Shown here: piece after piece, positions 1-64,000 of the stretch
Numbering within the stretch: position 1 is the stretch's first letter
Layout: each line of letters begins with the position of its first letter
From: Cyanophora paradoxa CCMP329
Lineage: Eukaryota > Plantae > Glaucophyta
DNA length: 64,000 nucleotides
Direction of reading: 5' to 3'
NCBI GenBank assembly: GCA_004431415.1
Contig: QPMI01000218.1
Location: forward strand, 1-64,000
Notes under the pieces: model-generated
What the model was told of the DNA's origin: nothing
The model's database searches: none
Seen by the model: only the letters and a program-made list of their open reading frames with translations
Translations under genes and position numbers: made by a program

Positions 1-3000
1 CTCCGCCGAGCAAATGAGTCCGCCCCGCCCCGCCCCGCCCCGCCCGCCGCGCCGGCGCCGGCGCCGACGCGGGGCGCGGGGCGCAGTCTCGTGCGACCGG
101 CGCGACTTCGGGTGCGGGGGCGGGACGCTGAAGCGCGCGTGGGCGTTCCTCTCGAGCCACGGGGTGACGACCGAGGCGTGCGTGCCGTACAAGGCCAAGG
201 CCGCCAAGACCTGCCCCGCCGGCTGCGCCGACAAGGGCCAGGGCAACGCCTTCGTCACGTACAAGGCCTCGGGCTTCTACAAAGTCGGCGGCCCGGGCAA
301 CGTGGAGGCCATCATGACGGAGATCTACACCAACGGGCCCGTGCAGGCGGGGTACACCGTCTACGCCGACTTCATGTCGTACAAGTCGGGGGTCTACCAC
401 CGGACGACGAGCAAGGTGGCGGGGGGCCACGCGGTGCGGGTCGTGGGCTGGGGCGTGGAGAAGGGGGTGCCCTACTGGCTGGTGGCCAACAGCTGGGGCG
501 CCGACTGGGGCGAGGCGGGCTACTTCAAGATCCGCCGCGGCACCAACGAGTGCGGCTTCGAGGACGAGATCTTCGCCGGCACGCCCCTCGTCCAGCCCGC
601 CCAGCCCGCGCCCCTGCCCCCCGCCGTCCTCGCCGGCCCCGCCGCCGGGAGCGTCTCGGGCACCGCGGCGGCCGACCCGGCCAGCAACCGGCTCTGGGAG
701 TCCGCCGAGTATGAGCGGTTCAGCGGCTGGTCCGAGGAGCAGTTCGCCTCGTTCGTGCGTGCTTTGGTTTTGGGGTCGCCGGTTTAAAAGGGGCCGCGAC
801 GTTGGCGGGTGGCTGCGCTCTAGCCCGGATCGTGTTGTAGGCACCATTCAGCGTCGAATACGCGCCGCGGAACGGCCGGATTGACCCGCGCCACACTTTG
901 CCCGGGCGGTTGCGTACGCGGGCGGCCGGTTGACCGGCGCCTCGCGCAGAACGCGCTGCGGCGGGACGACGAGAACAGCATCGAGTTCGCGGGTGTCCCG
1001 ACGAAGAACGACGTCCTCAGCGGCCTCCCCGAGAACTTCGACGGTCCGCCCGCCGCCGCCTGCCGGCCCCGGCCCGGGGCCAACGCGTGGTGCGGGGCCG
1101 CGCAGCGCGGGAGCGGTGGCCCGGGGCGGTGCGGCCGGTGGTGGACCAAGGCAACTGCGGCTCGTGCTGGGCGATCTCGTCGACGGGCGTCCTCGGCGAC
1201 CGCCTCTTCGTCGCGTCGGGCGGCGCCACCGACGTCGCCCTCTCCGCCGAGCAAATGAGTCCGCCCCGCCCGCCCCGCCCCGCCCGCCGCGCCGGCGCCG
1301 GCGCCGACGCGGGGCCCGGGGCGCAGTCTCGTGCGACCGGCGCGACTTCGGGTGCGGGGGCGGGACGCTGAAGCGCGCGTGGGCCTTCCTCTCGAGCCAC
1401 GGGGTGACGACCGAGGCGTGCGTGCCGTACAAGGCCAAGGCCGCCAAGACCTGCCCCGCCGGCTGCGCCGACAAGAGCCAGGGCAACGCCTTCGTCACGT
1501 ACAAGGCCTCGGGCTTCTACAAGGTCGGCGGCCCGGGCAACGTGGAGGCCATCATGACGGAGATCTACACCAACGGGCCCGTGCAGGCGGGGTACACCGT
1601 CTACGCCGACTTCATGTCGTACAAGTCGGGCGTGTACCACCGGACGACGAGCAAGGTGGCGGGGGGCCACGCGGTGCGCGTCGTGGGCTGGGGCGTGGAG
1701 AAGGGGGTGCCCTACTGGCTGGTGGCCAACAGCTGGGGCGCCGACTGGGGCGAGGCGGGCTACTTCAAGATCCGCCGCGGCACCAACGAGTGCGGCTTCG
1801 AGGACGAGATCTTCGCCGGCACGCCCCTCGTCCAGCCCGCCCAGCCCGCGCCCCTGCCCCCCGCCGTCCTCGCCGGCCCCGCCGCCGGGAGCGTCTCGGG
1901 CACCGCGGCGGCCGACCCGGCCAGCAACCGGCTCTGGGAGTCCGCCGAGTATGAGCGGTTCAGCGGCTGGTCCGAGGAGCAGTTCGCCTCGTTCGTGCGT
2001 GCTTTGGTTTTGGGGTCGCCGGTTTAAAAGGGGCCGCGACCGTTGGCGGGTGGCTGCGCTCTAGCCCGGATCGTGTTGTAGGCACCATTCAGCGTCGAAT
2101 ACGCGCCGCGGAACGGCCGGATTGACCCGCGCCACACTTTGCCCGGGCGGTTGCGTACGCGGGCGGCCGGTTGACCGGCGCCTCGCGCAGAACGCGCTGC
2201 GGCGGGACGACGAGAACAGCATCGAGTTCGCGGGTGTCCCGACGAAGAACGACGTCCTCAGCGGCCTCCCCGAGAACTTCGACGGTCCGCCCGCCGCCGC
2301 CTGCCGGCCCCGGCCCGGGGCCAACGCGTGGTGCGGGGCCGCGCAGCGCGGGAGCGGTGGCCCGGGGCGGTGCGGCCGGTGGTGGACCAAGGCAACTGCG
2401 GCTCGTGCTGGGCGATCTCGTCGACGGGCGTCCTCGGCGACCGCCTCTTCGTCGCGTCGGGCGGCGCCACCGACGTCGCCCTCTCCGCCGAGCAAATGAG
2501 TCCGCCCCGCCCGCCCCGCCCCGCCCGCCGCGCCGGCGCCGGCGCCGACGCGGGGCCCGGGGCGCAGTCTCGTGCGACCGGCGCGACTTCGGGTGCGGGG
2601 GCGGGACGCTGAAGCGCGCGTGGGCCTTCCTCTCGAGCCACGGGGTGACGACCGAGGCGTGCGTGCCGTACAAGGCCAAGGCCGCCAAGACCTGCCCCGC
2701 CGGCTGCGCCGACAAGAGCCAGGGCAACGCCTTCGTCACGTACAAGGCCTCGGCTTCTACAAGGTCGGCGGCCCGGGCAACGTGGAGGCCATCATGACGG
2801 AGATCTACACCAACGGGCCCGTGCAGGCGGGGTACACCGTCTACGCCGACTTCATGTCGTACAAGTCGGGCGTGTACCACCGGACGACGAGCAAGGTGGC
2901 GGGGGGCCACGCGGTGCGCGTCGTGGGCTGGGGCGTGGAGAAGGGGGTGCCCTACTGGCTGGTGGCCAACAGCTGGGGCGCCGACTGGGGCGAGGCGGGC

Positions 3001-3080
3001 TACTTCAAGATCCGCCGCGGCACCAACGAGTGCGGCTTCGAGGACGAGATCTTCGCCGGCACGCCCCTCGTGGGGCCCGC
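1..3080. repeat. Near-identical tandem repeat, period ~1241 bp (cathepsin units including their introns)
   Basis: CTCCGCCGAGCAAATGAGT recurs at 1, 1242 and 2483. Confidence 0.95.
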
Positions 3081-3141
3081 CCAGCCCGCCATCCTCGCCG
3101 GCGCCGGCGGCACCGCCCCGGCCCCCGCCACCCTCGCTTGA
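1..3141 (+). CDS. Cathepsin B-like (papain family C1A) cysteine protease; at least 3 tandem pro-enzyme units in one spliced reading frame; 5' end outside window
   Basis: Exons: <1-17, 87-754, 950-1043, 1106-1258, 1327-1994, 2191-2284, 2347-2499, 2568-3141, all with GT..CAG introns. Motifs [23 protein letters not shown] (catalytic Gln/Cys), [35 protein letters not shown] (His), YWLVANSWG (Asn), IRRGTNECG. No long occluding loop. A 1-bp G-run deletion at ~2752 in unit 3 is probably a sequencing error. Confidence 0.93.
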
Positions 3142-3705
3142 GCGGCGCGGCCCGAAGTCGCACTTCGTTGGGCCCCGGCGGGCCCGCGCCGCGCGCGGCG
3201 AGCGCCCGGCCGGGTCCCGCCCGCGCTCACGCTCTTTTCTTGGACAGTCTCTTCTTGGACAGTTTCTTCTTCAGGGCTCTTTTTCTGGACAGTTCGCCGC
3301 GGCCCTCGGCGTGTACAACTCGTGTTTTCAAACGCCCGCGCGCTCCGGCGCGCGGGCTGTAACTGTATCTGTACAAGTATGGACTGTTGCGGCACCGGGC
3401 GCGCCCGGTGCCTTCTGATGTGTTTGTGTTAGCCCAGGATCATTAGGTAGCGGATTCGATGTACTCTTTCCTTCGCGCATAGTACTTTGCGGCAGATTTC
3501 ATGTAGCCAGCGGCGCGCTTGGGCGCGCCGCCGCTGGCGTGATTTAGCGTCCACCTCGTGTACCATACTATGATAGCTATAGACAGAGACGATGTTTCTG
3601 CGTTTTTCTGCGAGTCTCGGGCCCGCGGGCCCGCCCTAGCGTAGCGTTCCGGCGGGAACATGTGTAAATGCACACAGACGCGGCTGCGTCGATTGCAGTG
3701 CGGGC

Positions 3706-6700
3706 TCAGGGGGCCGGGGCCGGGGCCGGGGCGCGGGCGGGGAAGGCGGCGCGGAGGACGGCCTCGCAGCGGGGGCAGGGGCGCCCCTCCTCGGCCGCCG
3801 CGTGGCGCCAGCAGCGCGGGCACTTGGCGGCCCCGCTCCGCCGCACCGCCACGTGCACCTGCCCGCCCCCGCGGCCGTGAGCCCCGCCGCTCGGGCGGCG
3901 CGGCGCGGCGGGTCGGGGGAGCGCACGGGTGCCCCTCGACGTCGGCGGCGGCGGCGTGCGGGGGCGCCTCGCCGCGCGGGGCCGGCAGGAGCTCCGCGCG
4001 GCTCACCTGCAGCAGCGCCTCCAGCTCCGACGGCGTCCCCCTGGCCCCCGTCAGGCCGCGCGGGCGGCGGGGCGGGAAGGGGCGGGGGCACGGGGCGGGC
4101 GGGCGCCGTGCGGGTGGGCGGAGGGGCGGGCGGCGAGGGCCTCGAGGGCGGGCCGCAGGGGCGAGCCCGGGGCACGGCGAGCTCCACCGCCGCCTCCAGC
4201 GCGCTCCCGATCAGCCTGCCGCCTGCCCGTCAGCCGGGCCCGGGCAAGCCGGGGCGGGGCCGGGGCGGGCCGGTCGGCGCGGGCGGCCTCGAGGACGCGG
4301 TTCACCGCCGCCCGCAGCGCCAGCAGCTCTGCCGGCGGCCCTCAGGGCGGCGCCGGGGCGGGCGGCGGGCGGGGGCGCGCACGGCGCCAGTCGGCCTCCA
4401 CCGCGGGGTCCTCCCACGCCGCGTCCTGCCCCCCGCGGCCGCGGCAGGGGCCCCGCGTCGGCGCCCCCGCGGGCGGCGGGGGCGGGGGCGGGGGCGGGGC
4501 CCCGCACCGGCTCGAAGGGGGGGCGGAGGAGGCCGAGTCGGGGCCCGGGGGCGCCGCGCCCCGCAGCGCCGCCGGCGTATGCCGGTGCACCTGCCGCCCC
4601 TCAGCGCGCCGGCCCTGGGGGGGAGGGGCGGGCCGGGGGCGCCTCCTCGGTGGTGAAGGGGAGGACGGGCGCCGCCGCGCTCTGCAGCGCCGCCAGCGCC
4701 TGCCGCGGCGTCGGCGTCGGCGGGGCCCGCCCGGGGGCGGGGCGGGGGCGGGGAGGGGGGGGCCACGTGGGCGAGGACGGCCTGGCAGGCGCGGCGGGCG
4801 GGGTCGTGGGGGGCGAGGGCGTAGAGGCGGTCCTTGGAGAGGTCGAGGTAGAGGGCCGAGACGTCGACCACGGCGAACTGCACCAGCGCCGCCACCGCCC
4901 GCGCGAACGCGTGGCCCTCGTACGCCTCCCGCGCCCCCCGCGCCAGCGCCGCCGTCCGGTGCAGCATGTACCGGTCCAGCTGGCGGGAGGAGGGGGTCGG
5001 CTGGAGGGGGGGAGCGGAGGGGGGGGCCGCACGGGGGAGAAGAGCTCGGGGTGGGAGGCGGGGCTCGGGGCGGTCGCGGGGTCGAATCCCGCGAGGGCCC
5101 CCAGCAGGAACCGCGCCGTGTTCCGCACCTGCGGGGGCCCCGGCTCCAGCCGCCCGCCGGCGGGGCCCGGGGCGGGGCGGGAGGGGCGCGCGCCTTGCGG
5201 ACGGTCTCGGCGGTCTTGTCGAGCACGCCGCGCCCGATGCTCGCGTCCTGCGGGGGCGTGAGGGGGGTACGGGGCCTCCGGGAGGGGTACGCGCCCGGGA
5301 GTAGTCGGTGGAGGCGGCCCAGGCGCGGAGGACGTCGGCCCCGTACGCCGGCTCCGCCTTCTTGTTCTTCCCCCCTGGGGGGAATGAGGCGGAGGGGGGT
5401 ACGGGGCGGGGCGGGGCGGCACCCTCGACCACCACGGCGGGGTCCACGACGTTCCTGGGGGGAGGGGGGAAGGAGTCGGCGGCGGGGACGGGGTGCGGGG
5501 CGCCCGGGCGGGGGTACGGCACCGAGGGACTTGGACATCTTGCGGCCGGACTCGTCGAGGACGAAGCTGCGGGCGGGGCGGGGGCGGGTGAGGGCGGGGG
5601 CCGGGCGGGCGGGGGCCGGGGGACCCGTGAGTGACGAGGGCGCGGAAGGGGCGACGGGGGCCTCCCCCGCGCCAGCGCCGCCGCCGCCGCCGTCAGCAGC
5701 GACGACTGCGCCCCGTCAGCGGCGAGGCCGGGGGCGGGGGCGGGGCGGGGCGGGCGGACGGGCCTGGAACCAGCCGCGGTGCTGGTCGGAGCCCTCGAGG
5801 TACACGTCGGCGCGCGCCCGCCCGGGGCCCCGAGGCGCGCCCCAGCGCCGCGTGCCACGAGGCCCGCTGTCCAGCCTGCCCCGCACGGCCCTCAGCGGCG
5901 CCCCGGGTCGGGCGGGGCGGCGGGCGAGGGCGGGCCAGACGTCGAGGGTGTCGGTGCCGCGGACGAGGCCGGCGGGCCCGCCGGCGGCGGCGAGGAGGGC
6001 GGGGTGGGCGAGGCGCTCGACGGGGAGCGTCCACCAGCAGTCCGACCCCTGCTCCCGCACCTGCCCGCCGCGTGGGCGGGCGAGGGGGCGGGGCGGGCGG
6101 GGCCGGGGCGGGGCACGAGGGCGGCGACGTGGGCGATGGACTCGGGCGTCATCAGCGCCTCCCCTGCCGGCCCCCAGCCGCTCGCCGCTCGCCGGCGGGG
6201 CGGGGCGGGGGCGGGGCGGACCGGTGTCGGCGCGGTAGAAGACGGGGACGGGGACGCCCCAGGGCCGCTGCCGCGAGACGCACCAGTCCCCTCCCGCCCC
6301 CGCAGGAACGCCTCCAGCCGCGCCCGCCCTGCCCCCCGGCCCGCTCGAGCCCGGCCGGCGGCAGGCGGGGGCCGGCGCGGGGGGCACCGGCGGCGGGGTA
6401 CGTCTTGACGTCGTGGAGGGCGGCGAGGGCGGCGGGATCAGCGGCCCGAGCCGCACGAACCACTGCTCCGTCGTCCTGTACCCACCGGGCGCCCTCGGCG
6501 GGGGGGCGGGCGGGGGCGGGGGCGGGGGCGGCGGGGGGCACCGGACGATGACGGGCTTCTTGGTGCGCCAGTCGTAGGGGTACTTGTGCTCGTGGCGCTC
6601 CTCCAGCGCGAGGGCGCCGCGGGCGCGCAGCTCCGCGAGCACCGCCTCCGTCCCCTCCCCGAGCACCGCGAGGCCCGCCAGCGGCCCCGCCTCTGCCGTG

Positions 6701-8579
6701 AAGCGGCCCGCGGCGTCGACGGGGCAGACGGGGGGCAGCGCCTGGGCGCGCCCGAGGGCGAAGTCCTCGTGCCCGTGCCCCGGCGCGATGTGCACCAGGC
6801 CCGTCCCGCTGCCCCCGCCCCCGTCAGGCCCACCGCGGGGGAGGCCGGGGGCGGGGCGGGGCGGGGCGCGCGCCTCTCGGTGGTGACGTGCTCGCCGGCG
6901 AGGAGGCGGCGGGGGCAGTCCGGGGCGGTGGAGTACAGCGCGGGGTACCGCAGGCCGGCGAGGGCCGAGCCGGGGAAGGGCGGGGAGACGTCGGCGGGGG
7001 CCCCGAGCTTCGCCCCGAGCGCCTCCAGCAGCGCCGCCGCCACCACTGCCCCCGGCCGCGTCGGGGGGGGAGGCGGGGGGAGGAGGAGGGCGGAGGTACC
7101 GCATCGGGCCCCGGGGAGGGCGGGGAAGGAGGCGAGCACGTACTCCGCCTGCGCCGAAAACGCGACCGCCTGCGGCCCGTCGGCGTGCGGGAGGGGCCGG
7201 CGCGTGGGGGAGGGGGGTACGAGGTTGGCGGGGAGGGTCCAGGGGGTGGTGGTCCACACGAGGGCGAACGCGGGCCCCCCCCCGGCGAGCGGGTGGCCCC
7301 CTGCCGCCCGCCTCAGGTGAGCCCCGGTGCTCAGAGAGGGGGGGGTACGCGGACCGGGGGCGCCCTCGAGGGGGCCCAGAGCGACGTACGCCGCCCGAGA
7401 CGCGTGCCCTGCCCCGCGCCCGTGAGGGGCGGGGGGGTAAGGGGAGGGGAGGGGGCGGAGGCACCGTCGGGGTACTCGAGCTCGGCGTCGGCGAGGGCGG
7501 TGCCCTGCGCGGGGGCGGGCGTCGGGCGGGCGGGGCGGGCCGGGGCCGGGGCGGGGGAGCGGACGGAGGAGGGGACCAGTGGACGGGCCGCAGGCCGCGG
7601 TAGACGAGCCCTGCGGGCCCGGGCTCGGGCGGGGCGGGCGGGGCGGCGGGGCAGCGGACCGGCGGCGACCATCTCGGCGAAGAGCTCGAGCTGGCGCGCC
7701 TCGTACCCGGGCTGGAGGGTGGCGTAGGGGCGGCCCCAGTCGGCGAGGACGCCCCAGCGCTCGAAGCCGGCCCGCTGCGCCTCCATCGTCCCCTCCGCCA
7801 CCTCCCGCGCCCGCCGCCGCACCTCCGCCGCCCCCAGGCCCGCCGCGCCTCCCGCTGCCCCGCCCCGCGACCCGTGAGGCGGGCCGGCCGCGCGGGCGCC
7901 GGGGCGCACGTCGACGCCCTCGAGGGCCTTGAGCTCGATGGGGAGCCCGTGGCAGTCCCACCCCGGCACCAGGCTGCCCCGGCCCCCGCTCAGCGGCCGG
8001 CCGGGGGCGGGGCGGCGCGGGCGGGGCGCGGGGGCGCGCCTGAGGCGGCGCCCGCGCTGGATCTGCACGCGCCCCACGATGTCCTTCAGGATCTTGTTCA
8101 GCGCGTGCCCTGCGCCCCGCCCGCCCTCAGCGCCGGCCGGCGGGCGGCGGGCGGCCCGGCGCGCCGATGTGCAGCGGGCCGTTCGCGTAGGGCGGGCCGT
8201 CGTGCAGCACGAACGGCTCCTGGTCGGCCCGCGCGCGCTCCTGCGCGCCCGAGTCAGACGGAGCGACCGGTTGCGGGGAGCGGCGCCGCGCCTGCCAGGC
8301 GTAGAGCTCGGGGAAGGAGCGCAGGATCTCCGGCTCGCTCTCGAGCGGGTTCGCCCGGATCGGGAGCGTCGTCTGCGGCAGGTTGAGCGTGTCCGCGTAC
8401 GCGTGCTTGTCGTCTGCCTTCTTGGCGGGCTTCTCCGCCTTGCCCGCTAGCCAGCGCGCGAGCTGCAGGACGTGGTGCGGCGCGGCGCGGCCTCCGGACG
8501 CTCCGACCAGCGCAAACACCGCGCGGGCCGTCGCCAGCGCCGACGGCGACGGCTGGCCGCCGCGTGAGAGCGGACCCAT
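3706..8579 (-). CDS. ileS: Isoleucyl-tRNA synthetase, bacterial type (organelle-targeted), many introns
   Basis: YADTLNLPQT, FVLHDGPPYANGPLHIGH (HIGH), PGWDCHGLPIE, WTTTPWTLPAN, GTGLVHIAPGHG, HKYPYDWRTKKP, DWCVSRQRPWGVP, EGSDQHRGWFQ, KMSKSLG (~5540), YLDLSKDRLY and a C-terminal Zn finger KCPRCWRH..CPRC before TGA at 3706-3708. N-terminal extension starts at ATG 8579. Confidence 0.93.
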
Positions 8580-8641
8580 GAGGTGCGAACGCAGTATCCG
8601 CTACCCCAGGCCAGTTCGCAACAGGCAGCAGTTCGGCCACG
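8580..8641. promoter_or_regulatory. Putative compact bidirectional promoter/5' region between IleRS and Rieske
   Basis: Divergent ATGs at 8579 (-) and 8642 (+), only 62 bp apart. Confidence 0.45.
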
Positions 8642-9699
8642 ATGCTCAGACTCGCCCGCGCCGCCGGCGCCATCAAGCCGTCCGGTGAGCATATGGAAAC
8701 TCTAGCGAACCAAGAGCCTACTGCGCCCGCCCGCACGCAATACGTCAATCTATGCCGCAGGCAATGTACCGTCAGGGCTGCCCTCGCTGACGTTTCTGCT
8801 CTGTCCGCAGTCAACGCTCGCGTTGGCGCGCTGCTGGCACGGCCCCACGCGACGAACGCCGTGGCCACCCCTGCCTACAGTGAGCTCAGCTCCGTGCCCC
8901 TGTACCAGCAGGAGAAGAAGATCGAGCGCTTCACTCCCGGCGATGAGAACCGTCGTCCTTTCGCCTACCTGGTGATCGGCAGCGCCCGCTTCGCCTACAT
9001 GGCGTGGACTCGTGTGGCGGTCCTGAAGGTCATCAGCACCATGAGCGCCTCGGCGGACGTGCTCGCGCTCGCCAGCGTGGAGGTCGATGTTTCCTCCATC
9101 CCGGTCGGCCAGAACGTGACCATCAAGTGGCGCGGCAAGCCCGTCTTCATCCGCCACAGGACGGCGGCTGAGATTGCCGAGGCCGGCGCTGTCAACATCT
9201 CGGAGCTTCGCCACCAGGAGACGGATGCTCAGCGTGCACAGAAGCCCAACTTCCTTATCATGCTCGGCGTGTGCACCCATCTCGGCTGCGTGCCCCTAGG
9301 GAACGCCGGTGCGCGATGCACATCCCGCAGCGACCGCCGGACTCTTTCGATAAGCATTTCTTCCTTTCTGACCTTTTGTCTCACCTGCAGGCGACTACAA
9401 CGGCTGGTTCTGCCCGTGCCACGGCAGGTCAGTTCCATCCACTCCGTGGCCGCCAGCTCGGGCCGCCCTATGTTGGCCTCGCACAAAGCCCTCTCTTTCG
9501 AGTGGTTGAGAGATAGCATCGGCTAAGCGCTGCGACCCTTCCTCTCTCGCCGCCGCTTCTTGCACGGCGGTCGCTGACGCGCCGCCCGCCGCACAGCCAC
9601 TACGACATCTCCGGCCGCATCCGGAAGGGCCCTGCGCCGCTTAACCTGGAGGTGCCGCCGTACAAGTTCACCAGCGACTCCACCGTCCTCATCGGCTAA
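8642..9699 (+). CDS. RIP1: Mitochondrial cytochrome bc1 Rieske iron-sulfur subunit
   Basis: Exons 8642-8684, 8811-9308, 9391-9427, 9597-9699. Basic presequence MLRLARAA, then [44 protein letters not shown] and [15 protein letters not shown]. Confidence 0.97.
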
Positions 9700-10468
9700 G
9701 CGCTGCGGCCCTCCTCTCTCGCTGCGGTTCTTTCCGGTTGCTGGAGGGGCGACCTCTCCAGCGTCTCCGCTCATCATAATGACTCTCCCATAGCGTTCTC
9801 AGCCCAGCTTTGTTTGTAACAATCCACCACTTCTCTTGTATTTCTTCCGCGGCCGCGCCACGTTGCAGAGCCTACGGCAGCCGAGCTTCAAGCCAGGATC
9901 GAAAGGATGCGGGACGCAAGATGCACAATAGCGAGTCACGAACAATACTTAGGGCGGTGCATTCACTGCCGGACATGATCCTTGAAGCGCGTGCATTGCA
10001 AGCTTGAGCGCTAGCTAGCGCATCAACCCTTGATCGGCGCGCGGCCGAGATCGAAGGGAAGCAAAGAATCAACGTCCGATCGCCGAGACTGAGAGACTGC
10101 CACGTGCACGGTGCATGCGCAGTGCCAATTTGCAAGTTCAAAGTCAGCCGCGGGGCCGGTGGGAAACGAAGACGTGTCGCAGTCTGCATGCAAACGTCGA
10201 CGCTCATATCGAAATCCTGCTCGACGTCGACTGCGCAGAGCAGCGAAACGAGCTGGATCGCGGGGATGCCTACTCACAGGGGGGGTACCAGCCTCATCAA
10301 AGCGAGCCAGGAGAAAGTCGCAGTCGCGGGCCAGGCTCGCTCGGGGTTCGTTTGGTTCGGGGCATATGCTTGAGTGTTGAGGTTCGCGTCGTTTTTTGGG
10401 CGTTGCGGAGCCTCGCGGGGTTTGACAGTCGCCCCCGCCCCCATCGCGCCCGGCAGACAGAAGGGCCG

Positions 10469-12307
10469 ATGCGAGTCTTCATCAACGTCCCCGAATCCAT
10501 TGAGCCGGTGGCTCTTGAGCTCGACGCGTACGTCCCCTGGATGGTCTGCTCGCTTTCTTGGAGCCAAACCTGGGACGCAGGACCGCCACTATCGACCTCC
10601 TCAAGCGCAAGCTCCAGGATGAGCTCTCATGTCCTGTATCGCATCAGACCCTCTTCAAGAACGAGGAGCGCCTGGATAACGGGCGGACACTCCAGCAGTG
10701 CGGGGTGGACCACGGCGACACGTTGTACCTTATCCTTCCCGACCGCGCAGAGCCCCTTAAGCGTGACAAAGGTGCGAAGGACATGCCTCCCCTCGCGTCC
10801 CCCGGCGGCGATCGAGCTGCGCAGCTGGTGTCGTGCCCGAGGGTTTCGACAAGAGGGGCGGAGCACGGCGTCTGACAGTTCCGATGATGCAAACACAACA
10901 CGATGGCGACATATCAGGCCTTCCCCAGTCTGTGCAGGTTCGTGTTCGCGCCACGGTTGCTTTTTGTGGAAGTGTCCGATCAAACGATCTTACTGTCACG
11001 CCCGCGTCCGTGCAGCAACATTTCGCGGCACTGCGCATGGCAGACAAACTCACCGGCGGGCCGGACGCGAAGGCGGATACCGCGGCTGGTTACATATCGG
11101 GCGGTTCCGGGCAGTTCAAGTACGGCGCTTGCTCGATCAAGGTTCGGTCCTCGCGGTCCTTGTATCGCGTCTTTCCGTTCATTCCTGCGGGAGTGCGGTC
11201 GGCCCTGACGCGCGCCTCTCCCGCAGGGGATGGAGTACATGAACCCCAAGAAGGAGAACCAGGACGCGTATTTCATTATCGAGCCGTTCAAGAAGACAGG
11301 AATCCTGCTAGGCATGTTCGACGGGCACGGCGCGTACGGGAAGGTGAGCGGGTCGCCGGGCGCCGCGGGGTGCACCGCCGGCTGAGCGGCGGGGCGGCAG
11401 CTGGCGTCGAACTACGCGAGAGACAAGCTGCCTGCGATCCTGGAGAAGGGCAAGATCGTGCCGGGCAAGTCGATGGACGCGTTCCGGGAGGCGTTCATCA
11501 AGACGGACAAGGAGATGAAGCGGGAGTACAAGGACCGCGTGGGCTACAGCGGCACAACGGCCATCGTCGCAATGCTCATCGGCGATGACCTCTACGTCGG
11601 CAACGCCGGCGACTCGCGCGCCGTCATGGCCACCATCCAGGACAACGTGCGCCCGCCGTCGCCGCGGCCGCGCCCGGGGCCGCGGGGCGCCGACGCGCAG
11701 CCGCGCGCAGGTGGTCAAGGCGGTCGAGCTGTCGGACGACCACAAGCCGGACCTGCCGGAGGAGCGGAAGCGCATCGAGAAGTGCGGCGGCCGCGTCGAG
11801 CCGGCCCGCGACATGGAGACCGGCGAGTACTTCCTCCCCATGCGCGTCTGGCTCAAGCAGGTGCCCCGGCCCCGCCCCGCCCGCCCGGCTCCGCCGGGGC
11901 CGTGCCGACGGGGGGGCGGGGCGGGGCAGATCAACCTGCCGGGGCTGGCGATGTCGCGCTCGCTGGGGGACGCCGTCTCGCACAGCATCGGGGTGACGCC
12001 GGAGGCGGAGGTGCGGCAGGTCAAGATCGACCGCTCCACGGACAAGTTCCTCGTCCTCGCCACCGACGGCGTCTGGGAGTTCATGACCTCCCAGCAGGCG
12101 CCCCCGCCCCCGCGCCCCGCTCCGCCCCCGGCCCGGCGCCTGACGGGGCCCGGCGGGGGGGCGCAGGTGGTGGACTTCGTGGCGCAGCACCTGCACCGGG
12201 GCCCGCAGGAGGCGGCGGAGCGGCTGGTGAAGGAGGCGTACCTGCGCTGGGAGGAGGAGGGCGAGGGCGTCGCCGACGACACCTCCTGCATCATCTTCCT
12301 CCTCTAG
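10469..12307 (+). CDS. PP2C/PPM-family Ser/Thr phosphatase with an N-terminal ubiquitin-like domain (an upstream exon near 10266 is possible)
   Basis: UBL: MRVFINV..VALELDA|TATIDLLKRKLQDELSCPVSHQTLFKNEERLDNGRTLQQCGVDHGDTLYLIL. PP2C: ENQDAY, GMFDGHG, SGTTAIV, LYVGNAGDSRAV, LSDDHKPDLPEERKRI, GLAMSRSLGD, FLVLATDGVWE, DDTSCIIF. In-frame splices join the two halves. Confidence 0.88.
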
Positions 12308-12869
12308 GCGGCGCCGGGCCCCGCCGCCCGCGGCCCGCCCCGGGGCCCCGCGCCCCCGCCCCGCCCCGCCCCCTTCCCGGCCCCGGCCCATGCGCCCTCC
12401 CCTCCGCAGCCGCGTGTTTAGGAACGCCCCCGTCCCCGTCCCACTTCGATCTGCGTGCCGGCCGCCGCGGGCCCGCCCTCCCCCCCCGCGGTGCCGCAGC
12501 TCGCTCCGTAGGCGCTCTTCCGGGTAGGCAGTAGGCGATCCTGGGTTCAGGTCCCATTGTTGTTGTTGTCTATTACAGTATCAAAAACTAAAATGTGTAT
12601 ACGCCCCATCGTTCGCAGCAGCCTGCCTTGCGGCGCTCGTTTCGAACTGAAGTTGGGAATTCGAGTGATCTGATCACGAGGTGCAACGCCTGGACAGCCC
12701 GACGCATGCATATGGCCAGCTGCAAGCCTCGGGCCCCGAGTCGGCGAGACCCGAGTATCTGCGTGGAGTCCCGGGTCCCCGCGCGGCTGCCGCAGTCCGG
12801 GGGCTACAGGCCACGGAGCCCGGCCACGCAAACCAGCAGTCGCGCGCGCGATCCCTCCATTCGGCTTCA

Positions 12870-13926
12870 ATGAAATGTTCCGCTTGAGCTCGAGAATTCG
12901 GACGTAGCCTAGTAGCGTCTCGAGGCGCGCTGGCCGCTCTGCCGCGGCCGGCCAGAGCTGCGATCCGCGAGCAGAGTGAGCGACGGGCAGAGTGGCGTTG
13001 CGAGGGGGCGGCGCGGGCGGTGCACCTGTGAGCCGAGCGAGTTGGCTGTTTCTTGTGCTGCCTCTCTTGGACCCGTCGGTGTTCGAGGTCCTTCCACTTG
13101 AGCCAGCGGCTCTTGCTCCGGCGGCCGCGTTCGGGGTCGCGGGTGGTGGTCGCCTCGACTTCGAACTGCCGCAGTGCGCGCGAGGGACGGGGTCGTAAGC
13201 CCTCAGCCCTCACTGTTAGCCCTCGCGCCCCAGCCCCCAGTGAAAGCTGCTCTGCGCACCGCATCCGCCAACGGTGTGGGTCGGGTGCGGAAGAGGCCCG
13301 TCGAAACAAGATCGAGAAGGCTACAACGGTTGCTGAGCGGGGACTGAACACGAAAGACGAGCACGCGCGGTCGCCGTCGCTCGCCGGCCGAGTCCTCGGC
13401 CGCGGGGCCGGGGACGACAAGAGTAAATCGTCCCACAGGGAGCTCGAGGCTCTTAGGGCGTGTGCTGCGCGTCCGGATTCGAAGATGGCGCCGTCGAGAA
13501 CCGTGTGCATGATCATGAGATGACGGTGGAGATCTAGAAGCCCATGCATGTGGCGACGGAGCTCGAGGAGCTCATCGAACTTGCGGGCTGCGCGTGCGCC
13601 GGGCTCCTCTGGTCGCACGAGTACTTCGTCGGGCTGCTCCTCAAAAAAGGCGGCGTACTCCTGTGCACACGCATCCTCAACCCTGCGCCCGGGCATCAGC
13701 GTTAACATCTAAAGCGCTGATCTAGAGATAGGGCGCTTCGAAGAACGCGGACCGGGGAGGCATCTTGTTTTTCCTGTTTGAAGGGCTTGGAAATTGTGGT
13801 CGCTGGCTCCGGCGCGATGGCCCACCAGGATTGGAGCTTGTCAGGTGACCGCCTCATGATCAATTGACCGCCGGCTGCCGAGCGACCGCCAGCCGTGAAC
13901 ATGAAGTCACAACAGGCTTTAAGCAT
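12870..13926 (-). CDS. Hypothetical protein (exon structure and ends uncertain)
   Basis: Open frame 13708-12674 with protein-like stretches (AARKFDELLELRRHMHGLLDLHRHLMIMHTVLDGAIF; WLKWKDLEHRRVQERQ). It is divergent from mraY. No recognisable motif. Confidence 0.3.
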
Positions 13927-14240
13927 TGGGTGTCAGCGTGTCACGCATACAGTGGACTCGCCAGGCAAGCAACTCGGCGAGTGTGCGCAGCGAGATGGCT
14001 GGAGCTGGCGCTGAGCGGCAGGTTACGCGCTTTGCTGGAGTGAGGCCGATTCCTGGAGCCATCTCTTAGTGGACGCGAGGTGCGCGTTCTCGGCGGTCGA
14101 TGCCGCGGCAGTTTTTTCACCGGGCGGGTACAGATTCCTACTTCGAGCAGCGGAGCTGAACGCACGCGGCGTCCCAGAGCGATCAGGGGGGCTTGCGTCG
14201 AGCTAGTTGAGGACCCGGATCAGCTGAAAGCGTTCCCGCC

Positions 14241-16236
14241 ATGGCAGCGCTCTTCGTCGCCGGCGCGGCGGCGCAACCAGCACCGAGGACAGCGACGGCG
14301 GGCCCCGCGCATGTCCACCTCGCACATGAGCATCCGCACGCCATTCGCAGCGCGAGGCGGGCTCTCGTCGCCGGACTCCCCTTGCGATCAGTGGTCGGCC
14401 GGCGCTTCTGCTGCGAGCCTCGGCGCGGGTGGGCGGTGCGTTCTGCCTCCAACCCCGCCTTGAATGCTCTATTCAGTCGCGCGAGCAGGCCGGTGGCGTC
14501 GGGCGGGCCTTCGCTTCCGCCGAGCCCTCCGCCGGGTGCGCCCTGCCCGCCGGGCTCCGCCGCCCCTGCGCCGCCACCGATCGCGCTGCAGCGGTGAAGG
14601 CGCGCCGGAGAAGAAGCCGGCGGGGCCGAGCGGTGTGGCCCTGCAGGCGGCGCTCACGGCGGGCCTGCTCGCCTGCAGCGCCTGCCTCGACGGGCGCCTT
14701 GCGGCGCTCGGGGCGGGGGCGGCTCTGCCGGGGCCCCTCGCGGCGCACCCGCTGACGGCGGCGCTGGGGGCGAGCCTCGCGGGGACAGCGGCGCTCGGCT
14801 ACGCGGCCGTGCCCTTCCTCCGCCGCCTCAAGGCCGGCCAGTACATCCGCGAGGACGGGCCCCAGGCGCCCCGTACCCCCCTCGCAGCGGCCCCTCCGCC
14901 CCCTGATCCGGGGCGGGGCGTAGACGCACCTCAAGAAGGGCGGCACGCCGACGATGGGCGGTCTCTTCATGCTCCCGCGCCCCTCCTCGTCGCCGCCGCC
15001 GCCTCGGGCGGCCAGCCGCACGTGGTGCCGCCCCCGCGCGGGGCCCCCGCCGTGCGGCCGGGCCGGCGACGGGGCGGCAGGTGGCGGCGTGCCTGGCGAC
15101 GCTGGCCTTCGGCGCCGTCGGCTTCGCAGACGACTTCCTCATCCTCCTGGCCCGCCCCGCCCCGCCTCGCCCCGCCCCGCCCGGCGGGCTGAGGGTGCGG
15201 GCGGGGCAGCGGCGGACGAACTCGGGATCTCGCCGCGGGTGAAGCTCGGGGCGCAGATCGCCTTCGGCGCCCTCTACGCCGCCTGGTCCCGCCCCGCCCC
15301 GCCCGCCCCGCCCCGCCCCCGCCGATCCCGGGGCAGGCTGGCGACGTCGGGGGCGTGGCTGGCGGAGGCGGCCGGCGGCGCGGCGGCGCTCGGGCTGCCG
15401 CTGGGCCTGCGGGTGCCCCTGGGACCTCTGTACCCCGCCTTCGCCGTCTTCACCCTCGCCGCCATGTCCAACGGCGTCAACCTCACCGACGGCGTCGACG
15501 GTGCCCGCCCCGCCCCGCCCGCCCCGCCCGCCCCGCCCGGCGCGCCGCACCCCGCCCGCCTCACCCCGGAGGCAGGCCTCGCCTCGGGGACGGTGGCGGT
15601 GGCGTGCGTGGGGCTGGCGGCGGTGCTGGCGGCGGCGGGGGCGGGCCCGCTGTCGGGGGCCGCCGGGGCGGGGGCGGCGCTGGGGGCCTGGCGCTCTTCG
15701 CGGGGGCGGTGGCCGGCGGCTGCCTCGGCTTCCTCCACCACAACCGCCACCCGGCCCGCGTCTTCATGGGGGACACGGGGAGCCTGGCCCTCGGGGCCGC
15801 CCTCGCCGCCCCCGCGCTGGCGGCCCCCGCCTTCGGCCCCGCCTGCCTCCTCGCCGCCTCGGCCGTCTTCCTCGCCGAGACCCTCTCCGTCGTCGCCCAG
15901 GCCCGCCCCGCCCACGCCCCGCCCGCCCCGCGCCCCAACCGGGCCGCCCCCCGCAGGTGGCGTTCTTCAAGTGGACGCGGCGGCGCTACGGGGAGGGGCG
16001 GCGGCTGCTGCGCATGGCGCCCCTCCACCACCACCTCGAGCTCGGCGGCTGGCCCGAGACCAAAGTCGTCGCCGCCTGGTCCGCCCCCACCCGCCCCGGG
16101 GGCGGGGGGTAGGGGCGAGGGGGCGGGGGGCGGCAGGTACCTCGCGGGGGCGGGCGCCGCCCTCCTCGCCCTCGCCCTCCTCCCCTCCCTCCCCGTCGCC
16201 CCCGCCGCCGCCGCCGCCGCCCTCGCCGCCCTCTGA
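14241..16236 (+). CDS. mraY: Phospho-N-acetylmuramoyl-pentapeptide transferase (plastid peptidoglycan synthesis), with transit peptide
   Basis: [16 protein letters not shown]|[65 protein letters not shown]|VAFFK and [24 protein letters not shown]-terminus is MAALFVAG. Confidence 0.95.
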
Positions 16237-17583
16237 GCGGCGGGGCGCGCCCCGTCCGAGCCTCGGATCACCCCGGGGCCTCGTCCCCCCCTCCACCCCC
16301 ACTCTCCTCTTTCCCCCCCCCTCCCCCCCTCCCCCTCCCAAATCACAGATTCGAATCATGTGAGGCTTCAGTGCACCGTCAACTTGCACTTCGCGATTCC
16401 GGATCGTCGGACTTCCTATGTTCGCGGTGCCCATCAGACGACGTCTAGATTCTGCAAGTTCCCTATTTCACGGTGCCCGATTGCGGTCAAGGGGAGGTGG
16501 CCATCATTGGAAGTTCCCGAGAGGCACATGCACGCAAACGAGACTTCTTTCATCATCGACGGACAGCGACGGACAGCCCTTCGCGATGCGGGAAGCAGGC
16601 GGGCGGGGAGGGAGGGGGCTCGAGGAGGGGCCGGCGAGGACGCATAGGAGGGCAGGCAGGCGCGCCGGGGTAGGCCAGAAGATCGAAAGAGCACCTGCGG
16701 CAGGGGCGTCGGGCGCGGCGCGGCGATTGAGCTTTTGAGCCCGCGGGAAGCGAGGAAGGCTCATACAGAATTCACCATTAATATAAAGCAATAAGTTTCA
16801 CGGTTGATCAAGTGCAGATTATAATCACCGCCCCCCCGGACGCGGCAAGGCGATCACGCACCAAAACAGCCGTCGCCGTCCATAGGATGCGCACACAAAG
16901 TACGTGCGGGAGACCTGCGCTGTGAGGGGATGGAGGCGGAAGGCGGACGGCAGGGGCCAGTGCGGCGGCTCAGGCTCGGTTGATATCAAAACGAGCGCGA
17001 GGCTCGAATCACGTCATCCGATGAAACCATCGGTGCCAGCTTAGAGCAAAAAAGAGCGCTAGAAAGCGGACGCGATCGGGCTTGCCCGCGAAGACCTGCG
17101 GCGAGCCGAGGCGATCAGGTACCGACAACGCGAACAGGACGGCGGTGGAGGCGGCGAGGAGAGAGCTCTCAGCCAACGAGTTTTATTTTTGACTCCAGTG
17201 ACAGTGCAAGCACCGTCGTCACTAGACGAAATTCGCATCCTTGAAGCCCGCGCGACTGGAAGGGGACCGGAGCCCGCAAGACGCACCTCAGGAGCGTCCG
17301 CGACACGGCAAAGGACTGGCCTTGGTGTGTCACGTCGCCGTCCGGCACTCGCGAGGGCTGCTGGCGATCGCAAGCCCGGAACGACCAGCCAGCGCTAGCC
17401 GCGAGCCGGAATCATCGCGGCCGATCGCGCGAGGTCGCAGCGAGCTGCAAGGGCCGTGCTCGCAAGACAGAGCGGCTGAGAAGTTTGTGAGAATGATCTA
17501 CCCCTGGATCCCGCCTAGGGGTACGCCATCGCCGCCATCAACCGAGCGCCAGAGCGCTAGCTAGCGAGCTGCTCGAGCTCTCG

Positions 17584-18738
17584 ATGAGCGACCCAGAGGA
17601 CGAGGAAGAGTGGCAGCGTCCCTGGAAGGTGCTGGAGGTGTCGGAAACTGGCTCGTCGCTGCAGCTGTACGCGCAGTTCCAGTACGGCGCGGACAAATCG
17701 TACGCGCTCCTCGTCACGGACCTGGAGTCATGCTATCGCGAGGACTGCTCTTTGAGTTGCATAGAGGAGCGCACGCGAACGCTTTTCGCTGAGCGCGGCC
17801 TGCGCATCACGGCGGACCAGGTTCACGGCGCGGGGCGCCCTCCAGCCTCGGGCCCGCCTGAGCGGCGCTGCGGCGCTGGGCATGCGGCAGGTCGGCCCGT
17901 TCCTTTCGAGCTTCTTCGCGGGCGACGGGAAAGTCTCGTGGACGGCCGAGCGGCCGGCGACGGTGCGGCGCCGGCCCCGCGCGCCTCCACTCCTCTCCGC
18001 GCCGAAGCGCGCAGCGCGGCTCCTCGACTGACGCCGCCGCGCGCAGGGCGGCCTGCACCTGCGGGTCCGCCCCGCCCTCCTCTCTTGGCGCCGCGCGGCG
18101 CCGACGGGGCCGGCAGGCGGCGTCGCGGCTGGAGCTCTTCACGGTCGAGTGGCGCTTCGAGTGCGCGGCGCTGGCCCCGCCGGCCGCCGCCCGCCTCCTC
18201 GCGGGCGCCTTCCTCCGGCCCCTCCTCGCCCTCGCCCCGCTCGCCCCGCCCGCCGCCCTCGCATCCGAGGCCCGCGCCCCGCCCGCCTCCGCCCCGCCGC
18301 CCCGCCCGCCGCCCCGCCCGGCCCGACGCGCCGCGCCGCAGGGGTTCGGGGGGCGTGCGCGGCGGGGGCCCTCCCGGCGCTCGACGGGGCGGCGCCCCTC
18401 GCCGCCGCCTTCGCGCGCTACTTCGCCGCCCGCCGCGAGGCCCGCGCCGCCGCCCGCGCCGCCGCCCGCGCCGCGGCGGAGGCGGGGCGCAGGCGGAGGC
18501 GGGGAGCCAGCGGGGCGCGTCCGTGCCGGCCCCCGCGCACCAGAGCCGACGGGCCGCACGGAGCAGCCGCAGCGCAGCCGGCGGCGGCGGCGGCGGCGGC
18601 GGTGCGAGCAGGGCCGTCGCAGGGCCCGGGGGAGGGGACGGGGAGGAGGGGGAGGAGGGGCGGCGGCGGCGGGAGCTGGAGGAGCGGCTGGCGCGGGAGC
18701 GCGAGAAGAAGGAGAAGAAGAAGCGGCGCGTCCTCTGA
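17584..18738 (+). CDS. XLF/Cernunnos (NHEJ1)-like non-homologous end-joining factor
   Basis: PWKVL..YALLVTDLESCYRE...IEERTRTL and VEWRFECAALAP resemble the XLF head (human PWAWL..YALLVSDLQQVWHE..VSQRAKEL..YWNFHCMLASP). The basic C-terminus KKEKKKRRVL resembles a Ku-binding tail. Confidence 0.65.
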   Translation: MSDPEDEEEWQRPWKVLEVSETGSSLQLYAQFQYGADKSYALLVTDLESCYREDCSLSCIEERTRTLFAERGLRITADQVHGAGRPPASGPPERRCGAGHAAGRPVPFELLRGRRESLVDGRAAGDGAAPAPRASTPLRAEARSAAPRLTPPRAGRPAPAGPPRPPLLAPRGADGAGRRRRGWSSSRSSGASSARRWPRRPPPASSRAPSSGPSSPSPRSPRPPPSHPRPAPRPPPPRRPARRPARPDAPRRRGSGGVRGGGPPGARRGGAPRRRLRALLRRPPRGPRRRPRRRPRRGGGGAQAEAGSQRGASVPAPAHQSRRAARSSRSAAGGGGGGGGASRAVAGPGGGDGEEGEEGRRRRELEERLAREREKKEKKKRRVL

Positions 18739-18863
18739 CGCCCCGCCCCGGCCCCAGGCCCCCGCGAGAGCGCCTCTCGCGTGCGATTGTGCGGCGTCTG
18801 GCGCTCCACTGCGAGACACGCGCGGCGGGAGAGGGCCGAGGGGCGGGGCCGGGCGGGGCCGGC

Positions 18864-20199
18864 TCAGAGCCAAGCGGGGCTCGCCGCGGGGGGACGGCCG
18901 GGCGGGCGCGGGCCGTGCCAGCGCGGGCCGACCGGCGGGGCAGCGCGGCCTGCGGGGCCGCGTCGGAGGGGCCGGGCGGGCGCGAGAGGCGGGCGGGCGG
19001 GCCTGAGCGTAGGCGCCGACGGCGTGGAGCCAGGTCGCCAGCGCGGCCGCCGCCCGCGAGCTCTGCGCGGGGCTCAGCGGAGGGGCAAGCCGCGGTCGGG
19101 GTACGGGCGCACGCGGGCGACGGACTCGGGTTGCAGGAAGGGGCTCTCCAGCTGCTTCCTGCGGGGGAGGAGGGGGTGCGGGCTCGCTCCAGGCTCGGGG
19201 TCGGGGGCTGCGGGGCGCACCGCAGGCGGCGCGCGAGGGCGGGCGTGAGGCTGCCGGCGTCGAAGTTGGCGACCACCTGGGGGCGCGGGTCGCCTCGGCG
19301 GCCGGGCGGGCGGGGCGCGGCGCCGGCCGCGCACGGCCGCGAAGGTCGGGGAGGCGAGGAGGCGGCGCGCGGCGGCCCAGTCGGGGGCCCCGAGCCCCAG
19401 CAGCAGCCCGCACGCGGCCTCCGTGACCTGGGGGGGAGTGAGACGGCCCGGGGTACATGGCCCGGGAGTGGGTACGGGCTCACCGCCTTCACGGCGAGCG
19501 GGGGCTCCTTGAAGGACTGCAGCGGGGCGAAGTGCTGCGTGAGGGGGCGGGGGCTGCGGTGGGAGGGCCCCGGGGTGCGCGCCCGCAGCTCGGCGAGGGC
19601 GGCCTTGTCGAGGGCGCGGAGGGCGCGGGCGGCCCGGCGCAGCTCCGCCCCGGCCTCCGCCAGCCCCGCCCCGGGCCCCGCCGCCTCCGCCCGCGCCGCC
19701 CGCGCCGCGTCCGCCGACTTGGGCCGCCGCCGCAGCGTGCCGCCGGCGGCCGCCGGGCGCTCGAGGGGCTCGCCCGACGTCGACCCGGCGGCCCCGCCGC
19801 CGGCGCTCGTCGGCCGCGCGGCCGCCGCAGCGCCTCCGGGCATCCTCGGGTCCTGCGGAAGCTCGCATCTCAGTCCGAGGGCCGGCGCGCGGCCCGCGCT
19901 GCTGCTTGCGGGCGTAACGGACGCACCGGCACCGGCACCGGCACCGGCGCGGCGGCTGTGGCGCCCAGCGGGGCGGTCGTCACCTCTCTCGCCCGGCCTC
20001 GGTAGACCTCTCGAAGCTGGTCGAAGGCCGACTGGAGCTGGGCGGGCCCGGCCGCGGCCGGCGCGCCGGCGCCGGCGGGTGGGCCGAGGAAGGCGGAGGT
20101 GCGCATGCGGTCGACGAGGAGCTCGAGCCTCAGCACGCGGCCCTCCAGCGACTCCAGCGCCGCCCGCCAGCCCTCCGCCTCGCTCACCGGCGACGCCAT
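18864..20199 (-). CDS. Small protein with an isolated dynein heavy-chain stalk microtubule-binding domain (3' end approximate)
   Basis: Spliced sequence ALRALDKAALAELR|SFKEPPLAVKAVTEAACGLLLGLGAPDWAAARRLLASPTF|VVANFDAGSLTPALARRLR|KQLESPFLQPESVARSSRAAAALATWLHAVGAY matches the axonemal dynein MTBD pattern. ATG at 20199 is followed by a short coiled coil. Confidence 0.72.
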
Positions 20200-20402
20200 C
20201 CGCGGCCCCTCGCCGCCGGCGTTCGCGACGCCGGCGGGGCTCGCACCGTCCGAAGCCGTTGTAACGCGTTCGTGGGCCTCGTGCGAGGGCTCGGCGGCTC
20301 TTCCTTCGCCAGCCGTTGGCGCGAACTTGCGACTGGCCTCGCCCCGTACCCCCCGCCGGCAAGTTCATTGAGCTCGCCAGCAGTCGGCCGGCCGCAGCAA
20401 GC

Positions 20403-21579
20403 ATGCAGGCCTTCGCAGTCGTACCTCCGGCGCTCGCCGGCGTGTCCCGTGCGCCACCGGGCGCCCGCACGTGCGCGCCGACGGCATTCATTGGCCGCCG
20501 GCTCCGGCCCGCGGAACGCCGCGCCGCGGCCGCCGCCATCCGCTTCGAATCCTCGCCGCGTGCCGAGGCCGCGGCCCCGGCCGAGAGTGAGCGCCCCGCG
20601 CAACGCGTGGCGCCAGCAGCGGCCTGACGGCGGGCGGCAGCGGAGGCGCAGAAGCGCGAGCTGCTGCGGCTCATCGAGGCGGACCCGCACGGGAACCGCT
20701 CCGCCATCCTCCAGGCGCGCCGGCCCCGCCCGCCGGCGCCGCGCCGGGCGAGCGCGAGCGAGCGGGGCCGCGGCCGCGGGGCGCAGGCGGCGCGGCGGCT
20801 GGAGCGGGCGAACCCGACGGCGCGGCCGGCGGAGACGGCGGTCGAGCTCTTCGACGGCAACTGGGAGCTCGAGTGGACGAGCGGCGAGCGCACCTCCTCC
20901 GCCCGCCAGAAGCGCTCCATCAAGTCCGCCCCGCCCGCCCGCCCCGCCCCGCCCCGCCCCGCGGCCCGCCCCGTCGAGCGGGGTCGGCGCGCAGCGACCT
21001 CTCGAAGAAGGGCGGCGTCCTGCAGCCGATCTCCGGCGCCGCCGGCGGCCCCCGCGCCCTCCAGGCCCGCCACCGGCCCCCGCCCCCCCCCCACCCCCTC
21101 TAACCCCGTACCCCAGAACGTGGTGGAGGCGTTCGGCGTGCGGCTCGTGCTCGAGGGCCCGTGGGAGGTCGTCGGCCCCGAGACCATCCGCGTCCGCCCG
21201 TACCCCCCGAAACCGCCTTGTCCCCCCCTCGACCGTTCGCGGGGTACGCAGTTCACGTTCGAGTCGGCGTCCGTGAAGGCCTGGTTCCTCCCCGCCGTCC
21301 GCTTCCCCCTCAAGGACGTCGGCTTCGGTGCGTCCGTACCCCCCTTCCTCCACCCCCACCCCCTCTCGACTTTCCCCCGCCCACGGGTGACTCCGCAGGG
21401 AACGTGCGGCACGTGTACATCGATTCGGACATGCGCCTCGGGTGGGGCGACGGCGGCGGCCTCGCCGTGCGCCCCGTACCCCGCCCGCTCTCTTCCTTCC
21501 CCCCCCCCCCCCCCCCCCCCCCCCGTCGGAGTGCTCAGGCGGGGCAGGTGTACACGAAGCGGGCGGCGGAGGGGCGTGA
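20403..21579 (+). CDS. Plastid lipid-associated protein/fibrillin family
   Basis: Transit peptide MQAFAVVP, then KRELLRLI, LERANPT, LFDGNWELEWTS and HVYIDSDMRLGWGDGG. The stop position is approximate because of a G-run. Confidence 0.8.
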
Positions 21580-21949
21580 GGCGCGCCGGGCGGGGGGGGG
21601 GGGCGCGCCGCCGGGCCGCAGCGCCTCGGCGGGGCCGGGCCCACGGCGGGCCGGGCCCACGGCGGGGCCGGTCCGGGGCCGGACCCGGAGGGCCGACGAT
21701 CGTGCGGGGGCCTCCGCCGCGCCCCGCCCCGCGCTCCGATGCCCGGAAGCCACGTTGGGCCCGAGGGCGATTTGGCGTCGGGCGAAGACCCCGTGCCGTG
21801 CCAGCTGCAGGCTGGCCCGGGACTCTCGGAACCGGGCCGGCCGGCCGGGACCCTCACCTCCTCCCCCCACCCCACCCCACCTCCCCCCCCCCCCCCCCCT
21901 CCGGTCCCCCGCCCGCATTCTAGTGCACGTGGCGAGTTCAAATGTGCAT

Positions 21950-24900
21950 CATACAATTATGTCCGCGCGTGCAAGTGGGGATCGGCTGCGCGGTTGCGAG
22001 ACACAGCGGGGCCGAGCTTCAGGGGCGCGCGCCGACGTCCCGGGAGGGCGGCTGCAGCCAGCCCCGCAGGAGGCCCTCCGCGACGTCCGCGAGGCCGCGG
22101 CTCCGGCCGCGGCTCCGGCCGTCTCCACGCCGGCCGCTGACGGGGCCGGCTCCAGCTGCACGGAGCCGCCGAACGTCCGGCCGCCGCCCGCCCGCCCGTC
22201 CTCGAGCTGCTGCAGGGCCTGGCGAAGTGTTAGTGGAGGGGTCGAGACGGGGCGCGCGGGCACGCGAGCCGGGAGGGGGCGGGGCGGGACCTGGAGGGGG
22301 ACGAGGTCCAGCAGCTGCCCGGCGGCCGGCGCGAGGCCGAAGCGCTCCAGGCCGCCGCACCCCCGGGCCCAGCAATCGCTCAAGCAGGCTCAAGCTCTAA
22401 ATCTAGCTTATAATTGTATATATATATATATATATATATCTGCAGAACGCCGCGGTCTTCTGAATCCTCATATGCATCTAGATCCGGGCACGAGATCACG
22501 CGCTAGTTTTGCGCTTCACATGTTTTCGCGCGCTGTACGCATAACGGCATGAGAGAGCATGCATCGGATCGAATATTTCTAGAGCGCGAAATTTGCGAGC
22601 ATCCGCGAAACACGTGCCCCGGGCTTGCATTCAATTGCATGCCCAATTGCAATTGCATGCATGAGCTAGATCGCGATCTAGACTAGATGATCTAGACAAT
22701 ATCTAGACAGGGCCGGGGCGATCGCGAGCGCAAAGTGCAAGTGTAGCAATATAAACTCGTTCAACGGTTCAGCCGACATGAATCACAGGAAACGGGCCTT
22801 CGGACATGAATCTTTGCCACTCCCGCCGCTCGGCCTTGCGAGAGGTCTCGCGAAATCGGTGGCCATGGCGCATATGGCCACGTGCACGTGTTGCAGGTCG
22901 AGGGGCTTCTTCCTGCCGGGGGCTCCCCGATATATACCACAAGTCCGCGGGCAGCCAGTTGTGAAGAAGGCTCCAGGTGCGGTGAAAGTTCGGCATCGTG
23001 GACGAGGTGAAGCTGATGTGGTGCCGAGGCGGCGCCGGCGTCGACGTTGCCCTCGCCAGCTGCTGCAGCGGCTGCGCATGCGCATGCGACGCGGGCCCGC
23101 GGGCAGGTGAGGCTGCAGGCGTGGATTCGAAGGCGTGAGGAGGTCAGGGCGGCGGGCGGGGACCTGGAGGGTGCGAGCGTCCCGTTTCTCGTCGCTGACG
23201 ACACTGAGCGACATGCGCCGCAGGGCTCCGCCGCACTCGAGCAGCGCCCCGACCTCGGCCTCCCTGGATGGACGTTCGAATTTATAATCATAATTATATA
23301 GGGACGAACAGCGATCAAACGCACGTCAAAGGCCGCCGCACGTCCAGGTCAAGAAGATCGATAGTGCGAGCTCGTGAAGCTCGCGAGATCAAATGCGCGA
23401 GAGTTTCTGGGTCGAAAGTCTCCCGGCGGCAGCCTGCGCAAATCTTGGGATAAGTGCTGGTTATGCAAGCTCAATTAATATTGAGTAGATGCATGATTGT
23501 AGCTCATGGTGAATTATTTGAAAGGTGCACCCTCAATGTGCAGATCCAAGCTCAGGGGCGACGCGGCCGCGATTGCGCTGATGGCGTCGGCGAGACCCAG
23601 CAGGCAGCCTCGCGCCCCCTCGACTGTCTCGCAGGCGATGGAAGCCTTGAGCTGGCGCAACTTTTGTGCGCCGCCCAGCGCCGATGCGTCCTCGCGCGAG
23701 ACCGAGGCGACTTTCTCGTCAATCTGCGACATTAATTTGATCCATTTCGCCAACGGCTTCACAAAGCATTCATTAATTGAATGCACTTTGACGTTGACAA
23801 CAGAGCGCAGCTGCGGCATGGAGCCGAATCCACGAAGGTCCTCGCCAGAAACGATCGCTGGCCTGGCCGTGGTTCAACAAGTTAGCCAAAGGGTATCGAT
23901 ATCTTCATATCAAACATGAACATCACCTTTGGTCTCACCTCGAGCTCTTCACCACAAAATTTTGAAGCGATTGGCCGGCGGGGCCAGCCCCGAGTGCCGC
24001 AGGCCCCCCGCGGATATCGAGGCACTCTCGATCTAGCTATAGATCTGGCGGTCGACGTCGCGACCGAGGCTTCACTTTAGATTTTCCAGGTACGTATAAT
24101 TCACGGCAGCAATTTAAAACGTCGAATTAATTTGGTCATTCGTATTTATTTGAGCGAGATTAAACATTCGTTCGTATGCATTAGTTTACCTTCGTCCGTG
24201 TCCGAATCCCCTTGAGCTCTGCATTCCAATCCGAAGTCCAGAGTCACTCGCTCGAGAGAGGCGAGCGGGGCCAAAGCTGCGACGGCCGCTCCGGATCCAC
24301 CGGATATCGACGGAGAGAACAGGACAGAGCGAAGCAGCGGGCAACACCGGGCGACGGCTGCCACCGCGGGACCGCTGAACCGGCACAGGCCGTCTGCAGC
24401 TGCAGGGGACGAGGGAAAGAGGGAGAGCGACCGCAGGAGGCGGAAGGGGGAGAAGGACGGGAGGAGCTCCCAAGATGAATACTCTATGTATCTTCCAAAA
24501 GCCCAAACATCGACTGTGAAATCTTCGAGGGGCGGCCACGAGTCGGGGCTGGCGTCGGGGCGAGTCGCTGCGATGGCGGCCGCGGCGAGCGTCTCCGAGA
24601 CGAGCCCGGAAACGGCGAATTTGGGGAGCCGCACTCCGAACGCCCTGAAAGAGGAAGAATCCACAGAGAGATAGAGATTGACAATACGTATACGTATACC
24701 GGCACTGGATCCGGAGGATGCTGCACCGGAGCTAGCTGTAGCTCTCTGCTGGCCATGGGCACGAGCGCTCGAGACGTCAGTGGGCCCCCCGACAGCTGCA
24801 GCTGCTTGTGTGCACTGCAACTGCAGTTGGCCGACGAACGCTTTGGATGCGGCGAGGAACTCGGATGCTCGAGCGTGCGCGTACTGGGTCCGGAGCTGCA

Positions 24901-25840
24901 GGAGATGCTGATTCCGACGCCGACGGACAGTTTTGATCTGGTCCTCGAGGGGAACAGCGGGGTCCGGGATGGTCATCGTGAGCTGCAGGATGACCGAGAG
25001 GCGTCGTGCGAGGCGGATGCGCCCGGACTGGATGCGCCACGCCAGCTCCCTCAAGCCCCAGGGGTCCTGCACCTCGACGAAGAGGAGCTCCCAAACCGCG
25101 CCGTCGAAGGCGCGGCGCCACTGGCGGCAGACGGCGCGCAGCTCCAGCGCCTCCAGGGCGCCGACGAGGGCGAGCACGCGCGCCACCACCGCATCCGGCA
25201 GCGCTGAGAACGGGTCGTCTTTCCGCGTCTGATCGTGATCGATGTCGACGCCGCTGCGAGCCACGGTGAGCTCGCGGAACCCGCACGCGAAATTATTTCG
25301 CGACAGCGGAAACCGCAATTCAATCGTTATTATAATTTACAAGTGAGAAATTAAGCGCACGAGCTTGATGATCTCACGCCACTCGGCGCTTGCATTTGCG
25401 CAGTTGTAGCGACGTCCTCGAGCGTGTGATCGTACTCATCATCATGATCAGCTGACTCTTCCTCGTCGTTTAAAGTTTTGCTCTTCCCGGAGTCCCCGTC
25501 GTGATTGATACAGGCGGTGCTGCAGTCAAATCAATGTAAGCACGCAGATTGCAATTGGAAAAATTTGCAACGCACGAGCTCGAGCTCGCGTCGCGTTTTC
25601 GAACGAGCTTGGCACCATTGACGTCGCAAGCTCCCGCTTCCGCTTTTTGCGGAACTGGCTGCTTCTGCTGCGAATTCGAATTCGAAGGATGAGCTCAATC
25701 TGACGCGGTGAACGCGTACGCGGACTCGGGGCGCACGAGGACTTCGACTCCCCGCTTAAGCTTGCATTTGCAGACGCCGCAGTGCGAGCCGTCTGGGCGC
25801 GCGTCGCAGCGATGATGCGCGCCAATTTTGCGCTGTACAT
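21950..25840 (-). CDS. F-box protein with a degenerate LRR-like C-terminal region (ends uncertain)
   Basis: F-box DPFSALPDAVVARVLALVGALEALELRAVCRQWR at ~25110-25220. LRR-like FRLLRSLSL, CPLLRSVLF, LASLERVTL and MPQLRSV occur in downstream exons. Confidence 0.65.
22417..22439. repeat. (TA)n microsatellite
   Basis: Uninterrupted TATATA run. Confidence 0.9.
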
Positions 25841-26034
25841 GTTTTTTTGCGCGCTGCGAGCGATGGGTGAGCATATATATGCATATGCATGCTGAGCGCG
25901 AAATTTGCGAGCATCCGCGCGCGAACCACGGGGCCCGGCTACAGCTCTGCCTGCACGCCGCGCGCGGCGCAAGCTTTAAATTTAGAATATCTAGCAAGCA
26001 CGGAATAAACGTCCGGGTACGTCCGCGCTCTCCC

Positions 26035-26390
26035 CTGTATATATAGCTATAGCTAGCCTAGTATAGTATCTATATAGCTTAAAGTGTCGGCGCTCCTCTA
26101 GATCTAGCTATAGCTTGGGCTTCCTAGCTAGGCCTCGAATAATGAGTCCGACGGTCGAATTCGAATCGACTCGAGCTCGCGATATATATAGCGATCGATC
26201 GATCGAGCTCCGGCCGGCCGGCCCTTAATTATATAAAATACAATTATATGCTTCGAATTCACGATCATTTTATTTTCTCTTCCTAGGCCGGCCGGCGGTC
26301 GGCTCCTAGCTATAGGCCTCTATAGATCCCCGCGAAATTTAATAATCCTCGTTATGCTCGATCGATATCATTAATTATATAAAATATTAA
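26035..26390. repeat. Low-complexity intergenic tract built from short palindromes
   Basis: TATAGCTATAGCTAG, GATCGATCGATCGA, CCGGCCGGCCGG, GAATTCGAAT, CTCGAGCTCG. Confidence 0.6.
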
Positions 26391-26446
26391 GTCCTCCGAG
26401 CCCGCACTCCGCCCCTACCCATCCTTCAAATTTCCCCATCCGCGAT

Positions 26447-27108
26447 CACTAGTAAAAGGGGGGTCGCCGGAGCCTGTTGATTTAAATCAGTGAGCCGTCA
26501 GCCTGACTCCAGCCTGATTGCTAGATTGCCGACTTGCGGCCCAAAATCGAGCCTTGGGACGGAAGCCGGCCGCGGCGGCCGCCGGGGCGGCCCGGGCGCT
26601 GCGCATGGCCGCCGACGAGCCTAACTGTAGTATCTGGTTTAGTTTCAATCCTTGGACGTTCAGTGTGTTTAGTGTTTAGGTTTCAGTCTTTGAACGTTTA
26701 GTGCGTTTTAGTGCGAGGTAGAATTCGAACACGTTTAGATGTAAAATGAAAGTTCCGATTCTTCTACATGTGCTGGCGCGATGCTGGCCATGGGGGCGGG
26801 GCGGGGGTATACGTAGCAATGCAAGCCTGGTTCAGCCTGATGTAAGCCTGATTCAAGCCTGATCATGATGTTCAAGCCTGATTGAAGCCTGACTAGAGCC
26901 TGATTCAAGCCTCATTCAGCCTGATTCAAGCCTTTTTCAGCCTGTTTCAAATCAGGCTCATGATCAGTCGACATCCCGGATCGGAGTCCTCCTCAGGGCC
27001 TAAATAAGGCTGAGCCTGATTCAAGTTTTGCCAAGCCTGTCTCCGCCTGATTCAAGCTTGCTTTCAATCAGGCTGAAAATGGCTCCGGCGACCCCCCCCT
27101 TACTAGTG
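26447..27108. mobile_element. Non-autonomous CACTA (En/Spm) DNA transposon, 662 bp
   Basis: 28-bp TIRs CACTAGTAAAAGGGGGGTCGCCGGAGCC / GGCTCCGGCGACCCCCCCCTTACTAGTG (26/28 match). 3-bp TSD GAT at 26444-26446 and 27109-27111. Many subterminal AGCCTGATTCA-like repeats in both orientations. No ORF. Confidence 0.93.
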
Positions 27109-27660
27109 GATTGCAGGGTGTCTTCGATTCCGTCCGGCCCATGGCCAGCTAAGGCTGCCGTCGGATCCAGAGCGATAATCGTTCATTAGTTCACGCCCCC
27201 TTAACTTGTAAGGAACTAGAGTGAGTTGCCTGGGCGTGTACGTGCATTCGTTGCGCATGCATCCATCTCTCTCCATCCCTCTCGCATCCATCAATGTCCT
27301 TTCAAGTTTGCATCCATCTCTCCACGATTTGTGACTTTTAGATCTGATCATGATCCTTTAATTTATTTCTGCAGGTCACAGGTACGTATACCCGCGCGGC
27401 GGCCGGTTGCGAGCGAGGTGGGAGAGACTGTTCGTGCACGGTGCACGTGCACTGCACGTCATCGCGCAGTGCGGCGTACTACTAGTGTCTACTACTACGG
27501 TGCGCGTGGCCATGGGGTCGGGCTAGCACTATAGACCGTGATCGTGGCTGGGACAGACATTATTTAATTTGATTCGCGAAAACCTACGGCTAGTTTCGAT
27601 CTTCGATTCGCCTCAACATAGCTTACATAGTTTATCGTTCACGGGTTATTTGCCCTATAT

Positions 27661-30600
27661 CTAGCTCTGGAGCATGGCAGCGATCATGCAGAGGATACAG
27701 ACGGCGTTCAGAGAATGCGAGGCGGGTCCTGGGGTGCCGCTCGCGGACATTGGCACGACCGACAGCTGCACTGCCTTCCCCGACGGCAGGTTCTGGCACT
27801 TGAACGAGGTCTGGGTGCCGGGCACGGTTGCGATGGGGAGCCCGCCCTGCAGGACGGCGTACGTGGCGGGCGCGCCGGTCGCCGGGTGCTTCCACGTGAG
27901 CGTGCCCGTCGTGGTGCCGAAGGGCGGGCTCTCCACGTCCGCGAGCTCGAGGTCCGCCGGCGCCCCCGGGCCCGGGGCCCCCGGGGCCCGCGCCGCCGTC
28001 GTGGCGGCCGGCGCCGAGCCCGAGCGCGCGGGCGCCCCCCGACCGGTGCTGAGGAGCGGAAGGGCCAGGCTGGCGCTGCTCGGGGCGCGCTGCGGGCCCG
28101 GCCCGGCGGACTTGGACCGCACGGGCATCACCTCGAGAACCGCCCCCGGGGGCAGCCCCGTCGCCGTGTACGAGTTCTTGCCGCTGGCAGACGGGGGCAC
28201 GACCGCCGCCTGCTGCCCGTTGACGAGAACAGCGTAGCTGCGCGAAGGCCAGTCGGGTATCGATACCGGTGATTGACACACAGAAGCAGTACTTCAATTC
28301 ATAAGCGTAAATTGAAGCCATTTAATATTGCAACGAACCCGCTGATGTCGGCCTGCTGGGTCTTCGCAGGGGCATCCCAGGTGAGCTCTGCCGCCGACGC
28401 GTCGGGGGCGATGGGCGTCGCAGCCATGCTGAACGCGCCGCTCCGAGGCAGCGAGGATCCGGGGCTGGACGACACGAGGAGGGGGAACGAAGGCGTGCCG
28501 GCGGCGCCTCCGGCAGACATGGGGACAACGACGAAACTGGACGCTGACCCGTCACCCGCCCCTCCAGCACTGGCCGCGGACTGCGGCGGCCGGGCGGGGA
28601 TGTTGAAGGACGTCTGGGAACGAGGGACCGCGCCCACAACCCGGCCGTTCTGCATGACAGTGTACGATGCCGCGGGGCCCGCCGCGGGATGCTTCCACGA
28701 CAGCGTTCCGGAGGAGGGCGACGCGTGAGTGGCGGTGAGGCAAAGGCCGGAGGGCGCTTGCGGGCTCGGGGCCGCCCCTGCGAAACTGGCACCGCTGGAC
28801 GGAGTAACGGGGACTTGCGGGCTGGCCGGGCCGCTCGGCGCGCCCGACGGCGAGAGCGGCACCACCGAGAAGGCCGCGGGGGCGTTCGGCTGCAGGCCCG
28901 TCGCAGTGAAGGTGTTCGTGTCGGCGCCCGTCGCGGGCACGGTCGCGATCTGCTGGCCGTTCTTGAGGACAGCGAACCTGAAGGCGCGCACGCAGCCCGC
29001 TCAATCAGCATAGCCGCCGCAGAAATGGAAGCGAAAGCATTGCGCGGAGCCCGCGCTACGCACTGCGAGGTGGGGCCAGCGCCGCCCTGCGGCCGGTTCC
29101 ACGCGAGGCGAGCGCTCGACGCCGAGGCCGGCGTCGCCGTCAGCGTGATGCCCGCACCAGGGCTCGACGGGACGCCCACAGAGAGCGGGGCCGAGGCCGT
29201 GCCCGGCGCGCCGCCCGGTCCCATCGGGACGACGCTGAGCGTCGCCACGCCGTCGCGCGGCAGGTCCGAGACGCTAGTCGAGGTGCTGCTGCCTGGAACG
29301 GTGTCGACGGGGCGCCGTCCTTCATGATCTGGTAGCTCTGCGGGGCGCCCGTCGCCGGGTGGTTCCACGAGAGGGTGCCCGAGGTGCCGCCCAGGAGGCC
29401 CGTCGAGACGTTCGTGAGCTGCACGTTGGACGGAGCAGAAAGGGCGCCCGCGCCCGGCGAGCCCGCGCCGCCGAGGCCGCTCGCCGGCGTCACTGGCACC
29501 TGCACGCTGGCGGGCCGGACGGGGAGCCCGACGGCGAGAGCGGCACAACCGAGAAGACGGCCGGCACGCCGGGCTGCAGGCCCGTCGCCACGAACGAGTT
29601 CGTCTCGCCGGTCGCCGGCACCGTCGCGACCGGCTGGCCGTTCTGGAGGACGGAGTACGACGCCCTGCGCGAAACACGCTTCCGCGTCAGACTCGCGCCG
29701 CGAAACACTCGCCCACGCCCCGGGGCGGGGCGGGCGGCAGGGCGGGGCACGCACGGGGCGCCGGCGCCGCCCTGCGGGCGGTTCCACGCGAGCTTGGCGC
29801 TGGAGGCCGAGGCCGGCGTGGCCGTGAGGACGAGCCCGGAGCCCGGGTTCGACGGGATGCCCGCGGCAAGGGACGGCGACGGAGTGCCCGCAGCGCCACC
29901 GGGCTGATGGGCACGACGCTGAGGTTCGCCACGCCGCCGCGCGGCAGGTCGGAGACGGTTGCGGATGTCTTGCTGCCCGGGACGGTGCCGACGGAAACGC
30001 CGTCCTTCACGATCTGGTAGCTCTGCGGGGCGCCCGTCGCCGGCGGGCTCCACGAGAGGGTGCCCGAGGCGCTGCTTCCGCCCGAGGGCGACACGCTCGT
30101 GAGCTGCAGGTTCGAGGGGGCGGAGGGCGAGGAGGCGCCGGGCCCGAAGCCCGCGCCGCCGGCCCCCGCGTACGGCGTGACGGGGACTTGCGGGCTGGCC
30201 GGGCCGCTCGGCGCGCCCGACGGCGAGAGCGGCACCACCGAGAAGGCCGCGGGGGCGTTCGGCTGCAGGCCCGTCGCAGTGAAGGTGTTCGTGTCGGCGC
30301 CCGTCGCGGGCACGGTCGCGATCTGCTGGCCGTTCTTGAGGACAGCGAACCTGAAGGCGCGCACGCAGCCCGCTCAATCAGCATAGCCGCCGCAGAAATG
30401 GAAGCGAAAGCATTGCGCGGAGCCCGCGCTACGCACTGCGAGGTGGGGCCAGCGCCGCCCTGCGGCCGGTTCCACGCGAGGCGAGCGCTCGACGCCGAGG
30501 CCGGCGTCGCCGTCAGCGTGATGCCCGCACCAGGGCTCGACGGGACGCCCACAGAGAGCGGGGCCGAGGCCGTGCCCGGCGCGCCGCCGGTCCCATCGGG

Positions 30601-33600
30601 ACGACGCTGAGCGTCGCCACGCCGTCGCGCGGCAGGTCCGAGACGCTAGTCGAGGTGCTGCTGCCTGGAACGGTGTCGACGGGGGCGCCGTCCTTCATGA
30701 TCTGGTAGCTCTGCGGGGCGCCCGTCGCCGGGTGGTTCACGAGAGGGTGCCCGAGGTGCCGCCCAGGAGGCCCGTCGAGACGTTCGTGAGCTGCACGTTG
30801 GACGGAGCAGAAAGGGCGCCCGCGCCCGGCGAGCCCGCGCCGCCGAGGCCGCTCGCCGGCGTCACTGGCACCTGCACGCTGGCGGGGCCGGACGGGGAGC
30901 CCGACGGCGAGAGCGGCACAACCGAGAAGACGGCCGGCACGCCGGGCTGCAGGCCCGTCGCCACGAACGAGTTCGTCTCGCCGGTCGCCGGCACCGTCGC
31001 GACCGGCTGGCCGTTCTGGAGGACGGAGTACGACGCCCTGCGCGAAACACGCTTCCGCGTCAGACTCGCGCCGCGAAACACTCGCCCACGCCCCGGGGGC
31101 GGGGCGGGCGGGCAGGGCGGGGCACGCACGGGGCGCCGGCGCCGCCCTGCGGGCGGTTCCACGCGAGCTTGGCGCTGGAGGCCGAGGCCGGCGTGGCCGT
31201 GAGGACGAGCCCGGAGCCCGGGTTCGACGGGATGCCCGCGGCAAGGGACGGCGACGGAGTGCCCGCAGCGCCACCGGGGCTGATGGGCACGACGCTGAGG
31301 TTCGCCACGCCGCCGCGCGGCAGGTCGGAGACGGTTGCGGATGTCTTGCTGCCCGGGACGGTGCCGACGGAAACGCCGTCCTTCACGATCTGGTAGCTCT
31401 GCGGGGCGCCCGTCGCCGGCGGGCTCCACGAGAGGGTGCCCGAGGCGCTGCTTCCGCCCGAGGGCGACACGCTCGTGAGCTGCAGGTTCGAGGGGGCGGA
31501 GGGCGAGGAGGCGCCGGGCCCGAAGCCCGCGCCGCCGGCCCCGCGTACGGCGTGACGGGGACTTGCGGGCTGGCCGGGCCGCTCGGCGCGCCCGACGGCG
31601 AGAGCGGCACCACCGAGAAGGCCGCGGGGGCGTTCGGCTGCAGGCCCGTCGCAGTGAAGGTGTTCGTGTCGGCGCCCGTCGCGGGCACGGTCGCGATCTG
31701 CTGGCCGTTCTTGAGGACAGCGAACCTGAAGGCGCGCACGCAGCCCGCTCAATCAGCATAGCCGCCGCAGAAATGGAAGCGAAAGCATTGCGCGGAGCCC
31801 GCGCTACGCACTGCGAGGTGGGGCCAGCGCCGCCCTGCGGCCGGTTCCACGCGAGGCGAGCGCTCGACGCCGAGGCCGGCGTCGCCGTCAGCGTGATGCC
31901 CGCACCAGGGCTCGACGGGACGCCCACAGAGAGCGGGGCCGAGGCCGTGCCCGGCGCGCCGCCCGGTCCCATCGGGACGACGCTGAGCGTCGCCACGCCG
32001 TCGCGCGGCAGGTCCGAGACGCTAGTCGAGGTGCTGCTGCCTGGAACGGTGTCGACGGGGGCGCCGTCCTTCATGATCTGGTAGCTCTGCGGGGCGCCCG
32101 TCGCCGGGTGGTTCCACGAGAGGGTGCCCGAGGTGCCGCCCAGGAGGCCCGTCGAGACGTTCGTGAGCTGCACGTTGGACGGAGCAGAAAGGGCGCCCGC
32201 GCCCGGCGAGCCCGCGCCGCCGAGGCCGCTCGCCGGCGTCACTGGCACCTGCACGCTGGCGGGGCCGGACGGGGAGCCCGACGGCGAGAGCGGCACAACC
32301 GAGAAGACGGCCGGCACGCCGGGCTGCAGGCCCGTCGCCACGAACGAGTTCGTCTCGCCGGTCGCCGGCACCGTCGCGACCGGCTGGCCGTTCTGGAGGA
32401 CGGAGTACGACGCCCTGCGCGAAACACGCTTCCGCGTCAGACTCGCGCCGCGAAACACTCGCCCACGCCCCGGGGGCGGGGCGGGCGGGCAGGGCCGGGC
32501 ACGCACGGGGCGCCGGCGCCGCCCTGCGGGCGGTTCCACGCGAGCTTGGCGCTGGAGGCCGAGGCCGGCGTGGCCGTGAGGACGAGCCCGGAGCCCGGGT
32601 TCGACGGGATGCCCGCGGCAAGGGACGGCGACGGAGTGCCCGCAGCGCCACCGGGGCTGATGGGCACGACGCTGAGGTTCGCCACGCCGCCGCGCGGCAG
32701 GTCGGAGACGGTTGCGGATGTCTTGCTGCCCGGGACGGTGCCGACGGAAACGCCGTCCTTCACGATCTGGTAGCTCTGCGGGGCGCCCGTCGCCGGCGGG
32801 CTCCACGAGAGGGTGCCCGAGGCGCTGCTTCCGCCCGAGGGCGACACGCTCGTGAGCTGCAGGTTCGAGGGGGCGGAGGGCGAGGAGGCGCCGGGCCCGA
32901 AGCCCGCGCCGCCGGCCCCCGCGTACGGCGTGACGGGGACTTGCGGGCTGGCCGGGCCGCTCGGCGCGCCCGACGGCGAGAGCGGCACCACCGAGAAGGC
33001 CGCGGGGGCGTTCGGCTGCAGGCCCGTCGCAGTGAAGGTGTTCGTGTCGGCGCCCGTCGCGGGCACGGTCGCGATCTGCTGGCCGTTCTTGAGGACAGCG
33101 AACCTGAAGGCGCGCACGCAGCCCGCTCAATCAGCATAGCCGCCGCAGAAATGGAAGCGAAAGCATTGCGCGGAGCCCGCGCTACGCACTGCGAGGTGGG
33201 GCCAGCGCCGCCCTGCGGCCGGTTCCACGCGAGGCGAGCGCTCGACGCCGAGGCCGGCGTCGCCGTCAGCGTGATGCCCGCACCAGGGCTCGACGGGACG
33301 CCCACAGAGAGCGGGGCCGAGGCCGTGCCCGGCGCGCCGCCCGGTCCCATCGGGACGACGCTGAGCGTCGCCACGCCGTCGCGCGGCAGGTCCGAGACGC
33401 TAGTCGAGGTGCTGCTGCCTGGAACGGTGTCGACGGGGCGCCGTCCTTCATGATCTGGTAGCTCTGCGGGCGCCCGTCGCCGGGTGGTTCCACGAGAGGG
33501 TGCCCGAGGTGCCGCCAGGAGGCCCGTCGAGACGTTCGTGAGCTGCACGTTGGACGGAGCAGAAAGGGCGCCCGCGCCCGGCGAGCCCGCGCCGCCGAGG

Positions 33601-36600
33601 CCGCTCGCCGGCGTCACTGGCACCTGCACGCTGGCGGGGCCGGACGGGGAGCCCGACGGCGAGAGCGGCACAACCGAGAAGACGGCCGGCACGCCGGGCT
33701 GCAGGCCCGTCGCCACGAACGAGTTCGTCTCGCCGGTCGCCGGCACCGTCGCGACCGGCTGGCCGTTCTGGAGGACGGAGTACGACGCCCTGCGCGAAAC
33801 ACGCTTCCGCGTCAGACTCGCGCCGCGAAACACTCGCCCACGCCCCGGGGGCGGGGCGGGCGGGCAGGGCCGGGCACGCACGGGGCGCCGGCGCCGCCCT
33901 GCGGGCGGTTCCACGCGAGCTTGGCGCTGGAGGCCGAGGCCGGCGTGGCCGTGAGGACGAGCCCGGAGCCCGGGTTCGACGGGATGCCCGCGGCAAGGGA
34001 CGGCGACGGAGTGCCCGCAGCGCCACCGGGGCTGATGGGCACGACGCTGAGGTTCGCCACGCCGCCGCGCGGCAGGTCGGAGACGGTTGCGGATGTCTTG
34101 CTGCCCGGGACGGTGCCGACGGAAACGCCGTCCTTCACGATCTGGTAGCTCTGCGGGGCGCCCGTCGCCGGCGGGCTCCACGAGAGGGTGCCCGAGCGCT
34201 GCTTCCGCCCGAGGGCGACACGCTCGTGAGCTGCAGGTTCGAGGGGCGGAGGGCGAGGAGGCGCCGGGCCCGAAGCCCGCGCCGCCGGCCCCGCGTACGG
34301 CGTGACGGGGACTTGCGGGCTGGCCGGGCCGCTCGGCGCGCCCGACGGCGAGAGCGGCACCACCGAGAAGGCCGCGGGGCGTTCGGCTGCAGGCCCGTCG
34401 CAGTGAAGGTGTTCGTGTCGGCGCCCGTCGCGGGCACGGTCGCGATCTGCTGGCCGTTCTTGAGGACAGCGAACCTGAAGGCGCGCACGCAGCCCGCTCA
34501 ATCAGCATAGCCGCCGCAGAAATGGAAGCGAAAGCATTGCGCGGAGCCCGCGCTACGCACTGCGAGGTGGGGCCAGCGCCGCCCTGCGGCCGGTTCCACG
34601 CGAGGCGAGCGCTCGACGCCGAGGCCGGCGTCGCCGTCAGCGTGATGCCCGCACCAGGGCTCGACGGGACGCCCACAGAGAGCGGGGCCGAGGCCGTGCC
34701 CGGCGCGCCGCCCGGTCCCATCGGGACGACGCTGAGCGTCGCCACGCCGTCGCGCGGCAGGTCCGAGACGCTAGTCGAGGTGCTGCTGCCTGGAACGGTG
34801 TCGACGGGGGCGCCGTCCTTCATGATCTGGTAGCTCTGCGGGCGCCCGTCGCCGGGTGGTTCCACGAGAGGGTGCCCGAGGTGCCGCCCAGGAGGCCCGT
34901 CGAGACGTTCGTGAGCTGCACGTTGGACGGAGCAGAAAGGGCGCCCGCGCCCGGCGAGCCCGCGCCGCCGAGGCCGCTCGCCGGCGTCACTGGCACCTGC
35001 ACGCTGGCGGGGCCGGACGGGGAGCCCGACGGCGAGAGCGGCACAACCGAGAAGACGGCCGGCACGCCGGGCTGCAGGCCCGTCGCCACGAACGAGTTCG
35101 TCTCGCCGGTCGCCGGCACCGTCGCGACCGGCTGGCCGTTCTGGAGGACGGAGTACGACGCCCTGCGCGAAACACGCTTCCGCGTCAGACTCGCGCCGCG
35201 AAACACCCGCCCACGCCCCGGGGGCGGGGCGGGCGGGCAGGGCCGGGCACGCACGGGGCGCCGGCGCCGCCCTGCGGGCGGTTCCACGCGAGCTTGGCGC
35301 TGGAGGCCGAGGCCGGCGTGGCCGTGAGGACGAGCCCGGAGCCCGGGTTCGACGGGATGCCCGCGGCAAGGGACGGCGACGGAGTGCCCGCAGCGCCACC
35401 GGGGCTGATGGGCACGACGCTGAGGTTCGCCACGCCGCCGCGCGGCAGGTCGGAGACGGTTGCGGATGTCTTGCTGCCCGGGACGGTGCCGACGGAAACG
35501 CCGTCCTTCACGATCTGGTAGCTCTGCGGGGCGCCCGTCGCCGGCGGGCTCCACGAGAGGGTGCCCGAGGCGCTGCTTCCGCCCGAGGGCGACACGCTCG
35601 TGAGCTGCAGGTTCGAGGGGCGGAGGGCGAGGAGGCGCCGGGCCCGAAGCCCGCGCCGCCGGCCCCGCGTACGGCGTGACGGGGACTTGCGGGCTGGCCG
35701 GGCCGCTCGGCGCGCCCGACGGCGAGAGCGGCACCACCGAGAAGGCCGCGGGGGCGTTCGGCTGCAGGCCCGTCGCAGTGAAGGTGTTCGTGTCGGCGCC
35801 CGTCGCGGGCACGGTCGCGATCTGCTGGCCGTTCTTGAGGACAGCGAACCTGAAGGCGCGCACGCAGCCCGCTCAATCAGCATAGCCGCCGCAGAAATGG
35901 AAGCGAAAGCATTGCGCGGAGCCCGCGCTACGCTCTGCGAGGTGGGGCCAGCGCCGCCCTGCGGCCGGTTCCACGCGAGGCGAGCGCTCGACGCCGAGGC
36001 CGGCGTCGCCGTCAGCGTGATGCCCGCACCAGGGCTCGACGGGACGCCCACAGAGAGCGGGGCCGAGGCCGTGCCCGGCGCGCCGCCCGGTCCCATCGGG
36101 ACGACGCTGAGCGTCGCCACGCCGTCGCGCGGCAGGTCCGAGACGCTAGTCGAGGTGCTGCTGCCTGGAACGGTGTCGACGGGGCGCCGTCCTTCATGAT
36201 CTGGTAGCTCTGCGGGGCGCCCGTCGCCGGGTGGTTCCACGAGAGGGTGCCCGAGGTGCCGCCCAGGAGGCCCGTCGAGACGTTCGTGAGCTGCACGTTG
36301 GACGGAGCAGAAAGGGCGCCCGCGCCCGGCGAGCCCGCGCCGCCGAGGCCGCTCGCCGGCGTCACTGGCACCTGCACGCTGGCGGGGCCGGACGGGGAGC
36401 CCGACGGCGAGAGCGGCACAACCGAGAAGACGGCCGGCACGCCGGGCTGCAGGCCCGTCGCCACGAACGAGTTCGTCTCGCCGGTCGCCGGCACCGTCGC
36501 GACCGGCTGGCCGTTCTGGAGGACGGAGTACGACGCCCTGCGCGAAACACGCTTCCGCGTCAGACTCGCGCCGCGAAACACTCGCCCACGCCCGGGGCGG

Positions 36601-39600
36601 GGCGGGCGGGCAGGGCCGGGCACGCACGGGGCGCCGGCGCCGCCTGCGGGCGGTTCCACGCGAGCTTGGCGCTGGAGGCCGAGGCCGGCGTGGCCGTGAG
36701 GACGAGCCCGGAGCCCGGGTTCGACGGGATGCCCGCGGCAAGGGACGGCGACGGAGTGCCCGCAGCGCCACCGGGCTGATGGGCACGACGCTGAGGTTCG
36801 CCACGCCGCCGCGCGGCAGGTCGGAGACGGTTGCGGATGTCTTGCTGCCCGGGACGGTGCCGACGGAAACGCCGTCCTTCACGATCTGGTAGCTCTGCGG
36901 GGCGCCGTCGCCGGCGGCTCCACGAGAGGGTGCCCGAGGCGCTGCTTCCGCCCGAGGGCGACACGCTCGTGAGCTGCAGGTTCGAGGGGCGGAGGGCGAG
37001 GAGGCGCCGGGCCCGAAGCCCGCGCCGCCGGCCCCCGCGTACGGCGTGACGGGGACTTGCGGGCTGGCCGGGCCGCTCGGCGCGCCCGACGGCGAGAGCG
37101 GCACCACCGAGAAGGCCGCGGGGCGTTCGGCTGCAGGCCCGTCGCAGTGAAGGTGTTCGTGTCGGCGCCCGTCGCGGGCACGGTCGCGATCTGCTGGCCG
37201 TTCTTGAGGACAGCGAACCTGAAGGCGCGCACGCAGCCCGCTCAATCAGCATAGCCGCCGCAGAAATGGAAGCGAAAGCATTGCGCGGAGCCCGCGCTAC
37301 GCACTGCGAGGTGGGGCCAGCGCCGCCCTGCGGCCGGTTCCACGCGAGGCGAGCGCTCGACGCCGAGGCCGGCGTCGCCGTCAGCGTGATGCCCGCACCA
37401 GGGCTCGACGGGACGCCCACAGAGAGCGGGGCCGAGGCCGTGCCCGGCGCGCCGCCCGGTCCCATCGGGACGACGCTGAGCGTCGCCACGCCGTCGCGCG
37501 GCAGGTCCGAGACGCTAGTCGAGGTGCTGCTGCCTGGAACGGTGTCGACGGGGGCGCCGTCCTTCATGATCTGGTAGCTCTGCGGGGCGCCCGTCGCCGG
37601 GTGGTTCCACGAGAGGGTGCCCGAGGTGCCGCCCAAGAGGCCCGTCGAGACGTTCGTGAGCTGCACGTTGGACGGAGCAGAGGGGGCGCCCGCGCCCGGC
37701 GAGCCCGCGCCGCCGAGGCCGCTCGCCGGCGTCACTGGCACCTGCACGCTGGCGGGGCCGGACGGGGAGCCCGACGGCGAGAGCGGCACAACCGAGAAGA
37801 CGGCCGGCACGCCGGGCTGCAGGCCCGTCGCCACGAACGAGTTCGTCTCGCCGGTCGCCGGCACCGTCGCGACCGGCTGGCCGTTCTGGAGGACGGAGTA
37901 CGACGCCCTGCGCGAAACACGCTTCCGCGTCAGACTCGCGCCGCGAAACACCGCCCACGCCCGGGGCGGGGCGGGCGGGCAGGGCGGGCACGCACGGGGC
38001 GCCGGCGCCGCCCTGCGGGCGGTTCCACGCGAGCTTGGCGCTGGAGGCCGAGGCCGGCGTGGCCGTGAGGACGAGCCCGGAGCCCGGGTTCGACGGGATG
38101 CCCGCGGCAAGGGACGGCGACGGAGTGCCCGCGGCGCCACCGGGGCTGATGGGCACGACGCTGAGGTTCGCCACGCCGCCGCGCGGCAGGTCGGAGACGG
38201 TTGCGGATGTCTTGCTGCCCGGACGGTGCCGACGGAAACGCCGTCCTTCACGATCTGGTAGCTCTGCGGGGCGCCCGTCGCCGGCGGGCTCCACGAGAGG
38301 GTGCCCGAGGCGCTGCTTCGCCCGAGGGCGACACGCTCGTGAGCTGCAGGTTCGAGGGGCGGAGGGCGAGGAGGCGCCGGGCCCGAAGCCCGCGCCGGCC
38401 CCCGCGTACGGCGTGACGGGGACTTGCGGCTGGCCGGGCCGCTCGGCGCGCCCGACGGCGAGAGCGGCACCACCGAGAAGGCCGCGGGGGCGTTTGGCTG
38501 CAGGCCCGTCGCAGTGAAGGTGTTCGTGTCGGCGCCGTCGCGGGCACGGTCGCGATCTGCTGGCCGTTCTTGAGGACAGCGAACCTGAAGGCGCGCACGC
38601 AGCCGCTCAATCAGCATAGCCGCCGCAGAAATGGAAGCGAAAGCATTGCGCGGAGCCCGCGCTACGCACTGCGAGGTGGGGCCAGCGCGCCCTGCGGCCG
38701 GTTCCACGCGAGGCGAGCGCTCGACGCCGAGGCCGGCGTCGCCGTCAGCGTGATGCCCGCACCAGGGCTCGACGGGACGCCCACAGAGAGCGGGGCCGAG
38801 GCCGTGCCCGGCGCGCCGCCCGGTCCCGTCGGGACGACGCTGAGCGTCGCCACGCCGTCGCGCGGCAGGTCCGAGACGCTAGTCGAGGTGCTGCTGCCTG
38901 GAACGGTGTCGACGGGGGCGCCGTCCTTCATGATCTGGTAGCTCTGCGGGGCGCCCGTCGCCGGGTGGTTCACGAGAGGGTGCCCGAGGTGCCGCCCAGG
39001 AGGCCCGTCGAGACGTTCGTGAGCTGCACGTTGGACGGAGCAGAAAGGGCGCCCGCGCCCGGCGAGCCCGCGCCGCCGAGGCCGCTCGCCGGCGTCACTG
39101 GCACCTGCACGCTGGCGGGGCCGGACGGGGATCCCGACGGCGAGAGCGGCACAACCGAGAAGACGGCCGGCGCGCCGGGCTGCAGGCCCGTCGCCACGAA
39201 CGAGTTCGTCTCGCCGGTCGCCGGCACCGTCGCGACCGGCTGGCCGTTCTGGAGGACGGAGTACGACGCCCTGCGCGAAACACGCCTCCGCGTCAGACTC
39301 GCGCCGCGAAACACCCGCCCAAGCCCCGGGGGCGGGGCGGGCGGGCAGGGCGGGGCACGCACGGGGCGCCGGCGCCGCCCTGCGGGCGGTTCCACGCGAG
39401 CTTGGCGCTGGAGGCCGAGGCCGGCGTGGCCGTGAGGACGAGCCCGGAGCCCGGGTTCGACGGGATGCCCGCGGCAAGGGACGGCGACGGAGTGCCCGCA
39501 GCGCCACCGGGGCTGATGGGCACGACGCTGAGGTTCGCCACGCCGCCGCGCGGCAGGTCGGAGACGGTTGCGGATGTCTTGCTGCCCGGGACGGTGCCGA

Positions 39601-42600
39601 CGGAAACGCCGTCCTTTATGACCTGGTAGCTCTGCGGGGCGCCGGCGGCCGGCGGGCTCCACGAGAGGGTGGCCGAGGTGCCGCCCATGAGGCCCGAGGA
39701 GACGTTGGTGAGCTGCAGGTTCGAGGGGGCGGAGGGCGAGGAGGCGCCGGGCCCAAAGCCCGCGCCGCCGGCCCCCGCGTACGGCGTGACGGGGACTTGC
39801 GGGCTGGCCGGGCCGCTCGGCGCGCCGACGGAGAGAGCGGCACCACCAAGAAGACGGCGGGCGCGCCGGGCTGCAGGCCCGTCGCCGTGAAGGTGTTCGG
39901 TCCGGCGCCTGCTGCGGGACGGTCGCGACCTGCTGTCCGTTCGCAAGGACGGCAAACCTGCAGGCGCACGCGCGGGCGGACAAGTCAGCATGCGCATGGC
40001 CGCGAAATTAAACCCGCGCAGTTTCGCGGGGTCCCCCCCCACGCACTGCGAGGTGGGGCCAGCGCCGCCCTGCGGCCGGTTCCACGCGAGGCGAGCGCTC
40101 GACGCCGAGGCCGGCGTCGCCGTCAGCGTGATGCCCGCACCAGGGCTCGACGGGACGCCCACAGAGAGCGGGGCCGAGGCCGTGCCCGGCGCGCCGCCCG
40201 GTCCCGTCGGGACGACGCTGAGCGTCGCCACGCCGTCGCGCGGCAGGTCCGAGACGCTAGTCGAGGTGCTGCTGCCTGGAACGGTGTCGACGGGGGCGCC
40301 GTCCTTCATGATCTGGTAGCTCTGCGGGGCGCCCGTCGCCGGGTGGTTCCACGAGAGGGTGCCCGAGGTGCCGCCCAAGAGGCCCGTCGAGACGTTCGTG
40401 AGCTGCACGTTGGACGGAGCAGAGGGGGCGCCCGCGCCCGGCGAGCCCGCGCCGCCGAGGCCGCTCGCCGGCGTCACTGGCACCTGCACGCTGGCGGGGC
40501 CGGACGGGGAGCCCGACGGCGAGAGCGGCACAACCGAGAAGACGGCCGGCGCGCCGGGCTGCAGGCCCGTCGCCACGAACGAGTTCGTCTCGCCGGTCGC
40601 CGGCACCGTCGCGACCGCTGGCCGTTCTGGAGGACGGAGTACGACGCCCTGCGCGAAACACGCTTCCGCGTCAGACTCGCGCCGCGAAACACCCGCCCAC
40701 GCCCGGGGCGGGCGGCGGGCAGGGCGGGCACGCACGGGCGCCGGCGCCGCCTGCGGGCGGTTCCACGCGAGCTTGGCGCTGGAGGCCGAGGCCGGCGTGG
40801 CCGTGAGGACGAGCCGGAGCCCGGGTTCGACGGGATGCCCGCGGCAAGGGACGGCGACGGAGTGCCCGCAGCGCCACCGGGCTGATGGGCACGACGCTGA
40901 GGTTCGCCACGCCGCCGCGCGGCAGGTCGGAGACGGTTGCGGATGTCTTGCTGCCGGGACGGTGCCGACGGAAACGCCGTCCTTCACGATCTGGTAGCTC
41001 TGCGGGGCGCCCGTCGCCGGCGGCTCACGAGAGGGTGCCGAGGCGCTGCTTCGCCGAGGGCGACACGCTCGTGAGCTGCAGGTTCGAGGGGCGGAGGCGA
41101 GGAGGCGCCGGGCCCGAAGCCCGCGCCGCCGGCCCCCGCGTACGGCGTGACGGGGACTTGCGGGCTGGCCGGGCCGCTCGGCGCGCCCGACGGCGAGAGC
41201 GGCACCACCGAGAAGGCCGCGGGGGCGTTCGGCTGCAGGCCCGTCGCAGTGAAGGTGTTCGGTCCGGCGCCTGCTGCGGGGACGGTCGCGATCTGCTGGC
41301 CGTTCTTGAGGACAGCGAACCTGAAGGCGCGCACGCAGCCCGCTCAATCAGCATAGCCGCCGCAGAAATGGAAGCGAAAGCATTGCGCGGAGCCCGCGCT
41401 ACGCACTGCGAGGTGGGGCCAGCGCCGCCCTGCGGCCGGTTCCACGCGAGGCGAGCGCTCGACGCCGAGGCCGGCGTCGCCGTCAGCGTGATGCCCGCAC
41501 CAGGGCTCGACGGGACGCCCACAGAGAGCGGGGCCGAGGCCGTGCCCGGCGCGCCGCCCGGTCCCGTCGGGACGACGCTGAGCGTCGCCACGCCGTCGCG
41601 CGGCAGGTCAGAGACGCTAGTCGAGGTGCTGCTGCCTGGAACGGTGTCGACGGGGGCGCCGTCCTTCATAATCTGGTAGCTCTGCGGGGCGCCCGTCGCC
41701 GGGTGGTTCCACGAGAGGGTGCCCGAGGTGCCGCCCAGGAGGCCCGTCGAGACGTTCGTGAGCTGCACGTTGGACGGAGCAGAGGGGGCGCCCGCGCCCG
41801 GCGAGCCCGCGCCGCCGAGGCCGCTCGCCGGCGTCACTGGCACCTGCACGCTGGCGGGGCGGACGGGGAGCCCGACGGCGAGAGCGGCACAACCGAGAAG
41901 ACGGCCGGCGCGCCGGGCTGCAGGCCCGTCGCCACGAACGAGTTCGTCTCGCCGGTCGCCGGCACCGTCGCGACCGGCTGGCCGTTCTGGAGGACGGAGT
42001 ACGACGCCCTGCGCGAAACACGCCTCCGCGTCAGACTCGCGCCGCGAAACACCCGCCCAAGCCCGGGGCGGGGCGGGCGGCAGGGCGGGGCACGCACGGG
42101 CGCCGGCGCCGCCTGCGGGCGGTTCCACGCGAGCTTGGCGCTGGAGGCCGAGGCCGGCGTGGCCGTGAGGACGAGCCCGGAGCCCGGGTTCGACGGGATG
42201 CCCGCGGCAAGGGACGGCGACGGAGTGCCCGCAGCGCCACCGGGGCTGATGGGCACGACGCTGAGGTTCGCCACGCCGCCGCGCGGCAGGTCGGAGACGG
42301 TTGCGGATGTCTTGCTGCCCGGGACGGTGCCGACGGAAACGCCGTCCTTTATGACCTGGTAGCTCTGCGGGGCGCCGGCGGCCGGCGGGCTCCACGAGAG
42401 GGTGGCCGAGGTGCCGCCCATGAGGCCCGAGGAGACGTTGGTGAGCTGCAGGTTCGAGGGGGCGGAGGGCGAGGAGGCGCCGGGCCCAAAGCCCGCGCCG
42501 CCGGCCCCCGCGTACGGCGTGACGGGGACTTGCGGGCTGGCCGGGCCGCTCGGCGCGCCCGACGGAGAGAGCGGCACCACCAAGAAGACGGCGGGCGCGC

Positions 42601-45600
42601 CGGGCTGCAGGCCCGTCGCCGTGAAGGTGTTCGGTCCGGCGCCTGCTGCGGGGACGGTCGCGACCTGCTGTCCGTTCGCAAGGACGGCAAACCTGCAGGC
42701 GCACGCGCGGGCGGACAAGTCAGCATGCGCATGGCCGCGAAATTAAACCCGCGCAGTTTCGCGGGGTCCCCCCACGCACTGCGAGGTGGGGCCAGCGCCG
42801 CCCTGCGGCCGGTTCCACGCGAGGCGAGCGCTCGACGCCGAGGCCGGCGTCGCCGTCAGCGTGATGCCCGCACCAGGGCTCGACGGGACGCCCACAGAGA
42901 GCGGGCCGAGGCCGTGCCGGCGCGCCGCCCGGTCCGTCGGGACGACGCTGAGCGTCGCCACGCCGTCGCGCGGCAGGTCCGAGACGCTAGTCGAGGTGCT
43001 GCTGCCTGGAACGGTGTCGACGGGGCGCCGTCCTTCATGATCTGGTAGCTCTGCGGGGCGCCCGTCGCCGGGTGGTTCCACGAGAGGGTGCCCGAGGTGC
43101 CGCCCAAGAGGCCCGTCGAGACGTTCGTGAGCTGCACGTTGGACGGAGCAGAGGGGGCGCCCGCGCCCGGCGAGCCCGCGCCGCCGAGGCCGCTCGCCGG
43201 CGTCACTGGCACCTGCACGCTGGCGGGGCCGGACGGGGAGCCCGACGGCGAGAGCGGCACAACCGAGAAGACGGCCGGCGCGCCGGGCTGCAGGCCCGTC
43301 GCCACGAACGAGTTCGTCTCGCCGGTCGCCGGCACCGTCGCGACCGGCTGGCCGTTCTGGAGGACGGAGTACGACGCCTGCGCGAAACACGCTTCCGCGT
43401 CAGACTCGCGCCGCGAAACACCCGCCCACGCCCGGGGCGGGCGGCGGGCAGGGCGGGGCACGCACGGGGCGCCGGCGCCGCCCTGCGGGCGGTTCCACGC
43501 GAGCTTGGCGCTGGAGGCCGAGGCCGGCGTGGCCGTGAGGACGAGCTCGGAGCCCGGGTTTGACGGGATGCCCGCGGCAAGGGACGGCGACGGAGTGCCC
43601 GCAGCGCCACCGGGGCTGATGGGCACGACGCTGAGGTTCGCCACGCCGCCGCGCGGCAGGTCGGAGACGGTTGCGGATGTCTTGCTGCCCGGGACGGTGC
43701 CGACGGAAACGCCGTCCTTCACGATCTGGTAGCTCTGCGGGGCGCCCGTCGCCGGCGGGCTCCACGAGAGGGTGCCCGAGGTGCCGCCCATGAGGCCCGA
43801 GGAGACGTTGGTGAGCTGCAGGTTCGAGGGGGCGGAGGGCGAGGAGGCGCCGGGCCCAAAGCCCGCGCCGCCGGCCCCCGCGTACGGCGTGACGGGGACT
43901 TGCGGGCTGGCCGGGCCGCTCGGCGCGCCCGACGGAGAGAGCGGCACCACCAAGAAGACGGCGGGCGCGCCGGGCTGCAGGCCCGTCGCCGTGAAGGTGT
44001 TCGGTCCGGCGCCTGCTGCGGGGACGGTCGCGACCTGCTGTCCGTTCGCAAGGACGGCAAACCTGCAGGCGCACGCGCGGGCGGACAAGTCAGCATGCGC
44101 ATGGCCGCGAAATTAAACCCGCGCAGTTTCGCGGGGTCCCCCCCCACGCACTGCGAGGTGGGGCCAGCGCCGCCCTGCGGCCGGTTCCACGCGAGGCGAG
44201 CGCTCGACGCCGAGGCCGGCGTCGCCGTCAGCGTGATGCCCGCACCAGGGCTCGACGGGACGCCCACAGAGAGCGGGGCCGAGGCCGTGCCCGGCGCGCC
44301 GCCCGGTCCCATCGGGACGACGCTGAGCGTCGCCACGCCGTCGCGCGGCAGGTCCGAGACGCTAGTCGAGGTGCTGCTGCCTGGAACGGTGTCGGCGGGG
44401 GCGCCGTCCTTCATGATCTGGTAGCTCTGCGGGGCGCCGGCGGCCGGCGGGCTCCACGAGAGGGTGGCCGAGGTGCCGCCCAGGAGGCCCGAGGAGACGT
44501 TGGTGAGCTGCAGGTTCGAGGGGGCGGCGGGGGATCCCGCGCCAGCGCCAGCGCCCGGACCCGCGGGGCCGAGGCCGCTCGAGGGCGTCACCGGCACCTT
44601 GCCTACATCTAAAGCACTTGAAATGAATTTCGCGCGAGAAGTGTAGACGTAGGCAGCGGCAGCAAGTACTGCAGCGGCGCCAACCCCCGCCGTGATTCCT
44701 GCAATCAACGATTTCGTCTTCGAATCGTTCGATTCCTTCATAATTTAGAGAAAAGCAAGAAAGAGTCATGATCAGACATCCGCGCTTGCGAGGCCGCGAA
44801 TCATCAACAGTAAATGGTACCTGCTCTTTGTTGTCATCCGTTGGCGCAGTCCAGCCCACAATAGAATTTGCTCCAAAAGATGCAGCACTAGGAATTAGCC
44901 TTCCAACAGTGAACGTTGTCTGCAGTCAGGATCAGCAGCATATTTGCACCAGAGCTAGGAAGCTGAATATTCAACCCACCAGATGTGTACACCGCCCCCT
45001 AGCATACCAGGTCCCCTGTACATGTCAAATTACGATCGCCGCGACGCATCAGCCGTTTGATTTGATCTCGCAGAGAGGCCGCGATTGCGAAATTTAAAAA
45101 GCGCGCACGTTCCGCACGAAAATGTCTCCGGGGCTGGCGACGTCCTCCGCCTCTCCGAGGGCCATGTTGACGTCCGGGCCGCAGCGGTCCCAGCTCAGCC
45201 GCGTCGCGTTCCAAAACAGCAGCACCACGGGGCTTGTCGGCTGCGTCTTCTGTGTCGGCGGGTAGGGGATTTCTATGATGATTGGTAGACTTGAATCGAG
45301 TCCGTAAATCCGCGCTCTGTTTAGCGTTAGTCGAAAATCGCAATTGCCGTACTGTGACGTGAATTACCCCAAAACGGATACATCCACAAACCCGCCCACG
45401 AGCTCCGCGCGAAGAGACGGGCCGCCGTCGAAGGGTTTATTTTCCGTTGAATACTGTTGAACGCAATAAGAGAAGTTAAGAGGCAGCTAATTTCAAATTC
45501 TGCGCACCGGATTCCTTGCTATAGTCATGCAAGCAACCGCGAAACCGTCCGTGTTATTTGTCGGAACAAAAGCTTTGATTCCCTTTGGCAGAAACACTCT

Positions 45601-48600
45601 AGACAGCCCGATGCCTGGGGTCTCGTCCTGCAGAATTGGGTAGTACTCTCTTTTGTCTGCATCGAAAAGTTAGATGTACGACATATGCATTAAAATAAAT
45701 GTATGCATTGTTGCGCTACCTGTGAAACAGACTGCGGGCCAGACGAAGGGATCATGATCAGATCTAAATATGACCAATTTACGGCCGCTCGAGCGGAAAA
45801 AGCGCACTCTTCCCGGAAGTCACGCTGACGACTTCCTTCTTGCGGTTCTTCAGCCCCTGTCCGCACGGCCTGCAGCGCGCCAGCGCCTCCTGGGGGTTCT
45901 TCACGAAGGCCAGCAGCGAGTCCGCGAGGCTGCCCGAGACGGCCGAGGCGGCGGCCTGGCTTGTCGGCGTCTTAGCGGCCGGTGTCCAGCTTTCCCCGCT
46001 GGAGAGTGCCGTCGAGGTTCAGGCACGCAGGCACAAAACGGCGGCAACGGAGGCAAACCTGACAGCCGCAGCAAGGGCTTGAATGGTCTAGCCATATGCA
46101 TGAGAGAACGTGGCGAATTGGCTTTGTAAGTTCAGGATCGAACGGTGACGATAAAATGCAGACGCGCACTGCATCGAGCATCGCCTCCGTCATATCGGGA
46201 GGGATGTCGCACGGATCGAACGTTGGGAAGCAGCCGAGAAGCTTATCTTGCCAGGTTGTGTTCAGAGATCTGCGAAAGCCACAGCAATTAATATCATAAA
46301 TGCGCAATTGCAAACGATCTTATTATAAGAAGAGTTCAAAGCAGTATCGATCACTTCGAGACGGGAGTCGATAAGGCCGTCAAGGCATAGGCCCCCTGTA
46401 ACTTGTCTGAGATCGTCGTCGCCGATCCTATCGCGCCACATGCGTGTAGGACCATCGCCTCCAGGGTAGCCGTCTTCCCCAATCGCGGACAGGGGTCTGG
46501 AGTGCGCGCGAGCGCGCGTGACTGCTTGTTTTGCGAAGAATTCGAACGTACGCGCAAAGGTGCGCACCTTCGGTGCTATTCAGCGCTAGAACAGTAGCGG
46601 CTGCTTTCACTCCTGTTATAATAGAGATATCTCTCTGTCTTGTCGATAAGACGCTATCTCCGGCCAGCTCATTGTAACGCCCCATGTATGCCTCGCAAAT
46701 GTCATCGGGGGCTCGGACGATGGCGCTGAGCGGATAATCTGCGCGTAGTATCTCAGAAACATGCAAGCAGAGATAGATCGTTAATGAATTAATTGTTTGC
46801 GCAAGGTGCTCATAGTTACCCGTCGAAGCCCCATTGGCGTCGGTAATCTGCCGATTGCGAGCGAGCAATCACGATCAATGATCATGATATGTACATGATC
46901 ATATATAATAACAATATGTGTCGAATCCGCAAACAATGTTGAAAGTTGAGTCGCGCACCGTAACTACGAGGGACAGCGGTTCCCCCACAGGGAGCGCCAG
47001 ATCGGCAAACGTCGTCGACAGTTGCGAGGGAACGATCATCTCTTTCGCGCCTTCCGGGGCCAGCCGCTGTCGTCCAAAGTCAAGTCAAACGACTGCAAGC
47101 GGAATGCCTTTTCTGCGTGGCATTGTGCGCACTTGCAGGGCGTATTCAAGCGGATAGCCAGACGTGTGGTTACCAGCTGGCTTCCAGTCGGAGCAGGTCA
47201 CAGTGAAGCGGTGGCGGAACACAATCCCCTCGGGGGGCTCGATCTTGCAAACACCCGGCTCGGGCGGCGCGATAAAGCGGACGAGCGTCTCGTCGAACAC
47301 TGCCCGTCGTCGTCAGCGGAGCACGAAAATATAGCCACATCGGCTGTCTGTCGCTTTGCGCGCCTACTTCATTTGCAGGGGCGTTGGGATAGCTCGCGGT
47401 GCAGCGGATAGCGTACAGCTTTCCAGGAACAATCGGAGGGCGTCCGTTTGGGGTAAAAGTTAGGTAGTGCTCGGCGGCAACCAGCCCGGGGCTCATGTAT
47501 CTGCAGGAATGCTGTAAGCAACGAGTGCAATAGATTGAGTGAAAAAGAGAGAAGTACGAAGAAATATTCTGCAGCTCGGGATCGCCGCGAGGAGCCACCC
47601 ACTGGGAAATCGCGATTGCATCATACCCCGGATCGTCGGCCACGCGCGAGCGGCAACGCAAGTAAAGAGTCTCGTCAATCGGAATGCGCGTGATGTTCTT
47701 CACCGGAGAAAGGGTCGTCTGCACGGGCCGCGGCCGTGTCGGACAGAGGCGCGATAGCGATTGCGATTGCGACTGCAAACTAGCTCTTACGTCGATTGCT
47801 ACAACGGGTAGGGCCTTCGCGAGCACTTGAATATCCACTGTGGTATTATCCTCACTCTTGGCACCGTTGGGACACGTTGAGATAACACGGAGATGAATCG
47901 TGTAATTGTTGTTGGGGTCGAATCCAGCTGGGCATTCGTTTTACGATCCAGGAATTAAAAAGAAACAAGTACTATGTAGCTTATGTGCAGTTGTGCGCAT
48001 GGCCGGGTCTTTAACGCACCGATTGGGAGTTTAGCGGCTGACGCGGCAGCTGCCGCAGAGCTCGGCGTCAGCGGGATCCGAGCTTGGGCGCCCGGTCCGA
48101 CTTCGTGAAGAAAAGTCCCGCTGAACGGAGCTCGGAATGCAACGAGACGCCAGTGGTAGAGCGTCGTGGCCGTCAGAGGGCATGATGGGTTATTCGACGG
48201 AGATCCGTCCACGAAGAAAGAGGCCTTACTCCCCACAACTCGATTCCCTGCAATTCAAATGCTTGATCATGATGCACATGTACATGCCTGTAGATGTACA
48301 TGTAGATCTAGCTCGATCTAGAGGTAACGAACCTCCTGCAATAATGGCACGAACGGGAAGATCGCTGATGAGATCGATGTTGCACCGTGTCCAATTGCTC
48401 GCGAAGGAGCCGTCCGGCCTGCTGCTGTTTATGACAAGGTACAGGGTATATATACGTCCAGCATAGAATCCATCTGCATTTCCGCGGGCGAAAGGCAAAG
48501 CGTCAAATGCAGCGCGGAAATATGTATACGTATATACGCGCGGGGAAATTTTTCGTGTCGAGCTTGCGCTGACCTATACCTCCTCCTGCGCCGGTGGGGG

Positions 48601-51600
48601 CAAGAGGGACACTCGGCCCCGTCAGCGGTCCGACGCGTGCAAGAAGGCTTGGATCGCCGTAGGGCTTATCCAGCGGGTACAGGCTCCATGTGTACGTCAA
48701 GTTGGCCAGCTTCGGGTAACCCGGATCGTAGGATCTGCACGTACAATGTTTATATATACGCATGCGCATTCTTTGCTTCGATTTATAATTATCTACAGCG
48801 CGGGCGCACGGAGAGCCGTCGTATGTAAAGGTCTGGTCGTACGGGACGCGCTTCAGGTAGTCTCCGGCAATGATCGCGTACACTTCGATCCGACGTCGAC
48901 GGCGTCAAGCCGAGTACTAGCGGCGCAGACCTGGGCTCATACGTGCAGACCTGGGCTCTGCATGACCTCTATGTCGCAGCGAGTTGCGTTGGTTGCCCAG
49001 CCCAGCATGCCATCAGGCCTGCTGCTGTTTATCATCAAGTAGAGAGAATAACGGCCGCCCGCAAAGAAACCCGCTGCGCATGCGGCAGGAAAAGCCCCGG
49101 CGACCCCGTGAGCTGTGCGCTTTGAAGGCGACGCCTTGCGATAGCCAGATCAAATGCTCACGGGGTCCGCCAGCGCCCGTGGGAGCCAATGTGATATTGG
49201 TTGTCCGGAGCGGCCCGATCTTTGCGATTGGGTTTGGAGAGCCCATTGGAAGATTCAGAGGTTGCAGCTCCCACGAGTACGAGAGAACAGCATCCGGAAA
49301 GTTGCGGTCGAAGGACCTGTCTCTGGCGTCACAATACGGTCCACCACAAGAAGGAAAACTTCTTATCAAGCTTACTCTCGACCCTCGTAAGGGTACGGTG
49401 CATCAAAAGGAACGCGTTTAAGAAAGTCCCCAGAAATGATTGCCACAGCTGTACATGAGAACATTTTGTTATCACACAAAGAGATAGCCGTTAGTCTTTT
49501 AATGGCTCGCACGTGGATCCGTTGCAATAAATTCGATATCGCAGCGGGTGATATTCGTTGCGAATGTCCCATCCGGACGGCTGCTGTTAATGAAGAGGTA
49601 CAGCGTGTATCTCCGGCCGATGTAGAATTGCTCTGCATCGATCTGTCATACAAGCAAGGTGCTAGGTAACACACTCGATGAAGTAAAACTCTCCTCACCC
49701 AGACCTCCGGGTCCAGAACCTTTGGGAAACAGCGTCACGGTTCTCTCCGGCTGTTTGTAAGGGCCTTTCTGCACAATCAAACTCGAATCGCCGTAAGGCG
49801 CATCTAGCGGGTAAAGGCTCCACGTGTACGTCAGGTTTGCGTGCCGCGGGTATCCAGGGTCGTACGACCTGTCATCACGTCAACCCATAAAGAAACTGAC
49901 AAAGGAAAATTTGCACTGCTATCCTACAGCTATGATTTGGGGGCGCGCGCGCGGAGAGGGCGCACGGAGAGCCGTCGTACGTGAAGTTCTCTTTGTAGGG
50001 CACTCGCTTCAGGTAATCGCCCGCGATGATTGCGTAAACTGAGCATGCGCGCATTTGCACAGCGATTGCAGATCTAGAATTCGAAGCTCTGATTTAAATT
50101 TAGTGATCGTGGCTGACCCGGGCTTTGGATGATCTCGATATTACACAGAGTAGTATTGATGGGGTAGAGGGATTTTCCAGCATCGATGGGACGGGTAGAG
50201 TTGATAAGCAGATGCAGAGTGTAGTGTCGCCCGGCAAAAAATCCGGCTGATTATTTTTGAGGAATATTTATTAATGCTGGTCCTTGAACGAATGCTGAAG
50301 GAGAACATTTAAACGCACCAATTCCGTTGCTGCCATCGGGGGCAAGTGCGCCAAACGGCGTCAATGTGATGTTTTTTGGAGACGTCTTTGCCGTAGCGCT
50401 GTAGAGCGACGCGTTTCCCGCGAAGGCCGCGGGTAGGCCGATGGGAACGAGGCTCCAGATATAAGTCAAATTCGCAGAGGGGACTATCGCGTCGTAGGAC
50501 CTGTAGACGTTCCAGCGATAGATAGCAGTTATTGATACATCATGTGATCATGGGTTATATGTGTGGGGTATATGCGCACGGGGATCCATCGTAAACGAAC
50601 GGCGCATCGTACGGCACCCGCTTAGGATTCTCTCCAGCGATAATAGCGACAACAGGGCCATCGTCAAAGAATATATCGCAGCGGGTTTGATTGATCGCTG
50701 TTCTTCCGTCCGGTCGTGTGGTGTTCACGCGCAGATACAGACTGAACCAGCCGGGGACGTAACGAGCTGCGAGAACTCTAAGGAAGCGCCGGGGGACGAA
50801 ATCGCTGACTGTTTAGGGCAAATTACGAAAGAAAACGCACGAATTCCTCCCAGCGCGTAAGGGGTGAGAGTTACATTGTGCAGCGAAGTCCCCGGACCCG
50901 CCCTGAAGAGCCTGGACGCCGCCCCATACGTTGCGTTCAGGGGCTGCAGCTCCCACTCAAAGTAAAGAGTCGTCGTTCCGGGAACAGGGTAGTCCGGATC
51001 GTTCGAGCTGGCGAATGCAATCACGATCTTGAGGAGTTCAACAAGTAACCGTAGTGACATGCACGCACGGAGTGCCGTCGAAAATGTATGGCGACGCAAC
51101 AGGAACGGAGCGGGGATTTGGTCCACCTATAATCGCGAGAACTTGTACATTGCCGTCCGCAACATGCACAACGCAGCGCGTCTGGTTCACAGCCCATCCA
51201 TCACCGTAAGGGCGTGAAGAGTTGATTTTCAAGTGCAGCCAATAAGAGTTGTCAGCGAAGAATCCAGCTGCAGATGTGCCTTGAATCAGCCGCACGCGCT
51301 TGTTTGAAAACTATTTTACAACATAGCTGCCACGCACGAATCCCGCCAGCTCCAAACGGCGCGATCGTTATGGAGCTCGAGAGCTGCGCGCCGGAGGCCC
51401 AGATGACCTTGAGGGACCCGAAAGGCTCTCCTACAGGCTGTAGCTCCCACTCGTATCTAATCACAGCGGCAGCAGCGGCAGTGGAGTACGCAGAATCGTA
51501 AGACCTGCGCGCGTACGGACAGGCCGTGGCCGGGTGCCATGCCAGGTCCCGTCAGCTGCAGACTCGAGAGGAGGGCGGATAAATATCGAGAGCCAAGTCC

Positions 51601-54030
51601 GCACGGAGCGCCCTCGTATGTGTACGCCGTGTCGTGCGGCACGCGTTTGGTGGCGTCACCGTCAATAATAGCGAAGACTGCGGCGAGTTATTATCAGTCG
51701 CTCGGGTAGCTTCAGCGCCCCACAGATACATTGCAATTGCATGAGCAGGCTGCCAGGCTGGCGCATGCGCACCTCCCGTCAGGGGGCCCACGACGAACGT
51801 AATGTTGATTGCGCTGAAAGACTGCTTATTGTACGGAAGAGAGGTAACGTTAAGGTGGAATGTGTAGTTCTTTGTGTGCACGAAGCCCGGAATTCCACCC
51901 GCGGCCTCGGGCGTTAGAGTCACGTTCGGAGTGGAGAAAGGGCCGAGCTCCGTGATGAGGTTCGGGGAGGTGTAGGGTTCGCCAAAGGGCACAAGCCGCC
52001 AAGTGTACAGCAGCTGGCCGTCCGAATCTGCGGGATGCGATTGCGATTTCAGCGAATCTACGGAAATGGCGCTCAATTCGGCTCAAACAACGATACCCAG
52101 GTCATAGCTGGGAGAAGCATCAATGACCGCCGTGCTCGTTCGGAGTCTATTGACAATAGGATTGCCTGGCGAAAGCGGTAAGCTGTAGAGATGCGCCCGT
52201 GGACGGTTATAGAGTCGGCAAATTCGTGTCATTACCGCACCATTGCTGATTACAGCGTAGAGCGGACCTGCTCAAGCACATTCGATTCATGATCAGCTAC
52301 GAAATCACGAAACGGAAACTGGCCATGGAAGTACAGAACGCACAGTCCACTTTCGCAGGTGACAGGAAGTCTTTCGCGAAGTCCACCCAGCCTCCAAATC
52401 TGAGAACAAAAGCTCGGTAAGTTCTATTGAATCAATTGAATCTGCGATCGTCGGTGAACAGCTGCAGAGGGAGTGCAAGCCTGTTTTTCGGACGTAGAAG
52501 GAGCCGGTGGTGCCGGCAAGAGGCGAACGTGATGTTATATGCGCTACTCGTGAGATCGAGGCTCGTCTCGCTGGATCCGATGTTCTCAATTGTCCCGACA
52601 ACTGCTTCATGGTCCTCGAGCGATGTAGGACCGATCAATTTCGGTTTTCTAAGAGGGTCTTGCTTGAGCTACGAAGACGCATGCGTTTAATTAATCCATG
52701 GTCGCGATATCAATCGAGGGCATATCGAAGTTTCGCGAACCCTTATGACAAGTGCTGAGTAGCCGTAAGGACTGCCGGCTGGTGCGTTCCACGTGGCAAT
52801 GAGGGATGAGCTCACCGTCAGATCGGCAACTGATATCATGTTTGAGATCCGCGCTAGACACTCGTAGAAAGAAGCGGAACCTTTGTACTGGAAAGGATCC
52901 ACGTAGTTTCGGACGTCGCTTCTGTTGAAAAGAAAGGAGAACTGGCCGCTGAATGCGTCGCCTGGAATCATGCGGCCGGCGTTGCGATCCGAGAGGTTGA
53001 AGAAAAGAGACATGCGGTCTGCGTCTATGGAATTTGTTCCAATTGTATAGTCCGTGCCGTGACTGTCAAAGTTGTCTTCCGGAGGATAGAGATAAAAGAA
53101 CGGCTTGGCTCTGCACAGTGCGCGCGCGTCAATCACATACTTTTGGTCATCACGCACACGCGATGAACAGACCTCAAGCCAACTCTTGCCAGATTGTGGT
53201 CGGCGGCAAGTCCCAAATAGCACCGCTCTGACCGAGCTCAATCACGACCATGTGCGATCGCGAATCAGACTGAACGAGAAACCGCACACCGAGAATCTGA
53301 CCCCAGGAGCCTACGCCTGCAATCGTCCCACTCCCGTCCGCAAAGCCCTCGGCTTGGCGCTCGATCTCGTGGTTGACGGCCATATAATCTGCATTGCCTT
53401 CTATATCATGACCGTTCCTCGAAGGCCCCTGAGAATGCCATGCAGCCGGTCAAACGTTAACAGGCGCACATTTCAGATCTGTTCGGGAGGGCCACAAACC
53501 CAGTACGCCGCGCCGGGTTCTCCTGCCCTTGTTCCCCGCTGGTGATCGTTTCCTGGTAGAACGTTGCGGATGTAGTGTGGGAGAAGAACAGTAGTGGCCC
53601 CGGTATTCCTTCCGGAACCTCGTGAGCAGCCGATCGCGACAAGTGGAGCGAGCACCAATTGCAATTACGATGTTTCAATTCGCGTTCTCACCGGATGATG
53701 AGATTGACCCAAATCGTAATGGGGCCGCCAGAAACGTCCTTGAAAAAATACGAGTGGGTCACGGTGACCGAAGGGCTCGCCAGCGCCGCTGTGTGTTCTG
53801 CGGGAATCGCGCTCGTAAGCGTTTTAATTATAAGGCTGGAGCGCATGCAAAAACGAAAACAAATTCAGATTTGCGTGCCCACAAGAATGCCGTCGGCCTC
53901 CGTGGAAGTTTTCGTGATCGATCCGCTGAAGTAGGGCGCCGAGTTGGGAACAGTATTTATGGCCCCGGATGTCGGATCGACGGACTGCAGAGCTCGCTTC
54001 CAGGAGAACCCCACCAATTGCGCGCCCTCT
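27661..54030 (-). CDS. Giant single-pass receptor-like protein: REJ/PKD-like repeats + GAIN/GPS + TM + about 49 FN3-like domains; 5' end interrupted by the virus-like element
   Basis: Ectodomain repeats AIIAGDYLKRVPY..YDGSP|SYDP..LTYTWSL and the REJ motif PPEPGVCKIEPPEGIVFRHRFTVTCSDW..YPLEY. GPS-like LLFWNATRLSWDRCG...GRCTHL|TTFTV. TM LIAGITAGVGAAAVLAAAAYVY (~44645-44710). FN3-like APSNLQLT..TLSWSPP..YQIVKDG..TVSDL. Stop at 27661-27663. Confidence 0.8.
28790..44597 (-). repeat. Intragenic tandem array: 12 units of ~1.37 kb, each with 2 introns and 4 FN3-like domains
   Basis: The first intron/exon junction recurs at about 28975, 30348, 31722, 33100, 34471, 35846, 37215, 38581, 39955, 41317, 42689 and 44059. 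Confidence 0.95.
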
Positions 54031-54054
54031 TCTTTCCTTCCCCACTACCACATT

Positions 54055-54304
54055 CAGTAAGCCCATTATCCATTTTCGAATTTCTCAGTAAGGCTCAGTA
54101 ACAAACTATAAAATAGCACTGTATTTTTCAAACATCTAACCTCTCCTTACTGAAACCAATCACGAAACCCTTCCATTCTTCATTTTTCTAATTCCTTACC
54201 ATTCCCAGTAAGCCCTAAAACCCTCTCTCGATATCTCAGTAAGGACAGTAAGACCCATATTTTTACGAAATGTTCCCAATCGTTTCCAAACTGTTTTCAG
54301 TTAC
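54055..54304. repeat. Clustered CAGTAAG motifs at the element's left terminus
   Basis: Copies at 54055, 54086, 54096 (CAGTAAC), 54146 (inverted), 54206, 54237 and 54246, plus a degenerate copy at 54298. Confidence 0.75.
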
Positions 54305-54403
54305 CCAAATTGAAAAATCAAGGTGACCCCCACCGATAGCGTAAATCAACATATGAAATGCGTTTATCCCCACTTAAAGATTTCCCGCTATATAGCTATA
54401 AAG

Positions 54404-54727
54404 ATGCCGAGCAATCAACTCCCACTACCCAAAAGTAAGCAATGCACTATCTGCAAAGTAGATAGACCTGCATCGTGTTTTGGTTTGCGTAAATTAAAAA
54501 CTGGTAATGTCGCATTGAATCCAAGATGCATCGAGTGCAACCGCGACTATCACCTTGACCTGTATCACAAAGTCTTAAAAACGCGTCCGAAAATCGAAGT
54601 ACAATCGAAAATATGCCCCGATTGCAAGATTGAGAAGCCTGCAAGCGAGTATAATAAAAAACAAAGCACGAAGGATGGTCTCTACTACAAATGCCGACAG
54701 TGTTATAGTGAGACTCGGACGAGCTAA
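54404..54727 (+). CDS. Double Zn-ribbon protein (two CxxC...CxxC modules)
   Basis: KQCTICKVDRPASCF..RCIECN and KICPDCKIEKPASEY..DGLYYKCRQCY. Best ATG context is at 54404. Confidence 0.75.
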   Translation: MPSNQLPLPKSKQCTICKVDRPASCFGLRKLKTGNVALNPRCIECNRDYHLDLYHKVLKTRPKIEVQSKICPDCKIEKPASEYNKKQSTKDGLYYKCRQCYSETRTS

Positions 54728-54991
54728 TTTATGATTTTAAAATGAGATTTGTATTTTTTAAAGCAAGTTTGTGCATGAGCAAGCATGCCGAAAATGCCCA
54801 CCTGCACAAACTTGCGAGATCAAGGTAAGCCCCATCGACAAAGTACGACGATAGACCACGTTAAAATAAACTCGCGCCCCGCCCACTATGCAAGATACAT
54901 GCCTTTCTTATGCATGATCTATGAAAAATAACAATAAACCCAGTCGTCAGACAAGCTGCCTTGGCTGCGCCTCTCTCATTCTTCGAATTCT

Positions 54992-55255
54992 TTACATAGG
55001 AGCACTCACAGTAATTTCGCTTGCCTTTCGAACAGTCCCCCTTGCAAACGCTTGCTCTACAATCGCTTCCTTTGTGAGTGGAATCGGAATTCCAGCGGCA
55101 ATACACGATTTAACTTCTTTGTCCACAATCTCATCAATCGCAATTCTCGCCCTATTATGAGCCGCATTATCAATATATTCCTGAACAGAGAAGGCACAGT
55201 ATTCCATTCCCAGTTTTTCAGTATCAGTTAAGACAACTTCATAGACATTCGACAT
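54992..55255 (-). CDS. 87-aa hypothetical protein, last gene of the fibre cassette
   Basis: Clean ATG-to-TAA ORF co-oriented with the fibre genes; helical acidic composition (SVQEYIDNAAHNRARIAIDEIV). Confidence 0.75.
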   Translation of the reverse strand: MSNVYEVVLTDTEKLGMEYCAFSVQEYIDNAAHNRARIAIDEIVDKEVKSCIAAGIPIPLTKEAIVEQAFARGTVRKASEITVSAPM

Positions 55256-55282
55256 TGTTCTATCTAAGAGTGAGATTAAATT

Positions 55283-56272
55283 TTAAGCCAAAGCAGAAAT
55301 CAAGTAACCTTTAATTTGCAGGCTCCTACTATAATAGCCTCTCGCGTTTAATACTCGACTAAATTGTAGGTAGTCTGTTGTCGAGTTTATTTGCACAAGA
55401 AATGTATTAGATATCACTATAAATTGGTCTCCGGAGGTCACCAAATCATTATAAAGGTAGAAGCCATCATTGGCTAAACTGGCTCCATTTTGCAATAAGG
55501 AAATTTGTAATGCACCGGCAGTTGATGTTACTTTTGTGGATAATGAAATAGAAATAAGATACACCCCTTTTACAGGTGGGTTGAACTTTCCACTACTTGC
55601 ATTGAATGTGTTCCCAATATTATTCATTACAGCCAGAGAATCGCCAATATCTGTGCTAATAATACCAGTTCTTGTGACGGTATCTAGGGAATCTCCTCTT
55701 ACATTGAATGCAACAAAATTGTCTTGATAAAGATACCCAGAATTTATTTTCAGACCACTTGCACTTACAGTAGCCATTGTTGTTCCATTTCGCTTTATTA
55801 ATATGTCCGAGTTAGCCCCACTATCAACAGTAGTCGTTTTAACTGTCCCAAAAGATCCAGCGGTAAGGCTTCCAGTAATTGTCGCATTTCCAGTTATTGT
55901 TGCACTCCCATTCACACTCAGTCCAGTCCCGATCCAGGCACCACCACTAACTACTTGAAAAGCCGCTGATTTCCTATCAGCCGGATTAAAAGCTGTTTTA
56001 TAATCCGCTTGACCTTCATATAGATTATCTTTGGTGATTAGATCCCCTGTTTTTGCGGGTCGATTCGATACGATCAGTTCAGTAGCTTTAACGAGTCCAC
56101 CAGCCTTGTCGGCTCTGAGTTCTTTGACTCTAAGAATGGAGGTCTCATTGAAAGAATCGGATTTTGCTGTTTCAGTCGAAGGGAATGACTCGTTTAGATC
56201 ATAAACAGTGTGTTGCACGTTATGGACAGCACTGGCTGATAAGGAAAACACAGGCGTGAACACAGTCGACAT
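55283..56272 (-). CDS. Fibre-like protein with a C-terminal C1q/TNF-like head
   Basis: Shaft repeats VNGSATITGNATITGSLTAGS, followed by the C1q-like VAFNVRG..NNIGNTFNASSGKFNPPVKGVYLISISL. Confidence 0.75.
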   Translation of the reverse strand: MSTVFTPVFSLSASAVHNVQHTVYDLNESFPSTETAKSDSFNETSILRVKELRADKAGGLVKATELIVSNRPAKTGDLITKDNLYEGQADYKTAFNPADRKSAAFQVVSGGAWIGTGLSVNGSATITGNATITGSLTAGSFGTVKTTTVDSGANSDILIKRNGTTMATVSASGLKINSGYLYQDNFVAFNVRGDSLDTVTRTGIISTDIGDSLAVMNNIGNTFNASSGKFNPPVKGVYLISISLSTKVTSTAGALQISLLQNGASLANDGFYLYNDLVTSGDQFIVISNTFLVQINSTTDYLQFSRVLNARGYYSRSLQIKGYLISALA

Positions 56273-56327
56273 CTTTTGATTGTTCTTTATTATTACGTGA
56301 GAATATTATTATTATTACGTGAGAATA

Positions 56328-59300
56328 TTATGCTACCATCTTCCCTGTTGCTATATAACTCATTTGATAGTGGAAAAGTCCAATGCTTTCATTGAATGCA
56401 TGTTCTGCCGAAATTGTTGCATGAATAGTAAATGTTGTTGTTGTGGAACTTGTGACACCATATACCAATACATATGAACCACCATTATATCCTTGTATCA
56501 GATTGAGAACCACTTCTGGGGCTTCCGCAAATGCTTTCGGGAATGTGACAACCTGTGGAAATCCCCAATGACCCGGACCTGTGATTGTCAAAGATTTTGA
56601 GAATTTCCCTGTTTGTATATACTGGTCTTTATTGACACGCTGTTCTGAAACAAGTTTTGCGATCTTTGTATTATCTGTTTCATCCATTGCATAATATGCT
56701 CTTGCGTAAGCATTTCCCCGACATAATAACGTTTTATCGTATATATTTGCGGAATTGTGGAAAAACCATTGTTCTAAATAAAGTGGCGCATTCGGTTGGT
56801 AAATTTGACCGGATCCCACATACATGGTGTTATTGGCTGTAATTGTATTCGCTACAAATGGGTCTAAGGTTGGGAAATCCGTGATTTCCGATTTTGTGTG
56901 AGTATGGGCGAAGTCTGTTATATTTGCCTTTGTGTGACTATGTGCGAAATCTGTGATATCTGCTTTAAAATGAGAGTGAGGACCGACAGTCGTAGAAGCT
57001 GTTGGCTTCCCGTATATATTATTCCAATGGAGGAAACCACTGTGTGACGATATAGCGGGGTTTTTGCTCCAACCAACAGTAATCGGACCTGGAAGATAAA
57101 TTCTTCCTATTTGTCCTTGAACACCAACTTTAACAAGTCCTTCACAATTTATTGCAACAAACTGTTTAAAATCTCTCACAGGATTAATTCCAGGAGCATA
57201 GGCATTTACTCGTAAACGAGTATAAGTATTGTTTGATGGTTCAATTCCAACAACATCAAAGTATCTACTGTCATACTGACACGTATAATAGATATAACAT
57301 GATTTCATGTCTGTTGGAACAGTCCAATACATCTTACAGCTACTACAATCATCATCACCATCAATCCATGTGTTTGCCCAAGTGCTTGTGTCACCTACAA
57401 GTGGTTGCCCAAAATAATCTCTCCAATCTCCTGTGCGGTCTGTGGAAATACCACTTGTAGCGTCAAAATCAGTTGGTGAAGTGTATGTTGGTGTATTTAT
57501 CAGATCATCATAGTTTCCAGTTGTTGCCACAGTCGCAAATGTCGGGAAGTCTGTAATTTGAGACTTTGTGTGGGTATGGGCAAAATCTGTTATTTCTGAC
57601 TTTGTGTGAGTGTGTGAAAAATCTGTAATCTCTGACTTTGTGTGAGTGTGTGGATCAGGTGGGAAGGTTAATGGTCGAACATTGTGAACATTGGGTAATT
57701 CAATGCGACTAATTGGAGTGTTTGGATCTAATACATATTCAGCACCAAGGTGGACAACAGGAAATGTTTGATCATTCGGAGTAGTAACAAAGAAATTAGA
57801 AGCATGCACATCACCTGCAATTGTTCCACCTGTTAGTGGTAAATAATCATGATCGTGTGAATCAGGTGGATAGGTCGATGGGGGATTGACGATATGCTCC
57901 CAGAAATGCTTGTGAACATTGGGTAATTCAAGACGACTAAATGGGGTGTTTGGATCTAAAACATATTCAGCACCAAGGTGGACAACAGGGAATGACTGAT
58001 CATTCGGAGTGTCCACAAAGAAATTCGGAGCATGCACATCACCTGTGAGAGTCCCGCCTGTAAGGGGTAAATAATTCCCAAGAGCCGACGTTAATTCGGT
58101 ATCTGTAACATAATCTTCAAGAATTGCTGCAAGTTCTGTATCATCTACATAGTTTTTGCTTTCGAGGTAATCATCTGTTACCACACCTGAAAGGGTTGTA
58201 TTGTGTAAGTTTTTCGCCGCCATTCTCTGATTGACTTCTAAGGCGCCTCCTGTTGTTGTTTTAATCCATGCAATCTCGCATTTTCCGTGATCATCTGTGG
58301 GTTGTCCCACAACAGGAAGATAGTTTACAACTTTCTCCCTTGTGAAAACTATCTTAGGTCTTGCTCCATCATATGCACTTTGATCTGTTACATTTACTTG
58401 TATTGCTGCTGAAAAATCCGCTTCTTGTCCTATTTCTCCTGGGTGATAATTCGTAACATAGATACTGGGGAAAGTATCATTTACGCCTACATTGAAATCG
58501 CCACTATAAACTCCATTTACGATTGGATCCCGTGGTAATCTTACAGCAAGAGTTCCCACCATCGGTGTGCCTGTTTCACCTGTAAACGACCCATTGAGAT
58601 TTACGTAATGATCATTCAAAAATAGCCTTTCAGGTGTATTAATCGATTGGTAAAGTGTGACCCCATTAAAAACGTTTCCGATTGCATTCAATTGCGCAAA
58701 AACTGGCTGCTCATCTATTTCATCCCATGGGTGCCTGTGGTTACTATTAGTAATCTCTGAGTAATCATGTGTGTGTTTTCCCGGTGGGAAGGTGGATGGG
58801 GGATTTGTGATATGCTCCCATAAATGAGTGTGGGCGAAATCTGTTATTTGATCTTTTGTGTGAGTGTGGGCAAAATCTGTAATATCTGCTTTTGTGTGTT
58901 TTTGCTTTGCTAACCAATCTAAAACAACATTCGATGTCGGGTGATTTGGTAGGTTTGCTTCAATCTTCACAGTGAGATAATCGACTATTACATTACTTCC
59001 ATTAATATTACTTGCCCATAGGTTACTGCTGTAAATGTTACTGGCATAAATGTTACTGGCATAAATGTTACTTGTAACTGTAAGGTTTGATGAAATTGTA
59101 AGATTAGATGAAATAACACCACCTTTGAGAGACAAGTAATCATGAGTGTGTGGATCAGGTGGGAAGGTTAATGGTCGATTGGTGATATGCTCCCACAAAT
59201 GCTCGTGAGAACTGGGTGGATAGGTTAATGGGGCATTGGTGATATGTTCCCACAAATGCTTGTGAGAATTGGGTAGTTCGATTCGACTAATTGGGGTGTT

Positions 59301-59783
59301 GTCGCCCAATATAAATTCGGCACCTGTATGCACGACCGGATTTCTTTGGATATACATATTGGATGCACCTATTACAGGTGCTATTATGGGCACATCCGAA
59401 TTAACGAGATTGCAAGTGATGGAGAAAATGGTTTTAGGGGCGAATAGATTGCAATCAAAGGTCACAGTAGCTGGATCAATAGTAGGATCGACATTTGAAC
59501 AGATCTGAAACATCCACCCTCCCACACAGTTGCAATTTAGATTTCGAAAGGCTGTTCCTGCCATTGCATCCACATAGCCTATCCCATTTGCTATGTCATA
59601 TATGTGACCAAACTCGTAACCAAAAATGTCATTCCACAGGTTGGAAGCCATAGCTCCCATCACATACCCTTTTAGATCTACTATCAGGTCATTGGATTCA
59701 CTGGGTATATTGGCGTGGGTTATATAAAAATTATTATCCAATACAGCATTCTTTATTGTCGTTTCTACTATGGGTTCAGTCAT
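56328..59783 (-). CDS. 1151-aa tail-fibre-like protein with HxH repeats and a C-terminal gp53/H-lectin-like tip
   Basis: Repeats HTHTKSEITDF, HLWEHITNPP, YLPLTGGTLTG, FATVATTGNYDDLINTP and SNIYA pentamers. C-terminus IQTGK..VVTFPKAFAEAPEVVL..TTTTFTI. Confidence 0.8.
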   Translation of the reverse strand: MTEPIVETTIKNAVLDNNFYITHANIPSESNDLIVDLKGYVMGAMASNLWNDIFGYEFGHIYDIANGIGYVDAMAGTAFRNLNCNCVGGWMFQICSNVDPTIDPATVTFDCNLFAPKTIFSITCNLVNSDVPIIAPVIGASNMYIQRNPVVHTGAEFILGDNTPISRIELPNSHKHLWEHITNAPLTYPPSSHEHLWEHITNRPLTFPPDPHTHDYLSLKGGVISSNLTISSNLTVTSNIYASNIYASNIYSSNLWASNINGSNVIVDYLTVKIEANLPNHPTSNVVLDWLAKQKHTKADITDFAHTHTKDQITDFAHTHLWEHITNPPSTFPPGKHTHDYSEITNSNHRHPWDEIDEQPVFAQLNAIGNVFNGVTLYQSINTPERLFLNDHYVNLNGSFTGETGTPMVGTLAVRLPRDPIVNGVYSGDFNVGVNDTFPSIYVTNYHPGEIGQEADFSAAIQVNVTDQSAYDGARPKIVFTREKVVNYLPVVGQPTDDHGKCEIAWIKTTTGGALEVNQRMAAKNLHNTTLSGVVTDDYLESKNYVDDTELAAILEDYVTDTELTSALGNYLPLTGGTLTGDVHAPNFFVDTPNDQSFPVVHLGAEYVLDPNTPFSRLELPNVHKHFWEHIVNPPSTYPPDSHDHDYLPLTGGTIAGDVHASNFFVTTPNDQTFPVVHLGAEYVLDPNTPISRIELPNVHNVRPLTFPPDPHTHTKSEITDFSHTHTKSEITDFAHTHTKSQITDFPTFATVATTGNYDDLINTPTYTSPTDFDATSGISTDRTGDWRDYFGQPLVGDTSTWANTWIDGDDDCSSCKMYWTVPTDMKSCYIYYTCQYDSRYFDVVGIEPSNNTYTRLRVNAYAPGINPVRDFKQFVAINCEGLVKVGVQGQIGRIYLPGPITVGWSKNPAISSHSGFLHWNNIYGKPTASTTVGPHSHFKADITDFAHSHTKANITDFAHTHTKSEITDFPTLDPFVANTITANNTMYVGSGQIYQPNAPLYLEQWFFHNSANIYDKTLLCRGNAYARAYYAMDETDNTKIAKLVSEQRVNKDQYIQTGKFSKSLTITGPGHWGFPQVVTFPKAFAEAPEVVLNLIQGYNGGSYVLVYGVTSSTTTTFTIHATISAEHAFNESIGLFHYQMSYIATGKMVA

Positions 59784-59820
59784 TATACTCTATTATGGAA
59801 TACTACAAAAATTAAGGTTG

Positions 59821-62800
59821 TTACATAACGTTTGGAACATGTTCATATATTCTCCCTTCTCGTTGTGCAATTTCCGCCATAAAGTCTGCATTATCTTTTA
59901 TTATTGATTCAGCCATTTGTTGTGCTCGTGATTTTTTGGGTGCTGCCCTACTTGCTGGTGGTTGATCAGTTCTCACAACACTAAGACCATGCCCCTCGGC
60001 TGACCTCACCTCTAACCCCACATCTCCTTCGGCTGTTTGGGTCACATTAAGCTCTGGTGTTGAGTATTTATTACCTGCACCTGCAATGGTTCTGTCTATG
60101 CATGCAAAACATAAAGCTCGGAATTTGTATGCAAGCACAAGTCCTCCAACACCGAGAATCGGCAAGAGAATGAGAAGCACTAACGTCCCGGGATCCATTC
60201 CTGGCGATCCGACTGGATTTGTAGGATTACTGGGATTATTAGGTGTCGTGTTTGGATCTGGATCAGTTGTAGGGGGATCTTTTGAATCGGGATCTGGGTT
60301 AGGCTGGTTCGGATTGGGATCGTTTGGTGGCGGCTCTGTCGACCCTGCTAATGATGTCGGCGCTGTGTATGCATTTGCAAACACGATGGGAGCCGTCGCT
60401 GGATTTCCTGTGGAGGATCCTGAGATTGCACCATAGGTATCTGCGAGATATTTGTATAATTCCTGTGTTACAGGCGGATTGCTCACAGATCGACACACCC
60501 AAATATTGCATGTGGTATCATAGACCGTGTCCCTGATAAAGGGCGGTAGAGCCGTCCCACTGAATGACTCAAAGAGTCCATTTCGCGATAGCAATCGATG
60601 CCCTGCATCACAATTTCCACCCTCGAAATATTTGGTAGCCGAAATTGCACCTTGCACATAAATATTGCATGTTGAGTGCAATCCAATGTTATCAAGGTTA
60701 GGAGTGTATCTGTCATCGAGCCGGACAGTGCACACCCATGGGGAAGCGGTTTTAATATATTTCTTATCGCCCACTTCGATTACATCTGTATTTGGGTGGC
60801 TGTCAAGCTGAGTCCAAACAGCATCATATCTGAAAGTGTAATAAACTAAGAGACCATCTGTGGACGATGTGAAAGCAAAGAAGGTCATAAAGTCCGTGGA
60901 TCCAAAGAAGTCAGCATTGGTCGATGTTAGGGTGACTCTGGGATAGCTCATATCCACAGTCTCAGAAGGATATGGAATATAAGAGGTGTAATTGCGATTG
61001 AACAGGTAATAGTGAAATCCATCTGAGACATTCGAGTGAGTGGGCAAGGTGACTGTTAAGGTCTTACTGCGATTTTCAAACGTGTTTTGTATGACAATAT
61101 TGCAAGTATTAATATATCGAGAATCGAAAAAGTAATTATTTGTGACACTGTTATTGATCAGAGTCGCATTGGTTCCATTAAATACGAAATTCTGCCCATT
61201 TATTCTCGTAGTATGGAGGTCGGTCACATCGAGAGGATACCTTATTTTCAAGCGGTCTTCGGGGTCAAATCGCGGAATAGTTCCTGTTGCCTTCCAATTG
61301 ATAGTAAAGGGAGGAGAAAGGGACACAGGTGGGATCGCTGAAAGATTAAATTTCGCAAAATACAACCCAACAGGATATGCTGTAAGAGCATATGTCACTG
61401 TTGCATTTCCGACAAGTGTGAAGCCGGTGGTTGTTATGTTAGTTGCAACAAATGGGGAGTAGCCGGCTGGTGCATTGTTAATAGAGGTGGTCGACCCATT
61501 ATTGATCACATACAAATTCGTGTCAGTTATTTCAATAGTTGGAGGGGAAACAAATGGTGTCTCAAATGTGAAATTAAAATTCGCTGGAACCGCTGCAAGG
61601 TATCTATATGTTGTTGCTGATATCTCGGATGCCTGGAATACTTTGCTTCCCCTCTGCACTACATTACTGGTGTCTTTCACATTGTGATAGGATATACTGG
61701 GAGTCGGGGAGAGCACCAACGAAATAGCATCTGGTAAATCAGACTTTGTAATATACAGCTCTTTAAGATACTCCTTTTTGAAAGGGGCGGTCAGATCTCC
61801 AATAGTAGCCGATGACCCTGCGACCACAATATTACAGGTGTTTGCATTCAAAGTATAAACTGTGTTCCACCTCAAAGAATTCGCCCCAAGATCGAAATTC
61901 TGTGAGAAGGGCACGATATTGCTACCTTGTAAATCTCGGTAAACCTTCACTCTGGGTTTGCTATCGAATTCAGGGGTGATATAATTGATGTTAAGAGTGA
62001 AACTAATAGTAGCTTCGGAACTCAATGAGTTGTTTCGGATGATAAGTAAATTGTATGTCTCGTTAATGACAAACGAAACCTGAAACCCTGTGGAGGTGAC
62101 ATTTTGGATAAATGCTTTATTAGATTCATTATTGTTATAGATAGGATTATAATAAGTAGTGTGATCCACCAATGAAACAGTGGGTATATTCGTCTCGAAA
62201 CCTGTGACACCCAACTGATCCCAAGTGAATGTATATGTAGGTTTGCCTACGTAAGCGACATAGACCCCATTTGCGAGCTGCTGAGGGTATCCCTCGACAG
62301 TGTAGGTCTCAGTTTGCGAAACCGAGCGGGAAAGGTTACTATTATAGTCGGTGTAGCTGATCAGTGCATTATCATTGGTAAGAATCTGATTAGGTCGGAG
62401 TGAGTGATTTAATGGAAGGATTAAATTGGAGGCAAACATGGAAACTCCATGCACCTCTGACCATCTCAGATTCGAGAGACCAATTCGGTATGCGTTATCA
62501 ATAGAAGGGTAAATGTTCCTTTTTGAGAGAATATGAGCCAGAGAAATTGCCAGCGCTCCATCTGCTGCAAACAGAGCATTAATTTCCGACTGCAAAGCGG
62601 CTATTTCGGTGGTGTGGGTCGTGAGGGTTCCATCCTGGCTGGAATCTTTGGTGTTCTTGCTCCTCTCGAACTCCAAAAACGCCTTTACGATGTCCTTGCC
62701 TAAAAGATCGTTTATATTGTCTCTGGTAATGTAAACATGATCTGTTCTCAGTGCCTGTTTCTCTGTGGTAAAAGCCGGAATCTCCTCTGCAAATGATATA

Positions 62801-63543
62801 GTCGTTTTATCAAGTGCTAAGGATCTCACATTCGGAGCATTGGCGCCAATTATATCCACAACGTTCCCATTTTCGACAATTTCTAAGGTCGGTTTCGCGG
62901 GGTCTAATGTGAAAACACCCTCTGTTATCTGGGGAACCGATTCGCTCTTCTGAATCACAAAGGATTCGATGTTTAGGTTACAGGTTGCGACATTGGTGGC
63001 GAAAAACGACTCGGAGTTGAGCGAGTTTACATTTAGGGTATCCGTAGTGATGTTACTTGCTGTAATGTTACTCGTCGTAAGATTACCTGCTGAGAGATCA
63101 TGGACGACCTCTACCTTTGTTTTCCGTGTGGATACTCCCGCTATAAGTGTGCTATTATCCACGATTCTCATAGCTGCATTTTGGAAACCGCTCTCATCTT
63201 GAATGAAGAAGTTTAAGCGACCTCTATCGAATGCTTTTGGGATGTTCCTACGATTATATCGCACCGTTTTCGGTAGCTGGCGGGTTGCCTGAATGCTGGC
63301 GACTCTGTTTCGTTCGTTATCATCAAGTAAAAAGTCGATTCCAAGTTTATGATCCCCTTTCTCGACGTTCATTAACTGCAAAGCTGCGGGTCTGCTCGGT
63401 GTCCCACTGACTGGATCTTCGCGGTCTGCATTGTAGTTTATTCTCAGAGACCCGCGAATTTCAGTGTTTACCTGATCAGTGTCCTCTATCTGAGTGGTCG
63501 AATTAATAACTCGTGCATCTGGTCGCGGATTCAGGAACGACAT
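59821..63543 (-). CDS. ~1240-aa fibre/lectin-like protein with a Pro-rich stalk and C-terminal transmembrane helix
   Basis: ATG at 63543 (MSFLNPRP). Coiled coil EIAALQSEINALF; two IxP....xGxxxLRW motifs; FTFETPFVSPPTI..NITTTGFT; PPPNDPNPNQPNPDP; TM LVLLILLPILGVGGLVLAY followed by KFR. Confidence 0.8.
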   Translation of the reverse strand: MSFLNPRPDARVINSTTQIEDTDQVNTEIRGSLRINYNADREDPVSGTPSRPAALQLMNVEKGDHKLGIDFLLDDNERNRVASIQATRQLPKTVRYNRRNIPKAFDRGRLNFFIQDESGFQNAAMRIVDNSTLIAGVSTRKTKVEVVHDLSAGNLTTSNITASNITTDTLNVNSLNSESFFATNVATCNLNIESFVIQKSESVPQITEGVFTLDPAKPTLEIVENGNVVDIIGANAPNVRSLALDKTTISFAEEIPAFTTEKQALRTDHVYITRDNINDLLGKDIVKAFLEFERSKNTKDSSQDGTLTTHTTEIAALQSEINALFAADGALAISLAHILSKRNIYPSIDNAYRIGLSNLRWSEVHGVSMFASNLILPLNHSLRPNQILTNDNALISYTDYNSNLSRSVSQTETYTVEGYPQQLANGVYVAYVGKPTYTFTWDQLGVTGFETNIPTVSLVDHTTYYNPIYNNNESNKAFIQNVTSTGFQVSFVINETYNLLIIRNNSLSSEATISFTLNINYITPEFDSKPRVKVYRDLQGSNIVPFSQNFDLGANSLRWNTVYTLNANTCNIVVAGSSATIGDLTAPFKKEYLKELYITKSDLPDAISLVLSPTPSISYHNVKDTSNVVQRGSKVFQASEISATTYRYLAAVPANFNFTFETPFVSPPTIEITDTNLYVINNGSTTSINNAPAGYSPFVATNITTTGFTLVGNATVTYALTAYPVGLYFAKFNLSAIPPVSLSPPFTINWKATGTIPRFDPEDRLKIRYPLDVTDLHTTRINGQNFVFNGTNATLINNSVTNNYFFDSRYINTCNIVIQNTFENRSKTLTVTLPTHSNVSDGFHYYLFNRNYTSYIPYPSETVDMSYPRVTLTSTNADFFGSTDFMTFFAFTSSTDGLLVYYTFRYDAVWTQLDSHPNTDVIEVGDKKYIKTASPWVCTVRLDDRYTPNLDNIGLHSTCNIYVQGAISATKYFEGGNCDAGHRLLSRNGLFESFSGTALPPFIRDTVYDTTCNIWVCRSVSNPPVTQELYKYLADTYGAISGSSTGNPATAPIVFANAYTAPTSLAGSTEPPPNDPNPNQPNPDPDSKDPPTTDPDPNTTPNNPSNPTNPVGSPGMDPGTLVLLILLPILGVGGLVLAYKFRALCFACIDRTIAGAGNKYSTPELNVTQTAEGDVGLEVRSAEGHGLSVVRTDQPPASRAAPKKSRAQQMAESIIKDNADFMAEIAQREGRIYEHVPNVM

Positions 63544-63586
63544 CCTCTTTATAAACAAAGAAGATATATAAGAAGTATATAAGATA

Positions 63587-64000
63587 ATGAAGACCGTTCT
63601 CGCTTTGAGTGGAGGGGGGTCGCGCGGAATAATCGAGGCTGCTATACTGGCACAGATTGAAGCCCAAACCGGTAAACGAATCCAACAGCTATTCGACTGC
63701 TTTGCGGGAACATCCACAGGTGGATTAATCGCGCTCCTATTGAATATCAAGGGAACCGATGGCGCCCCTAAATATACTGCCACTGATATTCTGGCGCTCT
63801 ACAAAGCGAAACTACCGCTGATTTTCGCGAATCCACGAGTGCTTACATCGATTGTACAGCGCCCAAAGTACGAAGCCACTAACTTAGAAGCTGTGGCTCT
63901 GGATCTCTGCGGCTCGGCGACTATGGCGGATCTCTATAAACCCACCATCGTGACTGCGTTCGACACGGTTCAAATGTCCCCCGTTTTTATTTCAAGCAAC
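63587..64000 (+). CDS. Patatin-like phospholipase (3' end beyond window; absent from the ORF track)
   Basis: MKTVLALSGGGSRGIIEAAIL (oxyanion GGGxR) and LFDCFAGTSTGGLIA (GxSxG nucleophile). Confidence 0.92.
   Translation, partial: MKTVLALSGGGSRGIIEAAILAQIEAQTGKRIQQLFDCFAGTSTGGLIALLLNIKGTDGAPKYTATDILALYKAKLPLIFANPRVLTSIVQRPKYEATNLEAVALDLCGSATMADLYKPTIVTAFDTVQMSPVFISSN

Follow-up and report, generated by a model that had tools for sequence, protein, structure and literature searches.

Organization of the locus

The minus strand of the window (the whole 64,000-nucleotide stretch of DNA from the glaucophyte alga Cyanophora paradoxa CCMP329 that was analysed) probably carries one multi-exon gene encoding a type-I membrane protein of approximately 7,000 residues, which belongs to a C. 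paradoxa paralog family and whose frameshifts are errors of the assembly. As read from the sequence, the protein most likely starts with tandem REJ-like modules, which are followed in this order by a REJ domain, a GAIN-like region with a GPS-like motif, one transmembrane (TM) helix and 49 FN3 domains. The order of the domains, the splice joins and the REJ and FN3 identities came directly out of the analysis, and the same layout is found in two annotated C. paradoxa paralogs, P0003 and P0006, whose gene models are computational predictions. The earlier note on this DNA had held the architecture to be undescribed, and our literature search likewise found no paper describing a REJ/GPS region joined through a single TM helix to an FN3 array.

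The C. paradoxa assembly was produced from PacBio RSII reads with Illumina polishing, its mean intron measures 86 bp, and its authors indicate that their own gene models require curation (PMC6704402). At these loci only fragmentary gene models have been published, and the indels of the GC-rich arrays are most likely uncorrected long-read errors. Database searches were run with individual exons, and exons were joined in-script solely for the open-frame test of the repeat consensus.

The REJ-containing ectodomain

52459..53241, minus strand: most upstream recognisable coding region, homologous to P0003 residues 26-174 (E 8.7e-10 in a tblastn search of the window with P0003)
47958..52160, minus strand: about 7-8 tandem REJ-like modules of ~115 residues each (module peptides searched in the window by local tblastn; P0002 and P0004 also matched)
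46635..47940, minus strand: REJ domain core (phmmer, Pfam REJ of homologues, tblastn)

Each REJ-like module is spread over approximately three exons and displays conserved cysteines and N-x-S/T sequons, in peptides such as SYDPGYP..NLTYTWSL.., ..YTLYL.INSSRPDG..TRCDI.. and AIIAGDYLKRVPYD..YDGSPC. The REJ domain that the earlier note had recognised is borne out by homology. In this regard, phmmer with the window exon 47173-47940 matches P0003 (E 8.9e-21), P0005 (9.9e-06) and P0002, and the matched C. paradoxa regions score 77, 67 and 24.9 bits, respectively, on Pfam REJ (PF02010); in addition, P0003 residues 273-550 align with the REJ core of the window at E 7.8e-50 (tblastn). Pfam searches with ten ectodomain exons of the window gave no REJ or GPS, just fn3 and one chance match, because these exons are too short when taken alone. 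The unique REJ/GAIN exons (54% GC) contain neither frameshifts nor in-exon stops when compared with the paralogs. P0001, an ENA protein that carries 40 FN3 domains, was set aside as uninformative, its match being confined to a generic beta-sandwich segment.

The GPS-like motif, the splice joins and the predicted membrane helix

44980..46009, minus strand: GAIN-like region with the GPS motif at its end (tblastn colinearity with residues 665-940 of P0003; paralog alignment)
45315-45109, minus strand: exon ..PIIIEIPYPP..LLFWNATRLSWDRCG..GDIFVRN, part of the GAIN-like region
45108-45016, minus strand: 93-nt GT-AG intron, phase 0 (sequence)
45015-44980, minus strand: exon GTWYARGRCTHL, part of the GAIN-like region (sequence)
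44979-44920, minus strand: 60-nt GT-AG intron, phase 0 (sequence)
44821..44919, minus strand: exon TTFTVGRLIP..TDDNKEQ, starting right behind HL|T, the predicted site of cleavage (sequence)
44736..44820, minus strand: 85-nt phase-0 intron (GTACCA..pyrimidine tract..TTATGAAG) joining the ectodomain to the TM/FN3 exon (sequence; length near the genome mean of 86 bp)
From 44735, minus strand: TM/FN3 exon, beginning ESNDSKTKS-TM (sequence)
44643..44708, minus strand: single predicted TM helix LIAGITAGVGAAAVLAAAAYVY (translation)

The window contains a GPS-like W..W..C..C-x-H-L|T-x-F motif approximately 44 residues ahead of the single TM helix, and across the three paralogs the motif LLFWN..SW..C..RGRCTHL|TTF lies 22-69 residues N-terminal to the helix. 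CTHLTTFT(T/V)G reads unbroken in the paralogs, and all three proteins have the His, Leu and Thr of the site. By its sequence, the exon 44821..44919 would be equivalent to the tethered strand. Among the profiles that the earlier note had proposed for HMMER, fn3 was found above its cutoff and REJ was recovered via the homologues. The Pfam GPS/GAIN models gave no match at E<=10. The REJ and FN3 parts of that proposal stood, and for its GAIN/GPS part a GPS-like motif kept in two paralogs was found.

It is conceivable, though we consider it rather doubtful, that this single gene carries only a GPS look-alike, with neither GAIN fold nor autoproteolysis, and encodes a large REJ/FN3 adhesin. Besides the negative Pfam result, phmmer and hmmsearch against the PDB with the GPS region gave no relevant match, and of the four cysteines of a canonical GPS just two occur. 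Nor are the structural models reliable: with AlphaFold, P0003:560-1000 reached a pLDDT of 37.8 when folded from its single sequence and a six-row paralog alignment 44.5, from which Foldseek against the PDB gave noise only, a result uninformative on the GAIN fold because pLDDT was just 38-45. However, the F-W-N..S-W..C..C-x-H-L-T-x-F motif comes after a REJ domain, keeps its spacing to the TM helix and is invariant in the three paralogs. Moreover, the ~375 residues between REJ and HL|T are predicted, in the low-confidence single-sequence model, as helices followed by strands ahead of the TM helix, and GPS/GAIN is among the nearest named ESM clusters (0.77-0.85), which serves as a lead only.

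The three phase-0 splices lie exactly where the earlier note had placed them, and tblastn with P0003 reproduces the joins. The single TM helix claimed there also agrees with our reading: the window has one strong hydrophobic segment (44708-44643), and the homologous helices are the only strong Kyte-Doolittle segments in P0003 and P0006, at 2.3. In P0006, a polar segment (ETSKSNNS) resembling that of the window is internal and stands ahead of the helix. When the sequences are read around the helix, its C-terminal flank is more positive than the N-terminal one in all three proteins, and cysteine makes up 1.2-1.9% of the residues before it vs 0-0.1% after it. From the single-pass topology, the positive C-terminal flank and the cysteine distribution, we infer that the FN3 array would lie on the cytoplasmic side.

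Paralogs and transcript searches

The alignment of P0003 follows the locus in the order REJ, GPS-like CTHL|TTF, one TM helix and FN3, and P0006 shows the same GPS-TM-FN3 order. Both are single gene models that run from ..RGRCTHLTTFT.. through the TM helix into FN3 domains of the subtypes found in the window, the P0003 FN3 being 55.6% identical to the first FN3 of the window. Homologue searches with P0003:560-1010, P0006:1-215 and the paralog alignment returned just P0003 and P0006, so that a deep alignment could not be built; a metagenome locus scan with P0006:40-200 gave no relatives, and no encoding contig for P0006 is on record. Downstream of the TM helix, Pfam matched fn3 and FN3-like families only, and neither a PLAT domain nor an 11-TM channel-like region is present by Pfam and hydrophobicity. 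A 7TM region after the GPS is likewise absent in the window, P0003 and P0006, where the single TM helix leads directly into FN3.

The sampled sequence words occurred in DNA sequencing runs only and in none of the RNA-labelled ones, and the contigs of three RNA-labelled runs gave nothing against 43850-46850 except a 34-nt match from a paralog. These RNA runs are small contig sets, in which absence is weak evidence.

The lack of the join in those RNA contigs would also be expected if the locus held two genes, a REJ/GPS gene ending near 44821 and a second one starting from ATG 44741, with the helix acting as a type-II signal anchor and the FN3 domains being extracellular. This ATG shares its frame with the TM helix and FN3 array, GC content rises from ~54% to 75% near 44600, and a GPI-type signal may be seen in the short hydrophobic C-terminus AVCILCMIAAML. 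We nevertheless judge two genes to be unlikely. ATG 44741 falls inside the 85-nt interval 44736..44820, which combines a GT donor with a pyrimidine tract, the first downstream AG and phase 0 and agrees in size with the genome mean for introns (PMC6704402), and both annotated paralogs read GPS, TM and FN3 in one model, with P0006 lacking a Met at the equivalent position. Furthermore, an upstream gene would carry a GPS without a TM helix and its frame would enter non-protein-like sequence, and GC content rises where the homogenised repeat begins and not at the boundary of the TM exon.

The FN3 array

28809..44600, minus strand: homogenised FN3 array, 75% GC, ~12 tandem units of ~1.38 kb, 46 FN3 domains (TRF period, motif count, Pfam fn3)
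27661..28808, minus strand: three divergent terminal FN3 domains and one further intron (translations, motif and profile matches)

The FN3 domains of the array fall into four alternating subtypes, A to D, with four FN3 per ~1.38-kb unit, and are cysteine-free over ~5,000 residues. The motif count of 46 in the array plus the three divergent terminal domains gives the total of about 49 that the earlier note had put forward, and the reading frame ends where it had been expected to, with a short hydrophobic C-terminus ..NAVCILCMIAAMLQS and a stop codon at 27661-27663. The claim of a single exon open without a stop did not hold, since stop-free stretches reach 915 codons at most and alternate in frame; each unit has two introns of ~86 and ~92 nt (e.g., 44151-44063), amounting to ~24 short introns in the array. 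On Pfam fn3 (PF00041; cutoff 25), window exons score 25.2, 29.4, 32.2 and 27.9 bits, and P0006 scores 108.7 bits over 7 stretches. In DNA runs, the FN3 part shows a roughly 7-25-fold depth relative to the unique depth.

Integrity of the gene

As assembled, the array does not translate. We counted ~49 frame-shifting exonic indels in 10 aligned units (~50 in the assembly, one-base and mostly in homopolymers), and 47 of 56 one-base indels are located in homopolymers. Between them, interior units differ by 0-5 substitutions vs 1-12 indels. The consensus of the units gives an open frame of 400 codons (1,200 nt) with two GTGCGT..CAG introns (86 and 92 nt), and its frame carries into the next unit. 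Because this consensus frame is clean, the frameshifts are most likely errors of long-read assembly.

At the upstream end, a start codon with a signal peptide was sought in 53241-54100 and none was found; the true 5' end was not located, and a start at position 54030, the upper limit given in the earlier note, could not be confirmed. A virus-like element of 40% GC at 54.1-64 kb lies directly upstream and abuts the gene at ~54.1 kb, and a repeat search around it gave no clear insertion boundaries.

The missing start and signal peptide below 54.1 kb are what would be seen in a dead or truncated, silent copy that had lost its 5' end to a virus-like insertion at ~54.1 kb and whose array frameshifts are real. 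The 49 exonic frameshifts, with exons not clearly spared relative to introns, and the absence of RNA contigs at the locus fit such a copy as well. However, the excess of indels over substitutions in near-identical units, and their position in homopolymers, are the signature of long-read consensus error, not of decay, the unique REJ/GAIN exons are intact against the paralogs, and the RNA contig sets are too small to weigh heavily. A dead copy is thus an unlikely explanation, and an intact gene with assembly errors in its array is the reading that we retain.

A possible mechanism and its implications

We tentatively propose, as a possibility that the present data favor less than the gene model itself, a Cyanophora family of giant REJ/GAIN receptors that would cross the membrane once, cleave themselves and have titin-scale FN3 springs as their cytoplasmic tails. 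The ectodomain would self-cleave at the predicted GPS C-T-H-L|T-T-F (HL|T) and remain non-covalently attached. The FN3 chain would form a long extensible tether, of ~170-250 nm if extended, from the membrane to cortical structures, and this tail, in place of a 7TM or 11TM bundle, would bear the force that acts on the ectodomain or report it.

If true, a GAIN-type mechanosensitive module would be coupled directly to an intracellular elastic tether that replaces the 7TM/11TM transducer, and an intracellular FN3 chain would exist outside animals. Should the gene model and the topology hold, the REJ/GPS module would have been given a different intracellular output, a chain of ~0.2 micrometre, in an early-branching alga. 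This would widen the range of uses of the GAIN module, suggesting a force-bearing or shedding function, not tethered-agonist signalling, and would offer a tractable family for asking what role the module had before its 7TM and 11TM partners.

Comparison with known systems

In polycystin-1 and suREJ, the GPS motif comes after the REJ domain and near the TM region, with the same kind of spacing as seen here. In common with polycystin-1, PKDREJ and suREJ, the locus has a REJ domain and after it, close ahead of the first TM helix, an HL|T-type GPS-like motif, within a large, modular and sequon-rich ectodomain. It differs in having neither PLAT nor an 11-TM or channel-like region, in the ~5,000 residues of FN3 that replace a short tail, and in a motif region that escapes the Pfam GPS/GAIN models. 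suREJ1, too, is reportedly single-pass (Moy et al. 1996 and subsequent work on suREJ).

The Ectocarpus protein Esi0130_0068 is an algal REJ + GPS protein, so REJ+GPS ectodomains occur in algae, outside animals (PMC4700764). It differs from the locus in its 6-7 predicted TM helices, in having a polycystin channel region and in lacking an FN3 array (PMC4700764).

With adhesion GPCRs, the locus has in common a GPS-like autoproteolysis motif before the membrane, and its TTFTVG.. resembles the tethered strand. In contrast, it has an upstream REJ domain, missing from adhesion GPCRs, and a single TM helix, which leaves a tethered agonist without a 7TM pocket.

A single TM helix with FN3 domains behind it has a precedent in integrin beta-4. 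The integrin beta-4 tail and titin/twitchin share with the locus long, cysteine-free FN3 chains on the cytoplasmic side, a placement that for the locus is predicted from topology. Unlike titin/twitchin, however, the locus lacks Ig and kinase domains, and its array is a young homogenised tandem repeat built from four FN3 subtypes.

Gene organization and splice joins

The whole gene lies on the minus strand and can be divided into three compartments by GC composition:

28-44.6 kb, minus strand, FN3 array part, 75% GC
44.6-54.1 kb, minus strand, upstream ectodomain part, 53-55% GC
from about 54.1 kb (abrupt onset), low-GC block, 40% GC

The introns of the locus measure 55-93 nt, and both these lengths and the extreme GC content agree with the values reported for the C. 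paradoxa genome (mean intron 86 bp, GC 67.6%; PMC6704402). Two further stretches of the window, 4000-8000 and 18000-22000, reach 78-83% GC and, like the FN3 array, have long ORFs on both strands in several frames; they may also be repetitive coding regions rich in GC.

Between the ectodomain and the array, the following features are read from the sequence:

exon ..LLFWNATRLSWDRCG..GDIFVRN, minus strand, ends at 45109
45108-45016, minus strand, intron of 93 nt, GTGCGC..ACAG
45015-44980, minus strand, exon GTWYARGRCTHL
44979-44920, minus strand, intron of 60 nt, GTGGGT..GCAG
44919-44821, minus strand, exon TTFTVGRLIP..TDDNKEQ
44820-44736, minus strand, intron of 85 nt
from 44735, minus strand, exon ESNDSKTKS plus helix LIAGITAGVGAAAVLAAAAYVY (helix 44708-44643), running unbroken into the first FN3 domain

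The exons and phase-0 splices proposed in the earlier note proved exact in their coordinates for all three introns, every join (3/3) being in phase 0. In the 85-nt interval, a GTACCA donor is followed by a pyrimidine tract, and the acceptor is the first AG downstream (..TTATGAAG/). The HL/T point of the GPS-like motif coincides with the position of a phase-0 intron (44979/44980 and 44919/44920) and, as a consequence, no reading frame of the DNA shows the whole motif by itself.

REJ identity and paralogs

Further upstream, at 47.9-52.2 kb, seven or eight tandem REJ-like modules carry conserved cysteines and N-x-S/T sequons. An exhaustive phmmer search over 1.84 billion representatives, with the 256 residues encoded at window:47173-47940 as query, matched five proteins; of these, P0002 and P0003 are C. 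paradoxa models from EukProt and P0001 is an ENA protein. P0003 (tig00000131_g7474.t1, 1,531 residues) has a Pfam REJ match of 77 bits at residues 298-543 and a Pfam fn3 match close to its C-terminus, and reads in the order ..LLFWNSTAQSWETCG..GGTWYLRGRCTHLTTFTTGTL.., a single helix LAFILPIAFGIGGVALLLGGIAVA, a Q/N/P/Y/G-rich segment and FN3-like domains, the last of which belongs to the same subtype as those of the window. By tblastn, P0003 and the window are colinear:

53067-52459, minus strand, P0003 residues 26-174
47928-46635, minus strand, P0003 residues 273-550 (E 7.8e-50)
46009-44890, minus strand, P0003 residues 665-940, with gaps exactly at the introns of the earlier note
44516-44280, minus strand, P0003 residues 1425-1505 (55.6% identity)

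The REJ assignment is established by homology. With the GAIN-like region of P0003 as query, a second paralog was retrieved, P0006 (tig00021532_g22184.t1, 1,228 residues), which reads ..LLFWNVTSESWEPC..GTYYARGRCTHLTTFTVG.., a TM helix and at least 10 FN3 domains of the A to D subtypes.

The juxtamembrane region

The proposal that a GAIN-GPS module precedes the helix stands in part. The motif F-W-N..S-W-x-x-C..C-x-H-L-T-x-F is invariant across the three paralogs and is placed behind REJ and ahead of the TM helix. The interval of about 375 residues shows helices and then strands in a low-confidence AlphaFold model, and the nearest named ESM clusters include GPS and GPS plus GAIN (0.85, 0.82 and 0.77), which can be taken as a lead only. 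Against this, Pfam GPS/GAIN gave zero matches even at E<=10, phmmer and hmmsearch found nothing relevant in the PDB, and only 2 of the 4 usual GPS cysteines are present; the pLDDT of the two AlphaFold models, 37.8 and 44.5, was too low for a meaningful Foldseek comparison. Judged from motif, placement and predicted structure, the region is likely a member of the GAIN class, with HL/T as its predicted cleavage point.

Structure of the FN3 array

The earlier reading of the array as one open exon of about 5,000 amino acids is not borne out: it holds no 5,000-codon frame, the longest stop-free run is 915 codons and three frames alternate. Three-frame translation places a short intron in every second FN3 domain (for example, minus strand, 44151 to 44063, 89 nt, donor CA/GTGCGTG, acceptor CAG/), and therefore the reading frame shifts along the array. 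One X1 contig (a DNA run) omits 74 nt inside the first such intron (44072-44147); the contig probably stems from a further repeat unit whose intron differs in sequence, and not from a spliced copy.

Tandem Repeats Finder gave a marker period of 1,360-1,379 bp along the array, and the consensus built from ten consecutive aligned units is 1,378 bp long. Without its two GTGCGT..CAG introns, of 86 and 92 nt, the consensus is a stop-free stretch of exactly 1,200 nt that codes for four FN3 domains (subtypes A to D, about 100 residues apiece) and stays in frame with the following unit. Motif counting yields 46 domains in the homogenised part and 3 divergent terminal ones, that is, the 49 first estimated, and the window exons score above the Pfam fn3 gathering threshold (25.2, 29.4, 32.2 and 27.9 bits). 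X1 contig depth, about 42 on the unique part and summing to 280-1,076 on FN3 segments, is compatible with some 25 copies per subtype pair, as a rough guide since paralogous loci may add to it. Once spliced, the sequence from 44735 comprises about 4,980 codons, and the final FN3 domain leads through ..GPASHSLNAVCILCMIAAMLQS to a stop codon at 27661-27663, where the array had been predicted to end. Directly behind the last FN3 domain, at 27664-27720, lies a short hydrophobic C-terminus, NAVCILCMIAAMLQS, below TM-helix length and lacking from P0003 and P0006, which could be a lipid-anchor-type signal or meaningless.

Single copies depart from the consensus by one-base indels in otherwise identical sequence (e.g., GCGCCCCCGTC vs GCGCCCCGTC). 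Interior units carry 0-5 substitutions each and 1-12 indel events; 47 of 56 one-base indels fall in homopolymers of at least 3, and the ten units hold 65 frame-shifting indels (49 exonic, 16 intronic). Such a high indel-to-substitution ratio, together with the homopolymer placement, is characteristic of errors in a long-read consensus, and the counts favor sequencing error over decay. The likely source assembly combined PacBio RSII reads with Illumina polishing, uncovered stretches being kept as PacBio (PMC6704402). On the strength of error signature and assembly history, we infer that the array is an intact spliced frame with base-level assembly errors. These findings also point to uncorrected long-read errors in the very GC-rich repeats of the assembly, and such indels would break any automatic gene model at 28800-44600.

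One gene or two

If the 44820-44736 join were not made, the upstream gene would have a GPS motif and no membrane anchor. In favor of a single gene, the 85-nt interval resembles the usual introns of this genome and preserves the frame, and the helix lies 44 residues past HL/T, the first helix of GAIN-type proteins being found at a comparable distance. Both annotated paralogs (2/2) have GPS, TM and FN3 in one read-through model, and P0006 contains an internal polar stretch, ETSKSNNS, that resembles ESNDSKTKS, with no Met there. Words sampled from the locus gave 0 hits in same-species RNA-labelled runs, and three such runs gave no contig across 43850-46850 save a 34-nt match from a paralogous FN3 transcript. 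Contigs of 653 and 777 nt from the RNA-labelled runs X5 and X8 share only this 34-nt FN3 motif (44524-44557) with the locus and differ from it on both flanks, suggesting transcription of some paralogous FN3-array gene. From the sequence evidence, the fusion of ectodomain to TM and FN3 array is very probable; the whole explanation, in which the one fused gene also has an intact frame and an ectodomain of REJ/GPS type, is reasonably probable.

Topology and the 5' end

The translations of P0003, P0006 and the window each contain only one strong hydrophobic segment. In sequences read by eye, the 15 residues past the helix are more positively charged than the 15 before it in 3/3 proteins. Cysteines make up 1.2-1.9% of the part before the helix, which has conserved sequons, and number 0 and 1 over the 559 and 1,033 post-helix residues of P0003 and P0006, a contrast that is weak for topology, since FN3 domains tend to lack Cys whichever side of the membrane they occupy. 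These features fit, weakly, a REJ/GAIN region outside and an FN3 array inside. From the anatomy, one side of the membrane would bear an autoproteolytic, force-sensitive juxtamembrane module and the other a modular FN3 chain about 0.2 micrometres long, an arrangement that may serve as a tether or mechanosensor.

Neither the window nor the paralog models, which seem truncated at the 5' end, yielded an N-terminal signal peptide. The most upstream coding region that can be recognised is:

53241-52459, minus strand

No start with a signal peptide was found from 53241 up to the GC break near 54.1 kb. The block at 54100-64000 (about 40% GC) contains intronless minus-strand ORFs of 1,153, 340 and 96 residues, and looks like a foreign, virus-like element located immediately 5' to the receptor gene or within it. 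The 1,153-residue ORF has repeated HTHTK-SEITDF-type motifs and the look of a fibre protein. If the element removed 5' exons, this gene copy could be silent.

Comparison with known REJ proteins

One REJ protein, suREJ1, is single-pass. REJ and GPS are joined in the ectodomains of polycystin-1, PKDREJ and the suREJ proteins of sea urchin (PMC2120838 for REJ), and also in an algal protein, Ectocarpus Esi0130_0068, with 6-7 TM helices (PMC4700764). A full-text literature search found the REJ/GPS-TM-FN3 layout described neither in Cyanophora nor elsewhere, and the C. paradoxa genome paper does not mention it (PMC6704402); the P0003 and P0006 models are public in the annotation, yet unremarked. Unlike the known REJ and GPS proteins, the locus encodes neither PLAT nor a multi-pass region, and has instead an enormous FN3 array behind a single helix.

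What the first reader, a model, noticed from the sequence alone, without database searches (positions are those of the whole stretch)
54000..64000. Endogenous virus-like element inserted into an exon of the giant receptor gene
Seen: the host frame EGAQLVGFSWKRALQSVDPTSGAINTV runs up to ~54030. It then meets an in-frame stop, with no typical acceptor and no signal peptide, just where composition turns AT-rich and intronless. Known: protist genomes carry integrated Polinton-like viruses, virophages and giant-virus fragments, often with fibres and lipases. Inference: a recent integration (all ORFs intact) that disrupts the host gene, with its 5' part on the far side of the element.
Basis: partly seen in the sequence, partly recalled or inferred. 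Interest (0 to 1): 0.8.

Follow-up and report, generated by a model that had tools for sequence, protein, structure and literature searches.

The report
Multicopy algal provirus end splits gene
This is one end of a virus-like element that occurs at many places in an alga's genome; this copy sits inside a very large surface-protein gene, which it likely disables, and it is likely one of the Polinton-like viruses already catalogued in the glaucophyte alga Cyanophora.

Summary
The element is real, but the junction is misplaced. Bases 53992-64000 are AT-rich (GC 0.42 vs 0.54), 92% coding and intronless: two phage-type fibres, a C1q-tipped protein, a phage tail-associated small protein, a zinc-ribbon ORF and a patatin. 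Public contigs show a single-copy host piece running without differences into the element (3 of 3 DNA-type runs). Other contigs with unrelated flanks join at the same base, 53992. So 'EGAQLVGFSWKR' and its stop are element end, not host. Only TCTGCAG (minus strand) precedes the host frame; it fits an exon or a splice acceptor about equally, so 'into an exon' is unproven. Capsid, ATPase, integrase, second end and target duplication lie beyond the window and were not tested. The host is likely Cyanophora paradoxa (earlier scan notes, unchecked), where 366 capsid loci and a tail-repeat/H-lectin fibre are published (PMC10120064, PMC12220804). The scan noted sibling elements on other DNA of this genome. 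Extra: the C1q tip is at single-copy depth between multicopy flanks, suggesting tips are swapped between copies. New member of a known kind.

The parts
53992..64000 (.). One end of a multicopy endogenous virus-like element; runs off the window
   Evidence: GC 0.418, 92% coding; depth step and shared start at 53992
53992..54349 (+). Non-coding terminal region, likely the terminal inverted repeat (inner limit not known); begins GCTCGC; holds 7 CAGTAAG-like motifs and a duplicated ~80-nt block; no stable hairpin
   Evidence: highest depth, unrelated flanks; motifs at 54054, 54085, 54095, 54205, 54236, 54245, 54297; 7 of 7 folds no better than shuffles, z 0.38 to 1.27
53986..53991 (+). Predicted 6-bp target-site duplication TGCAGA (5 bp would be GCAGA); untested
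   Evidence: sequence next to the terminus; 6-bp duplications are typical of rve integrases (PMC12220804 section 10)
53985..53991 (-). Seven host bases TCTGCAG next to the element: either in-frame codons (x-Leu-Gln) or the 3' end of an intron
   Evidence: acceptor score 4.94, reached by 13 of 45 model acceptors and 15 of 395 other AGs; model posterior 0.59 for acceptor; raw counts 3 in-frame exonic vs 1 phase-0 acceptor for the 6-mer
54353..54727 (+). Two CxxC..CxxC zinc ribbons like the N-terminus of HNH/endonuclease VII proteins, without a nuclease domain (start 54353 or 54404); likely absent from some sibling copies
   Evidence: PHROGs 5558, 1035, 2255, 2633, E 6e-12 to 2e-8; joints 54343>54786 and 54339>54834
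54992..55255 (-). 87-aa protein related to small proteins in tail-fibre regions of T4-like cyanophage-type contigs
   Evidence: 23 of 52 candidate stretches in viral contigs, 45-52% identity; neighbours read by eye in 5 of those loci; no Pfam or PHROG hit
55283..56272 (-). 329-aa fibre-like protein with C-terminal C1q domain; the tip (55201-55861) is at single-copy depth between multicopy flanks
   Evidence: Pfam C1q E 5e-5, above cut-off, 1e-5 on the domain; depth 39.9/63.9/21.4 vs host 42.3/100.5/20.9, joint 55256>55872 in X1 and X2
56328..59783 (-). 1151-aa fibre: three blocks of phage-tail-like HTH..DITDF repeats and a C-terminal H-lectin-like domain
   Evidence: PHROG tail proteins E 8e-17; PTR E 0.48, 0.0033, 0.0059, all below cut-off; H_lectin E 5e-4, below cut-off; 89 phage records, minor tail proteins
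59821..63543 (-). 1240-aa fibre-like protein: shaft repeat shared with tail-spike-type proteins, weak H-lectin-like domain, Pro/Asn-rich linker and one predicted transmembrane helix near residue 1118
   Evidence: 35 hits, all best-matching query residues ~306-393; 10 of 10 top hits scanned carry weak End_tail_spike matches; H_lectin E 0.004; hydrophobicity
63587..64000 (+). Patatin-like phospholipase, N-terminal 138 aa, cut by the window end; GGG oxyanion and GTSTG nucleophile motifs intact
   Evidence: Pfam Patatin E 3e-12; alignment with 7 homologues; PDB patatin 1oxw E 2e-11
44560..53991 (-). Interrupted host gene, 3' part: about 2009 codons in 46 exons, repeated extracellular units, REJ domain, one transmembrane helix; continues into an FN3 array
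   Evidence: self-trained parse without stops, 45 introns of 44-129 nt; REJ E 1e-7 at 47136-47297; fn3 at 43722-44744; 0 differences over 52000-54020 in 3 of 3 DNA-type runs

Best explanation
Bases 53992-64000 are the terminal 10 kb of one copy of a multicopy, AT-rich, intronless element carrying phage-type fibre genes and a patatin, likely a Polinton-like virus, inserted in a giant REJ/FN3 surface-protein gene that it likely knocks out. Shown: the terminus at 53992, its use at several unrelated genomic sites, the link to single-copy host DNA, and the gene content in the window. Inferred from published relatives: capsid, packaging ATPase, replicase and an rve-type integrase lie beyond base 64000; the integrase would cut the target with a 5-6 bp stagger and leave TGCAGA (or GCAGA) duplicated, so the gene's 5' part should resume after a second end that mirrors GCTCGC. 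The fibres would bind host-surface sugars and the patatin would breach the membrane on entry; in the chromosome the copy is likely silenced by CpG methylation. Whether the cut fell in an exon (about 55%) or 7 bases before an exon (about 45%), the gene would be broken: model introns are 44-129 nt, and a 6-bp duplication plus the element's first G would rebuild a TCTGCAG acceptor on the upstream side that would splice into the element.
For: Depth step and unrelated flanks at 53991/53992 in 2 of 2 runs; only 2 of 8 such X7 contigs share the base before, as chance predicts. One 9041-nt host unitig runs 29 bases into the terminus with 0 differences in X1, X2, X7; a copy-specific internal piece has host-like depth. 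Gene content. Published: 366 capsid loci in C. paradoxa (PMC10120064 Tables S1, S4); of 156 glaucophyte elements 139 have an A32 ATPase, 85 rve, 0 tyrosine recombinase, 89 lipases (PMC12220804 Table S6, columns counted by hand); a PTR-PTR-H_lectin fibre in a C. paradoxa PLV and discoidin domains, sometimes fused to patatin, in Rhizaria and glaucophyte PLVs (section 13). Virus-derived genes are methylation-enriched in C. paradoxa (PMC12344493 passages); element CpG o/e 0.81 vs 1.22 in the host gene.
Against: No defining viral gene is in the window. The PTR and H_lectin matches are below Pfam cut-offs. The bridging unitig has 29, not 31, bases on the element side, two short of the tool's bar. 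Host identity rests on unchecked scan notes and a sub-threshold MraY signature (19.2 vs 20.1 bits). The terminus starts GC, not the AG recalled for canonical Polintons. Only 2 of 156 glaucophyte elements matched Bulzu's polinton capsid model, and their capsids match NCLDV capsids best, so the family label is loose. No relative with genomic context was found.
Confidence: 0.8

Rival explanations
1. Same insertion, but the element is another small eukaryotic DNA virus (mriyavirus/NCLDV-dwarf-like or virophage) or a capsid-less satellite that borrows capsid and integrase from siblings.
For: Fibres and lipases are not family-specific; C. paradoxa capsids in PMC10120064 Table S2 match ascovirus, iridovirus and prasinophyte-virus capsids; earlier notes report mriyavirus-like and capsid-less elements in this genome (unchecked).
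Against: The fibre architecture and lipase match what PMC12220804 reports for glaucophyte PLVs; no virophage capsid among its 156 glaucophyte elements.
Confidence: 0.12
2. The element end is real but marks a rearrangement: recombination between two copies or an old deletion removed or moved the gene's 5' part, so it does not resume on the far side.
For: Many divergent copies with mosaic blocks are substrates for ectopic recombination; the far side cannot be seen.
Against: The downstream gene still parses without stops over 2009 codons with repeat-conserved intron positions, which fits a simple, not very old insertion; a free parse can dodge stops, so this is weak.
Confidence: 0.07
3. Assembly chimera of the algal contig with a phage or bacterial contig.
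For: Most database hits of the ORFs are phage tail proteins or bacterial patatins.
Against: Short-read unitigs from 3 of 3 DNA-type runs cross the junction without differences; the same terminus joins other flanks; a copy-specific internal piece has host-like depth. No prokaryote genome gave a relative of the 1151-aa protein (0 of 21 candidate stretches).
Confidence: 0.01

Closest known systems
Endogenous Polinton-like viruses of Cyanophora paradoxa (PMC10120064 Tables S1, S2, S4; PMC12220804 Table S6, section 13, Fig. S6 label)
   Same: Many copies per genome, low GC, intronless, fibre with phage-tail repeats and C-terminal H-lectin-like domain, phospholipase gene; likely the same host.
   Different: Core genes not visible here. 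I could not tell whether this copy is among the 156 or 366 listed. The C1q-tipped protein, the membrane-anchored 1240-aa protein, the GCTCGC terminus and insertion into a host gene did not appear in the parts I read.
Polintons/Mavericks (class Polintoviricetes; pPolB + rve integrase)
   Same: Sharp terminus used at unrelated sites; long non-coding terminal region; predicted 5-6 bp duplication.
   Different: Terminus begins GC rather than AG (AG recalled, from no call); pPolB, rve and protease untested.
Phage tail-fibre modules (PHROG 988 tail proteins; Arthrobacter and Streptomyces phage minor tail proteins; cyanophage-type 87-aa tail-region protein)
   Same: Repeat shafts, lectin-like or C1q tips, and the small tail-region partner gene.
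   Different: Matches cover at most 15% of the 1151-aa protein at about 27-43% identity in the rows shown; here the module is in a eukaryotic chromosome.
Polycystin-1/REJ-type cell-surface proteins (for the host gene)
   Same: Very large extracellular repeat region, REJ domain, membrane helix.
   Different: One helix only in my model, followed by an 11.4-unit FN3 array; no GPS or PKD-channel domain was detected in the 8 exon stretches scanned.

Membership tests
Polinton-like virus (PLV) | Double-jelly-roll major capsid protein of PLV type | not testable with these tools
   Not in 53992-64000; the rest lies outside the window and no genome is held
Polinton-like virus (PLV) | A32-like packaging ATPase and minor capsid (penton) | not testable with these tools
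   None of the 6 ORFs matches; rest outside the window
Polinton-like virus (PLV) | Integrase (rve or tyrosine recombinase) and replicase (pPolB or primase-helicase) | not testable with these tools
   Outside the window; unrelated flanks argue only weakly against a site-specific recombinase
Polinton-like virus (PLV) | Terminal inverted repeats of hundreds of bases | tested here: inconclusive
   One sharp end at 53992 with about 360 non-coding, high-depth bases; the second end is not visible; no second copy of the terminal motif in the window
Polinton-like virus (PLV) | 5-6 bp target-site duplication (rve-type elements) | not testable with these tools
   Predicted TGCAGA or GCAGA; needs the far flank
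Polinton-like virus (PLV) | Integrated, multicopy, GC-shifted, intronless, gene-dense block | tested here: met
Polinton-like virus (PLV) | Accessory phage-like fibres and lipase (common, not exclusive) | tested here: met
   compared with PMC12220804 section 13
Polinton/Maverick (Polintoviricetes) | 5'-AG terminus (recalled) | tested here: not met
   Terminus is GCTCGC; 6 of 8 X7 contigs with other flanks do not share the A at 53991
Virophage or mriyavirus | Family-specific capsid, protease or HUH/VLTF genes | not testable with these tools
   No such gene among the 6 ORFs; rest outside the window
Hairpin-ended PLV noted elsewhere in this genome (e1-10595593) | Terminal ~95-nt palindrome | tested here: not met
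   First 100 and 150 bases, both strands, fold no better than shuffles (z 0.85 to 1.27); standard DNA parameters do not model sheared G.A pairs

The most novel reading that the evidence does not exclude
The many endogenous copies act as a cassette library: fibre tips (here a copy-specific C1q domain) and a zinc-ribbon cassette are swapped between otherwise shared frames, diversifying what the reactivated virus binds; and the 1240-aa fibre, with its own membrane anchor, is displayed on the host surface or on a virion membrane, while this copy knocks out a giant host surface receptor that could itself be a virus entry point.
Probability: 0.15. Interest if true: 0.65.

Novelty: new member of a known kind. 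Interest (0 to 1): 0.3.

Why it matters
The class of element is known and likely catalogued in this host, so the finding is not a new system. It has modest value. It fixes the terminal sequence of the family (GCTCGC), which lets all ends and target duplications be mapped. It is a concrete case of a Polinton-like virus interrupting a host gene; one full-text search for that combination returned only an unrelated paper. It gives a natural knock-out of a giant surface protein. It hints that fibre tips differ between sibling copies, which would make host-range diversification testable within one genome.

Tried and rejected
Relatives with context: viral contigs gave none for the patatin (0 of 39 candidate stretches), the 1151-aa N-terminus (0 of 6), the 1240-aa N-terminus (0 of 13) or the C1q protein (0 of 15); prokaryote genomes none (0 of 21). 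The patatin homologue P0002 led to 4 loci; the 3 whose ORFs I listed look like large tailed-phage contigs by eye. The terminal pattern matched 0 viral contigs and 50 metagenome stretches; none of the 50 showed any further nucleotide or protein likeness to the element, so they are taken as chance. Protein searches for the 1240-aa N-terminal 450 residues and for one host exon among longer proteins found nothing, so no paralogue could settle exon versus intron. Exact look-ups of 7 ORF versions found 0 (one zinc-ribbon version started one codon early). A single-sequence model of the 1151-aa C-terminal 190 residues failed (pLDDT 31), so no fold search was run. Both Atlas searches stayed under 0.9: leads only. 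No tRNA, no Rfam match in 50000-64000. No RNA holder listed; X20, an RNA guess, had no cover of the host part: no evidence on expression. No contig showing an empty site was listed in X2 or X7, but contigs drop rare variants and the tables were cut. Only 4 of 24 listed runs were laid; they may be one strain and may include the source of the assembly. Terminal hairpin rejected. Searches of earlier findings by sequence and by near place were empty. Literature searches. File 2 of PMC10120064 was cut when stored, I read 1 of 46 parts of the PMC12220804 spreadsheet plus term searches, and I saw no bioRxiv supplements, so a listing of this very copy could have been missed.
Full report
Observation. 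GC falls from 0.52-0.57 per kb in 45001-54000 to 0.40-0.47 in 54001-64000. The block holds six stop-free, intronless ORFs covering 92% of it. No whole genome is held, so everything beyond 64000 is out of reach.

Where the junction lies. Twenty of 24 listed public runs of one coded organism hold the stretch 51000-59000 or part of it, 19 of them half or more of its words. I laid four of them. In X1, X2 and X7 the host side is one 9041-nt unitig with no differences over 52000-54020 at flat depth (42.3, 100.5, 20.9). From 54010 on, summed depth is about 600-18,500 in most bins, from hundreds of short, divergent contigs (in X1: 292 at 99% or more, 231 at 95-99, 195 at 90-95, 90 below 90). The tool warns that summed depth is no copy number; I read it only as 'many copies'. 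A close look (X2 and X7) puts the step at 53992: depth is 100.5 and 20.9 up to 53985 and 2417 and 406 in 53993-53999. Contigs with other flanks start to match at 53991 (2 in each run) or 53992 (2 in X2, 6 in X7), with low agreement among their loose ends (0.48-0.63), so the flanks differ. One more variant aligns from 54009 but carries GCTCGC 17 bases before, in the same register. The element therefore begins GCTCGC at 53992. EGAQLVGFSWKR and the stop behind it are element sequence, about 40 bases inside. The bridging unitig has 29 bases on the element side, two short of the tool's 31-base bar, but it ends where a repeat must break a 31-mer graph (own reasoning). A copy-specific piece at 55201-55861 has depth 39.9, 63.9 and 21.4, close to the host's in X1 and X7 and lower in X2, which fits an insertion present in most cells. 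No empty-site contig was listed, but the tables are cut and the runs may be one strain.

The element's genes. 54353-54727 (+): two zinc ribbons matching the N-termini of HNH and endonuclease VII families, without a nuclease domain; joints 54343>54786 and 54339>54834 suggest siblings that lack it (sides of 23-32 letters, so weak). 54992-55255 (-): 87 aa, 45-52% identical to proteins in 23 viral contigs; in the five loci I listed, the neighbours look like T4-like cyanophage tail-fibre regions (by eye). 55283-56272 (-): 329 aa with a C1q domain. 56328-59783 (-): 1151 aa with PHROG tail-protein matches, three blocks of phage-tail-like repeats (PTR E 0.48, 0.0033, 0.0059, below cut-off) and a C-terminal H-lectin-like domain (E 5e-4, below cut-off). 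59821-63543 (-): 1240 aa; its only relatives match a shaft repeat near residues 306-393 (35 proteins; 10 of 10 scanned carry weak tail-spike matches), with a weak H-lectin-like domain and one predicted membrane helix near residue 1118. 63587-64000 (+): a patatin with intact GGG and GTSTG motifs. The terminal 360 bases carry seven CAGTAAG-like motifs and a duplicated block and form no stable hairpin. CpG observed/expected is 0.81 in the element (0.61 in the 1151-aa gene, TpG 1.41) against 1.22 in the host gene.

The host gene. A self-trained parse from 53984 to 44560 gives 2009 codons without a stop and 45 introns of 44-129 nt. Intron positions recur in the repeated units, which supports the middle part; calls near 45000-46300 and 52100-53700 are uncertain, and I chose the start myself. 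It has a REJ domain, one membrane helix near residue 1960 and then an FN3 array. The first Met is residue 123, so the true 5' part is missing from the window.

Exon or intron. Seven host bases, TCTGCAG on the minus strand, separate the element from the frame SVDPTSG. TGCAG ends 10 of 45 model introns. The site scores 4.94, reached by 13 of 45 model acceptors and 15 of 395 other AGs. An independent-base model gives 0.59 for acceptor; raw counts point the other way (6-mer: 3 in-frame in exons, 1 at a phase-0 acceptor; 7-mer: once each, the acceptor case not phase 0). I put it at about 55% exon, 45% intron. A search for a paralogue that could decide it found nothing.

Mechanism. Shown: a fixed terminus at several unrelated sites, linkage to single-copy host DNA, fibre and lipase genes. 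Inferred: a Polinton-like virus whose rve-type integrase made a 5-6 bp duplication, with core genes and the gene's 5' part beyond the window; entry by sugar-binding fibres and membrane breach by the patatin, as proposed in PMC12220804; silencing by methylation; loss of the host gene in either placement, since introns here are short and a 6-bp duplication plus the element's first G would rebuild an acceptor upstream.

What is known. Earlier scan notes name this genome as Cyanophora paradoxa (unchecked); my own support is only a sub-threshold MraY signature and the match below. PMC10120064 (passages; supplement rows) lists 366 capsid loci in two clusters (272 and 94) for that species, with best matches to NCLDV capsids. 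PMC12220804 (abstract, passages, sections 6, 10 and the first part of 13, supplement searches and part 33 of file 1) counts 156 glaucophyte elements: 139 with A32 ATPase, 85 with rve, 0 with tyrosine recombinase, 49 with pPolB, 89 with lipases, only 2 matching its polinton capsid model (columns counted by hand); it reports a PTR-PTR-H_lectin fibre in a C. paradoxa PLV. PMC12344493 (passages) reports CpG methylation of repeats and virus-derived genes in that species. bioRxiv 10.64898/2026.06.19.733378 and 10.64898/2026.10.13.758929 (passages) do not mention glaucophytes; the second documents module swapping for replicases and has no occurrence of 'fiber'. So the element works like, and is likely one of, these endogenous PLVs, but no defining gene could be tested, and its terminus fails the recalled AG rule of canonical Polintons.

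Against my reading. No core gene seen; sub-threshold domain matches; no relative with context in viral, metagenome or prokaryote collections; a failed model; host identity not tested directly; age not measurable.

Novel angle. The C1q tip sits at single-copy depth at the 85% likeness setting while both flanks are multicopy, and another single-copy-depth contig joins 55256 to 55872 with other sequence between (X1, X2). This suggests different tips in sibling copies; fast divergence below 85% would look the same.

Verdict. Real feature, junction corrected to 53991/53992, exonic placement unproven, new member of a known kind; interest 0.3.

Noticed in passing
window 28807-44512, minus strand: Tandem array of 11.4 units of about 1375 bp, 97% alike, encoding FN3 domains, placed after the host protein's membrane helix; the reading frame switches often between units (assembly errors or decay, not tested).
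   Followed up: partly
window 1-3140, plus strand: About three near-identical repeats, spaced about 1240 bp, of a papain-family (cathepsin B-like) gene (Peptidase_C1 E 2e-45 for 885-2024).
   Followed up: no
window 14924-15100: MraY signature 1 just under cut-off (19.2 vs 20.1 bits): a peptidoglycan-synthesis gene in a nuclear context, as expected for an alga with a walled plastid.
   Followed up: partly
window 11386-12531 and 17497-18735, plus strand: PP2C phosphatase and an XLF (non-homologous end joining) N-terminal domain.
   Followed up: no
window about 4300-8600, minus strand: Peptide motifs that look like an isoleucyl-tRNA synthetase gene in very GC-rich, intron-rich DNA (recalled from motifs, not tested).
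   Followed up: no
window 56287-56331: Exact 22-bp tandem duplication between the 1151-aa and 329-aa genes, overlapping the stop of the former.
   Followed up: no
window 54054-54304: Seven CAGTAAG-like motifs in two similar blocks 150 bases apart near the terminus, plus one inverted copy at 54153; possible binding sites for integrase or replication proteins.
   Followed up: partly
window 59821-60200, minus strand: The 1240-aa fibre-like protein ends with a Pro/Asn-rich linker, a membrane helix and a 100-residue tail, unusual for a virion fibre.
   Followed up: no
window 63544-63586: Only 43 AT-rich bases, with an 11-bp repeat, separate the divergent starts of the 1240-aa gene and the patatin: a candidate bidirectional promoter.
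   Followed up: no
L001:5100-6002, L002:9992-10894, L003:13-915: A 301-aa patatin gene inside what looks like the head-gene cluster of large tailed phages (read by eye).
   Followed up: no
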